This document shows, piece by piece, positions 1-64,000 of a stretch of 64,000 nt of DNA. Every line of letters begins with the position of its first letter. Position 1 is the stretch's first letter. The stretch lies in NCBI GenBank assembly GCA_050250895.1, contig JBFWNU010000001.1, positions 2,022,210 to 2,086,209 on the forward strand, in the 5' to 3' direction. The notes beneath the pieces are model-generated. The model was not told the origin of the DNA. It made no database searches and saw only the letters and a list, made by a program, of their open reading frames with translations. The stretch is from Vulcanimicrobiota bacterium. GTDB lineage: Bacteria > Vulcanimicrobiota > Xenobia > Xenobiales > JADMJV01. The translations under genes and the position numbers were made by a program.

Positions 1-219
1 AGCCGGTGACCACCTTGCCCACCTCGCCCAGGGCCCCGTCGATGGCCGGGTTCTCGTCGTAACCTCGATAGCGGTCAACCACCCAGGCCACCGTCTGCAG
101 TTGCTTGTCTCCATTGTCGTCGAGCGGCTTGGGCTTGAGTTCGCCCACCTGTTCGTGGCGAGCCAGCCGCTCGAGGGTCGGGCGGGCGAAAGCCGGCAGG
201 GTGTTGACAATGTCCATGA
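1..219 (-). CDS. hypothetical protein, 5' part only (N-terminus MDIVNTLPAFARPTLERLARHEQVGEL...). The gene continues beyond the window start.
   Basis: ATG at 219..217 on the minus strand. The open frame reads through to position 1 with protein-like composition. I recognise no domain. Confidence 0.4.
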
Positions 220-326
220 GATGAGAATAACCTTCCTCCGAGCTTGGTATATCAATAGAAAGTTAAAGCTCGACGAAACCCTGGCGGAGGTGACCGGTCA
301 AACCTTGCCAGAGGTGGGAGGTAAAA

Positions 327-815
327 ATGTTCAAGCGTGCAGTCATTCTGAGCTGTCTGACCCTGTTGGCCCTGGCCCCGGTGTTGGCCCAGGGGGCCTG
401 GACGGCGGCGCCGGGCCAGGGGGTCGGTCCCCTCAAGCTAGCCATGTCGGTCAACGAAGTCAACAACCTGTTGGCGCCTACCGAGGTCATCGGCTCGACC
501 CGCAACCCCCGCTACATCCGCTACGGAGACTTTCTGGTAGAGTTCGCCGCCGCCAAGGCGGTGATGTATAGCTGGCAGTCCAACTCGATCAAAACCAAAT
601 CGGGGGCCGTCAATCTGCAGCTCAATGCCGGCATCGGCGTGGGCACCCCTTTCAACATGGTCGAGACCACCTATGGCCGCAACTATATCTCTAACGACCT
701 CAAGACCGCCAAGGGAGCGCCCCGCGAGACCTATTACGCCTACACGGCGCTGGGACTGGGCTTTCGCACCAAGGCCGGGCGGGTGGCCCAGGTCGATATT
801 TGGCCGGCCAAATAG
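327..815 (+). CDS. small secreted protein (signal peptide MFKRAVILSCLTLLALAPVLAQG), function unknown
   Basis: ATG preceded by a GGGAGG Shine-Dalgarno sequence. N-terminal signal peptide present. Its 3' end overlaps the convergent YfhO-like gene by ~76 nt. Confidence 0.55.
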   Translation: MFKRAVILSCLTLLALAPVLAQGAWTAAPGQGVGPLKLAMSVNEVNNLLAPTEVIGSTRNPRYIRYGDFLVEFAAAKAVMYSWQSNSIKTKSGAVNLQLNAGIGVGTPFNMVETTYGRNYISNDLKTAKGAPRETYYAYTALGLGFRTKAGRVAQVDIWPAK

Positions 816-2920
816 CCAGCCAGGGCTAGCCAGGCCAATCCGCTGAGCATGAGCGCCAGGCCAAACCCGGCGGGTTGAAAGCGGAAGGTGACTTCGTGCT
901 GGCCGGCCGGCACGGCCACGGCCCGGAAGGCGAAGTCGGCCCGCAGCACCGGGGCGGGTTGGCCGTCGACGGTGGCCTGCCAGTCGGGATGCCAGTTGTC
1001 GCTCACCACCAGATAGCCTTCGGCCGGTGCTTGCACGCGCAGACGCTGGCTCAGTTCGCCGTCTTCCAGCCATTCGACCGTGCCGGTCTCGCCGCTGGTA
1101 TTGGCATTCTGGCCATCGGCCAGCAGCACCTGGGTGGCGGGGTCGTGGTCGGGGTCGGCCAGCAGGGCCAACTGATCGGGCAGCGGAGCGCTGCGGTGGC
1201 CGGTGATCAGACGCGCCCGTGGCAGCGGGTCGGGCAGGGCATAGACCAGCAGGGGCGGCAGTTCGGGGTGGACCTGATGGACCTGGGGGGACGGCAAGTC
1301 GCCGGTCAGGGGCAAGAACGACACGATGCGAGTGACCGCTTCGGCCCGCATCAGGCGCTGGGCCGCCTCGGACACCACGGCTTGTTCGCCTTGAGAAGAG
1401 ACCCCCTGGCGAATGGCTCGTTGGAGAGCTGCCTGGGGGGCCAGGACGAGCCCGCCCTCCAGGATGGCCTTGTCGGTGGTCACTTTGGCGCCATAGAGGG
1501 CGCTCGAGTCGGGGGCTAGCGAGGCGCGCACGGCCCGCAGATAGTCGGGGCGACCGCGCCAGCCACCGGCCTTGAGATAGGCCAGTTGCCAGGTTTGCTC
1601 GGCCGTGGGGTGGGCCAGACGGTCCTGGGGGGCCAGGGCGATCGGGGTGGCCGGGGTGAGCCAATCGGCCTCGACAAAGACGTTGTAGGAGCGGTGCAGG
1701 TGGTAAAGGTCGCCCACCGTGAACAAAAGCAGCAGCAAGGCGACTCGAGTCGGAACTTTTTGGGCTCCCAGGCCGGCCAGCAGCGCCAGGGCGAGGGTGA
1801 GGGGGCCCACGAATCGCGAGGCCAGACGAAAAAGCGAAAAGCCGGGCACCAGCTTGTAAACCAGCCAGTAGAGCCCGCCGTAACGACCCAGGGCCAGTAG
1901 TAGCAGGACCAGGGCCAGTCCGGCCATTGAAGCCAGCTGGCGCTTGTCCTCAAAGCGAGGCGAGAGAAAGACCAGCAGCAGGGGAGCCAGACCGATGTAG
2001 CAGAGGTTCTCCCAGAAGAGTCCATGCTCGGCCAGGCCTTCGAGCGGCCAGCTGGCGGTGGCCGGGTTGCCTCGCCAGAAGGGATAGAGCAGGTAGCCCG
2101 GCAGGTCGGCCGGATTGAGGGGAAAGTCGGTCGCCGCTTGCCACGACAGGGCCTGGCCGCGCTCGACCTGCCCCACCAGGCGCCAGGTGGGCTGCAGTTG
2201 GGCGGCGGCCAGCAAGAGGGCGGCCAGGCCGGCCAGACTGAAGAGACCGAAGGCTCGGGCCAGGGTGGGCAGGTCGAGGCCCAGGGCTATGGCCCGGGCC
2301 AGGGCATAGAGCAGCGAGGCCAACAGGCAGATACAGGTCATGTGGGGGTGGCCGGCCAGCAGTTGCAGGGCCCAGACCGCGGCCGCGGCCAGCAACCAGC
2401 GAGGATGGCGGTCGGCCAGCCAGCTCTCGATGCAGTAGAGCGACAGCGGCAGCCAGGCGGACACCTGGATCATGTTGAGATGCTTGAGGCGAATCAGCAA
2501 GGTCGGCCCCAGTCCGAAGGCTACCGCCGAGATGGCCGCGGCCGGGGGGTCAAGAGTCAGGCGGCGAGCTAGCAGATAGGTGGAGAACAGGGCCAGCCAG
2601 ACGGTGAACATGATGGCCAGGTTGGTGGCCGGGCCTGGCGGCAGGGCGAGGTAGACCAGGTTGGGCGGATAGAAGGGTCCGGACTGGCCCTCGGCCAGCA
2701 AGGGAAAGCCGTTGCCCAGCAGCGAGGTCCAGTGCGGCAGGTGGCCCTGGCGGTAGGCATCGGCCACCAGGGCCCGGCGGGGCAGGTTGAGGTCGAAGAG
2801 ATCCGAGCCAGTCAGGTCGCCGCTATAGACCAGCTTGCCCAGCAGAGCGGGAAAGAAGAAGAAGACCACCAGCGCCAGTGCCCCTAGAGCGGCCAGGGCA
2901 AACTCGCGGCGGGTGGGCAT
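740..2920 (-). CDS. YfhO-family polytopic membrane protein (glycosyltransferase-like, many TM helices)
   Basis: 726-aa ORF. The N-terminal motif ...GDLTGSDLFDLNLPRRALVADAYRQGHLPHWTSLLGNGFPLLAEGQSGPFYPPN is typical of YfhO. It is followed by more than 10 hydrophobic segments. Confidence 0.7.
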   Translation of the reverse strand: MPTRREFALAALGALALVVFFFFPALLGKLVYSGDLTGSDLFDLNLPRRALVADAYRQGHLPHWTSLLGNGFPLLAEGQSGPFYPPNLVYLALPPGPATNLAIMFTVWLALFSTYLLARRLTLDPPAAAISAVAFGLGPTLLIRLKHLNMIQVSAWLPLSLYCIESWLADRHPRWLLAAAAVWALQLLAGHPHMTCICLLASLLYALARAIALGLDLPTLARAFGLFSLAGLAALLLAAAQLQPTWRLVGQVERGQALSWQAATDFPLNPADLPGYLLYPFWRGNPATASWPLEGLAEHGLFWENLCYIGLAPLLLVFLSPRFEDKRQLASMAGLALVLLLLALGRYGGLYWLVYKLVPGFSLFRLASRFVGPLTLALALLAGLGAQKVPTRVALLLLLFTVGDLYHLHRSYNVFVEADWLTPATPIALAPQDRLAHPTAEQTWQLAYLKAGGWRGRPDYLRAVRASLAPDSSALYGAKVTTDKAILEGGLVLAPQAALQRAIRQGVSSQGEQAVVSEAAQRLMRAEAVTRIVSFLPLTGDLPSPQVHQVHPELPPLLVYALPDPLPRARLITGHRSAPLPDQLALLADPDHDPATQVLLADGQNANTSGETGTVEWLEDGELSQRLRVQAPAEGYLVVSDNWHPDWQATVDGQPAPVLRADFAFRAVAVPAGQHEVTFRFQPAGFGLALMLSGLAWLALAGYLAGQISTWATRPALVRKPSPSAV

Positions 2921-2996
2921 GGGCGCTCGGTTTGCTCAGGTCGGTGGAGATCCCTGCGCGACAGGACAAAGGCCCCATCGCGAGTAAGGGGCTCCA

Positions 2997-3899
2997 ATGC
3001 GAGCTTTATTGAGCGTTCTGCTAGTTTTGACGATGGCCGGTCCGGGGCTGGCCGAAGGCAACGGTCCCCATCTGATGGACGTGACCGAGAAGCTGCTGCG
3101 GGTCACACCCGAGGCCGATTGGGCCCCCCAGGCTGGCTGGCACTGCTGGGGATTGCGTCCTGGCGACAAGCTCAGAACGGTGATCTATGACTCGCGCGGT
3201 GCGGTTGCCTCAGCCGTCTGGGAGTTTCAACCGGGGGGAGCCAACGGCTGGTCCGAGGTGACCAAAATGGTCAGCCGCACCCCGGGCCACAAGCCCAATT
3301 GGGTCCAGGGCCGGCACTTTTTTGCCATCGAGGTCAATGGAGAGTGGTCTTGGGGTTGCGATTTTCGCTTTTGCGAGGTCGACTATCTGGGCCAGAAGCA
3401 CCTGCTGCCCAGTGGCCCCTGGCGCGAGCTAGCCTATGCCCTGGTCGACGACGGACTGATGCTCTGCTATTGGCTCGAAGGCCCCACTTCCTTGCGCTGG
3501 TATCCTCCTGATAGCTTCGAGGTGCCGCTGATGCTCAGCTCGGAAGTGCGCCGGCGGGGCGAGACCCTGTTCCGCAAAGAGCGATTGAGCCAACTGGTCC
3601 TAAAGCCGGGCGAGACGGTGGCCGGGGCGTTGCGGGTGGCTTCGGCCGAAGAACTCCGTGGGCTGGGCGATGGCGACTACGAGCTGGTCTTGCTGGCCCA
3701 GACCGAGCACGGCGGACCCTGGCCGGTGGTGCGGTTGAGCCTTCCTTTGAAAGGTGGCAAAGTGGTTCCTAACCCCGAGTTCTCGGGGCCACAGGTCGAC
3801 CCCCGCAAGTTCTACCCGAGTACCGATAGCTGGTTCGGGCCCAACCGTGAGTCGCTCGAGCAGATCCCGGATTACTACGTGCGGCGCAAGTCGAACTGA
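2997..3899 (+). CDS. secreted hypothetical protein (signal peptide MRALLSVLLVLTMAGPGLAEG)
   Basis: ATG start, signal peptide and non-repetitive composition. I recognise no domain. Confidence 0.6.
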   Translation: MRALLSVLLVLTMAGPGLAEGNGPHLMDVTEKLLRVTPEADWAPQAGWHCWGLRPGDKLRTVIYDSRGAVASAVWEFQPGGANGWSEVTKMVSRTPGHKPNWVQGRHFFAIEVNGEWSWGCDFRFCEVDYLGQKHLLPSGPWRELAYALVDDGLMLCYWLEGPTSLRWYPPDSFEVPLMLSSEVRRRGETLFRKERLSQLVLKPGETVAGALRVASAEELRGLGDGDYELVLLAQTEHGGPWPVVRLSLPLKGGKVVPNPEFSGPQVDPRKFYPSTDSWFGPNRESLEQIPDYYVRRKSN

Positions 3900-5230
3900 T
3901 CGGCCAGCTGCTGCTCGCTATAGCCGAGGTCTTTGCCTAGCTCTAAAAGGTAGTCCCGCTCGGGAGGCTCGATGTCGGCCTCGAAACTGGCCACCACGAG
4001 CATAAAATCGAAGAACGCTGCGCGTTTTTCGGGAGTATCGAACTCGGCTCGAAGCTGCCGGCGGGAGCGGGCCGGTGGCGGGTGGTCGGGGTCAGGCATC
4101 AACGACTTGAGACCGGCCTCTTCGAGCACCGTTCGCAGGCGTTTCTCTTCTTGGCGAGAGAAGCGTCCATCGACCGCCAGCAGATTCGCGAACTCGGCCA
4201 CCTGGGCCGGGCTGATGACCTCGGGCGGGGGCGCTTCGACTCGATTGGGAAAGAGCTTCTCGACCAGCTTGCGAAAGCGGGCCTGGAGCGGGTCGCTGAA
4301 GCGATCGATGGTCGCTGCCACCCGGGCCAGCTGGGGCTCGTATTGGTCGAGCTTGGCGTCGACCCTGGCCCGAAACCTGGGCGAAACCTGATAGCCCACC
4401 TTGACCAGGTTGGCGGCCACGGCCAGGGCGATGCCAGGGACGACGGCCACCCCGCTGGTGAAGGCCAGAGCCGTGCCCACCGCCGCCGCCATGTCGGCCA
4501 GGCCGTCCAGCTCTTTCTTGTTATCGGCGTTCTTCAGGCCCACCGAAAAGTCGTGCAAGCCTCGCCCCAGCTGCAGGGCGCCCGCGATGGGAGCAAAGAC
4601 GATTCCGATGGTGTGAAGAGCGGCCGCATGGTCTTTGAGCAGGCGGCCGAAGGTTCCCAGCGAGCGGGTGGCGTCCAGCACGCCTTGCAGCTGAAATCGA
4701 GCGTCGCGACGCAGAAAACCCTGAGTGGAGTTGACTCCTCCTCGAAAGACATTGAGGGCGGCTGCTAACGGAGCGGCCACATCGCGGGCCCCGGGCAGCC
4801 CGGCCACGGTGAAGGCGATGACCGCGGCCGTATTGAGGTCGACCAGACCTTCTAGCATTCTGCCACGATCTCGCTGGTTGCGCCCCGAGACCAGCTTCAT
4901 TCCACCGGCCAGACCCTGGACTCCGGCCGCTCCATAGCCGACAGCGGTGCCGATGGTCGAGGCCAGGTCGGTGAGACTGCTGCGGGCTCCGTCGTCGACC
5001 CGATCTTTGATAATGGGCAGATTCAAGAGTTGGCGGGGGATGTTCTGGACCTGTCTCCAGGCGCCTTTCATGCCGCCAGCCACGCTCTTGAACAGGTTGC
5101 CGACATCATGCAGCTGTTCCTGGTCCAGGCGCAGCAAGAGATCACCCACCTCCGAGCCCCAGGCCGCGCTGGAGTTCTTGCGGGGTGGGGTGCGTTCGCC
5201 AGGCGGGACTTTGGCCGAACTGACTTTCAC
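3875..5230 (-). CDS. hypothetical protein with a TerB-like C-terminal domain (...FDFMLVVASFEADIEPPERDYLLELGKDLGYSEQQLADQF)
   Basis: 451-aa ORF with a GTG start at 5230. The start is uncertain and could be an internal ATG. The C-terminal domain resembles TerB/DnaJ-like co-chaperone domains. Confidence 0.45.
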   Translation of the reverse strand: MKVSSAKVPPGERTPPRKNSSAAWGSEVGDLLLRLDQEQLHDVGNLFKSVAGGMKGAWRQVQNIPRQLLNLPIIKDRVDDGARSSLTDLASTIGTAVGYGAAGVQGLAGGMKLVSGRNQRDRGRMLEGLVDLNTAAVIAFTVAGLPGARDVAAPLAAALNVFRGGVNSTQGFLRRDARFQLQGVLDATRSLGTFGRLLKDHAAALHTIGIVFAPIAGALQLGRGLHDFSVGLKNADNKKELDGLADMAAAVGTALAFTSGVAVVPGIALAVAANLVKVGYQVSPRFRARVDAKLDQYEPQLARVAATIDRFSDPLQARFRKLVEKLFPNRVEAPPPEVISPAQVAEFANLLAVDGRFSRQEEKRLRTVLEEAGLKSLMPDPDHPPPARSRRQLRAEFDTPEKRAAFFDFMLVVASFEADIEPPERDYLLELGKDLGYSEQQLADQFDLRRT

Positions 5231-5328
5231 CTCGCCTGCAGTCTAGCAGTGCAAGCCCGGTCAGAAACTGGACAGCTCCCCGCGATGTTAACGGAAGGTT
5301 GCGAACTTTCGACCTCGAAAGCCGCGGG

Positions 5329-6372
5329 GTGCGCATCATAACCATCTTTTTGCTCTTCCTTCTGAGCGGTGCGGCCCTGGCCGAACCTCAGGTTTACACG
5401 CGAGAGATCATCACCGGCACCTATAAAATCGACAAGATTTACCGGTCTATGATGGGTCCCTATGGCACCGAGTCGCTCAAGATTCGTGATGGTGACCGCG
5501 AACTGCTGTGGATCGTGGGTTACGAGGCCGAGGTCATCGACGGCAAAGAAGACAAAGTGATCTCGCAAGAGTTCATGTGCCACTCCAACCTCGACTACAA
5601 GCCCGAAAGCTATGGCAAGATCAACAACCACATCCCCTGGGACGGCCGTTTCTTCACTCTCTCGCAGGGCATGCAGAACGTTCGCTTTCCGGCCGGTTGC
5701 GGCATCCCGATCTACTCCAATGAAGAGATCGACCTCAACACTCAGGTCTTGAACCTCAACGACCCCCATGCCGATCGCCGCGTCCGTTACCGGGTCCAGA
5801 TTCACTACCTGCGCGACCAGGAACTCGACCACAAGATGGTGGCGCTGCGCCAGTTCGGGGTCCAGGGTCTCAAGTCGCTGACCGGAAAGACCGCCTACTG
5901 GAATCAGAAGAACGCGGACGAGAAACACCACGGCCCCGGTTGCGCCGTGGGCTCGAAGGCTGTCAAAGACACCTTTCAGTATGAGGACAGCTTAGGCCAG
6001 AAATTCACTGCTCACTGGGTCGTGCCCCCGGGACGCGACACCAACAGCACGCTGGTGACTCGCTATCTAGGTCTTACCGAGGATGTGCGCGTCTATTACA
6101 TCGCCGTCCATTTACATCCTTACGCCGAGTCCCTCGAGCTCAAGGACCTGACCACCGGCAAGACGATTTTCAAGAGTCTGGTCACTCCCGCCAAAGGTCG
6201 TATCGGCATCGAGAAAATTGAGGATTACTCCGATCCCAAGGGCATGATGCTCTACAAAGACCACGAGTACGAACTGGTCAGTGTTTACAACAACACGACC
6301 GACCACGACGTCGATTCGATGGCCGTGCTCTATCTCTACTCGGGTTTCGACTTTAAACCGAAGGAAAAGTAG
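5329..6372 (+). CDS. secreted hypothetical protein (His/Cys-containing, ~348 aa)
   Basis: The ORF track opens this ORF at TTG 5299. An in-frame GTG at 5329 gives a clean signal peptide, MRIITIFLLFLLSGAALA/EP. The gene is co-directional with the next gene and 3 nt from it. Confidence 0.55.
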   Translation: MRIITIFLLFLLSGAALAEPQVYTREIITGTYKIDKIYRSMMGPYGTESLKIRDGDRELLWIVGYEAEVIDGKEDKVISQEFMCHSNLDYKPESYGKINNHIPWDGRFFTLSQGMQNVRFPAGCGIPIYSNEEIDLNTQVLNLNDPHADRRVRYRVQIHYLRDQELDHKMVALRQFGVQGLKSLTGKTAYWNQKNADEKHHGPGCAVGSKAVKDTFQYEDSLGQKFTAHWVVPPGRDTNSTLVTRYLGLTEDVRVYYIAVHLHPYAESLELKDLTTGKTIFKSLVTPAKGRIGIEKIEDYSDPKGMMLYKDHEYELVSVYNNTTDHDVDSMAVLYLYSGFDFKPKEK

Positions 6373-6375
6373 CTG

Positions 6376-6888
6376 ATGGGTACCGACCGCCTCACCTCGA
6401 TGCTCGACGACGAGTATCTCGAAGACCCGCTCGAGATCGAGTTGGCCAGGGCCGAGCGTTATGGTCGACACATCGGTTTCATCTTGCTGGAGCCAGACTT
6501 CGGAGATCTGACCTCGACCATGGTGTACCAGGCTTTGAAGTATCTGGCCGCCGTCTGCCGCGAGCACACCCGCAAGGTGGATATCAAGGTGCGTTGGGGC
6601 AACTCGATCCTGATCGTCTTGCCCGAGACCGCTTCTGAGGGCCTCGAGGTGGCTGTCAAGAAGCTGACCGACGCCTTTTCCAGACAGAGCTTCGACCATC
6701 CCACCAATGGTCAACAGGTGGCCGGGCATCTGGCCGTAGCCAAAGCCGTCTTTCCTGGTTTCGAGAAGTCACCCGAAGTGAGCGAGCAACTCGGCCTCCG
6801 GCGCGGGTTGTTGCATTGTCTACGCCTGCAGCTTTCCCAGGAGCGGACGGGTACCGAAGTGGGTGAGTCGACCCCACCATCCGCTTAG
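6376..6888 (+). CDS. degenerate GGDEF-like (diguanylate-cyclase fold) domain protein. The catalytic GG(D/E)EF motif is replaced by RWGNS.
   Basis: ELARAERYGRHIGFILLEPD...VRWGNSILIVLPET aligns to the GGDEF pattern RYGRxFSLLMLDIDHF...RYGGEEFVVLLPET. An ATG start follows a Shine-Dalgarno sequence immediately after the stop of the upstream gene. Confidence 0.5.
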   Translation: MGTDRLTSMLDDEYLEDPLEIELARAERYGRHIGFILLEPDFGDLTSTMVYQALKYLAAVCREHTRKVDIKVRWGNSILIVLPETASEGLEVAVKKLTDAFSRQSFDHPTNGQQVAGHLAVAKAVFPGFEKSPEVSEQLGLRRGLLHCLRLQLSQERTGTEVGESTPPSA

Positions 6889-7290
6889 ACCTCCGGTCCC
6901 AACGTTGAGAGGGCGACCCTGGTAGTGAGCGCTGAATACCCGCATGACGTAGCGCTCGTCCCACTGGTGGATGGCCGCCTCGGTCTTGCCTTCTTTAGCC
7001 AGGTGCAGCGTCTTGCCATAGCAGGCCAGAAAACGACCCATCACCGGCATCGAGCCGCGGGGCAACAGGATCAGGTCGCCAAGGTTCAGGTGCTCGGGTT
7101 CGACCGGCTCGAGGTGCAGCTCGGACCCCACCGGCACGCAGCTGGGCATCTCTGAATAGTCGATCCTGAGGCGAGGCCTATAGTCCTGAGGGCTCGGGCG
7201 CCGTTTCTTGGGGGTCGGGGCCGGCTGCGGTTCGTCGCCCCAGAGTTCGGCCGCCTCGTCCTGTAGTTCGTGCCAGTCGAACTCACTCAT
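6820..7290 (-). CDS. hypothetical protein (MSEFDWHELQDEAAELWGDEPQP...)
   Basis: The ATG at 7290 overlaps the stop of the upstream lipoprotein gene (ATGAGTGA), indicating translational coupling. The ORF-track N-terminal extension to 7536 is Pro/Arg-rich and is probably not coding. The 3' end overlaps the convergent GGDEF-like gene by 69 nt. Confidence 0.45.
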   Translation of the reverse strand: MSEFDWHELQDEAAELWGDEPQPAPTPKKRRPSPQDYRPRLRIDYSEMPSCVPVGSELHLEPVEPEHLNLGDLILLPRGSMPVMGRFLACYGKTLHLAKEGKTEAAIHQWDERYVMRVFSAHYQGRPLNVGTGGLSGWWGRLTHFGTRPLLGKLQA

Positions 7291-7579
7291 GGTCGGTGGG
7301 CACGCTTTCGCTATCGTCGAGAAAGACCGGGGCGCCGTTGTTGAGATGGGAGTGTTCGCTGTGTCCCTGAGGCTCGAGGCGACCGCGCCAGCGGGCCGTC
7401 TCGGCCTCGGTCGGGCCGTTCTGCCAGACGCGTTCCAGGCCCGGCTCGACATGCAACTGGGGAGGGGAGAATACCTGTTGTTGAACGGGGACAATGGGGG
7501 CGGCCGGCCGGGGAGCGGTGCTCGGCGGGCCGGCACAACCGACCGTGGCCAGGATTAGCAACAGCCAAAATCTTCTCAC
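7283..7579 (-). CDS. small lipoprotein (MRRFWLLLILATVGCAGPPS...)
   Basis: Signal peptide with an LxGC-type lipobox. The gene is co-operonic with the downstream gene 6820..7290. Confidence 0.5.
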   Translation of the reverse strand: MRRFWLLLILATVGCAGPPSTAPRPAAPIVPVQQQVFSPPQLHVEPGLERVWQNGPTEAETARWRGRLEPQGHSEHSHLNNGAPVFLDDSESVPTDHE

Positions 7580-7609
7580 CTCTGCCTTATCGGCTCGTGG
7601 ACGAGAGTG

Positions 7610-8269
7610 TTAAGGCCGCGTCCGGGTGGCCGCGAACAGGTGTCCCGGACTCCCTTTGGGGGTCTTGCCGGCCCACAGCAGATCCTGGTCGAGTTCGAGG
7701 GCCGGTAGGCTGCGCAGCACATCCATGGCAGTCAGGTTCTCGCCTAGCACCAGGCCTTGCTCGATGACTCGCCCGAAGATGGCGCCTCCGCTCTGGCGCA
7801 GGTGGGGGTTGTCGGCCATGTTGATAAAGAGCTGGGTGGCCGCTCGCCGCTCCCCGTCTTCGGCCATGGCGATGGTGCCGGCCAGGGGCTCGAAGTAGTT
7901 GGGCTCGGCCTCGATGGTCTCGTTCTTCCAGTGGCGAAATTTGGGGTCGGGGTTGATGCCGAACTGGACCACGAAGTCGGGGACCACCCGCACCATGGTG
8001 GTGTCGTTGTAATAGCCCGAATCGACCAGTTCGAGAAAGCGAGCCACATGGCGCGGGGCGGCCACAGGATACAACGCAAGCGAAACCAAGCCGTGGCTGG
8101 TGGTCAGGTGGACCACGACCACCTCGCTCAACTCGGGAGCTTCGACCCCGACCAGGGCCTGCAGAGGCCCCTCTTTCGGGGGGGGCGGCGGCGCTTGGGG
8201 CGCCAGAAACCAGGCCGCCAATCCCACCACCATCACCAGCAGGGCCAGTTCTAGCAGGCGTCGGGTCAT
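7610..8269 (-). CDS. peptidyl-prolyl cis-trans isomerase, cyclophilin type, with an N-terminal TM or signal anchor
   Basis: Cyclophilin motifs are present: FHRVVPDFVVQFG, NMADNPHL, GGAIFGRVIEQGL. The real start is the ATG at 8269 (MTRRLLELALLV). It overlaps the upstream aldo/keto reductase stop as ATGA. Confidence 0.85.
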   Translation of the reverse strand: MTRRLLELALLVMVVGLAAWFLAPQAPPPPPKEGPLQALVGVEAPELSEVVVVHLTTSHGLVSLALYPVAAPRHVARFLELVDSGYYNDTTMVRVVPDFVVQFGINPDPKFRHWKNETIEAEPNYFEPLAGTIAMAEDGERRAATQLFINMADNPHLRQSGGAIFGRVIEQGLVLGENLTAMDVLRSLPALELDQDLLWAGKTPKGSPGHLFAATRTRP

Positions 8270-9729
8270 TGGTAGACGCTCGAGGTCGCGTCCAGGACCT
8301 TTTCGGGATCGGGATGGGCCGTCCACTCGAGCACAGCCGCCGAGTCCTCGACGTAGTCGCGCCGGCGCATTCCGTTGAGCACCACGCTGACGCCCGCGGG
8401 GCTGCCGGCCAGCCACAGGGCTTTGCGCGACAGGGTCTCGTGGCGGCGCTGCTCGGGAATGCGCGGGTCGAGCGTCTGGCCCACCTTTTGGCTGTGCTCG
8501 TGACTCAAGCGGGTGGCCCGCTCTTCAATCGCGTTAGAGACTCCGCGGAAGGCGTCGGTGTAGTCCTTCTTCCAATCGAGCCATTGGTCCAGAAAGCCCG
8601 TGTGGGCGGCTGCTTCGACCGCCTCGAGCATGGCCGCCAGGTGGGGTCGGATCCGGATCTCTTCAAGGGTAAGCCAGTGGTCTAAACCCTGCAAATGATT
8701 GGGAGCGTCCTGGAGAAAGGGGGCCCAGCGAAACAGCTGATCCACGTTAGGTCCGGCCAGGTTGGGTAGAAACTCCTGGCGGAACCTCTCTTCCTGGCGT
8801 TCTAGCTCAGCCAGGGCGGCGGCCAGATCCTCTTCTTCCTCGTCGAGTTCGAAGTCGGCCAACCGAATCAGGTTGCCCGAGCCGTAGGCGTTGAGAGGGC
8901 GATTGACCATCACGCCGAGGTTGGCGGCCCGGGCGGTCTCGAGCACAGCGGGCACCCCTTCCCACTCGAGCAGGTTGAGGGGCAATTGGATCACGCCAAA
9001 ATGGTGGTCTTTGCCGCCGGCCCGCTCGGCCGCTTCGAGGAAGGCCTCGAGCTGGGTGCTTTCGGGGTGGTCAACCGGCATGACCAGGTTGTTCGACGAG
9101 ACCCCATAGCTGCCGATGCGACCGGCCTTGACCTGCGCTTCGAAATAGGCGAAGGCGCGCTCGACCCGGTCGTAAAACTCCTGGCGTGACTTCTCCAGGT
9201 CCGCCTGGCGCTCGGCCGCTTCCATCAAGAAATACTCGGGATTGTGCAGCAGGCAGACGTCGAGGGTGGCCAATCCAAGGCGCTCGAGCGAAAGCTGCAA
9301 CTGGTGCTCGAGAAACTCGGGGTGGATGCAATGCCACAGGCCCGGGGTCAGGCGCACCATCTCGGGGATGGGGTTTTCTTCGTTGTCGCGGGCCCAGGCA
9401 TACTCGAAGTTCTGGCCTTGCACATATCCGATCTTCGAGACGACGATCACCTGCTCGCGCTGCAAGCGGTCGTTTTCGACGAGACGCGCCAGGACCTCGC
9501 CGACGGCGCTCTCGCTCTCGCCATCGGTGTAGTTGGTCGAGGTGTCGATGAGATTCACGCCGCGATCGAGCGCAATCTCGATAGCCTCGCGATGGTTGGG
9601 GTTTTCGAAGTCGATGCGGTAACAACCGAAGCCCAGGCGCGAGCAGCCCAGCCCCGTCTTGCCCAGTCGGTTCGGTTGATGAGAAGTGGCTTCGGGCGTG
9701 GCCCGGCCGGCGATGATGGTCTTGGTCAT
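8266..9729 (-). CDS. aldo/keto reductase family oxidoreductase with a long C-terminal extension (~487 aa)
   Basis: N-terminus NRLGKTGLGCSRLGFGCY..., DTSTNYTDGESE and IVVSKIGY are typical of aldo/keto reductases. ATG start at 9729. The ORF-track upstream extension is not used. Confidence 0.85.
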   Translation of the reverse strand: MTKTIIAGRATPEATSHQPNRLGKTGLGCSRLGFGCYRIDFENPNHREAIEIALDRGVNLIDTSTNYTDGESESAVGEVLARLVENDRLQREQVIVVSKIGYVQGQNFEYAWARDNEENPIPEMVRLTPGLWHCIHPEFLEHQLQLSLERLGLATLDVCLLHNPEYFLMEAAERQADLEKSRQEFYDRVERAFAYFEAQVKAGRIGSYGVSSNNLVMPVDHPESTQLEAFLEAAERAGGKDHHFGVIQLPLNLLEWEGVPAVLETARAANLGVMVNRPLNAYGSGNLIRLADFELDEEEEDLAAALAELERQEERFRQEFLPNLAGPNVDQLFRWAPFLQDAPNHLQGLDHWLTLEEIRIRPHLAAMLEAVEAAAHTGFLDQWLDWKKDYTDAFRGVSNAIEERATRLSHEHSQKVGQTLDPRIPEQRRHETLSRKALWLAGSPAGVSVVLNGMRRRDYVEDSAAVLEWTAHPDPEKVLDATSSVYQ

Positions 9730-9782
9730 TGCCGCCACTTTTCTGAGCCAGCAGGCCCGGCCCCTGGCATAATTGCAGAAAA

Positions 9783-19076: not shown

Positions 19077-19745
19077 ATGCGTGGGTTTGTACTGGTCGGC
19101 CTGCTGGTCGTCCTGGGGGGATGCAAAGGTCCGAGCCAGGCCGTGATGACCTTCAAGGAGCGCGAGATGCTCCAGTGTAAGGGTCAGCTTCGCGAACTCG
19201 GCTCGCTTTTCGGAGGCGAGCAGGTGGAGCAGTTCCAGGCCGAGATGGCCGCCAACAGTCCCCGCGTTCGCTGTGCCACCGCCCGCCAGAACACCTACGC
19301 CGCCAGCCTCACCGCCTGCGTTGGCAAACCGGTAAGTGAAGCCGTGATCGTGTGCGGCGGCCACCACCATGCGGGGGTGGGCCTGGCGCCCGACTATCCC
19401 CGCTGGACGAAAGCGGATGGAGTGGCCGAGAGCCCCGAGAAAACGGTGGCGCTGCCCACCGGTTTCCCCCTGCCTTTACCTCAAGACGCCAAGCTGCTCG
19501 AGACCTACGCAACGACTCAGGAGGGCGATGTGGTGGTGGTCTTCGAGACCGGCCAGGACCTTCGTTTGCTCTGTGAACAGTATCACCAGATCCTCAACCC
19601 CGGGGTCGAAAATGTGGCCGCCGAACGCAGAGGCACCCTGGGTGTGTCCGGCACCTTTCAGGGATCGCCCTGCGGCGCGACCATGCAACTCGAGAATGGA
19701 CGGGTCGAGGTGCGCTACGCTCCGGCCTATCTGGCCGAGGAGTAG
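19077..19745 (+). CDS. lipoprotein (MRGFVLVGLLVVLGGC...), first gene of the pseudopilus-like operon
   Basis: Lipobox LGGC. Its stop overlaps the Shine-Dalgarno sequence and ATG of the following GspF-like gene (GAGGAGTAGAGATG). Confidence 0.6.
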   Translation: MRGFVLVGLLVVLGGCKGPSQAVMTFKEREMLQCKGQLRELGSLFGGEQVEQFQAEMAANSPRVRCATARQNTYAASLTACVGKPVSEAVIVCGGHHHAGVGLAPDYPRWTKADGVAESPEKTVALPTGFPLPLPQDAKLLETYATTQEGDVVVVFETGQDLRLLCEQYHQILNPGVENVAAERRGTLGVSGTFQGSPCGATMQLENGRVEVRYAPAYLAEE

Positions 19746-19747
19746 AG

Positions 19748-20788
19748 ATGAACCCATCGGCCGAATCGCTCTCGCTTTTCTTTCGGTCGATGGCTGTGAT
19801 GTTCACGGCCGGCATCTCGCTCGACCGGGCCCTCCATCTATTGGCCGACCAGAGCGAAGATGCAAAGATGGCCGAAGTCTCGCGCGATCTGGCCCAGCGG
19901 ATCAGCCAGGGCATTCCACTCTCCAAGGCCTTCTCGACCCATCAACAGGCTTTCTCGAACATCCAGGTGCGCTTGCTGACGGTGGGGGAGCGCACCGGCA
20001 ATGTCGACGCGATCCTCCACCGGTTGGCGCTTTATGAAGAAAAGCGTCGCGCCGTAACCATGAAAATTCGGGGAGCATTGACCTATCCGGCTTTCTTGAT
20101 GGCCATCGCGACCTTTATGCTGGTCGTCTTGCCGCCCTACATGTTCAAGGGTTTGTTTCAAATGATCGAGACGACGGCGGTCGACCCTCCCTTGATCACC
20201 GTGTTGGTCGTGGGTTTTTCGAAGTTCGTGCGCACCCCGTGGTTTTGGGGAATGGTGCTTGCTCTGGTAGGGATGGGAGTGACGGTAGGGCCGTCGCTAT
20301 GGCGTCAGCCCGGGTTTCGCCTCTGGTTGGCCGAACGCATCCTGGCTACACCGGTGCTGGGCCGCACCTATCAAAATCTGGGCACGGCCCGTTTCGCCCG
20401 AGCCATGGAGCTGCAACTGCAGGTTGGCGAGGGTCCCCTGGCCGGTTTCAGGCTGTCGGCAGAGGCCAGCGATAACCCCGTCTTGAGCCGCTCGATCGAA
20501 GGGGCCATCGAGGCCCTCAAGGGGGGCGAGGGCTTCACCGACAGCCTCAAGGCGACGGGGTTTTTCCCGAATTCGTTTCTGCAGGTCATGCGGGCCGGCG
20601 AAGAGTCGGCCGACTTGCCCGAAATGATGGGCCGCATGGCCACCATGTTCGAGGAAGAACTCGACCACTCCATCGATACCTTTACGGCTCTTTTGGAACC
20701 CCTGGTGATGTTGGTCATGGGAATCATCGTGGGGGTCGTAGTCATCGCTACCATGTTGCCCATGATGCAGTTGATCCAGAATCTTTAG
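19748..20788 (+). CDS. type II secretion / type IV pilus platform protein (GspF/PilC family, two T2SSF domains)
   Basis: Both T2SSF repeats are recognisable. Repeat one is LSKAFSTHQQAFSNIQVRLLTVGERTGNVDAILHRLALYEE...TYPAFLMAIA.... Repeat two is ...VMRAGEESADLPEMMGRMATMFEEELD.... TM helices are present. Confidence 0.8.
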   Translation: MNPSAESLSLFFRSMAVMFTAGISLDRALHLLADQSEDAKMAEVSRDLAQRISQGIPLSKAFSTHQQAFSNIQVRLLTVGERTGNVDAILHRLALYEEKRRAVTMKIRGALTYPAFLMAIATFMLVVLPPYMFKGLFQMIETTAVDPPLITVLVVGFSKFVRTPWFWGMVLALVGMGVTVGPSLWRQPGFRLWLAERILATPVLGRTYQNLGTARFARAMELQLQVGEGPLAGFRLSAEASDNPVLSRSIEGAIEALKGGEGFTDSLKATGFFPNSFLQVMRAGEESADLPEMMGRMATMFEEELDHSIDTFTALLEPLVMLVMGIIVGVVVIATMLPMMQLIQNL

Positions 20789-20796
20789 GAGGCTTA

Positions 20797-22044
20797 ATGC
20801 GAGACGACGCAACCATCAATATCGAGGGCGACGAGGCCGAGGGCCGCGAGTTCGTTCGCACTGGCTATGACCTGGTTCTCATCTCTTCCGACGGCGCTCA
20901 GAGTCGATTTCCCATCTGCTATTCCGAAGTGACCGTCGGAGGCGCCGGAGAAAAGCATAACGACATTGAACTCGAGGCCCCCGGAGTGGCCAATCGTCAA
21001 CTCAGTCTCAGCTACAAGACCGGCCGTCTCTTCTATACCAACCTGAATGTCGCCCTGCCCGTTGCCCTCAACGGGCAAGTCAGCACCTTTCGCGAACTGC
21101 AAGACCAGGACGAACTAGAGTTGGCGGGCTGCAAGCTGAGGGTGGTCGGCCTGATGGATCAACTGGCCTCGCTCGAGGGCTATAGCGATCCCTATCGCGG
21201 TCATCGTTGGGCCATCGGGCGCGAGCCCGTCACCATCGGCCGAGCCGGCAAACGCGACAATGTCGTCTCGCTCGAAGACCGGACCGTGTCGCGAACCCAG
21301 GCCACCATCCGGCTGCACGAGGGCACCTTCGTGCTCGAGCCCGAGACCACCAGTAGCCCTGTGCGGGTCAACGGTGACAAGGTCGAGCAATCGTCGATGC
21401 TCTCGGACGGGGACCTGATTCAGTTAGGGCAGCAGCTGCTGCGGTTTCGCACCGCCAAAGGGTCGAGCCGACCGCGCAATCTCGCCCCTCAGGAGGCCAC
21501 CATCCTTTTTTCGGATATCTGGAATTATTCGAGTCTGGCCGAGAGCCGGCCGCTCGAAGAGACGATCCACCAGATGAACGAATTCTATGGGGCCATGGGC
21601 AAGGTCATCCAGGCCGGCGGTGGCTTCTTGATGACCTTTCTCGGCGACGCGCTCATGGCCGTCTTTGGAGCCGAGAGTAAGGATGACCGCGATCCCCAGC
21701 GGGCCGTCGAGACCGCCGTGGCCATGCAGAAGCGACTGGAAGAACTCAATCAAGATTGGTCGAGTCGCGGCATGCCCACCATGCAAATCGGGGTGGGCAT
21801 CAATACCGGGGAGGTTATGGTCGGGGATGTGGGCTTCACCGGCAAGTTCGAGTTTGCCGCCATGGGCGATAACACCAACCTGGCCGCTCGCCTCGAGAAA
21901 TTGACCCGTGAGTTCAAAGCCCGCATTATCGTCAGCGGGTCGACTCACAAAGCCCTCACCGGCGGACCTACGCTGAGCTATCTGGGAACGACCAGGGTCA
22001 AAGGCCGAGAAACTCCGGTGGAACTTTACGGTGTCGAGTTGTAA
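20797..22044 (+). CDS. tandem FHA-domain protein fused to a class III adenylate/guanylate cyclase catalytic domain
   Basis: FHA signatures GR...NDIVL-like (...RWAIGREPVTIGRAGKRDNVVSLEDRTVSRTQATI...) appear twice. Cyclase motifs ATILFSDIWNYSSL, FLGDALMAVFG, GINTGEVMVGDVG, GDNTNLAARLE and VKGRETPVELY are present. A strong Shine-Dalgarno sequence, TAGGAGG, precedes the start. Confidence 0.85.
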   Translation: MRDDATINIEGDEAEGREFVRTGYDLVLISSDGAQSRFPICYSEVTVGGAGEKHNDIELEAPGVANRQLSLSYKTGRLFYTNLNVALPVALNGQVSTFRELQDQDELELAGCKLRVVGLMDQLASLEGYSDPYRGHRWAIGREPVTIGRAGKRDNVVSLEDRTVSRTQATIRLHEGTFVLEPETTSSPVRVNGDKVEQSSMLSDGDLIQLGQQLLRFRTAKGSSRPRNLAPQEATILFSDIWNYSSLAESRPLEETIHQMNEFYGAMGKVIQAGGGFLMTFLGDALMAVFGAESKDDRDPQRAVETAVAMQKRLEELNQDWSSRGMPTMQIGVGINTGEVMVGDVGFTGKFEFAAMGDNTNLAARLEKLTREFKARIIVSGSTHKALTGGPTLSYLGTTRVKGRETPVELYGVEL

Positions 22045-22066
22045 TTCTTCTGGTAGAATCTGGGAT

Positions 22067-23860
22067 ATGCGTACATCGAATCGGGGGATGTCGCTGGCCA
22101 CGACCTTGCTCCTTGGTGCTCTGGCACTGACGCTGGCCTTTACTTTCGCGGGGGTGGGCTTTACCCACCTCAACCTTTCCACCCGTCGAGCCAACGCCGA
22201 TAAAGCCCGCAATGCGGCCGAAGCGGTCATCGCCCAGGCTATCGAGCGGGTGCTGAGCAACAATGGCAACTATTTCAAGGCCCCCCCTTATCAGTTACTG
22301 ATTCAGCTCCAGGGCGCCGAGGGGCTTTTGACCTTCGACCCTGACGAGGCCGACGACCTCGACATTGCCGTTTCCACCTACAATCTCGGTGAGACGACCG
22401 AGAAGACCGGAGCGGGCGGCCGGATGGTTCCCAAGGATTCTATTCACTTCGTGGGCGTCGGTCGGGCCAATGGGGTCGAGCGGCGCATGGAAGCCATCTT
22501 GCAGGTTCCCACCTACCCTTACGCCCTGAGCACCAAGGGAAGCCTTTTCAGTCAGGGCGAACTGTGGGTGGCCGCCGCCGAGAGTCCGGATGACGTGGTG
22601 GCTGGCGGTATCGAAGCCAATTTCGACAATCTGTTGCCTTCTCATATCGCTGCCAATAGTACGGACCCGGACCACGCCATCAACCTGCCTTCGAGCAGCA
22701 AGAAGATTCGCATCAGCGGCGACGCCCGGGCCGCCGGAGGCATCGAGGCCAGTTCGCCCTTCGTTCAGATTTTGGGCGAGACCCGTCCCGACGCCGGAAC
22801 CATCGACATGCCGGCCTTCGAAATGCGCGATTTTGATCCAGACAATTTCGGCGATGTCCTCGGTTTGCCCGCTTCGTTGCCAGCCGACCGCAGGCTGGCT
22901 GTCGGCGGGTTGGTCAAATACAACGGAGATGTGGGCACCAACCCATCGAGTTCGGGTCCCGACGGCCTGGTCAACGAGCTGGTGTTACCCACCGACGGCT
23001 CCGGGGCTATCGTTTGGATCGACGGCGACCTCGAGGTGCAAGACGGCATCGTCGGCCAGGGGGCCATCTTCGTTACCGGCAACATCACCATTCACGGGGC
23101 CGGCCATTCGGATGTCACCGCGCCCAACGAGGCGGCCCTCATCGCCGGAGGCGACATCCATATCGACGGCGACTCGCAGCACACCGCCTTCTTCAAAGGC
23201 TTGCTGGTGAGCGGCGGTGAGATGAGCCTGCAAGGCGTTTCGGTTTTTGGGACGGTGGTGGTGGGCGCGACCCAGCTGAACGGAAACCCTACCGGTCCCG
23301 CCGACCCGAGCCTGAGCCTGGAAGATGCCACCGTGGTGAACGTGCCCGGCGAGGTCGAGTTTCCCTTCGAGATCCCCTTCGACATGGGCATGGGCACAGG
23401 CTTCACCACGGCCATGCGACCGGGAATCGAACTCGAGCGGTTCTTGGACAACAGCCCCGGCCCCGCCGACGAGCGCCCCTTCAACCCCAACCTGTTCACC
23501 GGCGACGGGTTCAGCGCCGCCAGCCCATTCGGCTTCAAGGTCGGACCGAACTTCGTCACCAAGGCCGGTCTGGTGGCTCAGATGAGTGGCTTCGCAGGCC
23601 CCATCGATTGGCCCCCTCACGGAACGGAATACGCCAATTGGACTGACGCCGCAGTAGCGCTGGGCTATCCGGACCTGGCCGCTTTCATCGATGGCGAGAT
23701 GGTCCCCTGGATCATCAACCACCAGCGTTCGATCATGCGCGAGATCAACACCAATTACCAGGCCGACTGGCCCAAGGAGCAGGGCGCCTTTAGCCTCGAC
23801 CCCAATCAGTTCTTGCAGCTGGAAACCAAGACCCGGGTCGTGCTCTGGAGGGACTTGTGA
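22067..23860 (+). CDS. PilX-like N-terminal domain protein with a large Gly-rich beta-helix-like C-terminal region. Putative pseudopilus tip or adhesin.
   Basis: N-terminus MRTSNRGMSLATTLLLGALALTLAFTFAGVGFTHLNLSTRRANADKARNAAEA fits the PilX_N pattern. Repetitive GxIxVxG-type beta-helix segments follow. The ATG at 22067 is chosen, whereas the ORF track starts at GTG 22031 inside the cyclase gene. Confidence 0.55.
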   Translation: MRTSNRGMSLATTLLLGALALTLAFTFAGVGFTHLNLSTRRANADKARNAAEAVIAQAIERVLSNNGNYFKAPPYQLLIQLQGAEGLLTFDPDEADDLDIAVSTYNLGETTEKTGAGGRMVPKDSIHFVGVGRANGVERRMEAILQVPTYPYALSTKGSLFSQGELWVAAAESPDDVVAGGIEANFDNLLPSHIAANSTDPDHAINLPSSSKKIRISGDARAAGGIEASSPFVQILGETRPDAGTIDMPAFEMRDFDPDNFGDVLGLPASLPADRRLAVGGLVKYNGDVGTNPSSSGPDGLVNELVLPTDGSGAIVWIDGDLEVQDGIVGQGAIFVTGNITIHGAGHSDVTAPNEAALIAGGDIHIDGDSQHTAFFKGLLVSGGEMSLQGVSVFGTVVVGATQLNGNPTGPADPSLSLEDATVVNVPGEVEFPFEIPFDMGMGTGFTTAMRPGIELERFLDNSPGPADERPFNPNLFTGDGFSAASPFGFKVGPNFVTKAGLVAQMSGFAGPIDWPPHGTEYANWTDAAVALGYPDLAAFIDGEMVPWIINHQRSIMREINTNYQADWPKEQGAFSLDPNQFLQLETKTRVVLWRDL

Positions 23861-24240
23861 AGCGAGCCTTTACCCTGGCCGAGACCATCTTTGCCACCTT
23901 CGTGTTGGCTCTGGTCATGATGACCCTGTTCAACATTTTTCCCTCGTCGGCCCTGGCGGTGAAGCGCGGCGAGATGCAGCTGCTGGCTGATTCGGTGGCC
24001 GAGGCTCACCTGGAACAACAACGAGCCATGGCTTTCGACAGTCTGGCCATCGCCGCTGAGAGCTACCTGCCCGACCAGGACCTGAAGGGTCTGCACTTCA
24101 AGCCCTCGCTGACCATTTCGGCGGTGCCGGGCTCTGACGTCGACCGGCTCAAGTCGGTTAACGTCAACGTTTACTGGTCTTTTCGCGAGCGCAACTACAA
24201 AGTCAGCCATGAGGCCTGGATTGTCAAAGTCGGCGAATAG
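23857..24240 (+). CDS. minor pseudopilin (prepilin-type N-terminal methylation domain, KRAFTLAETIFATFVLALVM)
   Basis: Class-III signal sequence with an FTLAE core but Ala rather than Gly at position -1. Overlaps the upstream gene by 4 nt. Confidence 0.6.
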   Translation: MKRAFTLAETIFATFVLALVMMTLFNIFPSSALAVKRGEMQLLADSVAEAHLEQQRAMAFDSLAIAAESYLPDQDLKGLHFKPSLTISAVPGSDVDRLKSVNVNVYWSFRERNYKVSHEAWIVKVGE

Positions 24241-24868
24241 AGCCTTCAGCCTGCTCGAGTTGTTGGTGGCTTCGGGCCTGCTCTTGCTGCTGGGAACCCT
24301 GTTTGTCTGGTTCTTGGTGCCGTCGGTGCGCTACTCCAGCCAGGGGGCGGCGCGCGTGGATCTCGAGCAGATGGTCACACTGGCGCTCGACCGAATCGGC
24401 AACGACCTGCAACACACGGTGGCCCGCGGGGTCTCGTATCACCCCTTGGCCGCGGCTGGCGCGAGCGACCCGGTGGTCTTGGCCATCGTGCCCCAGGCCG
24501 ATGTCGACGCCGACGGGCGACGCATCTGGTCGCAAGAAGTCGTCGTCTATTTTTGGGACCGTTCTGCCCACAAGCTTTATCGCCGGACCTGGCCGCCCGG
24601 TCCCCCGGCCAGCCTGAGCGTGCCCACGCCGTTACCTACCAACCGCCCGACCTCGTTCGGCGTGGCGGATTTGTTGGCACTCTGCGACCCCGCCGGAACT
24701 CGCTCGGTGGCCACGGATGTGACCCGATTTGATGTCTCGCACGCGGGGCCCGGTGCCTCGATTGTGCCTCCTCTAAGAATCGACCTGGAACTCTCGCGTC
24801 AGGTCGGCCCGAACCAGACCGAGACCTTCGCTAACACCAAAACCATCACTCTCCGGAACTCGCTATGA
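24209..24868 (+). CDS. minor pseudopilin (GspJ/PilW-like, NRAFSLLELLVASGLLLLL)
   Basis: Prepilin-type N-terminus, again with Ala at -1. Overlaps the upstream gene by 32 nt. Confidence 0.55.
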   Translation: MRPGLSKSANRAFSLLELLVASGLLLLLGTLFVWFLVPSVRYSSQGAARVDLEQMVTLALDRIGNDLQHTVARGVSYHPLAAAGASDPVVLAIVPQADVDADGRRIWSQEVVVYFWDRSAHKLYRRTWPPGPPASLSVPTPLPTNRPTSFGVADLLALCDPAGTRSVATDVTRFDVSHAGPGASIVPPLRIDLELSRQVGPNQTETFANTKTITLRNSL

Positions 24869-26340
24869 AAAAATGGTTGTTGTTGTTGACCTGGCTGACA
24901 CTGGCGCCGGCCTGGGGCGAGGATCACTACTACATCCATTTTCGCACCTATCCGCCGCGGGATGTGTTGGTCAAGCGCTCGAGCGGCACCGAGCAACCGG
25001 CCAGTGCCGAGCGGTATCAACTCACTCTCGAGAGCGGCGCTACGCCCGCCCTGAAATTGGTTTTCACCCATCCCGGCTTCCGCCAGCGAGAGGACTCTTT
25101 CTATGTGCAGGAGTTGCTCGAGCAGGGCAACCCGGTGGTGCAGGATGGCCAGACGATCTATACCTGGCCGCCCCCGGATCGAGCGCTCATCAGGCTGGAG
25201 CCCGAGAATGCCGTGCAAGCCCTGCGCTGGTGGGTCGTTTATCACCCCCTGGTTTTCGCCCTGGGCTTGCTGTTGAGCGGGGCCGTCACCCTCGGTGGAG
25301 CGCTCTATGTTCGCTCGAGTCGGCGAGACAAGCTTCGATTGGCGCAACTGGCTCAGGCCAGGGCCCAGGCCACCGCCAATGACCCGCTGGTCAGCGAGCA
25401 GGCAATGCTGGGATCCTATCGTATCGTGGATCGTCTGGGTGTCGGCGGGATGGCTGTCGTGTATAAGGCGGTGCCGGATTCTTCGCTCGATGCTCAGCAG
25501 GCCGTAGCCATCAAAGTCATCAAGCCCGAGTTTCTGGAAAATCGCGACTTTGTCGACAGGTTCCGGCGCGAGATCAAGCTCTCGACCAAATTGAATCATC
25601 CCAATATCGTACAGACCCTGGATTTTGGCGACCAGGACGGTTTGTTGTACGTCGTCATGGAACTGCTCGATGGTGGCGACCTCGACAATCAGATACCGCG
25701 TCAGGGTATGCCCTTCGACCAGGCCATGAACTTTTTTCGGCCCATCTTGCAAGGCTTACTCTACGCCCACGGGCGAGGCGTGGTCCATCGCGATCTCAAG
25801 CCCGACAACATCATGGTCACCTCTCGAGGAGAGGTCAAGATCGCCGATTTCGGTTTGGCCCGCGACCACGACGCCACCAAGCTTACCAAGACGGGCAGCG
25901 CCATGGGCACGCCAGCCTATATGCCCCCTGAACAACTTTCGGGGGTCGAGCCCCACCCCAGCGCCGACCAGTACTCCATTGGCATCGCCTTTTACGAGAT
26001 GCTGACCGGAAGACGCCCCTTCGAGGCCGACGATATCATGCAACTGCTGGTCAAGCAGATGTCGGAAGACCCGCCGCCGCCGACCCGTTTCAAAAAGTCT
26101 CTCAATCCGATCGTGGAGCAGATTTTATTGCGCATGCTCGAAAAGGACCCGGCCCGTCGCTTCGAGAGCTTGAGCCAGGTGCTCGAGGGCTTCGAGTGCG
26201 TGCTAGCGGGGCGCCCCTGGTCCATGCCTGCGGTCACGGTTCAGACCGAGACTCCCGGTCCCGGCTCTGGCAGCTTCAAGCTCCCGACCGCAAGTCAGCC
26301 GGTCGTGGATGAGGGCGATACGATCGGCTTCGGGGGATAA
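24865..26340 (+). CDS. receptor-type Hanks Ser/Thr protein kinase (N-terminal extracytoplasmic domain, one TM, C-terminal kinase)
   Basis: Kinase motifs GVGGMAVVYKA, AIKVIK, HRDLKPDNIM, DFGLA and GTPAYMPPE are present. Signal peptide plus a TM helix LVFALGLLLSGAVTLGGALYV. Overlaps the upstream pseudopilin gene by 4 nt. Confidence 0.9.
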   Translation: MKKWLLLLTWLTLAPAWGEDHYYIHFRTYPPRDVLVKRSSGTEQPASAERYQLTLESGATPALKLVFTHPGFRQREDSFYVQELLEQGNPVVQDGQTIYTWPPPDRALIRLEPENAVQALRWWVVYHPLVFALGLLLSGAVTLGGALYVRSSRRDKLRLAQLAQARAQATANDPLVSEQAMLGSYRIVDRLGVGGMAVVYKAVPDSSLDAQQAVAIKVIKPEFLENRDFVDRFRREIKLSTKLNHPNIVQTLDFGDQDGLLYVVMELLDGGDLDNQIPRQGMPFDQAMNFFRPILQGLLYAHGRGVVHRDLKPDNIMVTSRGEVKIADFGLARDHDATKLTKTGSAMGTPAYMPPEQLSGVEPHPSADQYSIGIAFYEMLTGRRPFEADDIMQLLVKQMSEDPPPPTRFKKSLNPIVEQILLRMLEKDPARRFESLSQVLEGFECVLAGRPWSMPAVTVQTETPGPGSGSFKLPTASQPVVDEGDTIGFGG

Positions 26341-26431
26341 AAAAAATGCCCCGGCGTTGTTGCCGAGGCGAAGGTCCAACCAAATGCTCATCTCACTGAA
26401 ATCAGGCTAACGGCCGACCGTCAAGACAGCG

Positions 26432-27541
26432 TTAAATGGCTCGCAGGCTGGTGTATCCGCAAGCTTCGCAGACGCGGGCCACCACCGGCTTCCAGTGTGA
26501 GCCCACCTTCACCCGCAGCGGCCCCGCCTCGGTCTCGAGGGGACAGTCCTGGAACAGGCGCCCCTGGCTACAGCTGGGACAAGTCGGAACCGCCGCCGCG
26601 GGCCGGGGCAGTTGGTCGAGCAGGTCCTGGCTGCGCGCCTCGAGCCACTCGAGCAGAGAGTCCCAGGCCTGATCGCGCACCAGGCCCGCCTGGGAAAGGT
26701 CTTTGTCTAACCCGGTCGTCCAGACGATCGTCCTGATGCCCGGGGCCACTTCCTCAGACGAGGCAAAGCTGACGCCATCGAGGATGACCGTCAGCGGGGG
26801 ACGCTGACCCGTCTCTTCATAGCTCAAGACGGCGGAATGCAGCTCGCTGGCGGGCAGCTCGTAGCGCCGGCCCTCGGGACAATCCACCAGGCCGATGCGA
26901 AACCGTCCCGGCACGATGGCATAGCCTCGACACGACCCGAGCTGTACGGCCAGGCGGGCCGGCCGGCCGTGGATGGTAAGCTCTTGCACCGGGGCCAAAC
27001 CGCAGCGCTCGGCGATGAGGTTGGACTCGATCAGCTGGCTGGCCGGGGTGTAGAGCCTCTTGAGCATGGGAGCAGCCGTCTTGAGGTGAAAACGAAAGCC
27101 ACCCCGGTCGGGGCAGCTCTCGACTCTGGGAGATTCCGCCGCCTGCAATCGGTGGCCGTGCGATTCCACGGTCAGGCTCAGCGGATCGAGCGCCAGGGCG
27201 CCATTGACGGCGATGGCCAGCTCGTGGAGTTGGCGGCTGGGCTGACTGGAAAACAGACTCCGTAACGCCTCACCCTCAAGGGGGCTGCAATTGCTGAATA
27301 GCTCGAAGTCGTCGGCGTCCTGGCGGACATCGATACTGGTGGCTCCTCCGGCGATTGCCGAAGCGACCAGGTTGAGGGCGAAATGGTGGGGAGTCTCGAG
27401 CTGATATTTGGCCAGCTTGAGCCGCGCTTTGGCCGGGTCGAGGGTGAATTCGCCGCTGGAATCGCGTTCGCCGGCGCCGCGCTCGGCTAATTCCTTTTCT
27501 AGTTCCGACACACGGGCAGGTTCGAGCCACCGTTTGCGCAC
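26432..27541 (-). CDS. paralog family member P1: hypothetical protein with a degenerate GHKL/Hsp90-like N-terminal segment and a C-terminal Cys4 zinc ribbon
   Basis: N-terminus ...GEFTLDPAKARLKLAKYQLETPHHFALNLVASAIAGGATSIDVRQD resembles the MutL/HtpG ELVENAxDAGATxIxV block but lacks the Glu/Asn residues. Zinc ribbon CPSCSQG...CEACGY. Paralogous to genes 36492..37616 and 45580..46683. Confidence 0.5.
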   Translation of the reverse strand: MRKRWLEPARVSELEKELAERGAGERDSSGEFTLDPAKARLKLAKYQLETPHHFALNLVASAIAGGATSIDVRQDADDFELFSNCSPLEGEALRSLFSSQPSRQLHELAIAVNGALALDPLSLTVESHGHRLQAAESPRVESCPDRGGFRFHLKTAAPMLKRLYTPASQLIESNLIAERCGLAPVQELTIHGRPARLAVQLGSCRGYAIVPGRFRIGLVDCPEGRRYELPASELHSAVLSYEETGQRPPLTVILDGVSFASSEEVAPGIRTIVWTTGLDKDLSQAGLVRDQAWDSLLEWLEARSQDLLDQLPRPAAAVPTCPSCSQGRLFQDCPLETEAGPLRVKVGSHWKPVVARVCEACGYTSLRAI

Positions 27542-27581
27542 CCTCTAGGAGACGGCCGGGAGCGTCCAGAAGGGGTGGTCG

Positions 27582-28685
27582 ATGTTTACGCCCGGAGTCG
27601 TCCTGCAAGATCGTTACCGCATCGACAAGCTGCTCGGCGAGGGCGGCATGAGCTATGTTTATCTGGCCCACCATCTGCAGCTCGATCGGCCGGTGGCGCT
27701 CAAGGTCGTCAAGCTGCTCTATGCTGACCCCAACGAGGCTCGCCAGCATGCCGAGCAACTGCAGGTCGAGGCTCGCATCATGGCTCGCCTCGACCACCCC
27801 AACCTGGCCCGAGTATTGGATATGTTCCTCGAGGGCAACATCCCGGTGCTGGTGATGGAGCTGATTACCGGCAGGGATCTCGAGCAGACGGCCATTCTGG
27901 CTCCCAAGCCCATCGCCCAACGGCGGGTGATGGCCTGGGCCCGGCAGCTGCTCGACGTGCTGGAATACCTTCACACCCAGGAGCCGCCGGTGATCGTGCG
28001 GGACCTCAAGCCGAGCAACGTGATGCTGGGTCACGACGGCCGCCTGCGCCTGATCGACTTCGGGTTGGCCAAAATGGCGTCGGGTCAGGGCGGCACCCGG
28101 GCCATCGTGCGGGGCATGGGCTCGGAAGGTTATGCACCGCTCGAGCAGTATGCCAAGGCCAGCACCGACGCGCGCTCGGATTTGTATGCCTTCGGAGCCA
28201 CCCTCTACTTCATGCTGACCGACGAGGTGCCCCCGCCGGCCTCGCTGCGGGTGGCTCACGGGGCGCCCGTCAAAGACCCGCGCATCATCAATGATTCGGT
28301 GACTCAAGACCTGTGGACCGCCATCGAGAAGCTGATGGCCCTCAATCCCGACGAGCGCCCGCCCACAGCCGCCGAGGCGCGCCGCTTGCTCGGCCTTGAC
28401 GAGGGTAAGCCCGACGACGGTCGCCGGCGCTGCGTTCAATGCTCAACCACTCTGACCACGGTCGTTCGGCGGGGGGTCGAGATCGACCGCTGCCCTGAGT
28501 GCGGCGGAGTCTGGCTGGATAAGGGAGAGCTCTCACGGTTGACCGAGACGGGCAAGCCCCAATCGCTGCCTCGACCCGCCGCCCTCGGCCCGGCCCCGAA
28601 GAAGAGGCCGAGGAAGGTCGACAGCGACGAACTCGAGACCAAGAGCCTGTGGCAGTCGCTGCTGGAGTTTCTGGACCTGGACTAA
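27582..28685 (+). CDS. Hanks-type Ser/Thr protein kinase with a C-terminal zf-TFIIB-like zinc ribbon. The catalytic loop reads VRDLKPSN instead of HRD.
   Basis: Kinase motifs GEGGMSYVYLA, ALKVVK, DLKPSN, DFGLAK and EGYAPLEQ are present. C-terminal ribbon CVQCSTTL...EIDRCPECGGVWLDKGEL matches the zf-TFIIB pattern. Confidence 0.85.
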   Translation: MFTPGVVLQDRYRIDKLLGEGGMSYVYLAHHLQLDRPVALKVVKLLYADPNEARQHAEQLQVEARIMARLDHPNLARVLDMFLEGNIPVLVMELITGRDLEQTAILAPKPIAQRRVMAWARQLLDVLEYLHTQEPPVIVRDLKPSNVMLGHDGRLRLIDFGLAKMASGQGGTRAIVRGMGSEGYAPLEQYAKASTDARSDLYAFGATLYFMLTDEVPPPASLRVAHGAPVKDPRIINDSVTQDLWTAIEKLMALNPDERPPTAAEARRLLGLDEGKPDDGRRRCVQCSTTLTTVVRRGVEIDRCPECGGVWLDKGELSRLTETGKPQSLPRPAALGPAPKKRPRKVDSDELETKSLWQSLLEFLDLD

Positions 28686-28700
28686 GGGCCTGACAGGGCC

Positions 28701-29858
28701 CTAAGCGTGGGCGCACTCGAAGAAATGGGCGTAGAGGTAAGGAAAGCCCAATAACTCGGCGGTCGGATGCAGGGGCGAGCCCAGGTGGCGTAGAGCGGCC
28801 ACATGCTGCACCCGATAGCTGTTGTTGTAGATGTAGCGGCTAAAATGTTCCTGCGTCTTGAGGATGTTCAACCCTAACTCGTCGAGATCGGCAAAGAGCT
28901 GGTCGGGCTTTTCGATCAGGCCGGGGAAGGTGGTCAGGAACAGGCGGGTGTCGGGGCCCGGAGCCATCGAGGCCACCGCGCACTCGAGAAAAAAGCGCAT
29001 CCCCTTGGCCGCGTAGGGGGGGTCGGTGGTGACCAGGTCGTAGGCGCCCTTCATCGAGTCGGGCACGCCGTGGCGCAGGTTGTGCTGGAGCACGGTTAGA
29101 CGGTCGCCGCCCTTGGCCTGAAGATAGGCCACCAGGTCCTCGTCGAGTTCGAGCACATCTACCTCGAAATCGCCGCCCTGATGCAGCAAAGCCAGCGAGA
29201 CCAGGTCGTCGTCCCCCAGCACCAGCACCCGAGCGCCCGGTTTGAGGGCAGCGATCATCCGCTCTGCCCGGGATTGGGTGGTGCGCGGGATGCAGAATTG
29301 CTGCTCGTAGCGCAGCTTGAGCGCGGGACGCTCGAACAACTGGCGCAGCAGAGCCAGATCCACGGTCTGGTTGTCGGCTTCCAGGTCGTGGGTCAGAAAG
29401 GCGCGCGTGTGGTCGAACATGAAGTCGACCAGGCGATGGGGCTCGTGCATCAGATGGCCGGCCTGAAGGGGGTTGCCGGTGAAGGGTCTGGGCATCCACC
29501 GTTGCCGAAAGATGTCTTCGGCCCGCCCCAGCAGCTCGAGCAAACCGGCCCGGTCGGTGGTGGTCTCGGGCCGCTTGCCCTCGAGTTTCTCCAGTTCGTT
29601 CTTCAGGCTCGCTTCCAGGCGGAGGATGAAGTCCGGAGGTTGGCGGTCTTCGTCGCCCACCAGCACATGGGCCTGGTGGGACCGCTGCAGCCAGGCGTCG
29701 TCAGGCAGAGCGGCCGGGCTCTGAAAGGGAGCCAGCCGCTCCCATCCCTCGGTGTCCATCAGGATGCGGGTTCCGTAGCTGAGGTTGGTCAGCAAGATCT
29801 CGCGTAGGGTGTTGCCGTAGCGGGCATCCAGGTGCTGGGTGAGCCAAACGTTCGCCAT
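28701..29858 (-). CDS. DUF43 / BpsA-like (N4-bis(aminopropyl)spermidine synthase family) putative aminopropyl- or methyltransferase
   Basis: VLVLGDDDLVSLALL and YDLVTTDPPYA are signatures of the DUF43/BpsA family. Start ATG at 29858 (MANVWLTQHLD...). The ORF-track extension to 29930 is not used. Confidence 0.6.
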   Translation of the reverse strand: MANVWLTQHLDARYGNTLREILLTNLSYGTRILMDTEGWERLAPFQSPAALPDDAWLQRSHQAHVLVGDEDRQPPDFILRLEASLKNELEKLEGKRPETTTDRAGLLELLGRAEDIFRQRWMPRPFTGNPLQAGHLMHEPHRLVDFMFDHTRAFLTHDLEADNQTVDLALLRQLFERPALKLRYEQQFCIPRTTQSRAERMIAALKPGARVLVLGDDDLVSLALLHQGGDFEVDVLELDEDLVAYLQAKGGDRLTVLQHNLRHGVPDSMKGAYDLVTTDPPYAAKGMRFFLECAVASMAPGPDTRLFLTTFPGLIEKPDQLFADLDELGLNILKTQEHFSRYIYNNSYRVQHVAALRHLGSPLHPTAELLGFPYLYAHFFECAHA

Positions 29859-29932
29859 CGCCGCCCATTGCCCGGCCAGTCGGATTCTTCCTGCTCGAAG
29901 GGTTGACCCGGCCACATGACAAAGTCGCATCT

Positions 29933-31603
29933 GTGACTACCGAGACCTCAACCAACCCCATCGATGACATCCAACGGCAACTGTTGACCATTATTGGCGG
30001 GCAGGACCCAGCCGAGGTGAAATTCCTGGTCGAAAGCCAACTGGCCATCGTGGCTCGCGAGCTCGAACAGGTGCCCGAGCGGGCCCAGCGGCGCGGTGAC
30101 GACTTCGTGCAGCAGATCTCCCCCTGCCTCGAGGCTTTGATGGAGCAGCTGAGACGCTATCAGACCTGGCTCAAAGAGCTCGACGAGTCACTCGAAGAGC
30201 ACGACACCGGCGGCATCATGCAGGCCTATGAAGAGAGCCAGGAGCTGGCTCCCGCCCTGGTCGCCGCCCAGGACGAATACGTCAAGTTCTTCGCCGGCCA
30301 CGGCCCCCACCAGAGCCAGTGGTCGAACGCCCTCGAGCAGGCAGCCCAGGCGGTGCGACGCGGCGAGGCCGGGCGCGAGCTGTGGCAAGAGCAAGTGGCC
30401 CACTATCAGCGACTGTTCCGTAAGGCGGGTGAAGAGGCTCAGGCCACCAAAATGCCGGGGCGGGCCATCCTGGCCGAGAATTACATCGCGGCCGTGGCTG
30501 CGCTGGAGACGCTGGCGGGCTCTGACCCTACTCAGGCCGAAGCTCTCGCCGAGCCGTTCAAGGCCCTCGACGAGGCTTCCAATGAGGCCGAGAAGATGAA
30601 CAAGCTGATGGTCGAAGCCAGCGCTTCGCCCACCTCGATTCCGGCCACCAACGTGCTGCTCACGGTGGTGCGGCAGGCGATGGCGGGCGAGCTCGAAATG
30701 CAGATCGCCGAGAGCGTGTTTGATGACTATTGCGAGATTTCCGACTCGTTCTGGGAAGGGTTCGAGCAGTCCATCCAGCGACCCATGGATTCGGCCCTGG
30801 TCCAAGACGAGATCCCGCGCACCATCGAATGTGCCGACGCCCAGTATGTGGCCCTCGAGGCCCTCTCCGAAGCCTTGCCAAAGCGCGACGCCCAGGCCGT
30901 CAACGAGGCGCTGCAGCAGCTCGAACAGGTAGCCATGAAACTCAACGAGTCGCGCGAGGTCTATGCCACCGCCGCTCAGCATCAGAGTCACACCATGTGC
31001 CCAGGTTGCGGTCGAGCCAATCCCCCCGAGAATCGCGTCTGCGAGGCTTGCGGTCAGACCCTGCAACGGATGGAGGAGGGGCTCGGCATCGCCTCGTCCA
31101 CTTTCAGCATGCTGACCGGCCCGGCGCTCGAAGAGAACCAGCAGATGGTCATGACCGAGAACGTGGCCAAGCTTTTCGATGCTTGTGACAACGTGGCCGT
31201 CGGCAAGATCACGCCCGAAGAGTTCGCCGAGGTGTTGACCTGGGCCGCCAAAGGTCTCAAGGAGTATGCCGACGAGATCGAGCAGATCGCCATTGATGTC
31301 TCGGACGAGTCGCAGATGTCCGACGAGATGCGCCAGGTTTGGCGCGAACAGCATCTGCCCTATCTGCACGAGGTCACGGCCTCGTTCGAGCAGGGCGTGG
31401 CCGAAGTCGAAGAGGGCCTGAGTTTTATGGCCAACTACCTCAACGAGCCCGACGACCAGCACCTCATCGACGGCGTGCGCGGAGTGTGGGAGGGGATGGG
31501 CACGATCCACCGGGCCCAGCTTTCGCTCGAGACCTCGGTCAAGACCCTCGACGACCTGCTCGAGGAGGCGGCCGAACAGGGCCTGCTAACGGAGGAGGGT
31601 TAG
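29933..31603 (+). CDS. acidic coiled-coil hypothetical protein with an internal Cys4 zinc ribbon (CPGCGRANPPENRVCEACG)
   Basis: Long open frame from TTG 29903. The GTG at 29933 is preferred as the start, but this is uncertain. Divergent from the DUF43 gene. Confidence 0.5.
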   Translation: MTTETSTNPIDDIQRQLLTIIGGQDPAEVKFLVESQLAIVARELEQVPERAQRRGDDFVQQISPCLEALMEQLRRYQTWLKELDESLEEHDTGGIMQAYEESQELAPALVAAQDEYVKFFAGHGPHQSQWSNALEQAAQAVRRGEAGRELWQEQVAHYQRLFRKAGEEAQATKMPGRAILAENYIAAVAALETLAGSDPTQAEALAEPFKALDEASNEAEKMNKLMVEASASPTSIPATNVLLTVVRQAMAGELEMQIAESVFDDYCEISDSFWEGFEQSIQRPMDSALVQDEIPRTIECADAQYVALEALSEALPKRDAQAVNEALQQLEQVAMKLNESREVYATAAQHQSHTMCPGCGRANPPENRVCEACGQTLQRMEEGLGIASSTFSMLTGPALEENQQMVMTENVAKLFDACDNVAVGKITPEEFAEVLTWAAKGLKEYADEIEQIAIDVSDESQMSDEMRQVWREQHLPYLHEVTASFEQGVAEVEEGLSFMANYLNEPDDQHLIDGVRGVWEGMGTIHRAQLSLETSVKTLDDLLEEAAEQGLLTEEG

Positions 31604-32806
31604 GGCGCGAAAGTGCCCGGTCACATCCTCGGCCTCGAGTTTTTGAAGCTCGAGTTTGGCCAGACCGGCTTTGCCCTGCCGCTTGTAGAGGCGGGCCAGC
31701 ACCGAGCGCATGGCCAGGCTGTTGAGATAAGGAGCGGCCAGACTTAAGCCGCGACGCAGCATGCGGGTGGCCTTCATTGGCTCGCCCAGTTGTTCCAGGG
31801 CCAGGGCCGCAGCCCAGCACAGCCGATAGTCGGGTTGGGTTTCGGCTTGAGCCTGCCGGGCCACATCCAGGGCTTGCTGCGGGCGCTCCAGGCGAGCGGC
31901 CACTTCGGCGCACAGCCCGCCCAGATAGAGCTTTCCATCGGGGGGTAGCCCGGGTCGCTCGAACAGCTCGAGCCAACCCTCCAGGGCTTTTTCGGGCTGG
32001 CCAAGGTAGTGCCGGCACGTGCCGCTTAGATAGGCCGACTCGACCGGGTAGTCCTGGCCCAGGCTTTCGAGGATGGGTAAGGCCTGGTCGTAGCGCTGGA
32101 ACCTGACCAGGGCGGCCGCCTGGTCGATTGGCCCGGCCTCATAACCAGCCACCGAACCTTCCACGAAGGGTTGGGCCAGGCGCCGGTACTCGGTGGGGGT
32201 ATAGCCCCCTAGAACCGAGTAGGCCACCGTGGTCATCAAGGCCTCGAGCCGGCACTCTCGGGCGAACTGTTCGGCCTCTTGCCAGAGCTCGCCGGTGGGG
32301 GTGAGAAAATAGTCGATGTCGAGGTCGAACAGAACGGGCTGATCGGGCCGGGGCAGATTCTCGAAGGTCCCAAGCTCGAAGGGGATGCCCATCACCGTTC
32401 CTTCGACCCGACCGTCGACCAGCTTGAGGTGGTGATATTCGGCCAATTCCAGGTCGAACCAGCCGTTGAGATGGGCGCGAGCCCAGGTCAACAGCGAGCC
32501 TTCCACCAGGGAGGGGGGGATGACCCAGGTCAAGCGGTTGACGATGCCTTCGCGGATGGCCGGGTAGAGGTAGTTTCCGCAGTGCAGCCCGCCCCAGGGC
32601 AGATAGGCGTTGCCGGTCAGGCCCTGGTCGCGCGCCTCGTCCAGGCTCTGGCAGGCGGCCAACCTGGCCAGAGTGGTGTCATCCAGTCCATCGGTACCGA
32701 CATCGAGGTGAGCGTCGACATGATAGCACCAGGCAGCCTTGATCCCGGCCCGCTTCCAGACAAAGTAGGCTTCGCAGTGCTCTTCCATGGCCACCCCGGT
32801 GGTCAC
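31586..32806 (-). CDS. UPF0489-family (arginase/deacetylase-fold-like) domain protein with C-terminal TPR repeats
   Basis: N-terminus ...AAWCYHVDAHLDVGTDGL... resembles UPF0489 (the fHiDaHlD motif). The C-terminal half contains TPR-like helices. Overlaps the GNAT gene by 4 nt. Confidence 0.5.
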   Translation of the reverse strand: MTTGVAMEEHCEAYFVWKRAGIKAAWCYHVDAHLDVGTDGLDDTTLARLAACQSLDEARDQGLTGNAYLPWGGLHCGNYLYPAIREGIVNRLTWVIPPSLVEGSLLTWARAHLNGWFDLELAEYHHLKLVDGRVEGTVMGIPFELGTFENLPRPDQPVLFDLDIDYFLTPTGELWQEAEQFARECRLEALMTTVAYSVLGGYTPTEYRRLAQPFVEGSVAGYEAGPIDQAAALVRFQRYDQALPILESLGQDYPVESAYLSGTCRHYLGQPEKALEGWLELFERPGLPPDGKLYLGGLCAEVAARLERPQQALDVARQAQAETQPDYRLCWAAALALEQLGEPMKATRMLRRGLSLAAPYLNSLAMRSVLARLYKRQGKAGLAKLELQKLEAEDVTGHFRALTLLR

Positions 32807-33366
32807 GAACGCTTTTGACGACGCTCTTTCATGGCCTCTCGGCGCTGCTTGAGGCCGGCCAGCCCCTCGGCCACCTGGGCCCGATCTTGGCGAGCCTTCT
32901 CGACCCGCGCCATGAGCGCCTCACCCTCGGGGGTGCACGGTCTCACCAGGCGATAGGCCTCGAGGAAGAAATTGTTGCGCACGGCCGCTTCCCAGCGGGG
33001 ATTGTTGGCGGCCACCTCGCCGGCCATGAAGTCGATGCCCAGCGAGGCGGTCAGTTCGGTGGCTGCGTCAAAGAGGGCGTGACCGACCCCTTTGCCCCAA
33101 TACTTGGGCAGGGCGGCGATGTCTTCCACAAAGGTCTGGCGCCGGCCCAGATCGTCTTGATGGTACAGGTTGAGCAGTAAATAGCCGATCGGCTCACCCC
33201 TGGCCTTGTCGCGAGCCACTAGAAAACGATAGAGCCCCCTGCGCACGTAGTTCTTGAGTTCGGCGAACTCGCTCCGTACGTAGGTGGCTCGGTCTTCGGT
33301 GGTATGCCGCAGGGCGTCTAAAGTGTGAAGCGACGCCGTGGCCGCAAGTTCTTCGATGAAGGACAT
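32803..33366 (-). CDS. GNAT-family N-acetyltransferase
   Basis: Core motifs ...LLLNLYHQDD...GKGVGHALFDAATELTASLGIDFMAGEV. Start at ATG 33366 (MSFIEEL), with GTG 33408 as the alternative. The ORF-track N-terminal extension is not used. Confidence 0.7.
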   Translation of the reverse strand: MSFIEELAATASLHTLDALRHTTEDRATYVRSEFAELKNYVRRGLYRFLVARDKARGEPIGYLLLNLYHQDDLGRRQTFVEDIAALPKYWGKGVGHALFDAATELTASLGIDFMAGEVAANNPRWEAAVRNNFFLEAYRLVRPCTPEGEALMARVEKARQDRAQVAEGLAGLKQRREAMKERRQKRS

Positions 33367-33415
33367 TTCATGCGGCTCGGCGTCGCCGATCTCATACCAC
33401 GTTTCCACGTGGTGG

Positions 33416-33808
33416 TTAGGCGCGGAGGCTGATTCCGAGGTGCATCTCGGCGTGGGGGCCGAACTGAGGGCCACCGTGACCGCCGAAGGGGCTGAACAGG
33501 TTGCCCATGGTGTTGCCGAACCAGCCACCCATGTCGAAGCCGCAACCGCGTGCGCCGTTCATTCCGCAATGCGAAACCGGGCCACACTGGTGTTGGGGAC
33601 AACGATTACCGGCGAAGGCGTTGCGACAACGACCGCAGCCTTGGGCTCCACCGCTGATGCGGTTTGCTAGAGCGTTGTTGAGGTTGGCCTGCGACTGCAT
33701 GAGCTGTTGCTGGGCCGGATTCATTCGAGGGGCTCGGGGACCTCCACCGCCAAAGATTCCACTCGCGATGTTAAGTCCTGCGCTGATGCCAAGCATTTCA
33801 ATAGCCAA
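33416..33808 (-). CDS. Gly/Cys-rich small protein (130 aa, 8 Cys, GGGG tracts), function unknown
   Basis: TTG start at 33808 with GAGGAGA 10 nt upstream. High GC3 in this frame. An AT-rich promoter-like region lies upstream. Motifs CGRCRN...RCPQHQCGPVSHCG...GCGFDMGGWFG. Confidence 0.4.
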   Translation of the reverse strand: MAIEMLGISAGLNIASGIFGGGGPRAPRMNPAQQQLMQSQANLNNALANRISGGAQGCGRCRNAFAGNRCPQHQCGPVSHCGMNGARGCGFDMGGWFGNTMGNLFSPFGGHGGPQFGPHAEMHLGISLRA

Positions 33809-33829
33809 TTTACCCGTCTCCTCTTCTGT

Positions 33830-33925
33830 TTGTGCTTGTTATCATGTATTGCTTCCCAGGGGCCTAAAGTCCAGGTCTGTTTTGTGAAATATTTGTTAAC
33901 TGCGTTAACATGGCCTGCAATTTTG
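33830..33925. promoter_or_regulatory. unusually AT-rich intergenic segment with two HpaI-type palindromes, GTTAACtgcGTTAAC. Probably the promoter or operator of the Gly/Cys-rich peptide gene.
   Basis: The local AT content is far above the window average. GTTAAC appears as a direct repeat 3 nt apart. Confidence 0.35.
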
Positions 33926-34693
33926 TTACGGAAAATAGAGAGTGAAGTGATCCGGGTCTTGATAGGCGATCGTATCGAGGGGTTCGCCCAGTTGGCGATA
34001 CTTTCGCAGGATGGTCTGACCGGCTGCATTAAGCTTCGCAGACCAGTCGGCTCCCTCCTCCAGGTCGTATTGGGGCACCTCGCCCCGTTTGGACGTCACC
34101 ATGCGAGCCTGGCCCAGCACCCCGGCCACTTCGGGCTTGTCGTCGAGGGGATAGAGGTAGACCTTTTTCTCGACCAGGTCTGGGCCCTCGTAGGTGTACG
34201 AGACGAGCCCCTCGGCCCGATGGGCCGCCAGGTCGTAGCCAGCCACCAATTCCTTGAGATGGGACGGCAGCAGCGACAGGTCGCGGGCTCTTAGATACAG
34301 CTTGAACTGGCCTTCTTGAAGGTCCCAGCCCAACCCGTAGAAGCGAAAGTCCGGCCCGTACTCTTGGGGAACGGCGATGCCTCGTTCGGCCAGCACCGGG
34401 GCGGCCCCGGCGAAGGCCTCTTCGGGGTGCGTGACCGAGCCGTAAGCCATGCGCGAAGAGTTGACCTTGTCGCCGTCGACGCGGTGGCTATAGGTATAGT
34501 AGCTGAAATGCTCATAGCCACCCTCTGAGGTCTCGGCGAACGACTGGGCCAGGCGAAAGCAGGTCTCGAGATAGTCTTTTTCGAGGCTCGACAGGCGCCG
34601 GCGAAAAGGAAAGAAGTGGCGGGTGTGCCAGCTGAGCAGATGGCGATGATAGTTGAGGATCGAGTAATCCACGCCGCCTGATTCGACCGCCAC
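33926..34693 (-). CDS. hypothetical protein (~255 aa; ...VDYSILNYHRHLLSWHTRHFFPF...YGLGWDLQEGQFKLYLRARD...)
   Basis: The 3' portion of ORF 33926..35548 is protein-like. The upstream half of that ORF is antisense to the thioredoxin-like gene and is rejected. The start is probably GTG 34693, with GTG 34672 as an alternative. There is no in-frame ATG nearby. Confidence 0.45.
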   Translation of the reverse strand: MAVESGGVDYSILNYHRHLLSWHTRHFFPFRRRLSSLEKDYLETCFRLAQSFAETSEGGYEHFSYYTYSHRVDGDKVNSSRMAYGSVTHPEEAFAGAAPVLAERGIAVPQEYGPDFRFYGLGWDLQEGQFKLYLRARDLSLLPSHLKELVAGYDLAAHRAEGLVSYTYEGPDLVEKKVYLYPLDDKPEVAGVLGQARMVTSKRGEVPQYDLEEGADWSAKLNAAGQTILRKYRQLGEPLDTIAYQDPDHFTLYFP

Positions 34694-34747
34694 ACTTTCG
34701 ATACATTCTGACCAGATTTTTATGGGTCTTTGAACTATCCTGAGGTT

Positions 34748-35683
34748 ATGACTAGAAGAATCCTCGCCACCCTCCTGCTCTGTTTGACCCTCCCCCTGGC
34801 GGCCGACGAGGCCGGAATCATCTGGTTTGGCACCCTCGAGGACGGTCTCAAAGAGGCGGCCCGCACGCACAAGCCGATTCTGTTGATGTCGGCAGCCCCG
34901 CACTGTCACAACGTCCCGGGCATCTGGTGACCGGCTAAGCAAGACGCCGACAGGAGTTTCCTGTCGCAACCGGAGGTCATCGCAGCCTCCCGAAAGTTTG
35001 TCTGCGTGCGGCTGGCCACTTATGAGAACGCCAAGGAAGGAGCCTATTTGAAGGCTTTGTTCCAGACCGGCTCGGGGGAGCTGGAGAATAGTGTCTTTGC
35101 CATCTTGAGCCCCGACGCCAAGGCCTATCTGGTGCCGGCCGGGCGCTCGCCTCGGATGGTCTTCGGCACCGCCCAGCGCATGGCCCAGAGCATGGAAGAG
35201 ATCGGTTCTCGCTATCACGGCAGCACCGCCACTTCGGACCGGTTGCCCAAAATGGCCAATGTCCGCCTGGCTCTCAATGTGGCCGCCTGTGACGACGTGC
35301 CCCTGGTGATCGCGGTGGGTCGCACCGCCAAAGAAGAACGGGCCCTCGAGCAGCGGCTGGCCAACTGGGCCTGGAATTCTTACTTCGCCGGGCGGGCCGA
35401 GTATGCCACCGCCACCAACCTGGCCGAGCTTTCGATGATCAGCGGCGCCAAGCCGGCCAGCGGCTATGTGGTGGTCCAACCCGACCGCTTTGGCCAGCAG
35501 GGCACCGTCATCGCGACCATCGACGGCGATGCGAAGTTGCCCGACCAATTATGGGAGGCCATCGGGCGCTATCAGTCGGCCGGCCAAAAGGATACCGGTT
35601 CGCACATTTCGGCGGGACGCCAGAAGGGTGTTTACTGGCAGACCGTCATTCCCGTCACCGACCCCGGTCCGCGAGGTCGTTAG
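34748..35683 (+). CDS. secreted thioredoxin-fold protein (Thioredoxin_7 / DsbD-gamma-like) with a C-terminal extension. An in-frame TGA at 34928-34930 interrupts the frame, so it is either a selenoprotein candidate or a pseudogene.
   Basis: ORFs 34730..34930 and 35006..35683 are in the same frame. Joined, they read ...IIWFGTLEDGLKEAARTHKPILLMSAAPHCHNVPGIW-[TGA]-PAKQDADRSFLSQPEVIAASRKFVCVRLATYENAKEGAYLKALF.... This matches the i.W..leeAl..AkkegKPvlvdfyAdWCgpC...dpeV...ln..FV.vkvD thioredoxin-domain pattern across the stop. A 7-bp hairpin, CGACAGG-agttt-CCTGTCG, lies 17 nt downstream of the TGA. Confidence 0.45.
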
Positions 35684-35707
35684 AGCCCGGGGCCAGAACC
35701 TGTTCGG

Positions 35708-36610
35708 GTGATCGAACTCGAACGCTACGGCCCGGTCGAGGCCTTCCACCACGGGCGCTCGCCCTTCGGATTCTTGAAGCCGGTCATGTCGGTGCGCTGC
35801 TACCAGGTCGACGGTCTTCTGATCGACTCTGGGTTGAGCGTCTTCTCCTCGGCCGTCGGCCGCTGGGCCGTGGATAGGGGGGCGCGTCGCGCCCTCATCA
35901 CCCATCACCACGAGGACCACAGTGGCAACTCCAAAACCCTGCAGGGACACGGGCTCGAGGTGCTGGCCTCGCAACGAACCAACGACTGGGTGGAACGGGG
36001 CTTTTCGATCCGACTTTATCAACAGCTGGTGTGGGCGCCCGCCCCTCCCACCCGGCTGAGCCCGCTACCGCAGGTGGTCGAGACCGACCGCTATCGTTTC
36101 GAAGCTCTGCCCGCCCCCGGGCATTGCGACGATCAGATGGTCTTCTTCGAGGCCGACCAGGGGTGGCTCTTTTCGGGTGATGCCTTTCTGGCTCGCCGCA
36201 TCAAGTATTTTCGGGCCGACGAGGATTTCGCCGCCACCGTCGACTCGTTGCGCCGGTTGACTCGATTGGACTTTGGTGACCTCTTCTGCGCCCACCGTCC
36301 CGTGATGAAGACCGGCCAAGAGGCGCTGGCCGCCAAGCTGCAATTTCTCGAAGACCTCGAAGGCCGGGTGCGCGAGTTACATCAACAGGGCCTCGGTCCG
36401 CGAGCCATCACTCGCCAGCTGCTGGGGCCCGAGTCGTGGCTGTTCTATCTCTTTTCCTGGGGTGATCTATCCAAACTCAACCTGGTGCGCTCTATCCTTT
36501 TTGGACCGACGCTTCGAGCGGACTACCCGCCAGTCGGCGCCACTGCAGGGCGGCCTCTCGGCGAGAGCTACGAAAAAGCAAGCCAAAGTGACCTAGAACC
36601 TGGCCCGTGA
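35708..36610 (+). CDS. metallo-beta-lactamase fold hydrolase
   Basis: HxHxDH motif ITHHHEDHSGN, together with downstream His/Asp ligands (PGHCDD, SGDAF, CAHRPV). GTG start. Its 3' end overlaps the convergent gene by ~119 nt, so one of the two ends may be mis-set. Confidence 0.75.
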   Translation: MIELERYGPVEAFHHGRSPFGFLKPVMSVRCYQVDGLLIDSGLSVFSSAVGRWAVDRGARRALITHHHEDHSGNSKTLQGHGLEVLASQRTNDWVERGFSIRLYQQLVWAPAPPTRLSPLPQVVETDRYRFEALPAPGHCDDQMVFFEADQGWLFSGDAFLARRIKYFRADEDFAATVDSLRRLTRLDFGDLFCAHRPVMKTGQEALAAKLQFLEDLEGRVRELHQQGLGPRAITRQLLGPESWLFYLFSWGDLSKLNLVRSILFGPTLRADYPPVGATAGRPLGESYEKASQSDLEPGP

Positions 36611-37616
36611 GGAGCGCGAACCGGGCCCGCAACTGCTCGACCAGTTCGCCGAAGGCGGCATCTTCTCGCAGCGAGATTTGCGACAGATCGGTGGTCAGGT
36701 GGTCGGCCACCACCACCGCCGAGGCGCCCGGCGGGCCCAGGTCGACGGTCTTGGGCGGGCATAAATAACCGCGCCGGATGACGGTCAGGGTGCCTTTGCC
36801 CTCGAGCTGCAGCGGCAGGCTCAACCAGGCCCAACCACGCTCGGGCCCGACTCGGACCAGGGTGTCCATCGAGTCCAGGCCCAGCTCGCGGTGAACGGTC
36901 AGTTCGGGGTCGTAGCTGAGCCGGGCCCGCGTGGGCGGAGCTTCCAGGCTGCCCGGTTCGATCATCTGGCGACCCAGGCAGAATTGCTGGCTGGGGGTCA
37001 GGGGTTGGTTCACTTGGCGGCCATCGAGTTCGAGAGGAATCGGGCAGTGGACAAAGCCCCTGCTGACCATACGATGCTCGTCGGCCAATCCCGCCTGAGG
37101 GCGAAATCGATGCCAGAAGTCGGCCTTCACCGAGGGACGTCCCAGGTGAATTCGCAGGCCGGGGCGGTCGCGTACCGACAGGCGCATGGGACCGAACCGC
37201 TCGACCAGGCCCGACTCGAGCACCACCAGCCAATAGCGCGGTCCGTCACGAATCGAGCAGGCGGCCAGCGAATAGCCCTGTCCCAGGCTGCTGCGCAGAC
37301 CGATCACCAGGTCGCCGACGGGATCGTTGCCGGCCACCCTCAGGGCGGCCAGCTCCTGGGCCAGTTCCACTCCTTCGGGCAGAACGGCGCCGGGAGCGTC
37401 GATCATCAACTCGCCCGGGCGCAGCCGCAGCGAAAGAGAGTTGGCTCCCAGCCCTACCAGCCCCTGAAGCAGTTTGACGGCCACGAAACCCGGGCCGGGC
37501 AAGCGATACTGGTCGAGCACCTTCTGGGCCCGCTCGGCATCCAGGGCAAAACGCGAGCTGGAATCGACTTCTCCAACGGCCCGAAAGCTCTCTAGAAGCT
37601 CGTGCAGCTCGCTCAT
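36492..37616 (-). CDS. paralog family member P2 (degenerate GHKL-like N-terminus; CPIPLELDGRQ motif)
   Basis: ATG at 37616 (MSELHELLESFRAVGEVDSSSRFALDAERAQKVLDQYRLPGPGFVAVKLLQGLVGLGANSLSLRL...). The N-terminus and the CPIPxxLDGR block are shared with gene 45580..46683, and the N-terminus also with gene 26432..27541. Confidence 0.5.
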   Translation of the reverse strand: MSELHELLESFRAVGEVDSSSRFALDAERAQKVLDQYRLPGPGFVAVKLLQGLVGLGANSLSLRLRPGELMIDAPGAVLPEGVELAQELAALRVAGNDPVGDLVIGLRSSLGQGYSLAACSIRDGPRYWLVVLESGLVERFGPMRLSVRDRPGLRIHLGRPSVKADFWHRFRPQAGLADEHRMVSRGFVHCPIPLELDGRQVNQPLTPSQQFCLGRQMIEPGSLEAPPTRARLSYDPELTVHRELGLDSMDTLVRVGPERGWAWLSLPLQLEGKGTLTVIRRGYLCPPKTVDLGPPGASAVVVADHLTTDLSQISLREDAAFGELVEQLRARFALLTGQVLGHFGLLFRSSRREAALQWRRLAGSPLEASVQKG

Positions 37617-37674
37617 TCGGCCTGCTTCGCTCTGCCAACCAGGGTCTTCCCCCTCGGGGCCGAAAGCCGCGAAC

Positions 37675-39111
37675 ATGACCGAACATGCGCCCGCCGATTC
37701 CCACCCCCAAGAGGGCACCAGCCATGGAGCCTCCTGGCTGCTGCCAGCCATCATCGTGGGGGTTATCCTGGGCGGTCTGGTGGGGGCACAATGGCCTCAA
37801 TTCGCGATTCATTTCGAGTTTTTTGGCGAGCTCTTCCTCAATGCCCTGAAGATGCTAATCGTACCCCTGGTGGCCAGTTCCATGATCGCGGGCATCGCCA
37901 GTCTCGGCGATGTGCGCAAGCTGGGCAAGCCCGGACTGGTGACGGTCCTTCTTTACGCCGCCACCACAGCGCTGGCCGTTTTCATCGGCATGATCTTCGT
38001 CAATCTGCTAAAGCCCGGCGCGGGGGTCCAGGTGGAAGGGTCCAACAGGGCGCCCGCCACGCGCCTGGTCAAACAGATCGAAGGCGAGTGGGTGGTCTTC
38101 GACAAGGGCGATAACCTTTACACCCTCGACGGCGAGCCCGTGCGAGCGGTGGTGGCCCGTTTCAAAGACGAGCACTCGGCCCATGAAGCCGCCAAAGAAG
38201 GCGAGAAGTCGCTCTTCGGCGTGGTCGCCAAGGTGATGCGCATGATGGTCTCGGCCAACATCATCCAGTCGGCCGCCGCCACCGATATCCTGCCCCTGAT
38301 CTTCTTTTCGCTGTTGTTTGGCGGGGTGTTGACCACCCTGGGGCAAAAGGGCCAGATGGTGCTCGAGTTCTTCGCGGGCGTGAGCGAAGCCATGATGGCC
38401 ATGGTCAACCTCATCATGTATGTGGCGCCCCTTGGTATCTTCTCGCTGATTGCCGCTCGGCTGGGTAAAGCCGGCGGCGGTAGCGCCTTCGTCGAAGAGG
38501 TCACCAAGCTGGGCAACTATGCCCTGTGCGTCATCCTGGCCTTGCTCGTGCACTCTATCTTGCTGATCGGGCTCTATGCGCTGCTGGCCCGGCGTAGCCC
38601 GGTGGCCTTTTTGGCTAAGCTGGCCAAAGCTCTGACCACCGCTTTTTCCACCGCTTCTTCCTCGGCCACTTTGCCGCTGACCATGGAATGTTGTGAAGAG
38701 GCAGGAGTGTCGCCGGAAGCCACCAGTTTCGTGCTGCCCCTGGGAGCCACCGTGAATATGAATGGAACCGCTCTCTACGAGTCGGTGGCAGCCATCTTTA
38801 TCGCTCAGGCTTTCGGAATACCCCTGGGCATGGAAGGCCAGTTGATTGTCTTCGTTACGGCGACCCTGGCAGCTATCGGAGCGGCCGGCATTCCCGAGGC
38901 GGGTCTGGTGACGATGTTGATCGTGCTCAACGCCGCCAACCTGCCCACCGCAGGAGTGGGGCTGCTGCTCTCGATCGATTGGTTTCTGGACCGCTGCCGG
39001 ACCTCGGTCAACGTCTGGGGAGACGCGGTGGTGGCGGGCTGTGTCGACGAAATGGTGTTCTCCAAGCTCGACCTATCGGGCGAGATGCACCACGCCTCTA
39101 GCGTACGGTAG
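37675..39111 (+). CDS. dicarboxylate/amino acid:cation symporter (DAACS family; GltP/DctA-like)
   Basis: Polytopic protein with DAACS signatures: ...LKMLIVPLVASSMIAGIASLG..., ...FSTASSSATLPLTMECCEE..., ...NMNGTALYESVAAIFIAQAFG..., ...GIPEAGLVTMLIVL.... ATG start at 37675. Confidence 0.85.
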   Translation: MTEHAPADSHPQEGTSHGASWLLPAIIVGVILGGLVGAQWPQFAIHFEFFGELFLNALKMLIVPLVASSMIAGIASLGDVRKLGKPGLVTVLLYAATTALAVFIGMIFVNLLKPGAGVQVEGSNRAPATRLVKQIEGEWVVFDKGDNLYTLDGEPVRAVVARFKDEHSAHEAAKEGEKSLFGVVAKVMRMMVSANIIQSAAATDILPLIFFSLLFGGVLTTLGQKGQMVLEFFAGVSEAMMAMVNLIMYVAPLGIFSLIAARLGKAGGGSAFVEEVTKLGNYALCVILALLVHSILLIGLYALLARRSPVAFLAKLAKALTTAFSTASSSATLPLTMECCEEAGVSPEATSFVLPLGATVNMNGTALYESVAAIFIAQAFGIPLGMEGQLIVFVTATLAAIGAAGIPEAGLVTMLIVLNAANLPTAGVGLLLSIDWFLDRCRTSVNVWGDAVVAGCVDEMVFSKLDLSGEMHHASSVR

Positions 39112-40759
39112 CCACCGGCACGCCGCCGGTCACCAGACCCCGCAACAGAGGGGGCTGATCGCCCTGGCACAGGTAGGGATAGAATTCGTCCAGGCGGATG
39201 GTGCGGTCACCGTCGAGATCGGCTCCCCCGCCCAGACCACTGACCACTGCATCCAACAGACTCTCGGGAGTCCCGCCGATGGCGGCCCAGCCGGCCTCGG
39301 CCAACTGCTCCAGAAAGGTCGCTTCGGCCTGGCTCGACGGACCCTCGCCGGTATCGAAGATGGCCACCACCTTGCGCCCGTGTAAAGGTCCAAGCCACTC
39401 CAGCAGCTGTTTGACCCCGGCCGTGCCGTCGCTGAGTTCGAGCAATTTGTCCTCGCCGGCCTGGCGGGCTTTGCCCCGGTAGTAGAGCAGCAAAAAGTCG
39501 TGGTCTCCGGCCTGACCCGCCCAGCGCTGTAGCTCAGACTTGAGGGTGGCGGTGGTGCGCCGACTGACCGTGCGCAGATGACCGTCGGGAATGGCTGATC
39601 CGGTCTTGAGGGCGCTCACCAGAGCGGTGCTGTCTTCTCCAATGACGATGGCCCAGCGGTGATCAGGGGCCGGCCGGGCCACCCCGTCGCCGCGCAACAG
39701 CAGTTCTCGTCGGGTGGTCTGGCGGCGGTTGTCGGTGGCTTCGACCTCGATGCGATTCCAGCCCGGAGTGGCATTGACCATCATGTCCAGGCGCAACTGG
39801 CTGGACTGATATCCGGGCGGACTCTTCCACAGCTCTTGGCCATTGAGCGACACCCTGCTCGAGGCCAGACCGGCCGGAGCATACATCTCGCCCGACAGAC
39901 TCAACTCGCGTTCGGACGTGCTGGAGAAATCGAATGGTTCTTCCAGTCGGATGGTGGGCTCGTGCACCTCGTCGAGGTTGACCGTGACCACCCAGTCTTT
40001 GGTGTAGCTGGCGATGATTTTGCCCTGGACGACCTCTGCGCTCTGCATGCGAACCGTCGCTCGGGCCTGGCGAGGGGCTGAGGCTTCGGCTTTGACCAGC
40101 GAGTCGACCCGGGTCAGGCGAACCCGCTCCCAGCTGCCGCGCTTGTCCTGGCGGGCCAGTGACTCGTAGCTGGCCAGGCTGGGGCTGTGGCCACGAATCG
40201 TCCAGCCGCTCTCGCCGCTCTTGAAGAGGTAGACGCGACCATCGTAGCCGACGCCGATCTTCTCGGCAAACCCGTCGGCGTCGAGGTCACGATCGATGGA
40301 GCCGACCAGAGCCGGAGTCGGCGCAGCGAGATCACCGAGCGGCGGGCTCTGCAGGCGCAACTTGAGGTTGCCGTCTTGACTGGCGGTGTCCACGACCCTG
40401 GCCCGCAAGGCCCAGGCCAGCAGGCGATCGTTGGGGTGCCTGCTGTCGATCACAAAGCGCCGGGATTGACCCTGGCCGGGCGTGAGCACGACTCCGAACC
40501 CGGCGCGCGCCTGACCGGCCTCGATCAGGTGCCGATAGCCATCGAGCATGGCCGCCTGGCGCGAACGGTCGACCTGGCGTCGGCCCGGCTGGGGCGCCCA
40601 CCCGTCGACCTCGATGGTCTCCGAGGCCTGGGCGGCCGCGTCGGTCGGCTCGGGAAAAGGGTCGACCTCGGCTTGAGCCGGCTGGAAGAACCCCTGGAGG
40701 AAAAGCATCGTGAACAGGGCCAGCAGGCTTGTCAGGTAAAGTAGGGCGCGTGCTTTCAT
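39098..40759 (-). CDS. secreted protein with a degenerate caspase-like (peptidase C14-like) domain lacking the catalytic His/Cys. It also carries a C-terminal EF-hand-like Ca-binding loop.
   Basis: Signal peptide MKARALLYLTSLLALFTMLFLQGFFQPAQA. ...HRWAIVIGEDS...DFLLLYYRGKARQ...VVAIFDTGEG resembles the caspase blocks ALvIG / lfyYsGHG / ldaChsG but has neither His nor Cys. GGGADLDGDRTIRLDEFYPYL resembles an EF-hand. Confidence 0.45.
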   Translation of the reverse strand: MKARALLYLTSLLALFTMLFLQGFFQPAQAEVDPFPEPTDAAAQASETIEVDGWAPQPGRRQVDRSRQAAMLDGYRHLIEAGQARAGFGVVLTPGQGQSRRFVIDSRHPNDRLLAWALRARVVDTASQDGNLKLRLQSPPLGDLAAPTPALVGSIDRDLDADGFAEKIGVGYDGRVYLFKSGESGWTIRGHSPSLASYESLARQDKRGSWERVRLTRVDSLVKAEASAPRQARATVRMQSAEVVQGKIIASYTKDWVVTVNLDEVHEPTIRLEEPFDFSSTSERELSLSGEMYAPAGLASSRVSLNGQELWKSPPGYQSSQLRLDMMVNATPGWNRIEVEATDNRRQTTRRELLLRGDGVARPAPDHRWAIVIGEDSTALVSALKTGSAIPDGHLRTVSRRTTATLKSELQRWAGQAGDHDFLLLYYRGKARQAGEDKLLELSDGTAGVKQLLEWLGPLHGRKVVAIFDTGEGPSSQAEATFLEQLAEAGWAAIGGTPESLLDAVVSGLGGGADLDGDRTIRLDEFYPYLCQGDQPPLLRGLVTGGVPVATVR

Positions 40760-40822
40760 GTCTAGTGGGATACCCCGGTGGCCGGTAGGAGAAACCAGAA
40801 CGGAGCCTCGAACAGCCCGCCC

Positions 40823-42466
40823 ATGAAGACCTGGCAGGGCGCCACCGCAAGCTTCGTGGCTATGGCGTTGGTTTATCTGGCCAGCCTGGCCCCGGACCTG
40901 GCCACCACCCACGACGGAGGAGAACTCGCCACGGCAGCCGTCAGCCTGGGCATCGCCCACCCCCCCGGCTATCCCCTCTTCACTCTGCTGGGACACCTCT
41001 TCAGTCTGCTGCCGGTGGTCTCGCTGGTGGGGCGGGTGAATCTGTTTTGCGCCCTGGCGGCCGCCCTGGGAGTGACCCTCTTCGGGCTGTGCTTCGCCCG
41101 CCTCGTTGACAATCTGCCGGCCGGCTTGCTGGCGGCCGCGGTGGGCGGTCTGGCGGTGGCGCCCTGGCGCCAGGCGGTGGGTGTGGAAAAATACGCGCTC
41201 CATTTCGTGCTGGCCGGAGCACTCTGCTGCTGGGCGGCTTACCGTCGCCACGGCCAGGCGCCCAATTGGCCGGGAGCCCTGCTTCTGGGTCTGGCCCTGT
41301 GCCACCATCACACCATCTTGCTCTTTGCACCCGCTCTGCTGGCCTATCTATGGGGCACGAAATCGGACGAGCAGCCCTGGTGGCAGACTCCGGCCGCCCT
41401 GGTGGTGGGGTTGCTGCCGCTGCTCTATCTGCCGATCCGAGCCAGCCAGCACCCGCCCCTCAACTGGGGCGACCCCAGTTCGCCCGAGCGGCTGCTCTGG
41501 GTCTTGCTACGCCGGGGCTATGGCACCGGCGTGCTCAGCGCTGGCCATGAGAATGCGAGTTTGGGGTTTCGGCTTGGCTACTACTTTCAGTCGCTGGCTC
41601 TCGAGCAGTTCTCGTGGGGCATCCTGCTGTTGCTGCTGGCTGGTGCCTATCTCAGCTGGCGTGATCGCGAGCGGGGCGGTCTATTGCTAGGCCTGGCCTG
41701 GTTCTTTACCGGGCCTTTCTTTGTGGTGCTGGCGGCCCAACCGCCCGAAGCCGGCTATCTCGATATCCTGGATCGCTTCTACGCTGTATCCTATCTGGTG
41801 GCGGCGGGTTTTCTGGCGCGCCTGCTAGCTGAACTCAAGCCGCCTCAGGCGGTGGGCGTCGGCTTGCTGTTGTGTCTGGTCAACGGCGCCGCCCACTGGT
41901 CCTCGACCAGCCAGGCGGGCAGCTATCACCTGCCCGACACCGTCGCTCTGGTCTGGCAGACCCTCCCCCCCGACGCGCTCTTGATCCCCGCCAGCGACAT
42001 GACCTCGGGCGCCTTTCTCTACGAGCAGGTGGTGCTGGGCCGGCGTCCCGACGTGCAGGTGATTCATGCCGGCCTGCTGACCTCGGACTGGTATCGCCAG
42101 AGCCTGCCCCGCGAATTGCGCAAAGACAGCCTGGCAGAGGTGCTGACGGCTGGCCGGCCGGCCTATTTCGAAGCGGTCCAGCCCGAAATCCCGGGCTTTT
42201 TCGTGCCTCGGGGCCTGGTTTATCAGTATTTGCCAGCGGGCGCCCCCATCCCGGAGCGGCAACCGGTCGACCGCGACACCTTCGAGCGTCTCGAGGCCTT
42301 CCCGCGCCGGGGAGATTGGCGCCGGAAACCGACCACCCCCTACTTGCGAGGCTATCTGATGGAGCGGTGGGCCAACGCCTACCGGACGGTGGCCGAATCG
42401 CTGCCCGAGCCCCAGGCCGAAGTGGCCCGCCAGCGGGCTAGAACCCTTTCTTCAGGCGATTCTTGA
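40823..42466 (+). CDS. DUF2723-family polytopic membrane protein (TMEM260/GT117-like glycosyltransferase fold)
   Basis: YLASLAPDLATTHDGGELATAAVSLGIAHPPGYPLFTLLGHLF is the DUF2723 hallmark. Many TM helices. ATG start at 40823. Divergent from the caspase-like gene. Confidence 0.75.
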   Translation: MKTWQGATASFVAMALVYLASLAPDLATTHDGGELATAAVSLGIAHPPGYPLFTLLGHLFSLLPVVSLVGRVNLFCALAAALGVTLFGLCFARLVDNLPAGLLAAAVGGLAVAPWRQAVGVEKYALHFVLAGALCCWAAYRRHGQAPNWPGALLLGLALCHHHTILLFAPALLAYLWGTKSDEQPWWQTPAALVVGLLPLLYLPIRASQHPPLNWGDPSSPERLLWVLLRRGYGTGVLSAGHENASLGFRLGYYFQSLALEQFSWGILLLLLAGAYLSWRDRERGGLLLGLAWFFTGPFFVVLAAQPPEAGYLDILDRFYAVSYLVAAGFLARLLAELKPPQAVGVGLLLCLVNGAAHWSSTSQAGSYHLPDTVALVWQTLPPDALLIPASDMTSGAFLYEQVVLGRRPDVQVIHAGLLTSDWYRQSLPRELRKDSLAEVLTAGRPAYFEAVQPEIPGFFVPRGLVYQYLPAGAPIPERQPVDRDTFERLEAFPRRGDWRRKPTTPYLRGYLMERWANAYRTVAESLPEPQAEVARQRARTLSSGDS

Positions 42467-43058
42467 TGGTCTTGAGGTTGGCCGCGCCGGGATCGATCTT
42501 ATCGTAGGGAGCGCCGTTGACGAGGTCCAGGGCCTCGGGTACCTTGCGGGTGTCCATGGTGGCCACATCTTGATGACCGTAGATCTTCTCGAGCGGAATG
42601 TCATACTCGGTCATCAGTTGATGGCAAAGGCGGGCGGCCGTCTCGAGGGTTTTGGGCCGATGGGCCAGGTCGTTGGCTTCCATGGCTACCATCTCGATGT
42701 TGATGGCTCGGTGATTGATGCCGTAGCAACCCCGCGAACGGACATCGGGAGGCAGAATCTCCCACACTTTGTCGCCATCCACCACGTAGTGCACCGCCAA
42801 CCCCGGCGATTCGCCGGCGAAATCGTTGGTATTGACGAGGTTCCAGGGAAAGCCGGTCGAGACGGTATAGTGCAAGACGATGCAGGTGGGGTCGAGTTGC
42901 CAGGTATCCTCACCGTAGTGGCGCTTGGAATACTTGGCGATTTGCGGCTTCCAACTGGCCAGCTTGCGCGCCCGACTCTTGTCGATCTTGAGATTGGTTT
43001 GAGCCAGGGCGCCTGCCACCAGGCCCACCGCCAGCAATAGACATAAGACTCTCTTCAT
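42438..43058 (-). CDS. secreted N-acetylmuramoyl-L-alanine amidase (Amidase_2/PGRP family)
   Basis: Signal peptide MKRVLCLLLAVGLVAGALAQ. ...IVLHYTVSTG...HYVVDGDG-like...CYGINHRAINIEMV... are typical of Amidase_2. The ATG at 43058 overlaps the permease stop. Confidence 0.7.
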   Translation of the reverse strand: MKRVLCLLLAVGLVAGALAQTNLKIDKSRARKLASWKPQIAKYSKRHYGEDTWQLDPTCIVLHYTVSTGFPWNLVNTNDFAGESPGLAVHYVVDGDKVWEILPPDVRSRGCYGINHRAINIEMVAMEANDLAHRPKTLETAARLCHQLMTEYDIPLEKIYGHQDVATMDTRKVPEALDLVNGAPYDKIDPGAANLKTIKNRLKKGF

Positions 43059-43843
43059 TTGATCGCTCCCGCGGTAATGCCGCTGATGAATTGCTTCTGC
43101 AGCAGCAAGAATAAGATGACGATGGGTAGCATGGCAAGTACCGATCCGGCTGCCACGATGCGAAACTGCGAACCGAAGGTATTGGCCAGGTGATTTAGAC
43201 CCACCGAAAGGGGATAAAGTTCTCGCGATTTCAGAATCACCAGCGGCCACATGAACGAGTTCCAGTGGGCCACAAAGGCGAATAGAGCCAGGGTGCCCAT
43301 GGCCGGACGGGTGAGGGGCAACATGACCCGGGTGAAAATCGTGAATTCGTTGCATCCGTCGATGCGGGCCGCGTCTTCAAGCTCTTGAGGCACCACCAGA
43401 AAGGCCTGGCGCATCAGAAAGATGCCGAACACGCTCACCGCCGAAGGCAAGAACACTGCGGTCAGTGTGTCGTAGAGGCCCAGGCTGCGGATGGTCATGA
43501 AGTTGACGATGATGTTGGCCTGAGCCGGCAGCATCATGGTGGCCAGCAAGAGTCCGAAAAGCAGCCCTTTGCCGCGGAATTCCATGCGCGCGAGGGGGTA
43601 GGCCGCCGTGGCGGCCAGGATGAGTTCGAGGCCAACTCCGAAAAAGCAGATGATGGCGGTGTTGAGAAAGAATCGTGGCAGCTCGGGTACCTGGCGAAAG
43701 ACGTCTTTGTAGGCCTGGGTGGTCGGCTCGTTGGGCAGAAGATCGCTCAGTTGCTCGAGGCGGAACAGGTCTCCACCCTCGAACGAAGTCGACACCAGAA
43801 AGAGGAAAGGGCCCATCAAGAAGACGGCCAGCAAAGCCAGCAA
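43055..43843 (-). CDS. sugar ABC transporter permease (MalG/UgpE-like)
   Basis: EAA-loop ...ELEDAARIDGCNEFTIFTRVMLPL... with 6 TM helices. Confidence 0.85.
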   Translation of the reverse strand: MLALLAVFLMGPFLFLVSTSFEGGDLFRLEQLSDLLPNEPTTQAYKDVFRQVPELPRFFLNTAIICFFGVGLELILAATAAYPLARMEFRGKGLLFGLLLATMMLPAQANIIVNFMTIRSLGLYDTLTAVFLPSAVSVFGIFLMRQAFLVVPQELEDAARIDGCNEFTIFTRVMLPLTRPAMGTLALFAFVAHWNSFMWPLVILKSRELYPLSVGLNHLANTFGSQFRIVAAGSVLAMLPIVILFLLLQKQFISGITAGAIK

Positions 43844-43859
43844 AAGATAGGTCGCGAGC

Positions 43860-44753
43860 CTAGTAATAGCTACTCAGCCCCCCTTCGCGAAAGTAGCGCA
43901 CGTTGATGAGCGAGATGACCGCCACCACCCCGGCCAACACCAGGGCCACGGCCGCTGAATAGCCCATGTCGAAGTCTTCGAAGGCGCGAGTGTAGATGTA
44001 GTACACCATGGTGAGGGTGCTGTACTCCGGACCGCCGTCGGGTGTCATGATGAAGATCTCGCCGAAGACTTTCAGAGCCGAGATGCAAGAAATGATGGTG
44101 CACAGGGCCACCGTCGGCCGCAACAGGGGTATGGTGATGCGGGTCAGCACTTGCCAGGCGTTGGCCCCGTCGAGTCGGGCCGCTTCTTCGAGTTCTGGCG
44201 AGATCGTCTGCAAGCCGGCTAGATAAAGAATCATATAGTAGCCCAGGCCTTGCCACAGGGTCACGAACATCACCGAGAAAAGCGCGATACCGGGATCGGT
44301 CAACCAGTCGACCCGCTCGAAGCCGAGCCGGGTCAGCAGATAGTTGGCCAGGCCGTCCGAGCGCAGCACCCAGCGCCAGGTGATGCCCACGATGACCACC
44401 GAGGTGATGACCGGGATATAATAGGCGGTGCGAAAGACGTTGCGACCGCGGATGGGCTGGTTGACCAGCACTGCCAGGATGATCGAGGCGAACTGGATGA
44501 TCGGGACGACCGCCAGGTAGAGGATCGAGTTGGCCAGGGCCTTCCAGAAATAGGGGTCAGCCCACAGTCGCATGAAGTTCTTGAGGCCCACGAAGACGGG
44601 GGGCGCCAGATGCCCTTCGGGGGTGTGGCGCAGTAGCGAGAAGTCGAAAAAGGCCAGACCCACACCGCACAGGATGGGATAGAAGGTGAATACGCACAAC
44701 AGCAACAGGGCCGGCGCCAAAAAGGCCAGGGCCACCCACTCTTGCCGCCTCAA
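43860..44753 (-). CDS. sugar ABC transporter permease (MalF/UgpA-like)
   Basis: EAA-loop ...ELEEAARLDGANAWQVLTRITIPLL... with TM helices. Confidence 0.85.
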   Translation of the reverse strand: MRRQEWVALAFLAPALLLLCVFTFYPILCGVGLAFFDFSLLRHTPEGHLAPPVFVGLKNFMRLWADPYFWKALANSILYLAVVPIIQFASIILAVLVNQPIRGRNVFRTAYYIPVITSVVIVGITWRWVLRSDGLANYLLTRLGFERVDWLTDPGIALFSVMFVTLWQGLGYYMILYLAGLQTISPELEEAARLDGANAWQVLTRITIPLLRPTVALCTIISCISALKVFGEIFIMTPDGGPEYSTLTMVYYIYTRAFEDFDMGYSAAVALVLAGVVAVISLINVRYFREGGLSSYY

Positions 44754-45109
44754 TCGCGGTACTCCGTGTATTTCTCCTTGCGGCCTTTGACTCGCTCGAC
44801 GGGATAGCGGCTGTCGAGTTCGGTCAGCTTCTCGTCGAGGGCGCGAGCCAGGTCGACGCCGCTAGCCTCGGCCAGCAGCAACAGCAAGTTGAACACGTCG
44901 GCCAGTTCGGTAGCCAACTCAGGCAGTTCGCCCCGTTTTAGTTTTCCCTCGATCTCGGCCGGAGACTGAAAGCGAAACAGGTCCAGCACTTCGCCAACCT
45001 CTACGGCCAGCACCAGAGCCAGGTCCTTAGGGTTATGAAACTGCTGCCAGTCGCGTGCATCGCGGAAGGCCAACACTTGCGCCTGAAGTTGTTCGAGCGA
45101 GCGCTTCAT
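44750..45109 (-). CDS. MazG-like nucleoside triphosphate pyrophosphohydrolase (small all-alpha NTP-PPase)
   Basis: EVGEVLDLFRF...ELADVFNLLLLLA are EExxE/D-type MazG motifs. Overlaps the downstream permease gene by 4 nt. Confidence 0.65.
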   Translation of the reverse strand: MKRSLEQLQAQVLAFRDARDWQQFHNPKDLALVLAVEVGEVLDLFRFQSPAEIEGKLKRGELPELATELADVFNLLLLLAEASGVDLARALDEKLTELDSRYPVERVKGRKEKYTEYRD

Positions 45110-45238
45110 GGAAAAAAATTCTAGTCGATAGCCCGTCGGCCCTGCCGCGGCGGTGATTCTGGGTGCTCAAAGTCGATAATTGGAGCGTTCATCGTGCTCA
45201 AGGTGGGATCTGTCCGCCCTTTTCTCGAAGTGTCTTCG

Positions 45239-45583
45239 ATGAGGTGTCCCAGGTGTCAGAACCTCACTGACGCGAAGCCTTTGTACTGCAGTTGTGGCTA
45301 CTGCCTCGATCCCGCTCGCCGCCGCCGAATCTGGGCAAATCTGGTGGTGAAACTGACCCTGTGTCTGGTGGTCGGGGGCGCCTATCTGCTGGGGGCGACC
45401 TTCTTCTTTTGGCTGGCTGCCCGCCTGGCCATGGCCGGCTACCCTCTGTTATTGAGCCTACCCGTGATGGTTGTGTTCGGCGGGTTATCTTTGCTGCTTT
45501 TTCGGCGTTTGGTAAAGGGGTGGCTGTCGGCCCGAGAGATCTGGACGAATTCGCTCGAGGAGCTCTCCTGCTCGTGGAACTAG
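45239..45583 (+). CDS. small membrane protein with an N-terminal Cys4 zinc ribbon (MRCPRCQN...CSCGYC) and 2 TM helices
   Basis: ATG at 45239. The ORF track starts at GTG 45194. Confidence 0.4.
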   Translation: MRCPRCQNLTDAKPLYCSCGYCLDPARRRRIWANLVVKLTLCLVVGGAYLLGATFFFWLAARLAMAGYPLLLSLPVMVVFGGLSLLLFRRLVKGWLSAREIWTNSLEELSCSWN

Positions 45584-46683
45584 GCCTCTGGTCTGACGGC
45601 CGCGGGGCAACGCTCTTCGATGGTGCGTAGAGCTCGGGAGCCCAGCCATTGATTGGCCGCGGCCCGGTCCAAACCGGCTCGAACCGTTTGGGCCAATCGC
45701 TCTCTGAGGTGGTGTAAAAGTCGGTCGAAGGCTTCGTCTCGGACCACCTGCATCGAAGTCGCGTCGGTCTTCAGGCCCTCGAGGTCGACGATGGCGGCCG
45801 CTCCCGGATAGCCAAGGTCGGCTCGGTAGCCGTGCAAGAGCACACCATGCCCCACGAACCAGACGATTTGCGGGCCACCAGGAACCTCCGGAGCAGTCAG
45901 CGCCAGCCTGCACAGGCCGGGCTCGGCCTCTCCCCCGCGGCTCACCCATTCCTGGATGAGCTGGCGGCCGCCCTGGTCAAAGGGAGTGCCCTGCGGGTCC
46001 ACCCGAAAACCCCCCGGAGCCTCATACAGTCCGAAGAGGGGGATGGGATGATACGGGGCCCGGCCGGTCGCCAGATTGCGGCCGTCGAGATAGACCGGTA
46101 TAGGACACAGACAGCAGGCGTGGCACAGTTCTCGCGTTTCGTCGGCGGCGTGGCAGCCCCGGGCGAAGACCCGCGCCCAGAAACCGACCTTCGGCTCGGG
46201 GCGGGTCTGCTCTACCAGGACCGCTGAAGGCGAAGAACCCAGCCCGAAGGTCTGGCGCAGCTGGTCGGCTTCCTGGCGGTCTATTCGGCCGTGATGGCTT
46301 TGCTCGTTCCCGAAGGTCAGCCATTCTGAATGCTCGCCCAGAACAGTCCAGCGATAATGTTGATGTTGGCGGGCCATGGTCGCCACGAAGCTCTCGCTGA
46401 GTTCGGTTGTTCGAGTGCTGGCCAGCCGACTGGCGGGCGGCAGTGCCTGGGTGGTGGCAAAGGCCAGGTGGGTGGTGTGGGCCTGGTTTCGAATCTGAAC
46501 CGCCGGTGCCCCCAGCCGCACGGCGGCCTGAACCAGCTTGACCAGCCAATAGAACGGCTGGGCGCGCAGCAGGTCAAGGGTCAGTCGCTGACCTCGCTTG
46601 AGGTCGATGGTGAAGAAGCCTTCTGAGTCGAACTCGCCTTGCTGGCGAAGCTCGGCGAGATGGTGTTCGAGCTGTCCGCTCAT
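45580..46683 (-). CDS. paralog family member P3 (degenerate GHKL-like N-terminus; CPIPVYLDGRN motif)
   Basis: ATG at 46683 (MSGQLEHHLAELRQQGEFDSEGFFTIDLKRGQRLTLDLLRAQPFYWLVKLVQAAVRLGAPAVQIRNQ...). Paralogous to P1 and P2. Its start overlaps the substrate-binding-protein gene stop by 4 nt. Confidence 0.5.
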   Translation of the reverse strand: MSGQLEHHLAELRQQGEFDSEGFFTIDLKRGQRLTLDLLRAQPFYWLVKLVQAAVRLGAPAVQIRNQAHTTHLAFATTQALPPASRLASTRTTELSESFVATMARQHQHYRWTVLGEHSEWLTFGNEQSHHGRIDRQEADQLRQTFGLGSSPSAVLVEQTRPEPKVGFWARVFARGCHAADETRELCHACCLCPIPVYLDGRNLATGRAPYHPIPLFGLYEAPGGFRVDPQGTPFDQGGRQLIQEWVSRGGEAEPGLCRLALTAPEVPGGPQIVWFVGHGVLLHGYRADLGYPGAAAIVDLEGLKTDATSMQVVRDEAFDRLLHHLRERLAQTVRAGLDRAAANQWLGSRALRTIEERCPAAVRPEA

Positions 46684-47924
46684 CGGTAGGCCGCCAGAAT
46701 CTCGTTCCATCGCTCGGCGGCGCGGTCCAGGGCCTCTCGAGAGCTGAGTTTGCCCGCCAAAGCCGCTTCGACATTCTCCTTCAAAGCCCGGTTGAGGTCG
46801 CGCTGCTTGGGTAGGCCCAGCGAGAAGTCACGCGCCCGAGCCAGCTGGTCGATCGAGATACGAATCGCCTCGTCGAGTAGCGGCTCGCCACTGCCGGTCT
46901 GGAAGAACGGATCCTCGGCCGTCGCCCGGGTCGAGGGCAGAATGGGGACCAGCTTGTCGAAGGCCAGCTGGTTGTCGGGATTGGTTAGAAACAACCCGAA
47001 CTCGACCGCCAGTTGGCGATGACGGGCCGAGCGGGGCACCACGAAGTTCATGGTGGCCGCCGGCACTTCACCCGAAGGTGAGGCCGGTAGGGGAGCCACG
47101 CCCGTGTTGGCATAGACTCCGGGGGCGTCGGCCTTGAGTTCGAGTAGCAGTTGGGGCCCGGCCTCGAGAAAGGCGAGCGAACCGGACTTGTAGCGGTCGA
47201 GCGCCCCCCGATAGCCGTCGGTAAGGGATTCGGGGGGAATGACTCCCTCCAGAAACATCTGTCGATACCAGTCCAGGCGCGCCACTCCCTCGGGGCTGTT
47301 GAAGCGGGCCGTCATGTCGGAGTAGTCGACCACCGGCACCTTCCACATGGTCCAGTCGTTGACGATCTTGATGGACGGCATGTAACCGACATACTTGGTG
47401 CGAGCGTGAACCTGGCGCGCATAGGCGGCCAGTTCGTCCCAGTCGGCCGGCGGGTGCTCGGGATCAAGACCCGCTTCTGCCAGGATCCGCTTGTTGTACA
47501 TCACCACCCGGGTGGTCACATACCAGGGAATGGCGTAGACCTGGCCCTCGAATTCGGCCGCCTGCCACAGGCCGGGAAAGTAGAGTTGCTGGGTTTCGGG
47601 TGGGACTGCCTCGGTCATGCTCACCAAAGCCTGGTTTTGGGCCAGCACCAGGGCGAACTCGGTGTTGAGGTTGACCAGGTCGGGGGGCTCGCCGGCGGCG
47701 ATGCCGGCCATCAGCTTCTGCTGGGCCGCCTGCAGCGGCAGGTCGATCCACTCCAGCTTCACCTCGGGGTGACTGGCTTCGAAGGCCTCCATGCGAGAGC
47801 GGATGTAGGGCTCGAACTTCTCCAGACTCATGGTCCAGAATTCCAGGTGGATTTTGTCGTCTCTAGGCGGGCGCTGGCACCCGACCAGGGCCAGCAGCAA
47901 CATGAGCCAGAGAAGCTTCTTCAC
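46680..47924 (-). CDS. sugar ABC transporter substrate-binding lipoprotein
   Basis: Lipoprotein signal MKKLLWLMLLLALVGC. The fold is typical of family-1 solute-binding proteins. Confidence 0.8.
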   Translation of the reverse strand: MKKLLWLMLLLALVGCQRPPRDDKIHLEFWTMSLEKFEPYIRSRMEAFEASHPEVKLEWIDLPLQAAQQKLMAGIAAGEPPDLVNLNTEFALVLAQNQALVSMTEAVPPETQQLYFPGLWQAAEFEGQVYAIPWYVTTRVVMYNKRILAEAGLDPEHPPADWDELAAYARQVHARTKYVGYMPSIKIVNDWTMWKVPVVDYSDMTARFNSPEGVARLDWYRQMFLEGVIPPESLTDGYRGALDRYKSGSLAFLEAGPQLLLELKADAPGVYANTGVAPLPASPSGEVPAATMNFVVPRSARHRQLAVEFGLFLTNPDNQLAFDKLVPILPSTRATAEDPFFQTGSGEPLLDEAIRISIDQLARARDFSLGLPKQRDLNRALKENVEAALAGKLSSREALDRAAERWNEILAAYR

Positions 47925-48955
47925 TTTTCTTGCGGCGTCTGGGCGGGAGTCGGGTCGGTGCTCTGAGCCGGCTCTTCAACCTCGTCGGGCTCGGGAGTCT
48001 CGTCTGTCTCGGGAGCTTTCTCGGGTTCCGGCTTGGGCAGCCGCTCGAGGGCCTTTTCGGCCTCGACGATGTTGGGGTCCGACTTGAGGATCTCTTCATA
48101 GACCAGGCGGGCGTCGCTCTTCTTGTCGAGGGCTTCCAAAGCCCGGGCCTTGAGCAGGGCGGCCTGGACCAACTCTTTGTTCTCTTTGAGAGCCAGATCG
48201 CTCAGCTTCACGGTTTTCTCATAGTCTTTGTCGAGATAGGCCCCCAGGGCGGCGGCGGTAAAACCGATATCGTGGCGCTCGTTGGCCTCTTCCTGGGCTT
48301 CTTTGAGCCGCAGTCTCGCCATGCCGACCTGCTGGCTGTCGGCCAGGGCCCAGGCCAGGTTGACCAGATAGAGAGGGTTCTCTTTCTCGAGATCGTTGGC
48401 TTCACGAAACTCGATCAGGGCTTGCTCGGGTCGGCCGCCCATCAGATGCAGCGTGCCCAGGTTGTTGCGAGCCCGGGCCATCTTGGGGTCACCGATCAGG
48501 GCCTCTTTCCACTCTTTCTCGGCTTTGACCAGATCCTTGCGGGCATAGGCAAGCACCCCCAGGCAGTAGTGGGCCACGGGCGAGCCCCGCGGCACCATCA
48601 TCATCGACTTGAAGTGCTTTTCGGCCTGGTCGAACTGCTCGGTGACCAGATAGAGGTTGCCCAGTTGTTGCCAGGCGGGAAAGAAGTCGGGCTCCCATTC
48701 GATGGTCTGTTTGAAATCTTTTTCGGCTTCAGGATACTGCTCGAGTCCAAAGTGACACAGGCCGCGCAGATAGACAGCGTCGGCGAAGTGCGCGTCTGCC
48801 TTGATGGCCTTCTCGATCTCTTCGAGGCCGCGCTTCCAGTCGCCGCGCTCGGCGAAAGTGCGAGCGAACTTATACTGGTTTCTGGCCGTCACCGACTGAG
48901 CCCAGACCGGGCTGGCCACCAGCATTACCAAGCACAGGAGCGAAAAGGCACGCAT
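47921..48955 (-). CDS. secreted TPR-repeat protein
   Basis: Signal peptide MRAFSLLCLVMLVASPVWAQ, about 8 TPR units and an acidic Pro/Glu-rich tail. ATG at 48955. Confidence 0.7.
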   Translation of the reverse strand: MRAFSLLCLVMLVASPVWAQSVTARNQYKFARTFAERGDWKRGLEEIEKAIKADAHFADAVYLRGLCHFGLEQYPEAEKDFKQTIEWEPDFFPAWQQLGNLYLVTEQFDQAEKHFKSMMMVPRGSPVAHYCLGVLAYARKDLVKAEKEWKEALIGDPKMARARNNLGTLHLMGGRPEQALIEFREANDLEKENPLYLVNLAWALADSQQVGMARLRLKEAQEEANERHDIGFTAAALGAYLDKDYEKTVKLSDLALKENKELVQAALLKARALEALDKKSDARLVYEEILKSDPNIVEAEKALERLPKPEPEKAPETDETPEPDEVEEPAQSTDPTPAQTPQEK

Positions 48956-49034
48956 GACTGCCTGTTTAGGCGTCGGACCGGCCCGGCCCTGCGCCTGGAA
49001 GGCCTCGGACCGGCGCTCGCCAAATCTTTCTCTC

Positions 49035-49448
49035 ATGAGAAAGCTGATGACGGTCTTGTTGCTCACGCTGGTCGCTCAGGCCAGCATGTTCGACCTGCCG
49101 GAGGGCGTCTGGCAAGACGGCCCCCGGGATTTCTGTCGACTCGAAGTCGGCACGCCCGAGAATCGGGCTTTCCGCCTGACCTATGGTGACCTTAAGACCA
49201 CCATCAGTGGCACCTACCAGGTCACGGCAACCAAAGGCGACGCTCACCTCAAGTGGACCGTGGGCGACGTTTCCGTCCAGGGACGGGGGTCGAAGACGGT
49301 CAGCCTGGGCGGCCTCGAGGTGAAGTCGGGTGATACCCTGACCGCCCTGATCACCTGGGGCGACGAGCAGAAAATCACCCTCACCGTCTTCGATCCCGAA
49401 ATCCAACCCGTCTTCACCCGCACCCTCACCCCGGCCAAGCTGCCCTGA
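49035..49448 (+). CDS. small secreted protein (137 aa), function unknown
   Basis: ATG at 49035 with signal peptide MRKLMTVLLLTLVAQA. Confidence 0.45.
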   Translation: MRKLMTVLLLTLVAQASMFDLPEGVWQDGPRDFCRLEVGTPENRAFRLTYGDLKTTISGTYQVTATKGDAHLKWTVGDVSVQGRGSKTVSLGGLEVKSGDTLTALITWGDEQKITLTVFDPEIQPVFTRTLTPAKLP

Positions 49449-49452
49449 AACC

Positions 49453-49731
49453 TCACTCCGGTGGAGTCAGGTTGGGGTTGCCGAAGAACTTGATGCGATA
49501 GTCCCGAAAGGCCTGCCGCTCGGCGAAGTCGCTGGTCGAGAAGTAGGTGACCAGCGACGGCGCAGCCCGGTCGACGGTCGAGGTCTCGAGAGTGATCAGC
49601 TGGCCGCCCTGGTCGAAGTGATAGACCAGGCGATACTCCTCACTGTTTTCATGAACGGCAAAGCTCACGAGCCGGGCATCCTGGCCTTTGAGCCGCCGGC
49701 AGGCCTTGAGAAAGCCCTGATGGTTAAGCAA
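49453..49731 (-). CDS. stand-alone NuoC/30-kDa-subunit-like (Complex1_30kDa) domain fragment
   Basis: ...YRLVYHFDQGGQLITLETSTVDRAAPSLVTYFSTSDFAERQAFRDYRIKFFGNPNLTP resembles the NuoC block fYHL...PS...F..anWyEREvwDlfGI.F.GHPNLRR. Only a TTG start is available, at 49731 or 49791. It overlaps the PHP gene stop. Confidence 0.3.
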   Translation of the reverse strand: MLNHQGFLKACRRLKGQDARLVSFAVHENSEEYRLVYHFDQGGQLITLETSTVDRAAPSLVTYFSTSDFAERQAFRDYRIKFFGNPNLTPPE

Positions 49732-50545
49732 AGCGGCTGCTCCGGGCCCGCATCGACTCGACCACGGCCGGATCGACTTTGACCTGGCCAAGACCCGGAC
49801 GCGATTTGCAGTCGGGGCGGTGGAAATCAGACCCGCCCGTGGTCAGCAGGCCGCGATTGCGGGCCAGGCGTCGATAACGCTTGACCTCGCGCGAGCCGTG
49901 AGATGGATGCCAGACCTCGAGGCCGTCGAACCCCTCGTCGAGCAAGCGAGCCACCAGAGTATTGTCGCGCAGCAAGACCGGGTGGGCCAATACGCAAAGG
50001 CCGCCCGCATGATGGAGCGCCTGGATGGCCTCGGCCGGGCTCAGCGACTGGCGGGCCACGTAGCCCGGCTTGCCAGGACGTAAATATCGTTCGAAAGCCT
50101 CGTCGATGTTCTTGACCCACCCCTTCTCGACCATCGCTTCAGCCAGGTGGGGTCGGCCGATGCTCGACCCCTTGGACCGGTCGGCTACTTCGCCATAACT
50201 CACCTCGAGGCCTAGCTCGGCGAGCCGTTGGAGCATCTCTTGCATCCTGGTCACCCGGGTGGCTCGCATATCCTCGAGCAGCGCTTGCAGGCCGGCATCG
50301 TCGGGATTGAAAAAATAGCCCAGCACATGAACTTCGCGAGCGGCTGCATAGCAGCTGATCTCGATCCCCGGAATCATCTCGATTCCGGTGCCCACCGCGG
50401 CCCGGCAGGCGGGAGCCCAGGCGCCGGTGGTGTCGTGGTCGGTGATGGCCAGATGGGTCAGTCCGATCGAGGCCGCCTGCGCCACCAGTTCTTCGGGACA
50501 GAGGGTCCCGTCGGACGCGGTGGTATGGCAGTGTAGTTCGATCAA
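49724..50545 (-). CDS. PHP-domain phosphoesterase (TrpH/YciV-like)
   Basis: MIELHCHTTASDG...ITDHD...HP are PHP metal-binding motifs. TTG start with GAGGAG 7 nt upstream. Overlaps the upstream gene stop as TTGA. Confidence 0.85.
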   Translation of the reverse strand: MIELHCHTTASDGTLCPEELVAQAASIGLTHLAITDHDTTGAWAPACRAAVGTGIEMIPGIEISCYAAAREVHVLGYFFNPDDAGLQALLEDMRATRVTRMQEMLQRLAELGLEVSYGEVADRSKGSSIGRPHLAEAMVEKGWVKNIDEAFERYLRPGKPGYVARQSLSPAEAIQALHHAGGLCVLAHPVLLRDNTLVARLLDEGFDGLEVWHPSHGSREVKRYRRLARNRGLLTTGGSDFHRPDCKSRPGLGQVKVDPAVVESMRARSSRFA

Positions 50546-51099
50546 TAGCGCTCCTCAGAGGAGTAGATCAACACCCGCATGTCGTCTCGAAAGCCTGTCA
50601 GCGACGACTCTCCCGGAGGGTGGGCCCGCAGTCTCTCGAGACTTCGATGCAAGACCTCTTCCTGGAAGCCGGCTTCGTCATCGGGCATCTCTTCGTTAAG
50701 GGCCAGCGCCCGCTCGAAGGCCTCGCGCACCAGGGTAACCACCATCGTCAGTTCTTCCAGCGACAGGGTTTCGATATCGCGTTGAATCTGGATGCTATCG
50801 ACCTCGACATCATCCTCAGGGTCGCCGCTGACAAACTCGCCCCGGCGGGCTTCGCTGCGACTGACACTGTAGTGGCGCGCGTCCATCCGCTGGAGGTCGA
50901 AGAAGACCTCCCATGATAGGATGAGCTGCTCGCGAAACACCTCGAACTGGTGCTCCAAAAGTTGTTCTTGCAGATAGAAGTCGAGCAAAAGGACCGCGCC
51001 GCCCTCGGCCAGGCAGGCGGACCCGAGTTCAGGAAAGCGAACGAGCAGAGAGGTCAGGAAGGTAACGCCCTCGGGAGATTCAGAGCCGGGACTGGTCAT
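50542..51099 (-). CDS. acidic hypothetical protein (185 aa)
   Basis: ATG start. Co-directional with the PHP gene and translationally coupled to it. Confidence 0.45.
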   Translation of the reverse strand: MTSPGSESPEGVTFLTSLLVRFPELGSACLAEGGAVLLLDFYLQEQLLEHQFEVFREQLILSWEVFFDLQRMDARHYSVSRSEARRGEFVSGDPEDDVEVDSIQIQRDIETLSLEELTMVVTLVREAFERALALNEEMPDDEAGFQEEVLHRSLERLRAHPPGESSLTGFRDDMRVLIYSSEERY

Positions 51100-51131
51100 A
51101 GAGGCATCCTAACACCCCGGCAGGGCGGAGT

Positions 51132-52724
51132 CTACTTGGCGTACTCAAAGGCCCGCGTTTCACGAATCACGGTGACTTTGATCTGGCCTGGGTACTGCAG
51201 CTCTTCTTCGATCTGGCGAGCGATCGAGCGGGCCAGGCGCGGGGCCGAGGCGTCGTCGACCACCTCGGGCTTGACGATGATGCGCACTTCGCGTCCTGCC
51301 TGGACGGCGTAGGTGTGCTCGACCCCCTCGAACGAATTGGCCACCACTTCGAGCCGCTCCAGTCGTTTGACATAGGTTTCGACGTTCTCGCGGCGGGCTC
51401 CGGGGCGGGCTGCCGAGATGGCGTCGGCGGCCTGGATCAGCATCGCCTCGACGGTGCGCTGCTCGACATCTTCGTGGTGGGCTTCTACGGCGTGGACCAC
51501 ACCCGGGGCCTCCCCGTATTTCTGGCACAGACGAGCGCCCACGATCGCGTGGGGCCCCTCGATTTCGGCCGTGACGGCCTTACCGATGTCGTGCAGCAGG
51601 CCGGCCCGGCGGGCCACCTCAGAGTCGGCTCCCAATTCCGCGGCCATTTGCCCGGCCAGAAACGACACTTCCAGCGAGTGAAAGAGGACGTTCTGGCCGT
51701 AGCTGGTGCGAAATCGCAGTCGTCCCAGCAGCTTGACCAGTTCAGGATGCACGCCGGTGAGGCCGGCTTCGAGCAGGGCCGCTTCGCCCTCTTCCACGAT
51801 GCGGTCGTCGATCTCCTTGCGCGACTTCTCTACCATCTCTTCGATACGAGCCGGATGAATGCGGCCATCGGCCACCAGCTTTTCCAGGGCCAGGCGGGCC
51901 ACTTCTCGGCGGATGGGGTCAAAGCAGGACAGGATCACCGCCTCAGGAGTGTCGTCAATGATGAGATCGACCCCGGTCATGCTCTCGAGCATGCGGATGT
52001 TGCGGCCCTCGCGTCCGATAATGCGCCCTTTCATCTCGTCAGTGGGCAGGTTGACCACGGAAACGGTCGACTCGACCACCTGATCGGCGGCCCACTTCTG
52101 AATCGAGGTGGTGATGATGCGACGAGCCTTGCGGTCGGCTTCGTCGCGAGCGGCTTCTTCAGCCTGGCGCACGCTGCGGGCCAGGGCCAACTCGTTTTCT
52201 TTTTCGACTCGCGAGAACAACTCTTGACGAGCTTGCTCGGAACTCATGCGGGCCGCCTCTTCGAGGCGGGCATCGACGGCCGCCCGGTCAGCTTCGGCCT
52301 GTTCTCGCAACTGGCGCAATTCGTCTTCGCGTTCGCCCAGGCGTTCTTCCCGTCGATCAAGCTGCTCTTGTTTGCGCTCGATGAACTCTTCGCGAGCGGC
52401 CAAGCGTTTCTCCAACTCGCGTAGCTCCTGGCGCCGCTCGTTATTTTCCTTCTCGGCCTCGGCACGCAAATCTTGGGCCTGGCGCTGGGCTTCAAGCAAG
52501 TGCTTGTCGCGCAGACCTTCGGCCTCGATCTTGGCCTTCTCCAGCAGATCCTGGGCGCCCTGACCCGAGGCCTCTTGAGCCTGACGCTCGACGCCTCGGC
52601 CCAACATGAAGCCAAGGGCGAGCACGATTGCGCCCACAATGCCGAGTACCACGTCGATGGCTGAAGACCTCCCTCGTTTGCTAAGAACGCCAAGAAAGCG
52701 TCGCTGGAGGTGGTCGCCACGCAA
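51132..52724 (-). CDS. rny: ribonuclease Y (N-terminal TM, coiled coil, KH domain, HD domain)
   Basis: Nearly the whole KH-HD core matches Bacillus RNase Y: ...[95 protein letters not shown]...[24 protein letters not shown]...LLHDIGKA...[18 protein letters not shown]. The start is uncertain, either TTG 52724 or GTG 52652. Confidence 0.9.
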
Positions 52725-52802
52725 AGAGATGAGCCAGGCCCATCAGTGAAGATAGAATCTATAACCCAAGTCCCCCGCCGAGGGGGTCGTTAAATATCGA
52801 AA

Positions 52803-52818
52803 CCCCGACTGCTCGGGG
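52803..52818 (-). terminator. candidate intrinsic terminator hairpin (CCCCGA-gcag-TCGGGG followed by TTTCGATATTT) downstream of the CxxCxxCC-protein gene
   Basis: GC-rich inverted repeat followed by a moderately T-rich tract on the minus strand. A second hairpin, CCCCC-tcggc-GGGGG, lies at 52771-52787. Confidence 0.35.
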
Positions 52819-52839
52819 ACCAAATCCAGCGATCCGATT

Positions 52840-54006
52840 CTAATGACTGACCCCCCCAGTGTCAACCTCTTCCGGACTAAACAGCGAAAGCTGCTCGAGC
52901 ACGCTGTTTCCAGTCATCAGCAAAAGGGCGTCGAGGTTACGTCCGTGGGTAACGATCTCGCGCTCGACCAGATCGAGGGCCATCTCCATGTCGACCTTCT
53001 CGGGAGCGGCTGCACCTCGCACGAGCGAGTGAAGCCCTGCATAGAAGCAGAGCCAGTCTGGCAAGAGATAGAGCAACACCAGGTTGTGAAAGACGGGACG
53101 ACCTTTGCCCAGCTGTTTGCAGAACAACAAGCCGCGAAAGTAGCGCTCGACCATTTCGCCGAGTTCCACCTTATTGGCCGCTTCGAAGACCTCCGAGGCA
53201 GAGCCAGAGAAGCCCCATTCTTCAAAGGTAAATTCCTGGCCCGCCATGAGGCGCTCGGTGATTTCCTGAGCTTTGTGATTCTCGGTGGCGCTCAAGAAAG
53301 CCACCACCGCAAAGGCGCTAAAAAAGAGCGTCGACTGGATCACCTCGGCCTGACTGACCCGATCGCGATGGGCCTGGTGACGCTGCAGGTCTTCGGGCGT
53401 GACCAGCTTTCCAGCGAAAATCAGGTCCGCCACCAGCGTCATGCCCCTGGCGATGGCCTGCTTCCAGCCCAGCTTTTCGTGGTCGGCGCTCAAGCTGGCT
53501 TCGAGAGCCTTGAAGGCCTCCCAATCGATCGACACGTTGGAGCCGAGCGCCAGCGGTTCGAACCCCATGCCGGTGAACTTGATACCCTTGAGAATCTCTT
53601 CGATCTCGCCCTGGTGCGCACTCAGGGGTCGGCCGTTGTTGAGTTTGGCCGAGGTGCAATAGTGACTGATGCCGATGAAGTAACCGTCGGGGGTGGGCGT
53701 GATCGAGTAGGGGAAGATTCGGCAGATGAGGGGCTTGGCCTCGATCCCGAGCTGGGCGTGGATTTCGCACAGGTTGTCCTGGTTGAGGAAGACGCATTTG
53801 TGGTCGATCTTGGTCACGATGTTGCGGCCCTCGGGCGAGACCGTGAACGGCTCGACCCCGTGCTCCTCGATCACCCGAAGGGCTAGAAAAGACTCTTTAA
53901 CCACCCGCTGGCTGTAGGGGTCGACCCCCACTTCCAGGCGGTCGAGGCAGCCTTTGGCACACTGAACACAATCGTAGTGTTGGCCTGGGGCAAAATGAAA
54001 TTCCAA
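52840..54006 (-). CDS. YkgJ/FliB-family putative Fe/Zn-chelating protein (CxxCxxCC domain) with a C-terminal extension
   Basis: YDCVQCAKGCLD...CVFLNQDNLCEIH...ICRIFPY are present. TTG start at 54006 with AGGAGT 6 nt upstream. Confidence 0.65.
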   Translation of the reverse strand: MEFHFAPGQHYDCVQCAKGCLDRLEVGVDPYSQRVVKESFLALRVIEEHGVEPFTVSPEGRNIVTKIDHKCVFLNQDNLCEIHAQLGIEAKPLICRIFPYSITPTPDGYFIGISHYCTSAKLNNGRPLSAHQGEIEEILKGIKFTGMGFEPLALGSNVSIDWEAFKALEASLSADHEKLGWKQAIARGMTLVADLIFAGKLVTPEDLQRHQAHRDRVSQAEVIQSTLFFSAFAVVAFLSATENHKAQEITERLMAGQEFTFEEWGFSGSASEVFEAANKVELGEMVERYFRGLLFCKQLGKGRPVFHNLVLLYLLPDWLCFYAGLHSLVRGAAAPEKVDMEMALDLVEREIVTHGRNLDALLLMTGNSVLEQLSLFSPEEVDTGGVSH

Positions 54007-54060
54007 TGGTTACTCCTATCGGGGCCAGGGGGCAGGCCCGCCGGGCCAGAATGCTGCCGC

Positions 54061-54912
54061 ATGGATCGGCGGTTGATCTGGCTCACTCTCATAACCGGCC
54101 TTGGGTTGGCCGGGTTCCTTTACGTCAATCGTCCTGGTCATCACACTTCTCAGCACCAGGGGCCGCCACCTGCGGGGGCGCCGGTGTGGACGGTCAAAGT
54201 GGTCAAGACCTACCCCCACGACACCAGCGCCTTCACCCAGGGCCTGCTGTTCCACGACGGCTTCCTCTATGAGAGCACGGGCCGGCACGGGCGCTCGCAA
54301 CTGCGCAAACTAGACCTCGAATCGGGAAGAGTGCTGCAGCGGCGCAAGCTGAGCGAAGACTATTTCGCCGAAGGCCTGGCCCTGTTCAACGATCGCTTCT
54401 ATCAACTCACCTGGGAAGACGGTGTCGCCTTTGTCTATGACCTGGACTTCGAGCCTCAGAAAGAGCTGCTCTATACCACCCAGGGCTGGGGATTGACGCC
54501 GGTGGGCGACTATCTGGTGCTCAGTGACGGCAGCTCGAATCTATCCTTTTACGAGCCCGAGAAGTTCTTTCGCATCAAAACGCTGCCGGTGGCCTGTCAG
54601 GGCCAGGCGATCGCCGCCCTCAACGAATTAGAGACGGTCGAGGGCGAGATCTGGGCCAACGTTTGGATGCAGAGCTACCTGGCCCGCATCGATCCCGAAA
54701 CAGGCCAGGTGGTAGGCTGGATCGACTGTCGAGGTTTGTTGAGCGAGCGCGAGGCTCAGCGCTCAGACGTGCTCAATGGCATCGCCTATGATCCGGCCAC
54801 CAAACGGATCTTTTTGACCGGCAAGCTCTGGCCCCACCTTTTCGAGGTCGAGCTGGTCGGTCCTAAGCCTTCTGATAGTCCCGAAACCGATAGCCCAACC
54901 CCCGCTCATTGA
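54061..54912 (+). CDS. glutaminyl-peptide cyclotransferase (plant/bacterial beta-propeller type) with an N-terminal signal anchor
   Basis: VKVVKTYPHDTSAFTQGLLFHDGFLYESTGRHGRSQLRKLDLESGRVL matches the glutamine-cyclase family signature. ATG at 54061. The ORF-track start at 53977 overlaps the divergent gene. Confidence 0.8.
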   Translation: MDRRLIWLTLITGLGLAGFLYVNRPGHHTSQHQGPPPAGAPVWTVKVVKTYPHDTSAFTQGLLFHDGFLYESTGRHGRSQLRKLDLESGRVLQRRKLSEDYFAEGLALFNDRFYQLTWEDGVAFVYDLDFEPQKELLYTTQGWGLTPVGDYLVLSDGSSNLSFYEPEKFFRIKTLPVACQGQAIAALNELETVEGEIWANVWMQSYLARIDPETGQVVGWIDCRGLLSEREAQRSDVLNGIAYDPATKRIFLTGKLWPHLFEVELVGPKPSDSPETDSPTPAH

Positions 54913-55576
54913 AGATGTAGCGAGGGTTGCGCGCGTCGGGCTCGAGCTTCTTGCGCAGGTAGGTCACGTAAAGGCGAAGGATCTGGGTGTCGTCGCGATA
55001 TTCTGGTCCCCACACCCGGCTCAGCAGGGTTTCGTGGGTGAGCAGCTTGCCCGGATAGTTGATGAACTGATGCAGCAGCTTGAACTCGGTGGGTCGCAAA
55101 TGGACGGGCTCACCGTCGACTACCGCCTGGCGGCGATCGAGGTCCACCGAGAGGTGGTCATCGATCTCGATCAGTCCGCGGGTCACCGGGGCAGGCATCT
55201 CCGTGCGGCGCAGCACGGCTTTGATCCGGCTGACCAATTCGCGGTGGTTGAACGGCTTGCCCAGATAGTCGTCGGCTCCCAGTTCGAGGCCTAACACCCG
55301 ATCGTCGTCGCTGGCCTGGACGGTCACCATGATCACCGGCGCCGAGGCCGTCTGGCGCAACTGGCGTAAGACCTCGAAACCGCTGATGTCGGGCAGGTTC
55401 AGGTCTAATACCACCAGATCGGGCATCTCCTCGCGGGCTCGCTCGAGGCCCTCGGTTCCGGTCACCGCGCCGGTCACGATAAAGCCCGCTCCCTCGAGAG
55501 TCACCCGGATCAGGTCGAGCATGTGGGGCTCGTCCTCGACCACCAGGATTCGCCTATCTCGAAAATCTTTGGCCAT
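54863..55576 (-). CDS. OmpR-family two-component response regulator (REC domain plus winged helix)
   Basis: ILVVEDEPHMLDLI...DLVVLDLNLPDISGFEV...GADDYLGKPF plus a C-terminal wHTH ...LRPTEFKLLHQFINYPGKLLTHETLLSRVWG.... The ATG shares a nucleotide with the histidine kinase stop (TAATG). Confidence 0.9.
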   Translation of the reverse strand: MAKDFRDRRILVVEDEPHMLDLIRVTLEGAGFIVTGAVTGTEGLERAREEMPDLVVLDLNLPDISGFEVLRQLRQTASAPVIMVTVQASDDDRVLGLELGADDYLGKPFNHRELVSRIKAVLRRTEMPAPVTRGLIEIDDHLSVDLDRRQAVVDGEPVHLRPTEFKLLHQFINYPGKLLTHETLLSRVWGPEYRDDTQILRLYVTYLRKKLEPDARNPRYIFNERGLGYRFRDYQKA

Positions 55577-57120
55577 TATTCACCGCGAGGAACAGTAAAG
55601 TAGAAACTGGCTCCTCCTCGCTCTCCTTCCTCTACTCCGATGGTGCCGCCGTGGGCATCCACGATCGATTTGCTGATATAAAGTCCCAGGCCGGCCCCCC
55701 GAACCGTCTGGCCGATACCTCGCTCGAAGGCCTCGAACAGTCGCTCCCGTTCGCCCTGGGCGATGCCGGGGCCGCTGTCGGTCACCCGGATGGTGACCTT
55801 TCGGCTATCCCATTCGACCTTGACCTCGATGGGAGTGCCGCCACCATACTTGGTGGCGTTTTCAATCAGGTTGGTCAAGACCTGCTGGATGCGTCCACTA
55901 TCGACCCTCACCAGGATGCTGTCGTGGGGCATCACCAATTCGAGTTCGCAGTTCGCCGCTTTGAGGACGGGCGCCAGTTTTTGGGCCACCCGTCTAACCA
56001 GGCTGGCCAGATCCTCGCTTTCGTACTGAAGCTGGATACCGCCGGCTTGTATGCGGGTGGCCTCGAGCATCTGGCCCACCATCTTCTCGAGGCGGACGCT
56101 CTCTTCGAGAATGATGCCCGCCTTCTCGCGGATGGTCTCGGCCGAGAGGTTGACCTCGGGGTCGCTGATCAAGCCCGCAAAACCCTTGATGATGGCGATG
56201 GGCGTGTGTAACTCGTGGCTCACGGCCGACAGAAACAGCTTCTGGAGGCGTTCGACCTCTTTGCGACGACTGATGTCGCGGACCGTCATCACCCAGCCCA
56301 GGGCTTGATTGTTCTCGTCAAACAGAGGAGCTCCGCTGAGCTCGATATCCATCGGCTCGCCGCGGCGGTCATACAGAATGGCCTCGACCGGTTCGGTGCG
56401 TTGGGAAAAATGGCGCCGGCCGAGCCGCTCGAGCGAGGTCTGGTCGCGAGGTTGAGACTCGAGCTTGACCGGAAAAACCTCGTGGCTGGGTCGTCCGGCG
56501 GCCTCCCCGATGGTCCAGCCGGTGAGCTTGGACATGGTCAGATTGTAGCCGACCACCAGGCCCTGACGATCGAGAATGACCACCCCGTCCGAACTGTGTT
56601 GGACCACCGCTTCCAGCCAGCGCCGCTCGGCAAGCAGGCGCTGCAGCAGCCGGGCATTCTGGATGGTGATATCGACCTTGTCGACAAACAGATGATAGAG
56701 GCCTGGCGACATGCGCGGGGTCTCTTGCGAGTTGAGCAGGCAGAAGAAGCCGATGGAGCGGCCCCCGCTGCGCACCGGCACCGTCAAAGCCATGCCTCCG
56801 GCTGCATCCTGGACGTCGCGGTCGAGTCGCAATACCAGGTCGGGCGAGTCGTTGCCGTGCTCGGTCAATTCATGCACGGCTTGCTCGATCAGGGGTGCGA
56901 TGGTGGCCGTCTTGGCTTCGTCGACGCCAAAGCTCGAGGTGCGCGCATTGCCCTCGTCGAGGGTCATCAACAGACCGCCCTCGCCGCCAGCGGCTCGCAC
57001 CACTTCGCTGAGGATGCGTTCGAGTGACCGGACCGACCCGGGCTCGTCGCCCAGGTCCAGCGAGATTCTCAAAGTCTCGCCATCAGGTAGCTCGACGCCT
57101 ATGGGAACCGGCTCGTCCAT
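55576..57120 (-). CDS. cytoplasmic sensor histidine kinase (GAF-PAS-HisKA-HATPase)
   Basis: H-box LSAVSHELHTPIAII. N-box VLTNLIENATKYG. G-boxes DSGPGI and GAGLGLYISKSIV. Confidence 0.9.
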   Translation of the reverse strand: MDEPVPIGVELPDGETLRISLDLGDEPGSVRSLERILSEVVRAAGGEGGLLMTLDEGNARTSSFGVDEAKTATIAPLIEQAVHELTEHGNDSPDLVLRLDRDVQDAAGGMALTVPVRSGGRSIGFFCLLNSQETPRMSPGLYHLFVDKVDITIQNARLLQRLLAERRWLEAVVQHSSDGVVILDRQGLVVGYNLTMSKLTGWTIGEAAGRPSHEVFPVKLESQPRDQTSLERLGRRHFSQRTEPVEAILYDRRGEPMDIELSGAPLFDENNQALGWVMTVRDISRRKEVERLQKLFLSAVSHELHTPIAIIKGFAGLISDPEVNLSAETIREKAGIILEESVRLEKMVGQMLEATRIQAGGIQLQYESEDLASLVRRVAQKLAPVLKAANCELELVMPHDSILVRVDSGRIQQVLTNLIENATKYGGGTPIEVKVEWDSRKVTIRVTDSGPGIAQGERERLFEAFERGIGQTVRGAGLGLYISKSIVDAHGGTIGVEEGERGGASFYFTVPRGE

Positions 57121-57252
57121 TCCCTCTGCCTTCTTCTCGGCCCCACCGGGCCCCTACCGTTAACGATTCTCTAATTCTGGTCTTGCGGCCCTCTAACGCA
57201 GCTCGCCTACACTGTAAACGACTCAAGAACATCTCCAAGGAGGAAGCAACAA

Positions 57253-57666
57253 ATGAACTTGATCAAATTTGAACCCTTCAACGAACTGGCTGGACTGACC
57301 GACACTCTGGAGCGCTCCTTCCTGCGACGCAAAGAGTGGAACGTCCCGGTGATGCAGCTTGATGCCATCGAGACCGCCGAAGAACTGGTCATCAAAGCCA
57401 CGGTGCCGGGAGCCAGCAAAGAGTCGTTCCAGGCGGAGTTCGAGGATGGTGTGCTCTCGATCAAAGCTGAAGTAAAAGCCGACGAGACCCTCGAGAACGC
57501 CCGCTATCACCTGCGCGAGCGCACCTTCGGCAAAGTCTCTCGCACCTTGCGCATCCCCTTCCACGTGGAAGCCGACCAGACCAGAGCCGAGTTCGAGAAT
57601 GGCGTCTTGACCCTGACCCTCCCTAAGGCGACCAGCGCCCGCAAGCGCGTGATCGAAATCCAATAG
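57253..57666 (+). CDS. Hsp20/alpha-crystallin family small heat-shock protein
   Basis: The alpha-crystallin domain ...ELVIKATVPGASKESFQAEFEDGVLSIKAE...GKVSRTLRIPFHVEADQTRAEFENGVLTLTLPK is present. Strong Shine-Dalgarno sequence AGGAGGAAG. Confidence 0.9.
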   Translation: MNLIKFEPFNELAGLTDTLERSFLRRKEWNVPVMQLDAIETAEELVIKATVPGASKESFQAEFEDGVLSIKAEVKADETLENARYHLRERTFGKVSRTLRIPFHVEADQTRAEFENGVLTLTLPKATSARKRVIEIQ

Positions 57667-57682
57667 ACGCCCCGAGCAGACC

Positions 57683-57720
57683 TCCCACCTGGCGTGGGGG
57701 GTCTTTTTTTTTCTCCGGCG
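57683..57720 (+). terminator. rho-independent terminator of the Hsp20 gene
   Basis: 10-bp stem with one G-U pair, GACCUCCCAC-cuggc-GUGGGGGGUC, followed by a U9 tract. Confidence 0.65.
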
Positions 57721-57733
57721 AACCATCCGTGCG

Positions 57734-58846
57734 ATGCAGGCCAGAATCGCGATTTTGGTGCTATTGTTGGCGGCCGCCGGCTGGACGGCCGATTGGGATA
57801 GTCTTAAGCAGGCCGGGGACGAAGCGCTCAAGTCCAAGGACTACGCGGCCGCCGTGAGCCAGTTCGAGAAGCTGGTGGATGCCTTTCCCGAGCGGGCCGC
57901 GGCCCACAACGCGCTGGGTTTTGCCTACTACATGAACGGGCAGTTCGAGCCGGCCGAAAAGCAGTTTGAAGCGGTGCTTGCCCGCGAGGCCAACAATCCG
58001 GCCGCCCAGCGCAATCTCTTGATGGTGGGAGGCCGATTGGCGTTAGAGATGGACTACGATCAGGCCATCTCCAAGCTTGACCGATTGGCCAGGCGGTTTC
58101 CCAAGAACCCAGAACTGGTGGCCCTCTCTTTCTATCGAGGCAAGCTCCACTTTTTGAACGGACGGACCGATCTCGGCCTGGCCGCCTGGCAGGAGGTTGC
58201 CCGGGCCCGCCCTCAGTCGGCCACGGCCGACTTTCTGACCGGTCTCGAGGCTCACCGCCGCGGTGACCTCGACCAGGCCCGCCAGTCGTATGAAAAGGCG
58301 CTGGAGAAGATGTCGGATGAGGTGGTGTGGGTCACCTATCTGGCCGCACTGCTCTATGAACAGGGTCATCCCGACTGGGGCCTGGCCCTGGCCGACCCTT
58401 TCCTGGCCGACAATCCCGGCTATGCCCACCTGCAAGTGTTGGCCTCGAAGCTCGACCAGAACAGGGCCCTGAGAATCCTGACCAAAGCCTCGGAAGGGGG
58501 GCTGCCCGGGGCCCAGCTCCAGATGGGAGCCCGCTTGCTGGGAGTCGAGATCGCCACGGCCCGCCGCGAACTGAGCGCCGCCTTAGGTCGCTCGGGAGCC
58601 CCTGCCGTCGTGGTGTTGGGCGATTCCGCCACCTTCATGTGGATCGACGACTTTCCCCTGGGCCCGCCTCCCATCGGCTGGTTCGTGAACCCCGGTACCC
58701 ACCGGCTGTTGGCTCGCAATCCCAAACGGGCCCCCTCGACGCGCGAGTTTAGCGTGGCCGCCGACAGCCTCAAGATCGCTCGCATCACCAGCGCCATCGA
58801 GTTGCTCGATCGGCCGCGCAAGGCCGAGCTGGTGCCTGCTCGCTAG
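57734..58846 (+). CDS. secreted TPR-repeat protein
   Basis: Signal peptide MQARIAILVLLLAAAGWTA followed by multiple TPR-like helices. ATG start. Confidence 0.7.
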   Translation: MQARIAILVLLLAAAGWTADWDSLKQAGDEALKSKDYAAAVSQFEKLVDAFPERAAAHNALGFAYYMNGQFEPAEKQFEAVLAREANNPAAQRNLLMVGGRLALEMDYDQAISKLDRLARRFPKNPELVALSFYRGKLHFLNGRTDLGLAAWQEVARARPQSATADFLTGLEAHRRGDLDQARQSYEKALEKMSDEVVWVTYLAALLYEQGHPDWGLALADPFLADNPGYAHLQVLASKLDQNRALRILTKASEGGLPGAQLQMGARLLGVEIATARRELSAALGRSGAPAVVVLGDSATFMWIDDFPLGPPPIGWFVNPGTHRLLARNPKRAPSTREFSVAADSLKIARITSAIELLDRPRKAELVPAR

Positions 58847-59763
58847 AAGTTCTCGCGGATGATATAGTCGCTGGCCGGCTGACCATTCCTGGCCGGCGTC
58901 GGAGCGGGCGCGGGCTTGGGCGGTGGCTCGACCGGCTTAGGCGGATCGGGCTTGACGGCCACCGGTGGGTCCTCGGCGATGGTCCAGTCAGGAGGGCGCT
59001 CGGGCTCGGCCGGGCTTGGAGCGGGCTCGAGCGGTGACTCCAGCACCACTGGCACTGGAGGTGGCTCGACTGCTTCGGTGGGCTGCTCGGCCGTGTCGGT
59101 GGGTTCGACTGCGAGGGGGGCGATGGTCTCCTCGGCCGACGGGTCGACCTCGGGCTCGACCACCGCCGCGGGTTCGACAGGCTCGGGCTCGACGACTTCA
59201 GGCGAGGCGTCGCCGACTCGCACGGTCGGCTCGGTATGCGGCGCGATCTGGTCGAGGGTGACATCGCTGCTGGGATCGGACGTTACGGAATTCTCGGGGG
59301 GCCAGAGCAGGCCCGCCACTACCCAGGCCAGAGCGAACATCACGAAGATGGTGCCCAGGTACCGTCCCCACGGGACCCCGCGCTCGAGGGGCTCAGGCTC
59401 GGGTGCCTCTTCGGCCCCAGACTCTGGCTCTGGTTCGACGGCCAGGACAGGTTCCACCTCGGGTTCTTTAGGGACGGGGGGAGGCGTCTCGGACTGGACC
59501 GATTGCAACTCGATCGAGGGCGGAACCCGCTCGGGGTCTTCGCTTGAGCGATAGAAGCCCTTCTTCATGGTCTCGGGAACCAGATCTTCGAGTTCTTCTT
59601 TGGTCTGCGCCTCGCGCTCGGAACGGGGAGGATACTGCAGCTCGAGGGTGGGCTTGTCGCCGGCTTTGTCCTGGTCCAGGCGAGGCCGCATCCGCGGCCG
59701 CTTGAGTTCGAGGTCGAGAAGGACCTTGGGCGGCTTGCCGTCTTTACTGGCGTCTTCGCTCAC
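58843..59763 (-). CDS. proline/glutamate-rich single-pass membrane protein (TonB-like linker without a TonB C-terminal domain)
   Basis: Cytoplasmic N-terminus, TM YLGTIFVMFALAWVVAGLLW, then EPxPVEP/PKPVEPPPKPAPAP repeats. GTG start, uncertain. Overlaps the convergent TPR gene by 4 nt. Confidence 0.5.
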   Translation of the reverse strand: MSEDASKDGKPPKVLLDLELKRPRMRPRLDQDKAGDKPTLELQYPPRSEREAQTKEELEDLVPETMKKGFYRSSEDPERVPPSIELQSVQSETPPPVPKEPEVEPVLAVEPEPESGAEEAPEPEPLERGVPWGRYLGTIFVMFALAWVVAGLLWPPENSVTSDPSSDVTLDQIAPHTEPTVRVGDASPEVVEPEPVEPAAVVEPEVDPSAEETIAPLAVEPTDTAEQPTEAVEPPPVPVVLESPLEPAPSPAEPERPPDWTIAEDPPVAVKPDPPKPVEPPPKPAPAPTPARNGQPASDYIIRENF

Positions 59764-59857
59764 TTTGGGTCCTCCTTTTCCGGTTCGGTCTCTGGCAGTT
59801 TTCTGGTGGGCCGTGGGCCTCTCCTCCTGTTGACGCGTGGCTTTGCCGAGGCATAGG

Positions 59858-59885
59858 TTGACGACTTGACATTAAAGTGTATAAT
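59858..59885 (+). promoter_or_regulatory. near-consensus sigma70-type promoter (TTGACG, 16-bp spacer, TATAAT) driving the leader of the HD-GYP/SARP regulator gene
   Basis: -35 TTGACG at 59858-59863 and -10 TATAAT at 59880-59885. Two hairpins follow downstream at 59901-59915 and 59923-59940. Confidence 0.45.
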
Positions 59886-59963
59886 CAACACGAAAAAGAG
59901 CGTCTTCAAGACGCCAAAAACGGTCGGGTCTGTTCCGACCCGGCAGAACCGAGCTATAGAACG

Positions 59964-60044
59964 ATGACAGCAGGAGAGATCCTTTTGTTCGCGGTGGCCG
60001 CGACACTGTGGGTGGCCACCTGCACCTTCTTCCGGACCGGATAG
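59964..60044 (+). CDS. candidate 26-codon hydrophobic leader or small ORF (MTAGEILLFAVAATLWVATCTFFRTG)
   Basis: ATG-to-TAG frame in the 5' leader between the promoter and the regulator start. A hairpin, GGGAaacaattgTCCC, directly precedes the regulator ATG. Confidence 0.2.
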   Translation: MTAGEILLFAVAATLWVATCTFFRTG

Positions 60045-60080
60045 AGGAAAATTCGAACAGCGGGAAACAATTGTCCCTTT

Positions 60081-62201
60081 ATGTCCGGGCAGCTGATTTC
60101 TCGATACAGTGATCTGGTCAAATCCCTGATCACTTTGCTCGAACTGCGCAATCCCTATAATATCGACCACTGCAAATTGGTCGCACGCTATTGCGATCTT
60201 ATTGCCCGCAAGGCCGACCTCGACCCCGCTGCCCGCACTCGGGTGGTGCAGGCGGCCGAGTTGCATACCCTCGGCGTGAGCCTGCAGATGGAAGAGAAGA
60301 AGCCCTATCAGGCGCTGCCCATCACTCAGCTGGGGCTAACGTCGGGCCGCGATGTTCCCATGCACATCCGCGAAGAGCACATCCTTCGCAAGGTGCTGGG
60401 CGGCATTGAAGGGCTCGAGGATTGCGTCGACGTGATCATTCAGCGCTATGAGTGGTTCGACGGCACGGGCTCGCTCTATGGATTGGCGGGGGATGCGATT
60501 TTGCCGGAGGGACGTTTGCTGGCCGTGGCTGACGCTTTCGTGGACCTGGCTACCCCCAAGAAGCACCGACCTCAAGAAACGACGCGGGTGGTGCTGGCTC
60601 GCATCATGGAGCAATCCGGCACGCAGTTCGACCCCCGCTACGTGGAAGCCCTGGCCGCAGTGGTCGAAGAAGAGGAGGGTCGCTGGAAAGCGGCCGGACG
60701 GGTCGAGCACTTCGAGACGGCGCGTTGTCGCCACTATCTCAATCTAGGCCACCTCTATATTGCTATCCACGAGACCCGCTGGGCTCTGCGATCCTATCTC
60801 AAAGCCGAAAAGATCGCGGTCGAGATGCAAGACCGCGGCCTCGAGCTGGGAGCCATTTCCGGCCAGGTGATGGTCTATTGCAACCGGGGCGAACTCGAGC
60901 GAGCCCGCGAGGCCCTGCAACGGGCCCGCACCCGCAGCCAATCCGAACGCGAGCGGCACGGTTATCACCTGATGTGGGGCCTGGTCGAGTGGCTGAGCGG
61001 ACGCCAGGAAAACGGCAAGCAGATTCTCGACGGGGTGGCCGAACATTACGAGAAGACGCGCAACGTGCCTGGCCTGGCCGCCTCGTTGGGTTTGCAAGCC
61101 AACATGCTTTTGATTCACCGCGGGGTCGATGACATCGAGCACAAGGAGTGCCTTAAACGCTTTCTGACCCTGGTGCGCGACCACGACCTGTTTGATGTGG
61201 TCGAGCGTTACCGCCCCTTCACTCTGCCGGTTTTTCTGTCAGCCGTGGTCAACGACTGCGAGTCGGTGACAGCCCGGGCCATGCTGACCCGCATGGGCGA
61301 GCCCTGCCACCGCGCCCTGCGCGAGCGTCTCGGGGATAGTCCGCCCAGCGAGTGGACCAGTATCCTCTTGCCCGAGCCGGTCATCCCTACCCCCGAGGCT
61401 CCGCCCAAAGTCACCTCGACCAACCACAACAGCTCGAAGAAACGGGTGTTCGTGCGCACTCTGGGCGGCTTTCGGCTGGAGTTCGGCGACAAAGAGGTGG
61501 CCGAAGACGATTGGCCCACCCAGAAGTCGCTGCGCCTGTTTGCTCATCTGGCCTCAGGCAAAGGCATCCCCCTGTCCGACAACTATCTCATGGAGACCTT
61601 CTGGCCCGACTCGACCCTCGAAAAGGCCCGCAACTCGCTGCGTAACGCGATTCACCAGATCCGCTCGGTGCTAAAAGAAGTGCTCGACACCCCCCCCGCC
61701 CAGGTGGTCGTGCGCAGCCGCAAAGCCGGCACCGTGGCCCTGGCTCTCGACTACGAGCTAGACCTCGAGCGCTTCGACGGGTTGTTGACCCAGGCCCAGA
61801 CTCTGGTCGACCAGGGTCAGAGCCAACCGGCCCTCGAAGCCGTCAAGGCGGCCCTGGTTCTCTACAAAGGCGATTTTCTCGAGGGCATCTACGAGGACTG
61901 GAGCGACGGCCTGCGGGTGCAATACAAAGAGGCCTATCTACGCGCGCTGGCCCTCTTGGCCCGCGCCTATCTCGACGGCGGCAATCCCGAGGCCGCCGAG
62001 ATCTCGGCGCGCAAGATTCTCTCCGTCGACGACCTGCGCGAAGACGCCCACGGCTTGCTCATCGAAGCCGTCAATTCCGACGGCCGCCCGGCCGAGGCGA
62101 TTCGCCTCTATGAAGAGGCGGTCGAGCTGTTCGAACGCGAAATCGGCATCGCCCCCGCCTCCCTCACTCGTTTACTCGAGAAAGTCGGCCTGCTGCTCTA
62201 A
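60081..62201 (+). CDS. multidomain regulator: degenerate HD-GYP domain, TPR-like region, and a C-terminal SARP-family (OmpR-like wHTH plus BTAD) DNA-binding module
   Basis: The HD-GYP fold is recognisable, but HD is replaced by HT (AAELHTLGVS) and HHE..GYP by QRY..SLY (QRYEWFDGTGSLYGL...AVADAFVDL...GTQFDP). The C-terminus ...VFVRTLGGFRLEFGDKEV...LRLFAHLASGKG...ALVLYKGDFLEGIYEDWSDGLRVQYKEAYLRAL... matches AfsR/DnrI SARP plus BTAD. Confidence 0.7.
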   Translation: MSGQLISRYSDLVKSLITLLELRNPYNIDHCKLVARYCDLIARKADLDPAARTRVVQAAELHTLGVSLQMEEKKPYQALPITQLGLTSGRDVPMHIREEHILRKVLGGIEGLEDCVDVIIQRYEWFDGTGSLYGLAGDAILPEGRLLAVADAFVDLATPKKHRPQETTRVVLARIMEQSGTQFDPRYVEALAAVVEEEEGRWKAAGRVEHFETARCRHYLNLGHLYIAIHETRWALRSYLKAEKIAVEMQDRGLELGAISGQVMVYCNRGELERAREALQRARTRSQSERERHGYHLMWGLVEWLSGRQENGKQILDGVAEHYEKTRNVPGLAASLGLQANMLLIHRGVDDIEHKECLKRFLTLVRDHDLFDVVERYRPFTLPVFLSAVVNDCESVTARAMLTRMGEPCHRALRERLGDSPPSEWTSILLPEPVIPTPEAPPKVTSTNHNSSKKRVFVRTLGGFRLEFGDKEVAEDDWPTQKSLRLFAHLASGKGIPLSDNYLMETFWPDSTLEKARNSLRNAIHQIRSVLKEVLDTPPAQVVVRSRKAGTVALALDYELDLERFDGLLTQAQTLVDQGQSQPALEAVKAALVLYKGDFLEGIYEDWSDGLRVQYKEAYLRALALLARAYLDGGNPEAAEISARKILSVDDLREDAHGLLIEAVNSDGRPAEAIRLYEEAVELFEREIGIAPASLTRLLEKVGLLL

Positions 62202-62305
62202 CGGGCCTTCGGCCCGACGGCGAAGCCGAAACACCTCAGCGAAACTGAAACAACGCGGCGAAGCCGCCCAGTGTTACGACGCGAAGCGTCGACTATCCCA
62301 AAACC

Positions 62306-62443
62306 TCGAGGTGAGCCAAAGCGAACCTCGCTCCTTCCTCACGAGCGAAGCGAAGTGCTCCTTCCTCACGAGCAAAGCGAGTGCTCCCCTCTCACGAGCG
62401 AAGCGAAGTGCTCCTTTCTCACGAGCAAAGCGAGTGCCTCGCC
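62306..62443. repeat. tandem direct-repeat array, four 26-27-nt units alternating between two variants (A-B-A-B, 53-nt super-period) plus a degenerate fifth unit. Each unit contains the mini-hairpin-forming core GCGAAGC.
   Basis: Unit 1 is 62338-62364, CTCACGAGCGAAGCGAAGTGCTCCTTC. Unit 2 is 62365-62390, CTCACGAGCAAAGCGAGTGCTCCCCT. Unit 3 is 62391-62417 (variant A again) and unit 4 is 62418-62443 (variant B). More GCGAAGC(G)-containing half-sites lie at 62215-62300. There are no spacers, so this is not a CRISPR array. Confidence 0.7.
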
Positions 62444-62528
62444 GGTTCGAGGATCTTTAGGCACGGCAACGAAGCAAGCTGCCGGTATGGGGAAATCCCC
62501 AGCTGAGTAAGAACGGAGTGGCCTTAGA

Positions 62529-64000
62529 ATGGATACAACCCAGGCAAGAATCGAATCGGCAAAGAGCGACCACGCCGAGCCCGATGTCGAAACCTTAGAA
62601 ACTCGAGAATGGCTGGACTCTCTCGACTATGTGTTAGCCCATAGCGGGCCTGAGAGAGTCATCGAGCTAATGGGCCAGCTGCAGGCTCACGCACAGCGCC
62701 ACGGCGTGACCTTCCCCTTCACAGCCAACACCCCGTACATCAACACCATCCCCCCGGACCGCCAGCCGCCCTACCCGGGCAGCCGCGAGATCGAGCGTCG
62801 CATCAAGAGCATCATTCGCTGGAACGCCATGGCCATGGTGGTCAGGGCCAACAAGAACGAGAGCGGCATCGGCGGGCACATCTCGACTTACGCTTCGGCC
62901 GCCACCTTGTATGAGGTCGCCTTTAACCACTTCTTGCGCGGCAAAGACGAAAACGGCGTGGGCGACATGGTCTACTTTCAGGGCCACGCTTCTCCGGGCA
63001 TCTACGCCCGCGCCTTTCTCGAGGGGCGACTCGATCAGGAGCAGCTCGAGAACTTTCGCCGAGAACTCAAGCCGGGCGGACTTTCCTCTTATCCGCATCC
63101 CTGGCTGATGCCCGACTTTTGGGAGTTTCCCACGGTGTCCATGGGTCTGGGGCCGATCATGGCCATCTACCAGGCCCGCTTCAACAAGTATCTGATCAAT
63201 CGTGGCCTGATGCCCGCCAGCGACCGCAAGGTGTGGGCCTTTTTGGGCGACGGCGAGACCGACGAGCCCGAGTGCCTGGGCTCGATGACCCTGGCCTCCC
63301 GCGAGAAGCTCGACAATCTGATCTTCGTGGTTAACTGCAATCTGCAGCGCCTCGACGGTCCGGTGCGCGGCAACGGCAAGATCATCCAAGAACTCGAAGC
63401 GGCCTTCCGCGGCGCCGGATGGAACGTCATCAAGGTCATCTGGGGCCACGATTGGGACGACCTCTACGCCCGCGATAAGGACGACTTGCTGGTCAGACGG
63501 GCCGGCGAGATCGTCGACGGCGAGTATCAGAAGTATGTGGTCGAAGACGGTGCTTACATCCGCGAACACTTCTTCGGCAAAGACCCGCGCCTGCTGGAAC
63601 TGGTCAAACATCTCTCGGATGAGCAGATTCACCGCATGCGGCGCGGCGGCCACGACCCCGAGAAGGTGCACGCCGCCTTCGCGGCGGCTCAGCGGGCCAA
63701 GGGGCCAACCGTCATTCTGGCCAAGACCATCAAAGGTTACGGCCTAGGCGAAGCCGGCGAGGGCCGCAACATCACCCACCAGCAGAAGAAACTCAACGAA
63801 GACGAACTTAGCTTCTTCCGCACTCGCTTTGGCATCCCCATCAGTGATGAAGAGGTGACCAAAGCGCCGTTCTACCGTCCCGCTGACGACAGCCAGGAGA
63901 TGATTTATCTCAAAGAGCGTCGCCAGGCCCTGGGCGGTTCGCTGCCCAAGCGGGTCAACCAGTGCAAGCCGCTCGAGATGCCGAGCGACAAGTGCTTCGA
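62529..64000 (+). CDS. aceE: pyruvate dehydrogenase E1 component (homodimeric AceE type), 5' ~490 codons. The gene continues past the window end.
   Basis: ...TPYINTIPPDRQPPYPGSREIERRIKSIIRWNAMAMVVRANK...GGHISTYASAATLYEVAFNHF...YFQGHASPGIYARAFLEGRL...LSSYPHPWLMPDFWEFPTVSMGLGPIMAIYQARF...FLGDGETDEPE...NLIFVVNCNLQRLDGPVRGNGKIIQELE...WNVIKVIWG... matches AceE nearly block for block. The ORF track does not list it because there is no stop inside the window. Confidence 0.9.
   Translation, partial: MDTTQARIESAKSDHAEPDVETLETREWLDSLDYVLAHSGPERVIELMGQLQAHAQRHGVTFPFTANTPYINTIPPDRQPPYPGSREIERRIKSIIRWNAMAMVVRANKNESGIGGHISTYASAATLYEVAFNHFLRGKDENGVGDMVYFQGHASPGIYARAFLEGRLDQEQLENFRRELKPGGLSSYPHPWLMPDFWEFPTVSMGLGPIMAIYQARFNKYLINRGLMPASDRKVWAFLGDGETDEPECLGSMTLASREKLDNLIFVVNCNLQRLDGPVRGNGKIIQELEAAFRGAGWNVIKVIWGHDWDDLYARDKDDLLVRRAGEIVDGEYQKYVVEDGAYIREHFFGKDPRLLELVKHLSDEQIHRMRRGGHDPEKVHAAFAAAQRAKGPTVILAKTIKGYGLGEAGEGRNITHQQKKLNEDELSFFRTRFGIPISDEEVTKAPFYRPADDSQEMIYLKERRQALGGSLPKRVNQCKPLEMPSDKCF

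Follow-up and report, generated by a model that had tools for sequence, protein, structure and literature searches.

Conserved linkage of type IV filament genes to a receptor-type kinase and a tandem-FHA nucleotidyl cyclase in a Vulcanimicrobiota bacterium

The stretch of DNA considered here (the window) comprises 64 kb of a Vulcanimicrobiota contig. Within it, seven ORFs lie on the plus strand at 19074-19745, 19748-20788, 20797-22044, 22031/22067/22088-23860, 23857-24240, 24209-24868, and 24865-26340. This map agrees with a first-pass annotation of the DNA, which had described seven tightly packed, co-directional genes; the six successive junctions are +2, +8, -14/+22/+43, -4, -32, and -4 nt, several of them overlapping, and the third (cyclase/big pilin) is -14, +22, or +43 nt depending on whether the big-pilin start is taken as 22031, 22067, or 22088. 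The first gene (19074..19745, +) encodes a lipoprotein with an LGGC lipobox, found by direct reading of the sequence, that has no Pfam or NCBIfam family match. It had been counted as part of the set and is probably co-transcribed with it, but it is not conserved: a homologue is absent from all related loci compared. A further plus-strand ORF, 41 nt 5' of the block (18244..19032), may begin the transcription unit; its 262-aa product, which has an N-terminal C2H2-like zinc finger, one transmembrane (TM) segment, and a small C-terminal domain, has no family match and no homologue in the related loci. At the other end, a GC-rich hairpin (26348..26369, no strand assigned) lies between the convergent genes for the receptor kinase and a 369-aa protein. 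Its stem has 8 pairs, 7 of them GC, and the minus strand shows a T-run; as a match to a terminator-like consensus only, it is likely the terminator at the 3' end of the operon. Upstream of the block lie genes for two peptidases (M23 and C11) and an aldehyde dehydrogenase, and downstream of it lies a polyamine-synthase-like gene. These are unrelated to it, and the block is not, as had been allowed for, the tail of an ordinary type II secretion (T2SS) or type IV pilus (T4P) locus.

The second gene (19748..20788, +) encodes an inner-membrane platform protein of the GspF/PilC family (346 aa, two T2SSF domains, short N-terminus), a call borne out by profile search (two Pfam T2SSF matches, E 1.6e-49). 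Its best NCBIfam model is that of GspF, TIGR02120, with 250 bits over model positions 61-400; this falls under the equivalog cut-off of 424 bits, and the first ~60 model positions are unmatched. The PilC (181 bits) and ComGB models score lower still. Orthologues in related cassettes are 45-56% identical, and one related paralogue bears an N-terminal GAF domain.

Three pilin-like genes lie farther downstream. The first (22067..23860, +; ~597 aa) encodes a big minor pilin of the PilX/GspK/ComZ class, whose leader, MRTSNRG/MSLATT, is class III-like and lacks Glu5. In the predicted model a long alpha1 helix is followed by a pilin sheet and an inserted beta-solenoid, and the chain ends in an alpha/beta region. 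This agrees with the earlier description of a large, ~600-aa PilX-like protein with a beta-helix. Among structural matches of the predicted models, the beta-solenoid resembles ice-binding proteins, tapirins, and ComZ, and the strongest pilin-specific matches for the big pilin and the 219-aa protein described below are the Thermus competence/T4P pilins ComZ and TTHA1219. The large, adhesin-like solenoid suggests exposure at a filament tip. ComZ has been reported as a tip-associated pilin (PMC6561018), and in cyanobacteria beta-solenoid PilX proteins are described as tip pilins and the tip complex as linked to cAMP surface sensing (bioRxiv 10.64898/2026.02.12.705559).

The second pilin-like gene (23857..24240, +) encodes a minor prepilin of GspI/PilV size (127 aa) in which the N-terminal motif KRA/FTLAE is followed by a hydrophobic helix. 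It has no Pfam match, and its weak NCBIfam matches (GspI, ComGD, ComGE) are confined to the N-terminal helix; by size and prepilin N-terminus it appears GspI-like. The third (24209..24868, +; 219 aa, N-terminus NRA/FSLLE) is a GspJ/PilW-class minor prepilin. Prepilin orthologues have E+5 in all cases and G-1 in most. The sizes of the three proteins match those of GspK, GspI, and GspJ, as do the folds of the two that were modelled, the big pilin and the 219-aa protein. The prepilin N-termini previously assigned to two minor pseudopilins were found. A more fitting label for the trio is a type IV filament priming/tip set of the GspK/I/J (PilX/V/W, ComZ) type, and cassettes of that kind are already known. 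A fourth core minor pilin, of the GspH/FimU type, is not present in the cassette.

Between the platform and pilin genes lies that for a soluble tandem-FHA class III nucleotidyl cyclase (20797..22044, +; FHA1 ~25-118, FHA2 145-211, cyclase 232-406). Pfam detects FHA2 (FHA, 1.8e-16) and the catalytic domain (Guanylate_cyc, 2e-20); the degenerate FHA1, which occupies the N-terminal ~100 aa, is revealed by hhalign against FHA2 (probability 99.2%, E 6e-20), upholding the tandem arrangement. FHA2 is a canonical pThr-binding domain, retaining G148, R149, S165, R166, and N192, and the cyclase domain retains the two metal-binding Asp (D240, D284), the Asn (N361), and the Arg (R365). However, the positions that specify substrate are T280/A354 rather than Lys/Asp or Lys/Thr, and the closest solved relative is the guanylyl cyclase Cya2. 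Since T/A replaces K/D at these positions, the cAMP product that had been assumed is not established. About 115 full-length homologues were found. Many do not adjoin pilin genes (L098, L099, L100, and the L008/L101 group); thus, the family is not dedicated to pili.

The last gene of the block (24865..26340, +; 491 aa) encodes a receptor-type Hanks Ser/Thr kinase with a signal peptide, an ectodomain, a TM segment, and a C-terminal kinase domain (Pkinase 1.3e-54), as had been proposed. All cassette kinases, even distant ones, share this architecture. The extracytoplasmic ectodomain of ~105 aa, present in one or two copies among orthologues, has no Pfam match. HRD, DFG, and an activation-loop T-x-x-T are kept across orthologues, whereas the juxtamembrane segment, earlier suggested as the phosphorylated target of the FHA domain, contains no invariant Thr; the conserved Thr residues are those of the activation loop.

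Two more genes follow. The minus-strand gene at 26432..27541 encodes the 369-aa protein, which carries a C-terminal CxxC...CxxC ribbon that, within its family, is confined to the window copy. Neither the protein nor its family has a Pfam, NCBIfam, PADLOC, or PDB sequence match, leaving its former label, "degenerate GHKL-like", unsupported. By tblastn and HMM searches, family members are directly divergent from FHA-cyclase paralogues in L008/L090, L010, L089, L091, and L101; another adjoins the cassette GspF gene in L096, and two further paralogues lie elsewhere in the window. The plus-strand gene at 27582..28685 encodes a cytoplasmic Ser/Thr kinase (Pkinase 5.4e-37) with the C-terminal Zn_ribbon_TFIIB (1.3e-14) that had been read in it. 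In L011, a homologue (43% identical) comes immediately after the gene for an FHA-cyclase of 40% identity, and none was found in other cassettes. Because this association is weak, the kinase is graded as only a possible accessory.

The earlier observation that the operon lacks an ATPase, a secretin, and a major pilin extends to the whole 64-kb window, which contains no GspE/PilB ATPase, secretin, prepilin peptidase, or major pilin, and no GspC, D, E, G, L, or M. No Walker A motif (G.TGSGK[ST]) and no further prepilin-type N-terminus occur anywhere in it, and the large ORFs in the rest of the window have no Pfam match to T2SSE, secretin, PilMNO, or peptidase A24. The remaining machine parts are probably encoded elsewhere rather than absent, because the only cultured isolate of the phylum, a diderm, makes type IV pili and possesses pilMDTC (PMC9758169).

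The big pilin, both prepilins, and the receptor kinase co-occur in 12 loci from other assemblies (cassettes in L002, L003, L004, L006, L084, L085, L096, L097, L102, which has two complete cassettes side by side, L103, and L104); L007 and L086 hold truncated cassettes. Identity of the big pilin to the window copy is 24-46% (24-28% in distant loci), at least five gene orders are seen, and 10 cassettes have a T2SSF gene in the flanking sequence available. Thus, the linkage of pilus parts to kinase/FHA signalling, which the first-pass annotation had proposed for this DNA, is conserved and not a one-off, recurring across divergent loci in several orders. A tandem-FHA reader is often near related cassettes, and its output varies: in the window it is a cyclase, but one distant cassette (L102) has an EmbR-like transcription module instead, in an FHA-wHTH-BTAD protein whose tandem-FHA reader is homologous to that of the cyclase (33% over residues 4-236). 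The L104, L103, and L102-A cassettes have no FHA reader. None of the loci has a major pilin within 10 kb, and only the distant L103 has an ATPase in that range, an MshEN-T2SSE protein 3.3 kb away, which shows that cassettes of this family go with machines powered by T2SSE. Genes for a PP2C phosphatase or a cNMP receptor are not linked to the cassettes; the one exception is in L097, where a cNMP_binding gene lies 3.4 kb upstream.

We consider it somewhat more probable than otherwise that the block works as a priming/tip cassette for a type IV filament of the T4P/T2SS superfamily, equipped with a platform paralogue and a signalling relay of its own. The three pilins would form a GspK-I-J-like heterotrimer that nucleates on the cassette's own platform protein and caps the filament, with the major pilin, PilB/GspE ATPase, alignment complex, secretin, and prepilin peptidase supplied from elsewhere. 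The kinase ectodomain may sense a periplasmic or membrane cue linked to the tip; candidates are the pool of unassembled minor pilins, tip engagement, and an envelope or surface ligand. The kinase would then autophosphorylate on its conserved activation-loop threonines, and FHA2 would dock on the phosphothreonine, shifting the cyclic-nucleotide output of a cyclase homodimer. All contacts among the proteins, as well as the direction of the relay (kinase to pThr/FHA to second messenger), are inferred.

A rather unlikely alternative reverses this direction. As in the control of type VI secretion assembly by PpkA-Fha1, the kinase and FHA protein would govern assembly: phosphorylation would recruit the FHA-cyclase to the platform/tip complex to license or localize assembly, and cyclase activity would be local or secondary. 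The position of the cyclase gene between platform and pilin genes fits this arrangement, and the GAF domain of the related platform could receive a nucleotide signal. The FHA domain also matches the type VI TagH/Fha model TIGR03354 (6.5e-10) and the YscD cytoplasmic domain (3.8e-11); however, these matches are generic FHA similarity. In addition, the EmbR-like reader of L102 is a transcriptional output and not an assembly factor, no phosphatase partner is linked, and the cassettes without an FHA reader indicate that the reader is dispensable for assembly.

It is less probable again that the platform and minor pilins assemble into a stub pseudopilus, or into a membrane complex, whose only role is to gate the receptor kinase and FHA reader: a self-contained envelope sensor that makes no long filament and re-uses type IV filament parts for signal transduction. 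Per-cassette platform proteins are unusual for organisms with several minor-pilin sets, and a cassette-specific platform fits such a device equally well. A dedicated T2SSF paralogue is found in most cassettes and a dedicated kinase in all of them, even where two stand side by side; reader outputs are swappable, as in sensory pathways; and the GAF-bearing platform and the scarcity of nearby major pilin and ATPase genes point the same way. Nevertheless, the known systems often have minor-pilin clusters apart from other machine genes, as with fimU-pilVWXY1E of P. aeruginosa and the clusters of M. xanthus. To our knowledge, platform proteins function only alongside a T2SSE ATPase, such as that near L103, and the solenoid, of a type shared with ComZ, tapirins, and ice-binding proteins, is more in keeping with a filament tip.

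We doubt still more that the GspF-like protein and GspK/I/J-like trio serve a type II secretion pseudopilus rather than a surface pilus. The ranking of GspF above PilC and the GspK/I/J pattern in the trio would suit such a machine, but the GspF score lies far below its cut-off, the best pilin-specific structural matches are competence/T4P pilins, and T2SS genes, of which the window lacks GspC, D, E, G, L, and M, are usually clustered together. Finally, that abundant kinase and cyclase genes merely fall among pilin genes by chance or lineage-specific juxtaposition is very improbable: other Ser/Thr kinases do lie near several cassette loci and many FHA-cyclase paralogues are unlinked to pilin genes, but the same receptor-kinase subfamily is found within the cassette at the 12 other loci despite at least five rearrangements and big-pilin identity as low as 24-28%, and stop/start overlaps involve pilin genes in the window, L002, L003, L096, and L104.

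Returning to the priming/tip cassette with its relay, the exchange of the cyclase for an EmbR-like DNA-binding output in related cassettes makes it most likely that the relay passes information on from the envelope, either to gene expression or into second-messenger pools. PilS-PilR, FimS-AlgR, and Pil-Chp/CyaB of Pseudomonas are analogous relays; in contrast, the cassette uses a eukaryote-like kinase and FHA domains, encoded in cis. As the first-pass annotation had suspected, the searchable literature gave no description of this combination of pilus parts with a kinase and FHA-cyclase. The cassette would thus tie pilus parts directly into signalling in a manner not yet described.

The organism is an uncultured member of the phylum Eremiobacterota (NCBI name Vulcanimicrobiota). 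G+C content is 60-66% across the window, with a slight dip to 0.60-0.62 over the operon, and checking on the sequence reproduced the open reading frames (ORFs) of the first-pass annotation. A lipoprotein gene with an LGGC lipobox (19074-19745, +) is followed on the same strand by genes for the GspF-type platform protein (19748-20788), the FHA-cyclase (20797-22044), the big pilin (starting at 22031, 22067, or 22088 and ending at 23860), a 127-aa prepilin (ppI, 23857-24240), a 219-aa prepilin (ppJ, 24209-24868), and the receptor kinase (24865-26340). Four of the six junctions are tight (gaps of 2 and 8 nt, two overlaps of 4 nt). The two prepilin genes overlap by 32 nt, and the gap between the cyclase and big-pilin genes varies with the start chosen; comparison with the family leader, MxxRG/xSLATTLL (the slash separates positions -1 and +1), favors the ATG at 22067 and hence a gap of 22 nt. 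A GC-rich hairpin (26348-26369) lies between the kinase gene and a convergent gene for a 369-aa protein. On the other side, 41 nt 5' of the lipoprotein gene and co-directional with it, is an ORF (18244-19032, +) for a 262-aa protein having an N-terminal C2H2-like zinc finger (CSCGKSF...HRAMGNC), one transmembrane (TM) segment, and a small C-terminal domain. No family matches this protein, and the related loci lack it; a divergent M23 peptidase gene precedes its ORF. Farther upstream (9983-13423) is a divergent gene pair, for a 559-aa protein with a Gln_deamidase_2 domain and a 564-aa C11 peptidase of the clostripain family, that appears unrelated to the cassette.

The three pilins all begin with a class III signal peptide, and Glu5 is missing in the big pilin alone. 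The N-terminus of ppI reads KRA/FTLAE and that of ppJ NRA/FSLLE, and in both a hydrophobic helix comes next. No other Glu5 prepilin motif occurs in the window, and related loci likewise have two per cassette. Among prepilin orthologues, Glu is always found at +5, while position -1 is Gly or, less often, Ala. Both window prepilins carry Ala there (KRA/F, 23863-23868, and NRA/F, 24239-24244), as does the small prepilin of the related locus L006; orthologues elsewhere mostly have Gly. The big pilin has the leader RG/MSLATT, and its family, with the consensus RGxSLATxL, shares this class III-like N-terminus without Glu5. No Pfam model matches the big pilin itself. A profile of three orthologues, run against 1.84 billion proteins, retrieves 949 clusters (50% identity), of which 509 fall below 1e-30; conservation spans the first ~420 residues, beyond which the C-terminus varies. 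Among 69 members, Pfam matches are to PilX_N (2), DUF7305 (10), and the FapA and bactofilin beta-solenoids (6 each). An AF2 model of the big pilin (pLDDT 90, pTM 0.79) predicts a 60-residue alpha1 helix and a pilin sheet, a beta-solenoid at residues ~190-450, and then a C-terminal alpha/beta part; by predicted structure the protein belongs with the large pilins of the GspK/PilX/ComZ type. The 219-aa protein, modeled on a six-sequence alignment, is predicted to have a GspJ/PilW-type fold. The 127-aa protein has the size and layout of GspI, together with weak NCBIfam matches to its N-terminal helix (GspI, 0.07; ComGE, 0.004). Searches of the PDB with profiles of both small pilins gave insignificant matches, to the N-terminal helix only. 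By prepilin-motif counts, a fourth, GspH/FimU/FimT-type member is absent from the window and from the related cassettes. Going by the predicted folds of the big and 219-aa pilins, the trio is probably a GspK/I/J-type (PilX/V/W-type) priming or tip set lacking the GspH/FimU-type member. NCBI labels the 219-aa pilin hypothetical protein AB7S38_10730, and family members that bear a name at all are "hypothetical protein" throughout.

The assignment of the platform protein to the T2SSF family holds, since it contains two T2SSF domains (1.6e-49). Its best NCBIfam model is GspF (TIGR02120), with lower scores for PilC and ComGB; the match covers model positions 61-400 only, the first ~60 being absent, and at 250 bits falls under the equivalog cut-off of 424. 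As first observed for the operon, the rest of a machine is missing, and this is true of the whole window: a motif scan finds no Walker A of the GspE/PilB type, and in Pfam scans the other large ORFs include no T2SSE, secretin, PilMNO, or prepilin peptidase (A24), being metabolic, transport, and regulatory genes. Thus, within the 64-kb window, the block is not the tail of an ordinary locus, a possibility that the absence of these families led us to reject. In the related loci the GspE/PilB-type Walker A is also absent, except in L103, where an MshEN-T2SSE (PilB/GspE-type) ATPase is encoded 3.3 kb downstream of the cassette (15485-17134). The sole cultured member of the phylum is a diderm that has type IV pili and pilMDTC (PMC9758169); by analogy with this relative, it is plausible that the machine is encoded elsewhere in the genome.

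The receptor kinase has a signal peptide, an ectodomain of ~105 aa, and a TM segment ahead of its complete Hanks domain, a topology common to all cassette kinases, distant ones included. In seven orthologues HRD(L/I)KPxN, DFG, and an activation-loop T-x-x-T are conserved, and the juxtamembrane segment contains no invariant Thr. The ectodomain is present once or twice per orthologue; its description as PEGA-like was dropped, as five ectodomains gave no Pfam match. A PP2C phosphatase was looked for as a cognate partner of the kinase; neither the window scans nor the Pfam lists for the related loci contain one.

Pfam places a canonical FHA domain (1.8e-16) ahead of the class III cyclase domain (2e-20) in the FHA-cyclase. 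When profiles of residues 18-122 and 126-222, built from 24 family members, are compared, the probability is 99.2% (E 6e-20), and the protein was therefore rightly called a tandem-FHA protein. In FHA1 the GR motif has lost its Arg and the SR motif its Ser. In FHA2, G148, R149, S165, and R166 are invariant across the 24-member alignment and N192 is present in at least 90% of members. Judged from sequence, the kinase and FHA2 could act as a pair, the one having the residues of a competent enzyme and the other the Arg, Ser, and Asn that bind phosphothreonine (pThr). Of the cyclase residues, the metal Asp pair D240 and D284 is invariant, and N361 and R365 are found in at least 90% of the 24 members. 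The register was fixed by alignment to the solved structures Cya2 (2W01) and OaPAC. Class III specificity was sought as Lys plus Asp/Thr for ATP or Glu plus Cys/Gly for GTP; neither pair is present, these positions being occupied by Thr280 (21634-21636) and Ala354 (21856-21858), each at least 90% conserved in the 24 members. The best solved match, the guanylyl cyclase Cya2 (2W01, 3.5e-27), has Glu/Gly at these positions, and OaPAC, a photoactivated adenylyl cyclase, has Lys/Thr. Because Thr280/Ala354 is neither an adenylyl nor a guanylyl signature at the positions that choose the nucleotide, the product cannot be called cAMP, and the cAMP output initially proposed is unsupported. A Pycsar/CBASS or kinase-based defense role was also considered and rejected: PADLOC returned generic PycC and kinase domain matches only, scoring the same as the Pfam cyclase match, and no model for an effector with a nucleotide-sensing domain beside the cyclase.

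Relatives of the FHA-cyclase are also encoded away from cassettes. No pilin genes adjoin those in L098, L099 (next to a Che cluster), and L100, or those of a paralogue clade (L008/L090, L089, L091, and L101) whose genes are divergent from homologues of the 369-aa protein. The cyclase of L010 is of the same clade, yet has pilin-like genes upstream (4230-7744), encoding two prepilins (EKGYTLAE, RRGISLAE) and a 799-aa protein that resembles PilX at its N-terminus; they adjoin a 369-aa homologue and the cyclase paralogue. L010 was not counted as a paralogous cassette, since the HMM match of the 799-aa protein (E 4e-6) covers the N-terminus only. An HD_5 (HD-GYP-like) protein is encoded divergently from the cassette-free FHA-cyclase of L098 (8799-9764), and a 174-aa cNMP_binding protein 3.4 kb upstream of the cassette of L097 (6123-6647); these are possible degrading and receptor partners, respectively, for the nucleotide.

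Downstream of the operon, the 369-aa protein (26432-27541, -) had been described as GHKL-like, for which we find no basis: neither the sequence on its own nor a profile of five family members matches sequences or models in Pfam, NCBIfam, or the PDB. The family has a conserved N-terminal DSSGxFTLDPxKAL..LAxFQL region, and the zinc ribbon is confined to the 369-aa copy. Two paralogues lie elsewhere in the window (~36492-37796 and 45580-46827, both -), and further members are found in L008 (8613-9833), L010 (7803-9191), L096 (17686-19668), and L101 (8699-9943). Since the family repeatedly adjoins FHA-cyclase genes directly, and a cassette GspF once (L096), the 369-aa protein is a probable accessory; the two additional window paralogues lessen the weight of adjacency. 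The next gene (27582-28685, +) encodes a kinase whose TFIIB-type ribbon is confirmed by Pfam, with one supporting neighborhood, L011.

Near the clade, related loci were gathered through big-pilin and FHA-cyclase orthologues, and a metagenome scan anchored on the FHA-linker segment yielded at least 12 loci. The linkage first read from one operon is conserved among them, in both colinear and rearranged orders. L002, L003, L006 (no upstream GspF), and L007 (a truncated locus) are colinear with the window; in L002 a BrnT toxin gene and two small ORFs, which may include the antitoxin BrnA, have inserted on the opposite strand between GspF and the FHA-cyclase (7782-8720). In L004, L084, L085, and L086, GspF (+) is followed by kinase, ppJ, ppI, and big pilin (all -), then a secreted ORF and the FHA-cyclase (+). 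L096 has the order FHA-cyclase, big pilin, ppI, ppJ, kinase, and then, on the opposite strand, a 369-aa homologue, GspF, and a 153-aa ORF. L097 reads kinase, FHA-cyclase, ppI, ppJ, kinase, big pilin, without GspF. Relative to the window, identities in these near-clade loci are highest for the cyclase (55-65%), against 37-42% for the kinase and 28-46% for the big pilin. Several MAG records with this Eremiobacterota-type cassette (among L004, L005, L012, P0013, and P0278) are labeled "uncultured Burkholderiales" or "Candidatus Nitrosotenuis sp.", probably because the public entries were misbinned or given the wrong taxonomy.

Three distant big-pilin members (24-29% identity) likewise lie within cassettes. 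L104 contains only big pilin, ppI, ppJ, and kinase. L103 has two kinases, T2SSF, ppI, big pilin, and ppJ; after its T2SSF gene is a 322-aa ORF of kinase-like sequence with no Pfam match. L102 (3212-16037) contains two complete divergent cassettes back to back. One has a GAF::T2SSF fusion as its platform; in the other, the cyclase is replaced by a tandem-FHA protein, 33% identical to the FHA module of the window, that is fused to wHTH and BTAD domains, the domain set of EmbR. The conserved core of the cassette is therefore the big pilin, ppI, ppJ, and the receptor kinase; a platform paralogue is usual, and a tandem-FHA reader with an exchangeable output is frequent.

The analysis establishes the parts list, the intact catalytic and pThr residues, and the conserved linkage, and the models show predicted folds for the big and 219-aa pilins. 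From these a mechanism can be proposed. The three pilins would form a GspKIJ-like tip, nucleating on the platform paralogue of the cassette, and a shared motor encoded elsewhere would extend the tip filament. The kinase ectodomain would sense something tied to the tip set; FHA2 of the cyclase would then read the phosphorylated kinase, changing cyclic-nucleotide output. Analogues acting in trans in Pseudomonas are PilS-PilR, FimS-AlgR, and Pil-Chp/CyaB, and the connection of the tip complex with cAMP in Synechocystis is a further one.

In the PpkA-PppA-Fha1 pathway of type VI secretion (T6SS) and in PknH-EmbR of M. tuberculosis, a membrane Hanks kinase and an FHA reader serve an envelope machine. 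An assembly-control role of the cassette resembling the PpkA-Fha1 pathway is an alternative to outward signaling, and we consider it fairly unlikely. Common to these systems and the cassette are a Hanks kinase with an extracytoplasmic sensor domain and an FHA reader, and the L102 reader has the FHA, wHTH, and BTAD set of EmbR. However, the machine is a different one, no PP2C is linked, the reader is fused to a cyclase, and the kinase topology is reversed, with the ectodomain N-terminal and the kinase domain C-terminal here. Since the reader of L102 is EmbR-like, information would seem to pass outward, into gene expression or second-messenger signaling, and not to act solely as an assembly licence.

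A second alternative, which we regard as rather unlikely, dispenses with the shared motor: the GspF-like platform and a three-pilin stub (PilX/ComZ-, GspI-, and GspJ-like) would constitute an autonomous mechanical or ligand sensor of the receptor kinase, signaling via the modular tandem-FHA reader. Cassettes largely free of motor genes are compatible with such a stub; the ATPase gene near the L103 cassette and the piliated cultured relative fit a filament extended by a motor. If true, the stub would represent a previously unrecognized class of envelope sensor, with several units per genome and interchangeable outputs (here a nucleotide cyclase, in another cassette a transcription factor of the EmbR type), in which type IV filament parts serve as signal-transduction hardware, analogous to a two-component system.

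It is unlikely that the cassette is a type II secretion system (T2SS). With T2SS GspK-GspI-GspJ and GspF (3CI0, 2RET, 5VTM) it shares a trio made up of a large protein without Glu5 and two smaller ones of ~125 and ~200 aa; matches of the predicted pilin structures include GspK, XcpX, EpsJ, XcpW, and GspJ, and GspF is the best family model of the platform, at a score under the equivalog cut-off. In contrast, GspE, GspD, GspC/L/M, and GspG are all missing from the window, GspH is not found nearby, and the big pilin has a beta-solenoid where GspK has an alpha-domain. With cassette-free FHA-cyclases on one side and the linkage across near and distant loci on the other, chance juxtaposition of the kinase and cyclase genes with the pilin genes is also unlikely.

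The favored reading, a tip set read by a kinase and an FHA-cyclase, has partial precedents. The Thermus pilA1-pilA2-pilA3-comZ(-pilA4) cluster, with structures of Thermus thermophilus ComZ (6QVI, PMC6561018) and TTHA1219 (5G23), also places a large pilin with an inserted beta-solenoid beside small minor pilins. Sequence identity is only ~15%, and the Thermus cluster lacks the platform gene, kinase, FHA protein, and cyclase, all four of which are in the window operon. Also part of that cluster are the major pilin, PilA4, and a further small pilin. Cyanobacterial PilX proteins (PilX_EPS/HpsA, PilX_Com) are interrupted by an ice-binding-protein-like beta-solenoid, a proposed tip plug; several minor-pilin sets are present per genome, and in Synechocystis the tip complex is functionally tied to cAMP surface sensing (bioRxiv 10.64898/2026.02.12.705559). 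The solenoid PilX-type pilin and the several sets per genome are thus common to cyanobacterial sets and the cassettes. However, cyanobacterial sets comprise FimT and PilW/PilV families with one common PilC, and their cyclase Cya1 and kinases act in trans, whereas here cyclase, kinase, and platform paralogue lie inside the cassette.

In P. aeruginosa, fimU-pilVWXY1E is tied to FimS-AlgR, PilS-PilR, and Pil-Chp/CyaB/cAMP-Vfr, and a Stk1-AlgR link has reportedly been described as well (PMC11197903). The likeness lies in a minor-pilin/tip set with sensors of its own, its expression and state being coupled to these and to cAMP signaling through a class III cyclase. The P. aeruginosa sensors, however, are histidine kinases and a chemosensory system, rather than a receptor Hanks kinase within the operon, and neither an FHA-cyclase fusion nor a cis-encoded platform paralogue is present. 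Anabaena CyaD is an FHA-class III cyclase fusion with the FHA domain likewise N-terminal; the window family differs in its tandem FHA (the first degenerate), its T/A specificity residues, and its pilin/platform neighborhood.

Each element has precedents: tip cassettes of minor pilins, beta-solenoid pilins of the ComZ/PilX kind, FHA-cyclases, and kinase/FHA pairs are all known. What appears new is the conserved joining in cis of the pilin set with its own platform paralogue, a receptor-kinase subfamily dedicated to it, and a tandem-FHA reader of modular build. The initial impression that this arrangement is undescribed stands for the searchable literature, a scope outside which most subscription journals lie.

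How surface contact or assembly state reaches second messengers is an open question for type IV pili. In model organisms the components of pilus signaling are scattered and act in trans. Here, one conserved operon unites the candidate partners (platform, tip/priming pilins, receptor kinase, and pThr-reading cyclase), and this short, explicit list of proteins makes their pairwise contacts testable. The analysis also defines three groups: the ComZ/PilX-like beta-solenoid pilins of uncultured bacteria, a large family with 949 clusters at 50% identity; a receptor-kinase subfamily dedicated to these pilins; and a clade of class III cyclases whose specificity residues are a non-canonical Thr/Ala pair.

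Follow-up and report, generated by a model that had tools for sequence, protein, structure and literature searches.

Three neighbouring hypothetical genes of a Vulcanimicrobiota bacterium annotatable as members of a probable GHL-fold pseudo-ATPase family

What kind of protein is encoded three times within 20 kb of a single contig of a Vulcanimicrobiota bacterium, each time in a different gene neighbourhood and each time without a name? A preliminary description had read these genes as a three-copy paralogous family with a degenerate GHKL/Hsp90-like N-terminus, in which the catalytic Glu and Asn were missing. In the window, the whole 64 kb stretch of DNA that was analysed, a family HMM search finds exactly three copies, and neither tRNA genes nor Rfam families were found there. 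All three ORFs lie on the minus strand where they had been placed, except that c1 likely starts at a GTG at position 27511 (MSELEK...) and not at 27541, giving a product identical to the NCBI product P0002; the start of c2 at 37616 is also the gene call of an independent assembly (L023).

26432..27511, minus strand: c1, 359-aa predicted pseudo-GHL protein ending in a predicted Cys4 zinc ribbon; same product as NCBI AB7S38_10720
36492..37616, minus strand: c2, 374-aa predicted pseudo-GHL protein, divergent from an SDF symporter gene
45580..46683, minus strand: c3, 367-aa predicted pseudo-GHL protein, identical to NCBI AB7S38_10620
46680..46683, minus strand: ATGA overlap CCGATGAGC, where the TGA of the solute-binding-protein gene overlaps the c3 ATG

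The surroundings are as first described, with a pair of Hanks-type kinases flanking c1, a symporter gene at c2 and a sugar ABC operon at c3. Moreover, c2 is convergent with a metallo-beta-lactamase-fold gene, which it overlaps by 119 nt, and c3 is the final gene of a unit formed by a TPR gene, the solute-binding-protein gene and c3 itself, whose start/stop overlap bears out the claim that c3 is translationally coupled to the upstream gene.

The relationship among the three proteins was established by composition-adjusted pairwise BLASTP, in which c2 and c3 share 28% identity over 357 columns (E 7e-18), c1 matches c2 over its N-terminal 64 aa (E 7e-8) and C-terminal 45 aa (E 3e-4), and c1 matches c3 with an E of 9e-7 plus a second segment at 6e-5. 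As all pairs are significant (7e-18 to 9e-7), identity is above background and the similarity is not restricted to low-complexity Ala/Leu-rich helices, so the paralogous family stands. The nearest relative of each copy is a protein of another genome and not one of the other two window copies, which rules out a recent local duplication. A word-indexed homolog search returned just 7 and 20 relatives, and the full size of the family emerged only from an exhaustive HMM search, which gathered at least 2818 clusters at 50% identity (E≤1e-10). Named records among those seen come mostly from Eremiobacterota/Vulcanimicrobiota MAGs, where the family is multi-copy: one MAG has at least 7 copies, and at two other loci a second copy lies within a few kb. 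All source names seen read "hypothetical protein", collections of 72,556 plasmids and 50,697 phages yielded no homologs, and our literature searches found nothing on this family. The three copies in 20 kb, which had been considered unusual, are therefore real but mirror a paralog-rich family and not a local amplification. Judged from their sequences, c1, c2 and c3 are paralogs that separated long ago within a large bacterial family not described before. For c2, an ortholog with 91% identity and the same neighbours (P0008) gives a dN/dS of 0.13, and a second one (P0039, 46% identity) also adjoins an SDF gene, whereas c1 has an ortholog at 65% identity (P0003) and c3 has no close one.

The GHKL likeness proposed for the N-terminus is indeed found there, but it is not limited to that end, as the homology spans a two-domain module of ~340 residues. 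In profile-profile comparison with a 25-sequence alignment of genuine bacterial sacsin/HtpG-like ATP-binding proteins, the family reaches an hhalign probability of 96.8% (E 2.3e-10) over 255 columns that include both domains, and 87.7% against a single genuine ATPase sequence. The motif register is the one originally guessed, with VKLVQAAVRLG of c3 aligned to RELVQNSLDAG of the genuine ATPases. Two independent structure models and three fold searches point in the same direction, since the top matches were all GHL ATPases with ~250-280 residues aligned. The models predict the alpha/beta sandwich of the Bergerat fold, which places the proteins in the GHKL superfamily, and a second alpha/beta domain packed after it, as in the GHL subclass; the core would thus consist of ~340 residues, with a Bergerat fold, a transducer-like second domain and, at its C-terminal end, a long helical hairpin, and the nearest structures appear to be Hsp90 (TRAP1) and MORC. 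Homology to the sacsin/HtpG-like "ATP-binding proteins" is supported by the profiles. On the other hand, Pfam was uninformative, as neither the three proteins nor 66 relatives matched HATPase_c, HATPase_c_3, SACS or HSP90 even at E≤1; NCBIfam gave nothing, PADLOC gave no meaningful match in 66 members, and family HMMs against PDB sequences gave chance matches only (e.g., WDR5, SOSS-C), so the relationship is visible solely to profile-profile and fold comparison.

The nearest sequence-detectable relatives are sacsin/HtpG-like proteins (HATPase_c_3 PF13589 plus SACS PF25794; for example P0179, from an Eremiobacterota MAG), which occur in the same phylum and share with the family a helix "...DPxxFL+ELVQ...GA", a strand block ending in nG+xIN and a second-domain loop. 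In the 25-sequence alignment these proteins keep E24, N28, D31, D54xGxG58, G84xFGxG89 and R235 (the Arg of TLTRD) invariant, whereas the family lacks all of them and carries, unlike its relatives, an extra conserved N-terminal strap and different C-termini. The corresponding positions in the window are the following.

27341..27376, minus strand: c1 motif I remnant LNLVASAIAGGA, with Asn in place of the Glu and Ser in place of the Asn
37443..37478, minus strand: c2 motif I remnant VKLLQGLVGLGA
46507..46542, minus strand: c3 motif I remnant VKLVQAAVRLGA, in the hhalign register against genuine ATPases
46603..46614, minus strand: c3 "FTID", from the N-terminal strap that the family conserves as GxxDSSGxFTLD
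37014..37046, minus strand: c2 CPIPLELDGRQ block, residues 191-201
46075..46107, minus strand: c3 CPIPVYLDGRN block, residues 193-203, placed by hhalign
45754..45765, minus strand: c3 "DATS", equivalent of the family's second-domain DLS(Q) loop, aligned by hhalign to the invariant TLTRD with the Arg lost

At the ExxxNxxD positions, c3 has K49 in place of the catalytic Glu, A53 in place of the Mg-binding Asn and R56 in place of the Asp, c2 reads K/G/G, and c1, which diverges here more than the other two (LNLVASAIAGGA), reads N/S/A; the family is mostly K, A and A/R. The absence of the catalytic Glu and Asn, claimed at the outset for these three genes, extends to the sampled family, with K at 49 in 149/166 members, A at 53 in 138/166, and a Glu at 49 or an Asn at 53 in 0/166. 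Motif II fares no better, because the DTGEGMD of genuine ATPases (DxGxG, which contacts the adenine) falls on non-conserved or gapped family columns, and of the Gly-rich lid GxxGxG (motif III) just one Gly is kept (74%) where GKFGIGF aligns with "HLxxGL". In the second-domain loop, D307 (154/163), L (137/163) and S (139/163) are well kept, and the column of the genuine R235 (family position 310), where GHL proteins carry a basic residue extending to the gamma-phosphate (Arg in Hsp90-like proteins), holds Q in 59, G in 39, E in 28, H in 26 and R in only 3/163. These counts cover 163-166 members, and of 4177 hits the best 150 were inspected. With the Glu, Asn, DxGxG, lid and second-domain Arg lost across them, the sampled members are, on sequence grounds, pseudo-ATPases devoid of the nucleotide machinery; active-site-competent members may exist further out among the hits.

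What the family has kept instead serves to define it: a strap GxxDSSGxFTLDxxKAxxKL, a helix xLxKLVQAAVxxGA, a block CP[IV]PxxxDG+, a DG turn and a DLSxF loop. All three window proteins belong to it, with E values of 8e-63 to 2.5e-80 against a 66-sequence family HMM, though c1 lacks K49, Q52 and CPIP, and c3 lacks A31, K34, H94 and the LS of the DLS loop. In the strap, F24 is found in 161/166 and T25 in 134/166 members; in the c3 monomer model it lies in a low-confidence stretch (pLDDT <50 at residues 17-26). The block CPIP(L/V)xLDGR(Q/N), previously noticed in c2 and c3, is present in both, and c1 has a degenerate APVQELTIHGRP at this place. It is the hhalign counterpart of "WCKHxExxIxxnGxxIN" in genuine HATPase_c_3 proteins, the family-conserved residues around it are C190, P194, P196, D200 and G201, and modelled secondary structure would make it the closing part of the first domain.

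Beyond the module the proteins differ widely. A hydrophobic Gly-rich C-terminal tail is found in 81/163 sampled members, the three window copies forming part of a short class without it; P0133 and P0136 carry TPRs, others have extensions of ~1000 residues, and six proteins of 875-912 aa contain two full modules in one chain, the second mostly without the strap. As for genomic context, no conserved neighbour emerged from all-vs-all BLAST of 111 neighbours, where the single recurrent partner is an ORF of ~135 aa downstream of close Eremiobacterota orthologs, or from Pfam counts over 54 neighbours, where only TPR recurs, twice. A kinase, ABC transporter or symporter as operon partner was rejected for this reason, and the module is read as autonomous. 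A Rosetta-stone comparison of the C-terminal extensions of 17 longer members (525-1684 aa) with all window ORFs gave no matches.

GHKL/GHL ATPases such as Hsp90, MutL, gyrase B and MORC are textbook nucleotide-driven molecular clamps. Taking the sequence and model evidence as a whole, we think it probable that c1, c2 and c3 are anciently diverged GHL pseudo-ATPase paralogs, for which we infer a function as nucleotide-independent dimeric scaffold or clamp. The module would remain mechanically GHL-like and dimerise independently of any nucleotide cycle; its inter-protomer or partner-binding surfaces would be the strictly conserved strap (GxxDSSGxFTLD) together with the DLS loop, and the variable C-terminus, be it a hydrophobic tail, the zinc ribbon of c1, a TPR or a ~1000-residue extension, would set the site of action; the tandem double modules hint at dimerisation. 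Compared with Hsp90 (TRAP1, HtpG, GRP94), these proteins lack the ATP-binding residues, the C-terminal dimerisation domain and a Pfam HSP90 match, and are shorter (~360 versus ~620 aa). The GHKL+S5 modules of MORC and SMCHD1 are active ATPases, unlike the family, and the MutL N-terminal domain gives structural scores below those of Hsp90/MORC, the family also lacking the MutL C-terminal endonuclease/dimerisation domain and catalytic residues. A precedent for a GHL module that persists as a non-catalytic interaction domain is offered by meiotic TOPOVIBL/MTOPVIB and Rec102-Rec104, described in papers such as PMC11347134 and PMC11077084 as "degenerate GHKL" folds that lost the ATP-binding motifs. 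Those proteins are eukaryotic, derived from topoisomerase VI-B and obligate partners of Spo11, and a relationship to our family is seen at the superfamily level only; in our literature search, the term "degenerate GHKL" is applied mainly to such TopoVIB-like proteins.

If confirmed, a family in which thousands of clusters keep a two-domain clamp under purifying selection with every nucleotide-handling residue apparently discarded, and which has no Pfam, NCBIfam or PADLOC entry, would be a natural test case for GHL clamp action without ATP, a definition for thousands of "hypothetical proteins" and an entry point to the cell biology of Eremiobacterota, which is poorly understood. A more ambitious version, speculative and in our opinion rather unlikely, makes it the first recognised bacterial GHL pseudo-ATPase family. 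Eremiobacterota and uncultured lineages related to them would then have a scaffold/holdase system not seen before, made of paralog-rich, Hsp90/sacsin-derived clamps that are soluble or tail-anchored to the membrane. Their opening and closing would depend on a trigger other than ATP, and the Hanks-type kinases around c1, for instance, might supply one by phosphorylating the Ser/Thr-rich strap (DSSGxFT).

Other explanations have to be weighed against the nucleotide-independent clamp. The polar residues near the former pocket (K49, Q52, H94, R161, E182, R189) could form a new ligand or catalytic site, so that the proteins would still bind or act on another nucleotide, a metabolite or a phosphorylated group in a pocket rebuilt on Lys49, Gln52, His94, Arg161 and Glu182. 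Conservation of these residues at 73-93% in the sampled family exceeds what a pure scaffold seems to need, and a Lys occupies the catalytic Glu position in 149/166 members, but all GHKL elements touching adenine, Mg and phosphates are missing and the window copies themselves break the set (c1 has N/A at 49/52, c2 has D at His94, and positions 94 and 189 of c3 are E and A), which leaves this a distinctly unlikely reading. A role as non-catalytic partners heterodimerising with a genuine sacsin/HtpG-like GHKL ATPase, after the manner of the inactive or weak subunits of MutL heterodimers or of Rec102/Rec104 with Spo11, would suit the homology between both groups and the genuine HATPase_c_3/SACS genes seen near family members, one gene away in locus L003 and ~8 kb away in L025. 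We hold it to be very unlikely, since profile scans found no genuine HATPase_c_3 gene in the window and only one genome with such a gene near a family member among loci L001-L024, which discards it as an obligatory neighbour, neighbour enrichment is absent, and the tandem double modules join pseudo to pseudo.

Prokaryotic MORC-like proteins are found in the setting of restriction-modification or defence (Iyer et al. 2008, PMC2292703). Together with the ribbon on c1 and the multi-copy, fast-evolving character of the family, high-ranking structural matches to MORC2/3, SMCHD1 and type II topoisomerases might suggest MORC-like or paraMORC-like defence or conflict components, or nucleoid DNA clamps. 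However, no such context was seen around the sampled members, whose neighbours serve ordinary metabolism and transport, without enrichment of restriction-modification, nuclease, methylase or other effector genes, and the blank PADLOC result, the absence from plasmids and phages and the apparent membrane tail-anchoring of about half of the members make this highly improbable. Finally, that the likeness is chance or compositional, or that the ORFs are not real genes, as might be feared in a genome of 62-64% G+C with many long spurious ORFs, is refuted almost with certainty by the composition-corrected E values, the thousands of homologs, the measurable purifying selection, the confident models and the agreement of independent gene calls.

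In annotation, the three genes can then be assigned to a GHL-fold (Hsp90/MORC-like) pseudo-ATPase family, and two of them have peculiarities of their own. In c3, several family-conserved residues are missing (A31, K34, L35, Q39, L40, H94, G98, R189 and L308/S309/F311), and this loss, together with the lack of a close ortholog, suggests that c3 may be decaying or doing something different. The Cys4 ribbon with which c1 had been said to end is borne out at the following place.

26435..26581, minus strand: c1 C-terminal zinc-ribbon segment, CPSC at residues 311-314 and CEAC at residues 348-351

It shows no similarity to the zinc ribbon of the neighbouring kinase and matches Pfam Zn_ribbon_8 weakly (E 0.043); the ortholog P0003 keeps both Cys pairs, and in the model this stretch forms a small beta-rich domain with a pLDDT of 66-85.

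In the window, whose G+C content of 60-67% goes along with a crowd of overlapping ORFs, the preliminary description had singled out a three-copy paralogous family, and this observation is confirmed, the three ORFs being real:

26432..27511, minus strand: c1, 359 aa, with a GTG at 27511 as the most likely start
36492..37616, minus strand: c2, 374 aa, its start matching the gene call in an independent assembly
45580..46683, minus strand: c3, 367 aa, identical to AB7S38_10620

For c1 the ORF stood, but not the start at 27541, for which the GTG at 27511 is the likely replacement; the 359-aa protein is identical to the NCBI product AB7S38_10720 of a Vulcanimicrobiota (Eremiobacterota) MAG. The c2 frame stays open for 46 codons 5' of the probable ATG at 37616 (MMAGSSQEAPW...), giving 36492..37754 on the minus strand; this extension runs into the divergent symporter ORF in its longest reading, and it finds support neither in the ortholog nor in an independent gene call. 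Pairwise comparison by BLASTP with compositional adjustment gave significant E-values for all three pairs: 7e-18 for c2-c3 (28% identity over nearly the full length), 7e-8 at the N-terminus plus 3e-4 at the C-terminal helix for c1-c2, and 9e-7 plus 6e-5 for c1-c3. Moreover, a family HMM scan of the 64 kb found exactly these three copies. The block CPIP(L/V)xLDGR(Q/N) ascribed to copies two and three is indeed found in c2 and c3, with a degenerate version in c1, which ends, as reported, in a Cys4 motif (CPSC...CEAC).

The same description had seen in these proteins a degenerate GHKL/Hsp90-like region deprived of the catalytic Glu and Asn, possibly a pseudo-ATPase, a suggestion that structural and profile comparisons bear out. 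Predicted structures of c3 (66-sequence alignment, pLDDT 79.3, pTM 0.76) and c1 (40-sequence alignment, pLDDT 89.4, pTM 0.79) match GHL ATPases, with Foldseek in agreement (TRAP1, E 1.3e-8; MORC4, 2e-8), and since the aligned lengths cover both the Bergerat domain and the second domain that follows, the predicted module is of the GHL type. In the models a long helical hairpin comes after the two-domain module (c3 residues 317-358), followed in c1 by a small beta-rich zinc-ribbon domain. In this line, hhalign comparison of the family alignment with a single HATPase_c_3/SACS "ATP-binding protein" from L003, a locus where its gene happens to neighbour that of a family member, scored 87.7%. Homologs of this protein were collected and 25 of them aligned, an alignment invariant at E24, N28, D31, D54-G56-G58, G84-F86-G87-G89 and T232-L-T-R235-D, and against it the family reached 96.8% (E 2.3e-10) over 255 columns spanning both domains. 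Profile comparison thus shows the predicted GHL-fold module to be homologous to the sacsin/HtpG-like ATPases.

A close-up view of the aligned motifs reveals that the genuine HATPase_c_3/SACS proteins keep motifs I-III and the Arg of TLTRD invariant, whereas the family retains none of them. Motif I reads RELVQNSLDAG in the genuine enzymes against VKLVQAAVRLG in c3, with Lys in place of Glu, Ala in place of Asn and Arg/Ala in place of Asp; the DTGEGMD of motif II has no counterpart, and the ATP lid GKFGIGF faces HLxxGL. WCKHxExxIxxnGxxIN corresponds to xCxxCPVPxxLDGRxL, the CPIP block of the preliminary description, and the second-domain TLTRD with its invariant Arg to DLS(Q)F. In column counts on 163-166 sampled members, the catalytic Glu column holds Lys in 149 and Glu in none, the Asn column Ala in 138 and Asn in none, and the second-domain Arg survives in three; at the three motif I positions c1 has N/S/A, c2 K/G/G and c3 K/A/R. 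The hhalign register together with these counts therefore indicates that the family, as sampled, lacks every one of the five classes of ATPase determinants, and the alignments show directly that all canonical nucleotide-handling residues have been lost in the sampled family, c1, c2 and c3 included. In terms of fold it forms a new branch, without catalytic activity to be expected, of a well-known superfamily; this would concern specialists in GHKL proteins or pseudo-enzymes, but overturns no expectation.

Other residues are conserved instead (c3 numbering): G16, F24, T25, A31, K34, L35 and L40 in the N-terminal strap and helix; K49, Q52, AAV and G58-A59 in the motif I remnant; H94-L95, G98, R161, E182 and R189 in the middle of the first domain; C190, P194, P196 and D200-G201 in the CPIP block; and D279-G280 and D307-L-S-x-F in the second domain. 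Conservation peaks in the strap (residues 17-26), although the c3 monomer model gives it a pLDDT below 50. GHL dimers exchange N-terminal straps, and by analogy with them the low-confidence strap would fit a segment ordered only in a complex.

A word-indexed homolog search offered few relatives, every one of them named "hypothetical protein", but when 1.84 billion cluster representatives were searched exhaustively with an HMM, 4177 matched at E<=1e-3 (the best 150 of which were inspected), with 2818 still matching at E<=1e-10 and 255 at E<=1e-30. Sixty-six diverse members had no match in Pfam (E<=1) or NCBIfam and nothing meaningful among the PADLOC defence models; a search of PDB sequences with the family profiles brought up nothing relevant, and no homologs were found in the plasmid and phage collections searched. 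The named source genomes are mostly Eremiobacterota/Vulcanimicrobiota MAGs, with a few bins deposited under other labels (Armatimonadota, Nitrosotenuis, Selenomonadaceae, Burkholderiales). The family is multi-copy: the MAG BWSM_10 holds at least seven copies, counted as matches to a single narrow peptide pattern, and a second copy lies within a few kb at two further loci (L012 and L017). With regard to architecture, in 81 of 163 sampled members the module is followed by a hydrophobic, Gly-rich stretch (among those 400-520 aa long, in 73 of 114), and 25 belong to a short class (<400 aa) lacking this tail, where c1, c2 and c3 are found. Six proteins of 875-912 aa hold two modules in tandem (P0032, P0038, P0042, P0072, P0075, P0103), the second module mostly without a strap, and another six are giants of 1285-1684 aa (P0079, P0088, P0118, P0121, P0124, P0137), whose C-terminal extensions of ~1000 residues are mutually related and matched no Pfam model. 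C-terminal TPR repeats occur in two members, and the long extensions had no counterpart among the window ORFs.

We tentatively propose that the family module could be a nucleotide-independent dimeric clamp or scaffold, a reading that is possible rather than probable, in which strap and DLS loop would provide the interfaces and the C-terminus would determine where the protein is localised. Dimerisation is suggested by the tandem double modules, its sole and indirect support. A ligand pocket might instead have been rebuilt around K49, Q52, H94, R161 and E182, all conserved positions, which seems unlikely to us, and heterodimerisation with the genuine ATPase paralogs, which keep the lost motifs, is quite improbable. 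A MORC-like DNA or defence role is disfavoured and very improbable, as the context speaks against it (no meaningful PADLOC match in 66 members, no enriched neighbour, no plasmid or phage homolog).

The presence of three copies within 20 kb is not due to recent amplification: judged by sequence, c1, c2 and c3 are old paralogs, because closer relatives exist in other genomes, the position of c2 is conserved and this gene is under purifying selection. Each protein is nearer to proteins of other genomes than to its two siblings. Relatives of c1 include P0003 (65%), P0082 (34%) and the N-terminal modules of the giants (~31-34%), and those of c2 are P0008 (91%) and P0039 (46%); a search for a close c3 ortholog found none, the best, once its database copy P0001 and c2 are set aside, reaching ~26-28% identity. 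The order TMEM260-like / 553-aa protein / SDF symporter / c2 / metallo-beta-lactamase is repeated around P0008 (L027) and largely so around the 46%-identical P0039 (L024). Between c2 and the P0008 gene dS is 0.42 and dN 0.053, and the resulting dN/dS of 0.13 indicates purifying selection on c2. At its 3' end c2 shares 119 nt (36492..36610) with the convergent metallo-beta-lactamase-fold gene, an overlap that appears conserved, since the same pair has 100 nt in common in the 91%-identical orthologous locus (L027 6124..6223). Two genes keep their order beside the symporter and c2 in both other genomes (L024, L027):

39098..41311, minus strand: 553-aa protein without Pfam match (737 aa in the longer reading of the ORF list)
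40778..42466, plus strand: TMEM260-like protein O-mannosyltransferase

As first described, each copy sits in a different context: c1 between two kinase genes, one convergent and the other divergent, c2 between the SDF symporter and the metallo-beta-lactamase-fold gene, and c3 as the last gene of a TPR / solute-binding-protein / c3 unit. The translational coupling claimed for c3 also holds, its start ATG overlapping the upstream stop. The features concerned are:

24865..26340, plus strand: Hanks-type Ser/Thr kinase gene flanking c1
27582..28685, plus strand: Hanks-type Ser/Thr kinase gene flanking c1
44750..45109, minus strand: MazG-like pyrophosphohydrolase gene
45194..45583, plus strand: 129-aa ORF, convergent to c3, with a 4-nt overlap at the c3 stop; the gene call of an independent assembly includes it too
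46680..46683, minus strand: ATGA overlap of the solute-binding-protein TGA with the c3 ATG

The 129-aa ORF encodes a zinc ribbon (CxxC...CxCxxC) at the N-terminus and, besides, hydrophobic segments that probably span the membrane; because this and the MazG-like gene part c3 and the solute-binding-protein gene from two ABC permeases, the transporter cluster is split. The kinase at 27582..28685 bears a TFIIB-type zinc ribbon (PF13453, E 1e-14) with no sequence similarity to that of c1. Directly 5' of the first kinase gene, with a 4-nt overlap, lies a gene (24209..24868, plus strand) for a 219-aa protein whose match to the type IV pilin-like prokaryotic N-terminal methylation motif is weak and below the cutoff (E 0.006). 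Farther on, at 28701..29930 (minus), 29903..31603 (plus) and 31586..32806 (minus), a gene resembling BpsA_C, the C-terminal domain of branched-chain polyamine synthase, stands beside two large genes without significant Pfam match, one of which has a double-zinc-ribbon-like CxxC segment under the Pfam cutoff.

Pfam counts over the neighbours of family members gave no enrichment, and neighbourhood comparison supports no operon partner. Elsewhere, in two genomes, a genuine sacsin/HtpG-like ATP-binding GHKL gene is located one gene from a pseudo-GHL member (L003 6169..7566) and another ~8 kb from one (L025 441..2000), the latter followed by a 1043-aa protein without Pfam match; linkage of HATPase_c_3 plus SACS genes to pseudo-GHL genes was not seen in the 64-kb window. 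The only recurrent neighbour at other loci is an ORF of ~135 aa located 3' of close Eremiobacterota orthologs, which are tail-anchored and of ~440 aa; c1, c2 and c3 are followed by no counterpart:

L001 9319..9729: ORF of 130-139 aa
L003 9352..9744: ORF of 130-139 aa
L006 7324..7731: ORF of 130-139 aa
L010 7326..7745: ORF of 130-139 aa

These four share 61-75% mutual identity and matched no Pfam family, and a metG-like tRNA synthetase gene is found near three of them (L001, L003 and L006).

Follow-up and report, generated by a model that had tools for sequence, protein, structure and literature searches.

The region at positions 28701 to 33925 of the window, the whole 64,000-nucleotide stretch analyzed here, carries a conserved, functionally linked cluster of five genes (A to E) in a MAG of the uncultivated phylum Eremiobacterota/Vulcanimicrobiota (Xenobia). 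On balance, we lean toward the interpretation that the region encodes an Eremiobacterota protein-modification module, which would convert arginine to ornithine on a neighboring glycine-rich protein and then modify that protein further. The gene content, the conservation, the intact metal site of gene C, its fold, and the linkage of the genes are directly established. Most likely, the chemistry is that of a known peptide modification in a setting that is undescribed, namely one in which a BpsA-like transferase and an acidic, helical Zn-ribbon protein accompany an arginase/GNAT pair, the arginase is fused to TPR repeats, and the candidate substrates resemble glycine zippers. The original prediction had proposed either a small-molecule or a peptide modification cluster; the peptide or protein part of this proposal is supported, and the small-molecule, polyamine part is the weaker reading.

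All five predicted ORFs were found in the window at the positions predicted for them. On the minus strand, E (33416 to 33808), D (32803 to 33408), and C (31586 to 32788) form a contiguous row that reads in this order, and thus E, predicted to be the last gene of the row, is actually the first. The start candidates for D, taken from reading the sequence, are GTG 33408 (201 aa) and ATG 33366 (187 aa). Gene C encodes 400 aa from ATG 32788 and lies in a 406-aa ORF extending to GTG 32806, so that the 4-nt separation from D described previously is either a 4-nt overlap (GTGA) or a 14-nt gap, depending on the start chosen for C. Gene B (29933 to 31603, plus strand, 556 aa from GTG 29933) converges with C, their 3′ ends overlapping by 18 nt, and diverges from A (28701 to 29858, minus strand, 385 aa from ATG 29858, in an ORF extending to 29930) across a 74-bp intergenic region (29859 to 29932; 62% GC), an arrangement retained in orthologous loci. 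For C, A, and B, the starts at ATG 32788, ATG 29858, and GTG 29933, respectively, are likely the true ones. Upstream of E lies an AT-rich spacer of 117 bp (33809 to 33925; 42% GC versus ~63% in the window) that may include the promoter of the E-D-C row; a search of this spacer for a sigma-70 consensus promoter gave no match. Just beyond the originally predicted range, on the other side of the spacer, is gene F (33926 to 34672, minus strand), which encodes a conserved 248-aa protein with no Pfam, NCBIfam, or PDB match. Homologs of F (51 to 59% identity) are located directly upstream of E in loci L003, L005, L009, L010, L013 to L016, L020, and L052, and F is a sixth conserved gene, an accessory member of the window-type cluster. 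Codon-position GC is coding-like for A to D and F (GC3 0.75 to 0.83) and gives a weaker signal for E (GC3 0.66).

A total of 53 non-redundant related loci were examined, with partner counts taken over the 40 that have enough flanking DNA. The GNAT adjoins the arginase in 32 of these 40, the acidic helical Zn-ribbon protein is found near it in 28, and the BpsA-like transferase in 19. Across the 53 loci, D, B, and A are retained beside C at 29 to 78% identity, and the co-occurrence in relatives on which the original prediction had staked itself is therefore conserved. Orthologous loci L001 and L004 have kept C and E and lack the GNAT, and in some related loci C stands alone.

Gene E encodes a real, conserved, basic protein. 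Its 130 residues include 27 Gly, 6 Cys, 8 Arg, and no Lys, and its TTG start at 33808 is preceded, 9 nt upstream, by a GGAGG-type ribosome-binding site. After a hydrophobic N-terminus of small residues come GGGGPRAPRM and a Q/N-rich helix, and the protein continues through a Cys-rich segment to a Gly-rich tail; G21 to G23, R25, P27, R28, and M29 are invariant in alignment A1, and all 19 orthologs carry the motif GGG-x-R-x-P-R-M. There are seven database homologs, which share contigs with homologs of C, and the NCBI annotation (P0115, 102 aa) begins downstream of the motif. More broadly, of the 40 loci used for the partner counts, at least 23 have directly upstream a gene for a Gly-rich protein nearly devoid of acidic residues, and such a protein was also seen in L027, L031, and L032. 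These proteins (130 to 280 aa, E included) are of two types, one with the invariant GGG-x-R-x-P-R-M motif (the window type) and the other, in the paralogous modules, with an Arg-rich N-terminal GxxxG repeat in which arginines cluster at positions 3 to 28 and lysines follow. Each type of module has its own type of Gly-rich protein, the two covarying. Judging only from adjacency and composition, E is the most plausible substrate of the cluster, and given its conservation as well, the RiPP-like logic originally suggested for this Gly/Cys-rich product holds up. Neither E nor its Gly-rich paralogs match any Pfam or NCBIfam family, NHLP- and Nif11-type precursors included, and the cluster has no conserved protease or exporter; it may therefore not be a RiPP cluster in the usual sense.

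It is also possible, albeit unlikely, that C, D, A, and B modify another protein, or B itself, and that E, though co-transcribed, is not the substrate but a glycine-zipper protein of structural, membrane, or bacteriocin-like character. After D, B is the most constant partner of C (28 of 40 loci) and has invariant arginines (R43, R51, R362, and R528), and the scan gave no Gly-rich ORF for several module types (L021 to L023, L026, and L030). Against this stand the covariation of Gly-rich type with module type, the concentration of arginines where the Gly-rich proteins are conserved, and the nature of B, a large folded helical protein that is unlike known peptide-arginase substrates. B is all-helical and very acidic (net charge −61, within a range of −55 to −76; pI 4.3); a CPGCG...CEACG zinc ribbon lies at its center, with a disordered linker after it. 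The Zn-ribbon assignment falls below the Pfam threshold (DZR, 23.4 bits versus 27.3), yet the CxxC...CxxC residues are invariant in 28 homologs. No enzymatic fold was found in B, which is probably a scaffold or chaperone rather than an enzyme.

For gene C, the motifs and modeled structure support the original UPF0489-TPR call, and the protein is a divergent peptide-arginase-like enzyme. UPF0489 (PF12640), no longer an uncharacterized fold, is the peptide arginase family that converts Arg to Orn in RiPPs (PMC12703449, PMC10028609). The scores of C are below threshold for both PF12640 (16.5 bits versus a cut-off of 27, E 0.011; Pfam) and NF052474 (29.5 bits versus 350, E 4.8e-7; NCBIfam), and more distant TPR-fused relatives exceed the Pfam cut-off (for example, P0230, 29.2 bits, and P0250, 30.9 bits); the motifs, the structural match to OspR, and the TPR profile nevertheless agree with the call. 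Peptide arginases are characterized by EEH(N/H)EAF, which provides the first Mn ligand (His) and a guanidinium-stabilizing Glu, by DxHxD, with three Mn ligands, and by LDIDLDYF, with two (PMC10028609). The corresponding motifs in C are EEHCEAYF (residues 8 to 15; H10 invariant in 38 homologs), DAHLD (residues 31 to 35; D31, A32, H33, L34, and D35 all invariant), and FDLDIDYF (residues 160 to 167; D161, D163, and D165 invariant, with the spacing of OspR D165/D167). C thereby retains the complete six-ligand binuclear site of arginases (His, Asp, His, Asp, Asp, Asp). It has the arginase alpha/beta/alpha fold, and OspR, of which 166 of 305 residues align to C, is its top match among solved proteins in both sequence and structure. 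The catalytic domain occupies roughly the first 220 residues of the 406-aa ORF; in the model, a short beta/alpha segment follows DIDYF, and the helices of the fused C-terminal TPR domain begin at about residue 226. The TPR is weak by single sequence and strong by profile, and is confident overall.

The assignment of A to the BpsA/DUF43 family was upheld by HMM search, with a BpsA_C (PF01861) score of 67.1 bits (cut-off 27; E 1.8e-18; Pfam). A is a significant BpsA homolog and, by sequence, resembles an aminopropyltransferase. Its phmmer match to N4-bis(aminopropyl)spermidine synthase 5xnc (E 8.9e-13; PDB) aligns LGDDDL and TDPP, and its Rossmann-type domain contains GDDD and TDPPY motifs, with VLGDDDL aligned to VLGDDDL of 5xnc. 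Homologs of A align from residue 25 onward, and the GDDD motif, which in Tk-BpsA (Gly157 to Asp160) positions the aminopropyl group of dcSAM (PMC12979288), was detected in 22 of 26 by a regular-expression scan. Among the BpsA acceptor residues, the pairwise alignment with 5xnc (numbering offset +20) matched Asp225 (of TDPP) and Tyr290, placed Glu259 opposite a Gly of A, and left Tyr316 outside the aligned region. The C-terminus of A (...GFPYLYAHFFECAHA) is conserved among homologs, which share PYLYAHFFEC, and has no acidic run; the acidic aminopropyl-carrier cluster at the C-terminus of BpsA (Glu339, Asp342 to Glu345) is absent from A. A also resembles N-methyltransferases, and PADLOC returned only a weaker methyltransferase match (mad2, E 3e-10).

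These features of A and C bear on whether the cluster might serve small-molecule polyamine metabolism, with C as an agmatinase-like ureohydrolase, A as a branched-polyamine aminopropyltransferase, D as a polyamine N-acetyltransferase, B binding polycations, and E unrelated or merely co-regulated. The only characterized PF01861 enzymes make branched polyamines, ureohydrolases and GNATs are known from polyamine pathways (PMC12979288), D has weak matches (E about 0.003) in PDB to a probable N-acetyltransferase and a thialysine acetyltransferase, its only PDB sequence matches, and the extreme negative charge of B would suit the binding of polycations. We consider this improbable, as the motifs of C are those specific to peptide arginases (EEHxEAF, LDIDLDYF type) and not the GGDHS and SxDxDxxDP of arginases and agmatinases, and its nearest structure, OspR, does not accept free arginine as a substrate (PMC10028609). 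In addition, a protein-binding TPR domain is fused to C, A lacks the acidic carrier tail, an Arg-bearing Gly-rich gene is persistently adjacent across paralog types, and no other polyamine gene (such as speD, speE, or speA) was seen in the related loci.

The GNAT call on D was confirmed by Acetyltransf_1 (PF00583; 44.7 bits versus a cut-off of 20.7, E 1.9e-11), a generic model and the only one matched, and the acyl-CoA-binding xxGxG motif is present as YWGKGVG. D and C are adjacent in either order across related loci, often with a 4-nt overlap. This translational coupling, together with the occurrence of the arginase fold in metal-dependent deacetylases, to which the original prediction pointed, and the conserved lysines that follow the Arg block in the Gly-rich paralogs, would fit a reversible acyl switch, in which D acetylates or acylates a target protein (E, B, or one encoded elsewhere) at its N-terminus or at a lysine, and C is the matching deacylase rather than an arginase. 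We find little to recommend such a switch, since C has the full six-ligand arginase site within peptide-arginase motifs, the majority consensus of the first motif among its homologs (MEEHxEAYF) includes the EEH glutamate proposed to stabilize the guanidinium group in OspR (PMC10028609), each characterized PF12640 enzyme is an arginase, and L001 and L004 retain C and E without any GNAT. Finally, that the genes are functionally unconnected and merely inherited together within one lineage is very improbable: one phylum supplies all 47 genome loci, but the same gene set, with identities as low as ~30%, recurs in at least five orders and orientations reshuffled between paralog types, in three to five paralogous copies per genome with unrelated flanking genes.

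Returning to the protein-modification module that we favor, we infer what the substrate is, in which order the steps occur, which acyl and alkyl donors are used, and what the product does biologically. C would act as a Mn-dependent, peptide-arginase-like ureohydrolase, its TPR domain recruiting the protein substrate, and would hydrolyze the guanidino group of specific arginines in E to yield ornithine and urea. Within GGGGPRAPRM, R25 and R28, both invariant, are its likely targets; in the paralogous modules, the Arg-rich GxxxG repeats at the N-terminus would take their place. By analogy with selidamide biosynthesis, in which the PF12640 arginase makes Orn and the GNAT subsequently acylates it (PMC8784127), the translationally coupled D may next N-acylate or acetylate the delta-amine so formed; ornithine in RiPPs can be acetylated, acylated, methylated, or hydroxylated (PMC12703449). 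Where present, A could attach a further group, either methyl or alkyl (probably aminopropyl), to an amine on the same substrate. B would have no enzymatic part in this and would serve the basic, hydrophobic substrate as a scaffold or chaperone. A more elaborate proposal, to which we assign a low probability taken as a whole, is that this multi-paralog, lineage-wide Eremiobacterota system equips ribosomal glycine-zipper proteins with polyamine-like side chains. The TPR-arginase would turn Arg into Orn, the BpsA-like enzyme would aminopropylate the ornithine amine, possibly repeatedly, the GNAT would cap or lipidate the amine, and the acidic Zn-ribbon protein would chaperone the polycationic, membrane-active product. 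If true, the aminopropylated ornithine would be a bacterial analog of hypusine or silaffin-type polyamine-modified residues.

Several characterized systems resemble parts of this cluster. TPR-fused enzymes such as AspH (aspartyl/asparaginyl beta-hydroxylase) and O-GlcNAc transferase, found among the fold-search matches to the TPR part of C, likewise join a TPR to a catalytic domain whose targets are side chains in folded or long protein substrates, an analogy only, as their catalytic domains and chemistry are unrelated to those of C. Microcin C (MccD/MccE1, MccE2; PMC8323819), compared with the window genes by description, provides a precedent for the aminopropylation of a ribosomal peptide by an enzyme of class I methyltransferase fold, and a GNAT of its cluster acetylates an amine of the product. 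However, MccD uses SAM to place a carboxy-aminopropyl group on a phosphoramidate, with a separate decarboxylase acting afterward, the GNAT confers self-immunity, and there is no arginase. With BpsA (PF01861; PDB 5XNC), A shares homology over the Rossmann domain and the GDDD motif, and the pairwise alignment matches the TDPP aspartate Asp225 and Tyr290, but A has the PYLYAHFFEC tail in place of the acidic carrier cluster, no aligned equivalent of Glu259, a host that is not obviously a thermophile, and a setting in a putative protein-modification cluster rather than a polyamine pathway. The known peptide arginases nearest to C are OspR (landornamide; PDB 8BRP), FlmR/OhkR, and BipC/PbsE; the OspR dimerization domain (Ser170 to Ser234), thought to form the substrate cleft, is missing from C, which has ~180 TPR residues instead. 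The statement in the original prediction that no described pathway combines these families was too strong, given that selidamide biosynthesis pairs a peptide arginase with an ornithine-acylating GNAT (PMC8784127). In the kamptornamide (ksp, KspR/KspN) and phaeornamide (pha, PhaR/PhaN) pathways, a PF12640-type arginase is encoded beside a GNAT, as are C and D, alongside a ribosomal substrate with arginines near its N-terminal region, and conversion of Arg to Orn precedes N-delta-acylation by the GNAT (PMC8784127). The window cluster differs in having no NHLP or Nif11 leader, and the LanM lanthionine synthetase of selidamide pathways was not seen among the window genes or the called genes of the related loci. 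Its arginase is TPR-fused and scores under the family cut-offs, its candidate substrates are Gly-rich proteins of 130 to 280 aa, the system is multi-copy and, within the set of species-representative genomes scanned, was found in Eremiobacterota only, and its extra conserved partners are the acidic Zn-ribbon protein, the BpsA-like transferase, and F.

An intact peptide-arginase-type metal site on a TPR scaffold (protein C), a coupled GNAT (D), a BpsA-like transferase (A), an acidic helical partner with a zinc ribbon (B), and an adjacent Arg-bearing, Gly-rich protein (E in the window) are conserved together. The window derives from an Eremiobacterota/Vulcanimicrobiota MAG, and all five of the ORFs that the original prediction placed in this region were found there. 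The order on the minus strand is E, D, C. The start codon of E (33416-33808, 130 aa) is TTG at 33808, preceded at 9 nt by a GGAGG-type ribosome-binding site; directly upstream of E lies a conserved gene, F (33926-34672, minus strand, 248 aa). The D ORF occupies 32803-33528 (minus strand), with the real start probably at GTG 33408 or ATG 33366. Alignment with homologues and annotated proteins refined the start of C (31586-32806, minus strand, 406 aa) to ATG 32788, giving a 400-aa protein identical to P0001; that of B (29903-31603, plus strand, 566 aa) to GTG 29933, giving a 556-aa protein identical to P0122; and that of A (28701-29930, minus strand, 409 aa) to ATG 29858, giving 385 aa. B converges on C, with the 3' ends overlapping by 18 nt, and is divergent from A. 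By codon position, the GC content looks coding-like in A-D and F, less so in E. E had also been credited with an AT-rich promoter of its own, and the 117-bp spacer upstream of it is indeed AT-rich (42% GC versus ~63% for the window), but a scan of 28400-35000, including this spacer, found no sigma-70 consensus site, and the spacer is only suggestive of a promoter. HMMs of A-F revealed no second module elsewhere in the window.

Several other features surround the cluster. Two Ser/Thr protein kinases (24865-26340 and 27582-28685, both plus strand) adjoin gene A, the second with a C-terminal TFIIB-type zinc ribbon, and at the related locus L005, a large kinase/GAF/GGDEF protein follows A. Upstream of the kinases is a type II secretion or type IV pilus-like gene run (19748-24868, plus strand) that includes a T2SSF protein and several small proteins with prepilin-like hydrophobic N-termini; an FHA-adenylate/guanylate cyclase protein is encoded at 20797-22044. 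Three apparently paralogous proteins of 369-420 aa with no Pfam match (26432-27541, 36492-37754, and 45580-46710, all minus strand) have in common an N-terminal 'GEF(T/A)LD...A...L..YxL' segment; one carries a CxxC...CxxC zinc-ribbon-like tail, and two flank the cluster.

The assignment of C is central to the interpretation of the cluster. The Pfam family UPF0489 (PF12640) is now recognized as the peptide arginase family, whose characterised members, OspR, KspR, PhaR, FlmR, OhkR, BipC, and PbsE, act on ribosomal peptides and turn their arginines into ornithine (PMC12703449, PMC12707348, PMC8784127). Its defining motifs are EEH(N/H)EAF, DxHxD, and LDIDLDYFSC, and these provide the six ligands of a binuclear Mn site, which in OspR, the landornamide enzyme, are His12, Asp39, His41, Asp43, Asp165, and Asp167 (PMC10028609). 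All three motifs are present in C, as EEHCEAYF (residues 8-15), DAHLD (31-35), and FDLDIDYF (160-167), and none of the residues H10, D31, H33, D35, D161, D163, and D165 varies among 38 aligned homologues of 23-78% identity. A profile of the C family matches OspR (8brp_A) over its N-terminal part (E 8e-11), while its C-terminal part gives strong matches to many TPR proteins; the dimerisation domain of OspR is absent from C, and the TPR domain takes its position. Matches of C to curated models are weak, both to UPF0489 (E 0.011, 16.5 bits against a cut-off of 27) and to the NCBIfam model "peptide arginase, FlmR/OhkR family" (E 4.8e-7, far under the model cut-off). Because the motifs and fold are those of peptide arginases, the curated thresholds are not reached, and one structural element is missing, C represents a divergent branch of this family.

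A TPR domain is reported for none of the described peptide arginases in the literature examined. An exhaustive HMMER search of 1.84 billion cluster representatives returned 538 relatives of the C catalytic domain, the top ones mostly of 400-690 aa; eight of ten sampled, one of them from a Nitrospinota MAG, contain TPR repeats, and "tetratricopeptide repeat protein" is the sole annotation of these. P0212, P0230, P0250, and P0272 (450-690 aa) are fusions in which canonical TPR repeats accompany a UPF0489-like catalytic domain; such fusions extend outside Eremiobacterota, as in the case of the Nitrospinota protein P0212. A separate arrangement was seen in one sampled relative from an Elusimicrobiota MAG: a single protein of 681-737 aa (P0291/P0333), annotated 'PqqD family peptide modification chaperone', in which an arginase-like segment is joined to a radical SAM domain and to PqqD, the RiPP recognition domain.

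Of the partners, D is a GNAT (Acetyltransf_1, E 1.9e-11), and A belongs to the BpsA_C family (PF01861, E 1.8e-18, 67 bits against a cut-off of 27) and aligns with N4-bis(aminopropyl)spermidine synthase, BpsA (5xnc, E 8.9e-13). Both proteins have the GDDD motif, whose role in BpsA is to place the aminopropyl group of decarboxylated SAM (PMC12979288), and in the pairwise alignment the TDPP aspartate (Asp225) and Tyr290 find a match in A. A lacks the C-terminal acidic carrier cluster of BpsA, and Glu259 is unaligned. A also resembles N-methyltransferases, less significantly, and may plausibly transfer an aminopropyl or methyl group to an amine. A defence system was considered and rejected, as a PADLOC scan of A-F returned a generic methyltransferase match for A alone (mad2, E 3e-10). 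B is all-helical with a disordered linker and matches only generic four-helix bundles; its zinc-ribbon match is sub-threshold, yet the ribbon is invariant among homologues. Given the extreme acidity of these homologues (net charge -55 to -76), B is more readily seen as a scaffold or chaperone serving a basic, hydrophobic partner than as an enzyme. F, a highly conserved protein, is encoded immediately ahead of E in 10 of 53 loci, and its FSYYTYSHR, FYGLGWD, FKxY, YLYP, and TLYFP motifs are very strongly conserved. It has no relative in Pfam, NCBIfam, or the PDB, including by profile search of PDB sequences, and its repeated aromatic strand-like motifs may recall those of ABBA prenyltransferases.

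The conservation of this gene set was assessed in seven metagenomic contigs with C homologues and 47 loci from a scan of species-representative genomes, with architectures called from HMMs for A-F against all ORFs. All scanned loci come from Eremiobacterota, Vulcanimicrobiota, or Xenobia MAGs, a few of them labelled as other organisms, and individual genomes carry 3-5 paralogous loci. The architectures comprise that of the window (E D C, preceded or not by F, then B on the opposite strand, then A); B, A on the opposite strand, C, D; B C D; C D B; D A D C A followed by B on the opposite strand; C D alone; and C alone. In 40 loci the sequence extends 3 kb or more to either side of C; among these, D adjoins C in 32, B lies within 6 kb in 28, and A lies within 8 kb in 19. 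This is the conserved co-occurrence in relatives on which the original prediction of a modification cluster hinged, and the cluster stands. A 4-nt overlap of D and C is frequent in either gene order, and flanking genes vary between loci. In one paralogue type (L026, 7658-14293; L030, 872-7655), a lone arginase-TPR gene is surrounded by two GNATs and two copies of the BpsA-like gene; the second BpsA copy has a degenerate GDED or GDDE motif along with a DPPY motif, and no Gly-rich ORF was detected upstream of this module.

E homologues occur on the same contigs as C homologues. All 19 E orthologues begin with an N-terminus of ~20 small and hydrophobic residues, share an invariant GGG-x-R-x-P-R-M motif (GGGGPRAPRM in the window), and continue with a Q/N-rich helix and variable Cys-rich and Gly-rich parts. 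The window protein contains 27 Gly, 6 Cys, 8 Arg, no Lys, and 3 acidic residues. Its public annotation (P0115, 102 aa, 'hypothetical protein AB7S38_10690') begins at Met29 and thus omits the N-terminal 28 residues with the invariant motif. Modules of the other paralogue types have, as their immediate upstream neighbour, an ORF for a Gly-rich protein of 160-280 aa, with typical N-termini MGGVVRGIGRAIGGVARGIG... and MGRVVSGVARGISRVARG..., arginines at positions 3-28 in a GxxxG-type repeat followed by lysines, a glycine-zipper-like middle, and a tail rich in Q, M, P, and Y, often with a terminal Cys-rich motif such as CCRCHCQFSC. Searches of Pfam and NCBIfam for a known precursor or bacteriocin family, run at E values up to 1, gave no match for E, three of these paralogues, or F. 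Each module type is accompanied by its own Arg-bearing, nearly acid-free protein type, circumstantially the pattern expected of enzyme-substrate pairs, and E is a real protein and a likely substrate of the module. In the distant module L007 (B, A, C, D), the gene downstream of the GNAT (5346-7385, plus strand) specifies a 679-aa protein rich in Gly and Ala, with an HENGH sequence resembling HExxH and long C-terminal repeats rich in glycine. This protein could be either a protease or a bigger relative of the Gly-rich candidate substrates.

In the mechanism that we propose, C would act on defined arginines of the Gly-rich protein and turn them into ornithine, and D would subsequently N-acylate the new amine, following the selidamide order (PMC8784127); A, where present, would alkylate an amine, and B would hold the substrate. 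As neither a protease nor an exporter is conserved in the cluster, the process may amount to the modification of a protein and not to RiPP biosynthesis in the classical sense. The product might be an envelope component, a metal-binding protein, or a protein that is membrane-active or bacteriocin-like. A different protein may instead be the substrate, B itself included. A small-molecule polyamine pathway is disfavoured by the peptide-arginase-specific motifs and the TPR domain of C, the persistence of the Gly-rich neighbour, and the finding that OspR does not accept free arginine (PMC10028609). The idea that C acts as a deacylase is likewise disfavoured, as C has the full binuclear arginase ligand set and some orthologous loci have C and E without the GNAT. 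Chance or inherited synteny is excluded as the explanation because the gene set has been kept through rearrangement, paralogy, and divergence to ~30% identity.

Peptide arginases have been known only since 2020, with few of them characterised so far, and the phylum that harbors this cluster is almost entirely uncultivated. To our knowledge, all characterised peptide arginases act on short RiPP precursors, and we know of no link so far between the branched-polyamine synthase family and peptide modification. Arginine modification by this cluster would extend peptide-arginase chemistry to a TPR-guided enzyme acting on 130-280-aa glycine-rich proteins, add a partnership with a branched-polyamine synthase homologue, and bring the chemistry to a system that individual genomes carry in several diverged copies. 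It could also provide new tools with which to introduce ornithine into proteins and derivatise it there, and hundreds of "tetratricopeptide repeat protein" and "hypothetical protein" entries, including relatives in other phyla, would gain a function. Literature searches on Eremiobacterota with RiPP, on PF01861/DUF43, and on aminopropyl with both RiPP and ornithine found the cluster described nowhere; the TPR-fused arginase and its link to a PF01861 enzyme are not described there, and neither are the acidic Zn-ribbon protein, the Gly-rich families of candidate substrates, and the multi-paralogue organisation in Eremiobacterota. Acetylation, acylation, methylation, and hydroxylation are known modifications of ornithine in RiPPs (PMC12703449). 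Among known systems, microcin C is a RiPP with an aminopropyl decoration, made by enzymes other than those of this cluster (PMC8323819), and the selidamides, RiPPs with an arginase (KspR/PhaR) and a GNAT (KspN/PhaN), have the arginase-plus-GNAT logic in common with it (PMC8784127).

What the first reader, a model, noticed from the sequence alone, without database searches (positions are those of the whole stretch)
34748..35683. Secreted thioredoxin-fold protein interrupted by an in-frame TGA followed by a hairpin: selenoprotein candidate or fresh pseudogene
Two ORF-track entries, 34730..34930 and 35006..35683, are in the same frame. Joined, they give one continuous Thioredoxin_7/DsbD-gamma-like domain in which the alignment runs straight through the TGA at 34928. 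A perfect 7-bp hairpin with a GU-containing loop begins 17 nt after the TGA, in a position consistent with a bacterial SECIS element. TGA is demonstrably an ordinary stop elsewhere in this window. The expected CxxC is reduced to a single Cys (CHNV), and the TGA-encoded residue falls in W-[U]-PAK just downstream, which could supply the second redox partner. No sel genes are visible in the window. A nonsense mutation is the more conservative explanation.
Basis: partly seen in the sequence, partly recalled or inferred. Interest (0 to 1): 0.55.

Follow-up and report, generated by a model that had tools for sequence, protein, structure and literature searches.

The report
Unrecognised secreted selenoprotein gene family
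The TGA inside this gene is not a mutation but a conserved selenocysteine codon followed by its RNA hairpin signal. It marks a widespread exported thioredoxin-like selenoprotein family that gene callers cut in two and that the selenoprotein catalogues I could check do not list.

Summary
One frame runs 34748-35683, with an in-frame TGA at 34928-34930 and an 8-bp hairpin with a GUU loop at 34948-34966.

The pseudogene reading is rejected. All 80 related genome loci, one metagenome locus and the window carry TGA at the same column. These come mostly from Planctomycetota and Verrucomicrobiota. Protein sequence is conserved on both sides of the TGA.

The hairpin is conserved, with compensatory changes in 6 of 8 pairs and strongly biased synonymous codons (Arg AGG 93% against 5% background). 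It meets all four published bacterial SECIS criteria. The two Cys forms found (TGT, TGC) have lost or weakened it.

In one relative the gene lies directly downstream of selC-selD-selA-x-selB. Three others have tRNA-Sec, SelA or SelB within 10 kb.

Sec most likely sits at the canonical active-site position of a DsbD-gamma/AGR2-like thioredoxin fold (W-U-P-G-K), with an invariant Cys eight residues upstream and a second thioredoxin-like domain after it. A signal peptide points to export.

No NCBIfam selenoprotein model and no entry in a 2026 list of 119 families matches. Databases hold over a thousand split calls.

The source genome's own sel genes could not be checked. The biochemical function is inferred, not shown.

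The parts
34748..35683 (+). Complete selenoprotein coding sequence: 311 codons, Sec at codon 61, stop TAG at 35681-35683. It is annotated in databases as two pieces, a 60-aa fragment and the 225-aa protein P0001.
   Evidence: tblastn matches in 80 genome loci run from about residue 1-26 to about 305, across the TGA.
34748..34804 (+). Predicted Sec-type signal peptide MTRRILATLLLCLTLPLAA, with a probable cleavage after LAA. This is inferred by inspection; no predictor was run.
   Evidence: The N-terminal fragments displayed in the 71-fragment homologue alignment nearly all begin with M, one or two K/R and a hydrophobic stretch.
34817..35203 (+). N-terminal thioredoxin-fold domain (residues about 24-152), of the DsbD-gamma / DsbH / AGR2 type. 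It carries the Sec.
   Evidence: Pfam Thioredoxin_7, weak. AF2 model of the Cys homologue P0005. Foldseek hits to DsbD-gamma, DsbH, AGR2/3 and PDI. HMMER hits to AGR2/AGR3/TXNDC12.
34904..34927 (+). Eight-residue insertion C-H-N-V-P-G-I-W relative to AGR2. It begins with the invariant Cys53 (34904-34906), the candidate resolving partner (C-x7-U), and ends with the invariant Trp60.
   Evidence: alignment gap of 8. (C, G and W are invariant columns).
34928..34930 (+). UGA selenocysteine codon (Sec61), in the motif W-U-P-A-K (family consensus W-U-P-G-K).
   Evidence: TGA at this column in 80 of 80 genome loci, L001 and the window. TGT/TGC in the Cys forms P0005 and P0004.
34948..34966 (+). Bacterial SECIS hairpin: 8-bp stem (34948-34955 with 34959-34966) and apical loop GUU (34956-34958), encoded by the conserved peptide D-R-S-F-L-S.
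   Evidence: Covariation: 94.8% of cells paired, 6 of 8 pairs with compensatory changes, 0 of 500 shuffles as good. RNAalifold gives the same hairpin. Codon bias. Criteria taken from PMC13188914.
34931..35005 (+). 25 conserved codons (PAKQDADRSFLSQPEVIAASRKFVC) with no in-frame ATG/GTG/TTG before 35006. They can be translated only by reading through the UGA.
   Evidence: the first start after the stop is GTG at 35006. Conservation.
35243..35572 (+). Second thioredoxin-like domain (residues about 166-275). It has no CxxC, contains the conserved N-V-A-A-C-D-x-x-P-L-V stretch, and is probably redox-inactive, like a PDI b domain.
   Evidence: AF2 pLDDT above 90. Foldseek alignments of about 250-270 columns to PDI, ERp44 and calsequestrin tandem Trx domains. 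MAFFT cross-aligned N-terminal fragments to this region.
35603..35665 (+). Conserved C-terminal motif H-x3-G-x3-G-x2-W-x-T-x2-P-V-T-D-P, specific to this family. Its role is unknown.
   Evidence: Invariant columns H286, G290, G294, W297, P302, T304 and D305.

Best explanation
34748-35683 is one intact gene for an exported two-domain thioredoxin-fold selenoprotein.

Decoding. At UGA61 the ribosome does not terminate. The hairpin whose GUU loop lies 25 nt downstream acts as a bacterial SECIS, recruiting SelB-GTP-Sec-tRNA(Sec). Selenocysteine is inserted and translation continues to TAG at 35681. This step is inferred by analogy; the sequence criteria were tested and met.

Export. The N-terminal signal peptide sends the protein across the cytoplasmic membrane. 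This is inferred from the sequence.

Active site. Sec61 sits at the N-cap of the active-site helix, where CxxC thioredoxins have their attacking Cys. The usual second Cys is Lys (U-P-A/G-K).

Chemistry. An invariant Cys eight residues upstream, in a family-specific insertion, most likely forms a selenenylsulfide with Sec during turnover. On this reading the protein is a periplasmic selenol/thiol oxidoreductase, either reductase-like or peroxidase-like. The second domain would be a redox-inactive, substrate- or partner-binding thioredoxin-like module, as in PDI a-b pairs. The chemistry and the substrate are inferred, not shown.
For: 1. Position. TGA is at the identical column in 80 of 80 genome loci, L001 and the window, across Planctomycetota, Verrucomicrobiota and Vulcanimicrobiota/Eremiobacterota-labelled and other MAGs. 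Protein sequence is conserved on both sides.

2. Cys forms. Two rare homologues have TGT/TGC at exactly this column (P0005, P0004).

3. Hairpin conservation. 94.8% of cells are paired, against 33-59% when the partner is slid. Six of 8 pairs show compensatory changes, and 0 of 500 shuffles reach the observed values. RNAalifold gives the same structure.

4. Synonymous constraint in the hairpin. Arg is AGG in 51 of 55 cases against 4.9% in the rest of the same genes. Ser is AGT in 58 of 58 against 16%.

5. The hairpin decays in Cys forms. It is destroyed in L082 and has lost the GU loop in L083.

6. The window hairpin meets all four published bSECIS constraints: loop 3 nt with G first, 8-bp stem, 25-nt spacing, -12.3 kcal/mol.

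7. sel genes nearby. In L077, tRNA-Sec, SelD, SelA, an unrelated gene and SelB lie directly upstream and co-oriented. L039 has tRNA-Sec 1.8 kb upstream, L073 has SelA and L006 has SelB within 10 kb.

8. In the window, the 25 conserved codons after the TGA have no start codon of their own.

9. Database signature. About 117 of the 120 best full-query hits cover only the part after the Sec column, and all ten truncated hits whose sequences were read begin at MD[RG]S[FY]LS, just after it. All 150 best cluster representatives also begin after it. There are 1125 N-terminal fragment clusters, and all 71 that were aligned end at ...G-x-W.

10. Fold. AF2 and Foldseek give two tandem Trx-fold domains, the N-domain like DsbD-gamma, DsbH or AGR2. 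HMMER aligns the Sec column with AGR2 Cys81 of CPHS, with identical spacing of 23 residues to the next strand. In model 2 the helix starts at the residue after the Sec column.

11. The TGA is present in an independent assembly.
Against: The window has no tRNA-Sec and no selA/B/D, so the Sec machinery of this particular genome is unverified.

The hairpin alone is only about a 1-in-100 event per TGA, and the local fold z-score is -1.35.

The Pfam Thioredoxin_7 hit is below its cut-off.

The active-site loop has pLDDT below 50 in both AF2 models. The PDB sequence hits are weak (E 0.02-0.4), and AGR3 aligns its Cys with Cys53 instead. The assignment of Sec to the canonical position is therefore likely but not certain.

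No conserved operon partner suggests a substrate or reductant. There is no experimental evidence of selenium incorporation.
Confidence: 0.88

Rival explanations
1. Fresh pseudogene: a recent nonsense mutation (for example TGG or TGC to TGA) inactivated an ordinary thioredoxin-like gene in this genome.
For: It is the default reading of an in-frame stop. TGA is a normal stop in the window. No sel genes are in the window.
Against: TGA is the ancestral, near-universal state: 82 of 82 sequences examined at DNA level. Sense codons at this column are the rare exception: 2 Cys, 1 Leu, 1 Arg. Both halves remain open and conserved. The upstream 32 residues are 62% identical to the nearest relative by hand count, against 56% for the best aligned segment of the whole protein. 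A real decayed copy (L015) shows extra TAG stops and a degenerate motif.
Confidence: 0.02
2. Relic selenoprotein gene: the family is a true selenoprotein family, but this genome has lost Sec decoding. Here the gene would yield only a 60-aa peptide, or nothing useful, and would be on its way to decay.
For: The sel machinery could not be checked for this genome. Loss of the Sec trait is common in bacterial evolution (general knowledge).
Against: The hairpin is perfectly intact, including a compensatory C-G swap at the basal pair. There are no frameshifts or extra stops in 311 codons. Eremiobacterota/Vulcanimicrobiota-labelled relatives (L036, L080, P0184) also keep the TGA form. A 98%-identical N-terminal fragment from another sample (P0215) is 60 aa long, as expected if it too ends at the TGA; its sequence was not read.
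Confidence: 0.06
3. Two separate genes: a small secreted peptide ending at TGA, and an independent C-terminal protein initiated downstream. The downstream start would be the conserved ATG five codons after the TGA in most homologues, or GTG 35006 here.
For: Gene callers annotate it this way everywhere. A Met five codons after the TGA is nearly invariant in the family.
Against: In the window that Met is Ala, and no in-frame start exists before 35006, yet the 25 intervening residues are conserved. One thioredoxin fold spans the junction. The C-terminal piece would lack a signal peptide and half of its first domain. Cys forms are single ORFs.
Confidence: 0.02
4. Read-through without selenium: the UGA is decoded by a near-cognate or suppressor tRNA (Trp, Cys or Arg), or the hairpin is a generic read-through stimulator rather than a SECIS.
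For: The inserted residue has not been identified experimentally. Hairpins can stimulate read-through in other systems (general knowledge).
Against: The hairpin fits the SelB-type bSECIS model, including G then U in the apical loop. The column is Cys in the sense-codon forms. The gene is adjacent to selC-selD-selA-selB in L077, and to tRNA-Sec, SelA or SelB in three other loci.
Confidence: 0.02

Closest known systems
Thioredoxin-fold bacterial selenoproteins (Sec-Trx, Sec-Grx, DsbA-like, thiol:disulfide interchange protein, TlpA-like; UxxC/CxxU families listed in PMC13188914 Table 1)
   Same: In-frame UGA at the redox-active position of a thioredoxin fold, with a bSECIS hairpin immediately downstream inside the coding region. 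Several of these families are predicted to be exported.
   Different: The motif is U-x-x-K: the second Cys is replaced by Lys. The partner Cys sits eight residues upstream in an insertion. A second thioredoxin-like domain and a family-specific C-terminal motif follow. [quoted passage not shown]
VPGUxxT family thioredoxin-like (seleno)protein, type 2 (NCBIfam NF041383; 'OS_HP5')
   Same: Best NCBIfam hit. The profile length is similar (287 positions), it is a thioredoxin-like selenoprotein, and a V-P-G tripeptide lies just before the Sec region.
   Different: The score is 18.7 bits against a 275-bit cut-off, and only profile positions 6-123 align. Sec follows V-P-G-x-W rather than V-P-G directly, and the following motif is P-G-K rather than x-x-T. 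At best it is a distant sister family.
AGR2 / AGR3 / TXNDC12 (ERp18): single-domain PDI-family proteins
   Same: Closest solved structures by sequence and among the top structural hits. AGR2 has a single active-site Cys (C-P-H-S) that aligns with U-P-G-K, with identical spacing to the next strand.
   Different: These are eukaryotic ER proteins with Cys, not Sec. They lack the 8-residue insertion and have no second domain. E-values are only 0.02-0.2.
DsbD gamma domain / DsbH (Pfam Thioredoxin_7, Thioredox_DsbH)
   Same: Same fold subtype, with TM-score about 0.6 normalised to the target. They are periplasmic, and the weak Pfam matches are to these families.
   Different: DsbD-gamma has a CxxC and receives electrons from the membrane domain. 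Here there is no CxxC, the Pfam score is below threshold, and the cis-Pro loop reads E-N-T, with invariant E113 and N114.
E. coli fdhF-type bacterial SECIS / the consensus bSECIS model (bSECISearch)
   Same: A stem-loop in the coding region just after the UGA, with G then U in a small apical loop and spacing and energy within the model.
   Different: The loop is very short (3 nt) on a perfect 8-bp stem, with no bulged U in the window copy. The nucleotide sequence is unusually invariant across phyla. SelB binding is untested.
Protein disulfide isomerase a-b domain pairs / ERp44
   Same: Tandem thioredoxin-fold domains, the first catalytic and the second without a redox motif.
   Different: The similarity is at fold level only (11-14% identity, rmsd above 15 A over both domains). 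The relative domain orientation is not comparable.

Membership tests
Bacterial selenoprotein gene | In-frame UGA conserved at the same column in homologues from different taxa | tested here: met
   TGA in 80 of 80 genome loci, L001 and the window.
Bacterial selenoprotein gene | Cys (or Sec) at the aligned column in sense-codon homologues (Sec/Cys pair) | tested here: met
   P0005 has TGT and P0004 has TGC at the column. The Leu form (P0003, TTA) and the Arg form (P0387) look like one-step mutants; TTA is one nucleotide from TGA, and P0387 ends early in unrelated sequence.
Bacterial selenoprotein gene | Protein-level conservation on both sides of the UGA | tested here: met
   Invariant P, C, G and W upstream and P, K, D, L, C, R downstream. 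tblastn runs across the stop.
Bacterial selenoprotein gene | Sec-decoding machinery (selA, selB, selC, selD) in the same genome | not testable with these tools
   Absent from the 64-kb window, and the rest of the 3.95-Mb contig could not be read. Met in relatives: L077 has the full cluster, L039 tRNA-Sec, L073 SelA and L006 SelB.
Bacterial selenoprotein gene | Selenium demonstrably incorporated (75Se labelling or mass spectrometry) | not testable with these tools
   This needs an experiment.
Consensus bacterial SECIS (bSECISearch model as given in PMC13188914) | Apical loop of 3-9 nt on an upper stem of 4-16 bp | tested here: met
   Loop GUU (3 nt) and an 8-bp stem, 34948-34966.
Consensus bacterial SECIS (bSECISearch model as given in PMC13188914) | G in one of the first two loop positions, usually followed by G or U | tested here: met
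   The loop is G-U-U. The G is at least 90% conserved across 65 sequences.
Consensus bacterial SECIS (bSECISearch model as given in PMC13188914) | 16-37 nt between the UGA and the apical loop | tested here: met
   25 nt (34931-34955).
Consensus bacterial SECIS (bSECISearch model as given in PMC13188914) | Minimum free energy of -7.5 kcal/mol or lower | tested here: met
   -12.3 kcal/mol for the 24-nt hairpin segment.
Consensus bacterial SECIS (bSECISearch model as given in PMC13188914) | Structure maintained by evolution (covariation) and bound by SelB | tested here: inconclusive
   Covariation is met: 6 of 8 pairs compensatory, 0 of 500 shuffles as good. Synonymous-codon constraint is met. 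SelB binding is not testable here.
Pfam Thioredoxin_7 (PF13899) | Score at or above the gathering threshold (27 bits) | tested here: not met
   21.2 bits, E 3.3e-4. The fold-level resemblance to DsbD-gamma/DsbH is supported separately.
NCBIfam NF041383, VPGUxxT thioredoxin-like (seleno)protein type 2 | Score at or above the curated cut-off (275 bits), with the V-P-G-U-x-x-T motif | tested here: not met
   18.7 bits. The motif here is V-P-G-x-W-U-P-G-K.
NCBIfam NF041199, Trx7/PDZ (seleno)protein | Score at or above the cut-off (300 bits), a CxxU motif and a PDZ domain | tested here: not met
   13.3 bits, with no PDZ domain and no CxxU.

The most novel reading that the evidence does not exclude
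This is an essentially Sec-obligate, exported oxidoreductase family. Only 2 Cys forms were found among more than a thousand database clusters. Its chemistry (U-x-x-K with a Cys eight residues upstream in a loop) would not tolerate sulfur in place of selenium. It may be one of the proteins that keeps the selenocysteine trait alive in Planctomycetota and Verrucomicrobiota, as its position directly behind selC-selD-selA-selB in one genome hints. It would have escaped the catalogues because discovery methods rely on Sec/Cys pairs.
Probability: 0.3. Interest if true: 0.7.

Novelty: new member of a known kind. Interest (0 to 1): 0.55.

Why it matters
Annotation. Public databases hold this family almost only as two broken pieces. 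One search found 1125 N-terminal fragment clusters. One search found 629 cluster representatives of the C-terminal piece (E up to 0.001), and the best 150 all begin after the Sec column. The pieces are named 'hypothetical protein' or 'thioredoxin family protein'. One family model with the Sec position would repair them.

Biology. [quoted passage not shown] A widespread family that is almost never found with Cys is a natural test case for what selenium does that sulfur cannot. It is especially useful because it sits in an exported, presumably oxidising compartment.

Methods. It also shows a blind spot of selenoprotein discovery based on Sec/Cys pairs.

Tried and rejected
1. Rfam, at gathering thresholds on the whole window and in permissive mode on 34880-35020, found nothing relevant. 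No bacterial SECIS match was returned, so this is uninformative.

I used the Cys homologue P0005 instead.

3. A first combined alignment of N-terminal and C-terminal fragments (A5) misaligned the N-terminal fragments onto the second domain and was discarded. A8 fixed this, but the active-site loop stayed at low confidence.

4. A scan of the window for other genes split by TGA, using GC3, gave 38 candidates with no discrimination. None besides 34928 was convincing. It therefore gives no independent sign of Sec use in this genome.

5. The search for a conserved neighbour found only lineage-specific synteny (a sulfatase in Verrucomicrobia, kinases) and the gene's own N-terminal extension.

6. I could not reach the rest of the source contig to look for sel genes.

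7. The long minus-strand ORF 33926-35548 overlapping the gene was considered and rejected as a high-GC antisense artefact. The called gene there is 33926-34693.

8. A genome-wide UGA reassignment (codes 4 or 25) was rejected, because TGA closes 12 of 45 long ORFs.
Full report
**Observation**

The window has an ATG at 34748. Codon 61 is TGA at 34928-34930 (…G-I-W-*-P-A-K…). The same frame stays open to TAG at 35681-35683, giving 311 codons.

A perfect hairpin follows. The loop is GUU at 34956-34958, and the energy is -12.3 kcal/mol.

Pfam Thioredoxin_7 matches residues 26-94, across the stop, but only at 21.2 bits, below its 27-bit threshold. TGA closes 12 of 45 long high-GC3 ORFs in the window, so it is a normal stop here. 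There is no tRNA, no Rfam hit and no SelA/B/D match in the 64 kb.

On its own the hairpin is not remarkable. 17 of 1635 TGA trinucleotides in the window (about 1%) are followed by an equally good hairpin in the permitted position, and the local fold z-score is -1.35. An independent Logan assembly seen in two samples is identical over 10,358 bp, including the TGA.

**The TGA is ancestral and nearly universal**

- A search with the joined protein gave 404 hits. About 117 of the best 120 cover only the roughly 78% of the query that follows the TGA. All ten truncated hits whose sequences were read begin at 'MD[RG]S[FY]LS…', five codons after the TGA column.
- A scan of one genome per species found 256 relatives. 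In all 80 loci kept, the tblastn match runs from about residue 1-26 through about 305, across the stop.
- Reading the DNA shows TGA at the same column in all 80, in a metagenome locus (L001) and in the window. The context is …A-A-P-[HQ]-C-x-x-[VI]-[SP]-G-x-W-TGA-P-G-K-Q-x-M-D-R-S-F-L-S….
- The loci are mostly Planctomycetota and Verrucomicrobiota MAGs. A few are labelled Vulcanimicrobiota, Omnitrophota, Armatimonas or other groups.
- A profile of the 48 residues before and around the site found 1125 database clusters. The best 120 are all 41-84 aa long. The 71 that were aligned all end at …G-x-W.
- An exhaustive profile search of 1.84 billion cluster representatives found 629 members. All of the best 150 start at or after the 'MDRSFLS' position, downstream of the Sec column.
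- Proteins that span the site are very rare. There are two Cys forms (P0004 TGC, P0005 TGT), one Leu form (P0003, TTA) and one truncated Arg form (P0387).
- A copy with two additional in-frame TAG stops and a degenerate motif (L015) shows what real decay of this gene looks like.

The 'fresh nonsense mutation' reading is therefore rejected.

**The hairpin behaves as a SECIS**

In 65 distinct sequences, 94.8% of pair cells form standard pairs, against 33-59% when the 3' partner is slid by 1-3 columns. Six of 8 pairs show compensatory double changes, and none of 500 shuffles reaches the observed values. RNAalifold recovers the same hairpin.

The window copy itself carries a compensatory swap: the basal pair is C-G instead of the usual G-C.

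The hairpin is encoded by D-R-S-F-L-S, and its synonymous sites are constrained. Arg is AGG in 51 of 55 genes, against 4.9% of Arg codons in the rest of the same genes. Ser is AGT in 58 of 58, against 16%. Leu is CTG in 56 of 63, against 37%.

In the Cys forms the element decays. It is destroyed in L082, and the GU loop is lost in L083. The Leu form, one nucleotide from TGA, still has it.

The published consensus model requires four things (PMC13188914):

- a 3-9 nt loop on a 4-16 bp stem;
- G in the first two loop positions, mostly followed by G or U;
- 16-37 nt between the UGA and the loop;
- an energy of -7.5 kcal/mol or lower.

The window element has a 3-nt GUU loop, an 8-bp stem, 25-nt spacing and -12.3 kcal/mol, so all four are met.

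**Link to the Sec machinery**

In L077 (a Verrucomicrobiales MAG) the gene lies directly downstream of, and co-oriented with, tRNA-Sec, SelD, SelA, a 313-aa gene (not scanned here) and SelB. That 313-aa gene sits where the transglutaminase-like gene lies in the published Rhodopirellula sel operon (PMC4807772).

L039 has tRNA-Sec 1.8 kb upstream. L073 has SelA and L006 has SelB within 10 kb. Of only five tRNAs found in the flanks of 60 loci, two are tRNA-Sec. Planctomycetes with complete sel gene sets are documented (PMC4807772).

The window genome's own machinery could not be examined. This is the main open point.

**Evidence internal to the window**

Most homologues have a Met five codons after the TGA, which is why gene callers restart there. 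In the window that residue is Ala, and there is no in-frame ATG/GTG/TTG before 35006. Even so, the 25 intervening residues (PAKQDADRSFLSQPEVIAASRKFVC) are conserved, so they can only be made by reading through the UGA.

The 32 residues upstream of the TGA are 62% identical to the nearest relative (L002) by hand count. The best aligned segment of the whole protein is 56% identical.

**What the protein is**

The N-terminus (MTRRILATLLLCLTLPLAA) looks like a Sec-type signal peptide, and the homologues' N-terminal fragments that were displayed look alike. This is by inspection only.

AF2 models of the Cys homologue P0005 are confident (pLDDT above 90) for almost all of residues 205-495. They show two tandem thioredoxin-like domains. 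Foldseek gives PDI, ERp44 and calsequestrin over both domains, and DsbD-gamma, DsbH, a Thioredox_DsbH protein and AGR2/AGR3 for the first domain.

A profile of the N-domain finds AGR2, AGR3 and TXNDC12 as the closest solved sequences, at E 0.02-0.2. HMMER aligns the Sec column to Cys81 of the AGR2 C-P-H-S motif, places an 8-residue insertion (C-x-x-V-x-G-x-W) immediately before it, and finds the same 23-residue spacing to the next strand. In the second model the active-site helix starts at the residue after the Sec column.

The loop itself has pLDDT below 50 in both models, and AGR3 aligns its Cys to Cys53 instead. The assignment is therefore likely, not certain.

On this reading the motif is W-U-P-[GA]-K. 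Sec is the attacking residue, Lys replaces the usual resolving Cys, and the invariant Cys53 sits eight residues upstream (C-x7-U) as the probable resolving partner. The cis-Pro loop position carries invariant E113 and N114, and a further invariant Cys (C86) lies in the next strand.

The second domain has no redox motif. MAFFT even cross-aligned N-terminal fragments to it, which hints at an internal duplication.

No operon partner is conserved across phyla. The function I commit to is a periplasmic selenol/thiol oxidoreductase cycling through a Sec61-Cys53 selenenylsulfide. This is inferred from the fold and motif only, and I hold the chemistry at about 50% confidence.

**Comparison with what is known**

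The kind is known: a thioredoxin-fold bacterial selenoprotein with a coding-region SECIS. The family apparently is not.

NCBIfam release 20 gives only sub-threshold hits: 18.7 bits to the VPGUxxT thioredoxin-like selenoprotein model (cut-off 275) and 13.3 bits to Trx7/PDZ (cut-off 300). The 2026 catalogue of 119 prokaryotic selenoprotein families lists nothing with this motif or architecture. Source annotations are 'hypothetical protein' or a truncated 'thioredoxin family protein'.

A plausible reason is that discovery pipelines depend on Sec/Cys pairs, and this family has almost no Cys members. That runs contrary to the rule that Cys homologues far outnumber Sec forms.

Three caveats apply. 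I could not query BSepDB. I could not check the groundwater-MAG candidate lists. An unnamed 'hypothetical' candidate in PMC4807772 Table S9 might be this family.

**Verdict**

This is a genuine selenoprotein gene (confidence about 0.88 for this window, higher for the family). It is a new member of a known kind and of moderate interest. The interest rests on its breadth, its near-obligate use of Sec, its export, and its systematic mis-annotation.

Noticed in passing
L077:4499-9809: A compact selC(tRNA-Sec)-selD-selA-(313-aa gene)-selB cluster lies directly upstream of, and co-oriented with, the family gene. The selD-selA-x-selB order matches that reported for a Rhodopirellula isolate in PMC4807772, where x is a transglutaminase-like gene; the 313-aa gene was not scanned here.
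   Followed up: partly
window 1-64000: Among 45 long high-GC3 ORFs the stop codons are TAG 23, TGA 12 and TAA 10. That is an unusually TAG-rich usage for a 63% GC genome.
   Followed up: no
L048:9539-10120; also P0003, P0005, P0485, P0490: About 22 of 69 loci, including Gemmataceae MAGs, carry a long N-terminal extension in the same ORF. It consists of repeated helical hairpins with an L-T-x-E-Q motif (weak Spy/CpxP-like hit) and Pro/Gly-rich linkers before the thioredoxin domain. The window copy lacks it.
   Followed up: partly
L015:5548-6313: This copy has the Sec TGA plus two further in-frame TAG stops (5650, 6037) and a degenerate motif (PGFQTMTRSFWLD). It is probably a true pseudogene, but TAG recoding in that genome was not excluded.
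   Followed up: partly
L084:4913 (P0003), and P0387: Two homologues have Leu (TTA) or Arg at the Sec column. In L084 the SECIS hairpin is still intact, and P0387 is truncated. These look like recent inactivating mutations or sequencing errors.
   Followed up: partly
window 33926-35548 (minus strand): A 540-aa minus-strand ORF overlaps most of the selenoprotein gene. Only 33926-34693 (255 aa, no Pfam hit) is called as a gene in the independent assembly. The rest reads as a high-GC antisense artefact. The real gene is divergently transcribed, with only 54 bp between the two starts.
   Followed up: partly
window 35243-35320 versus 34817-34900: MAFFT aligned N-terminal fragments (IAWFGTW..GLAEA.RTGRPILL) onto the start of the second domain (LP.VANVRLALNVAACDNQPLVV). 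This suggests the two thioredoxin-like domains arose by internal duplication.
   Followed up: no
window 35708-36610: The gene 25 bp downstream on the same strand is a metallo-beta-lactamase-fold protein (Lactamase_B; HHHEDH motif) ending in TGA. It did not appear among the conserved neighbour clusters across loci.
   Followed up: partly
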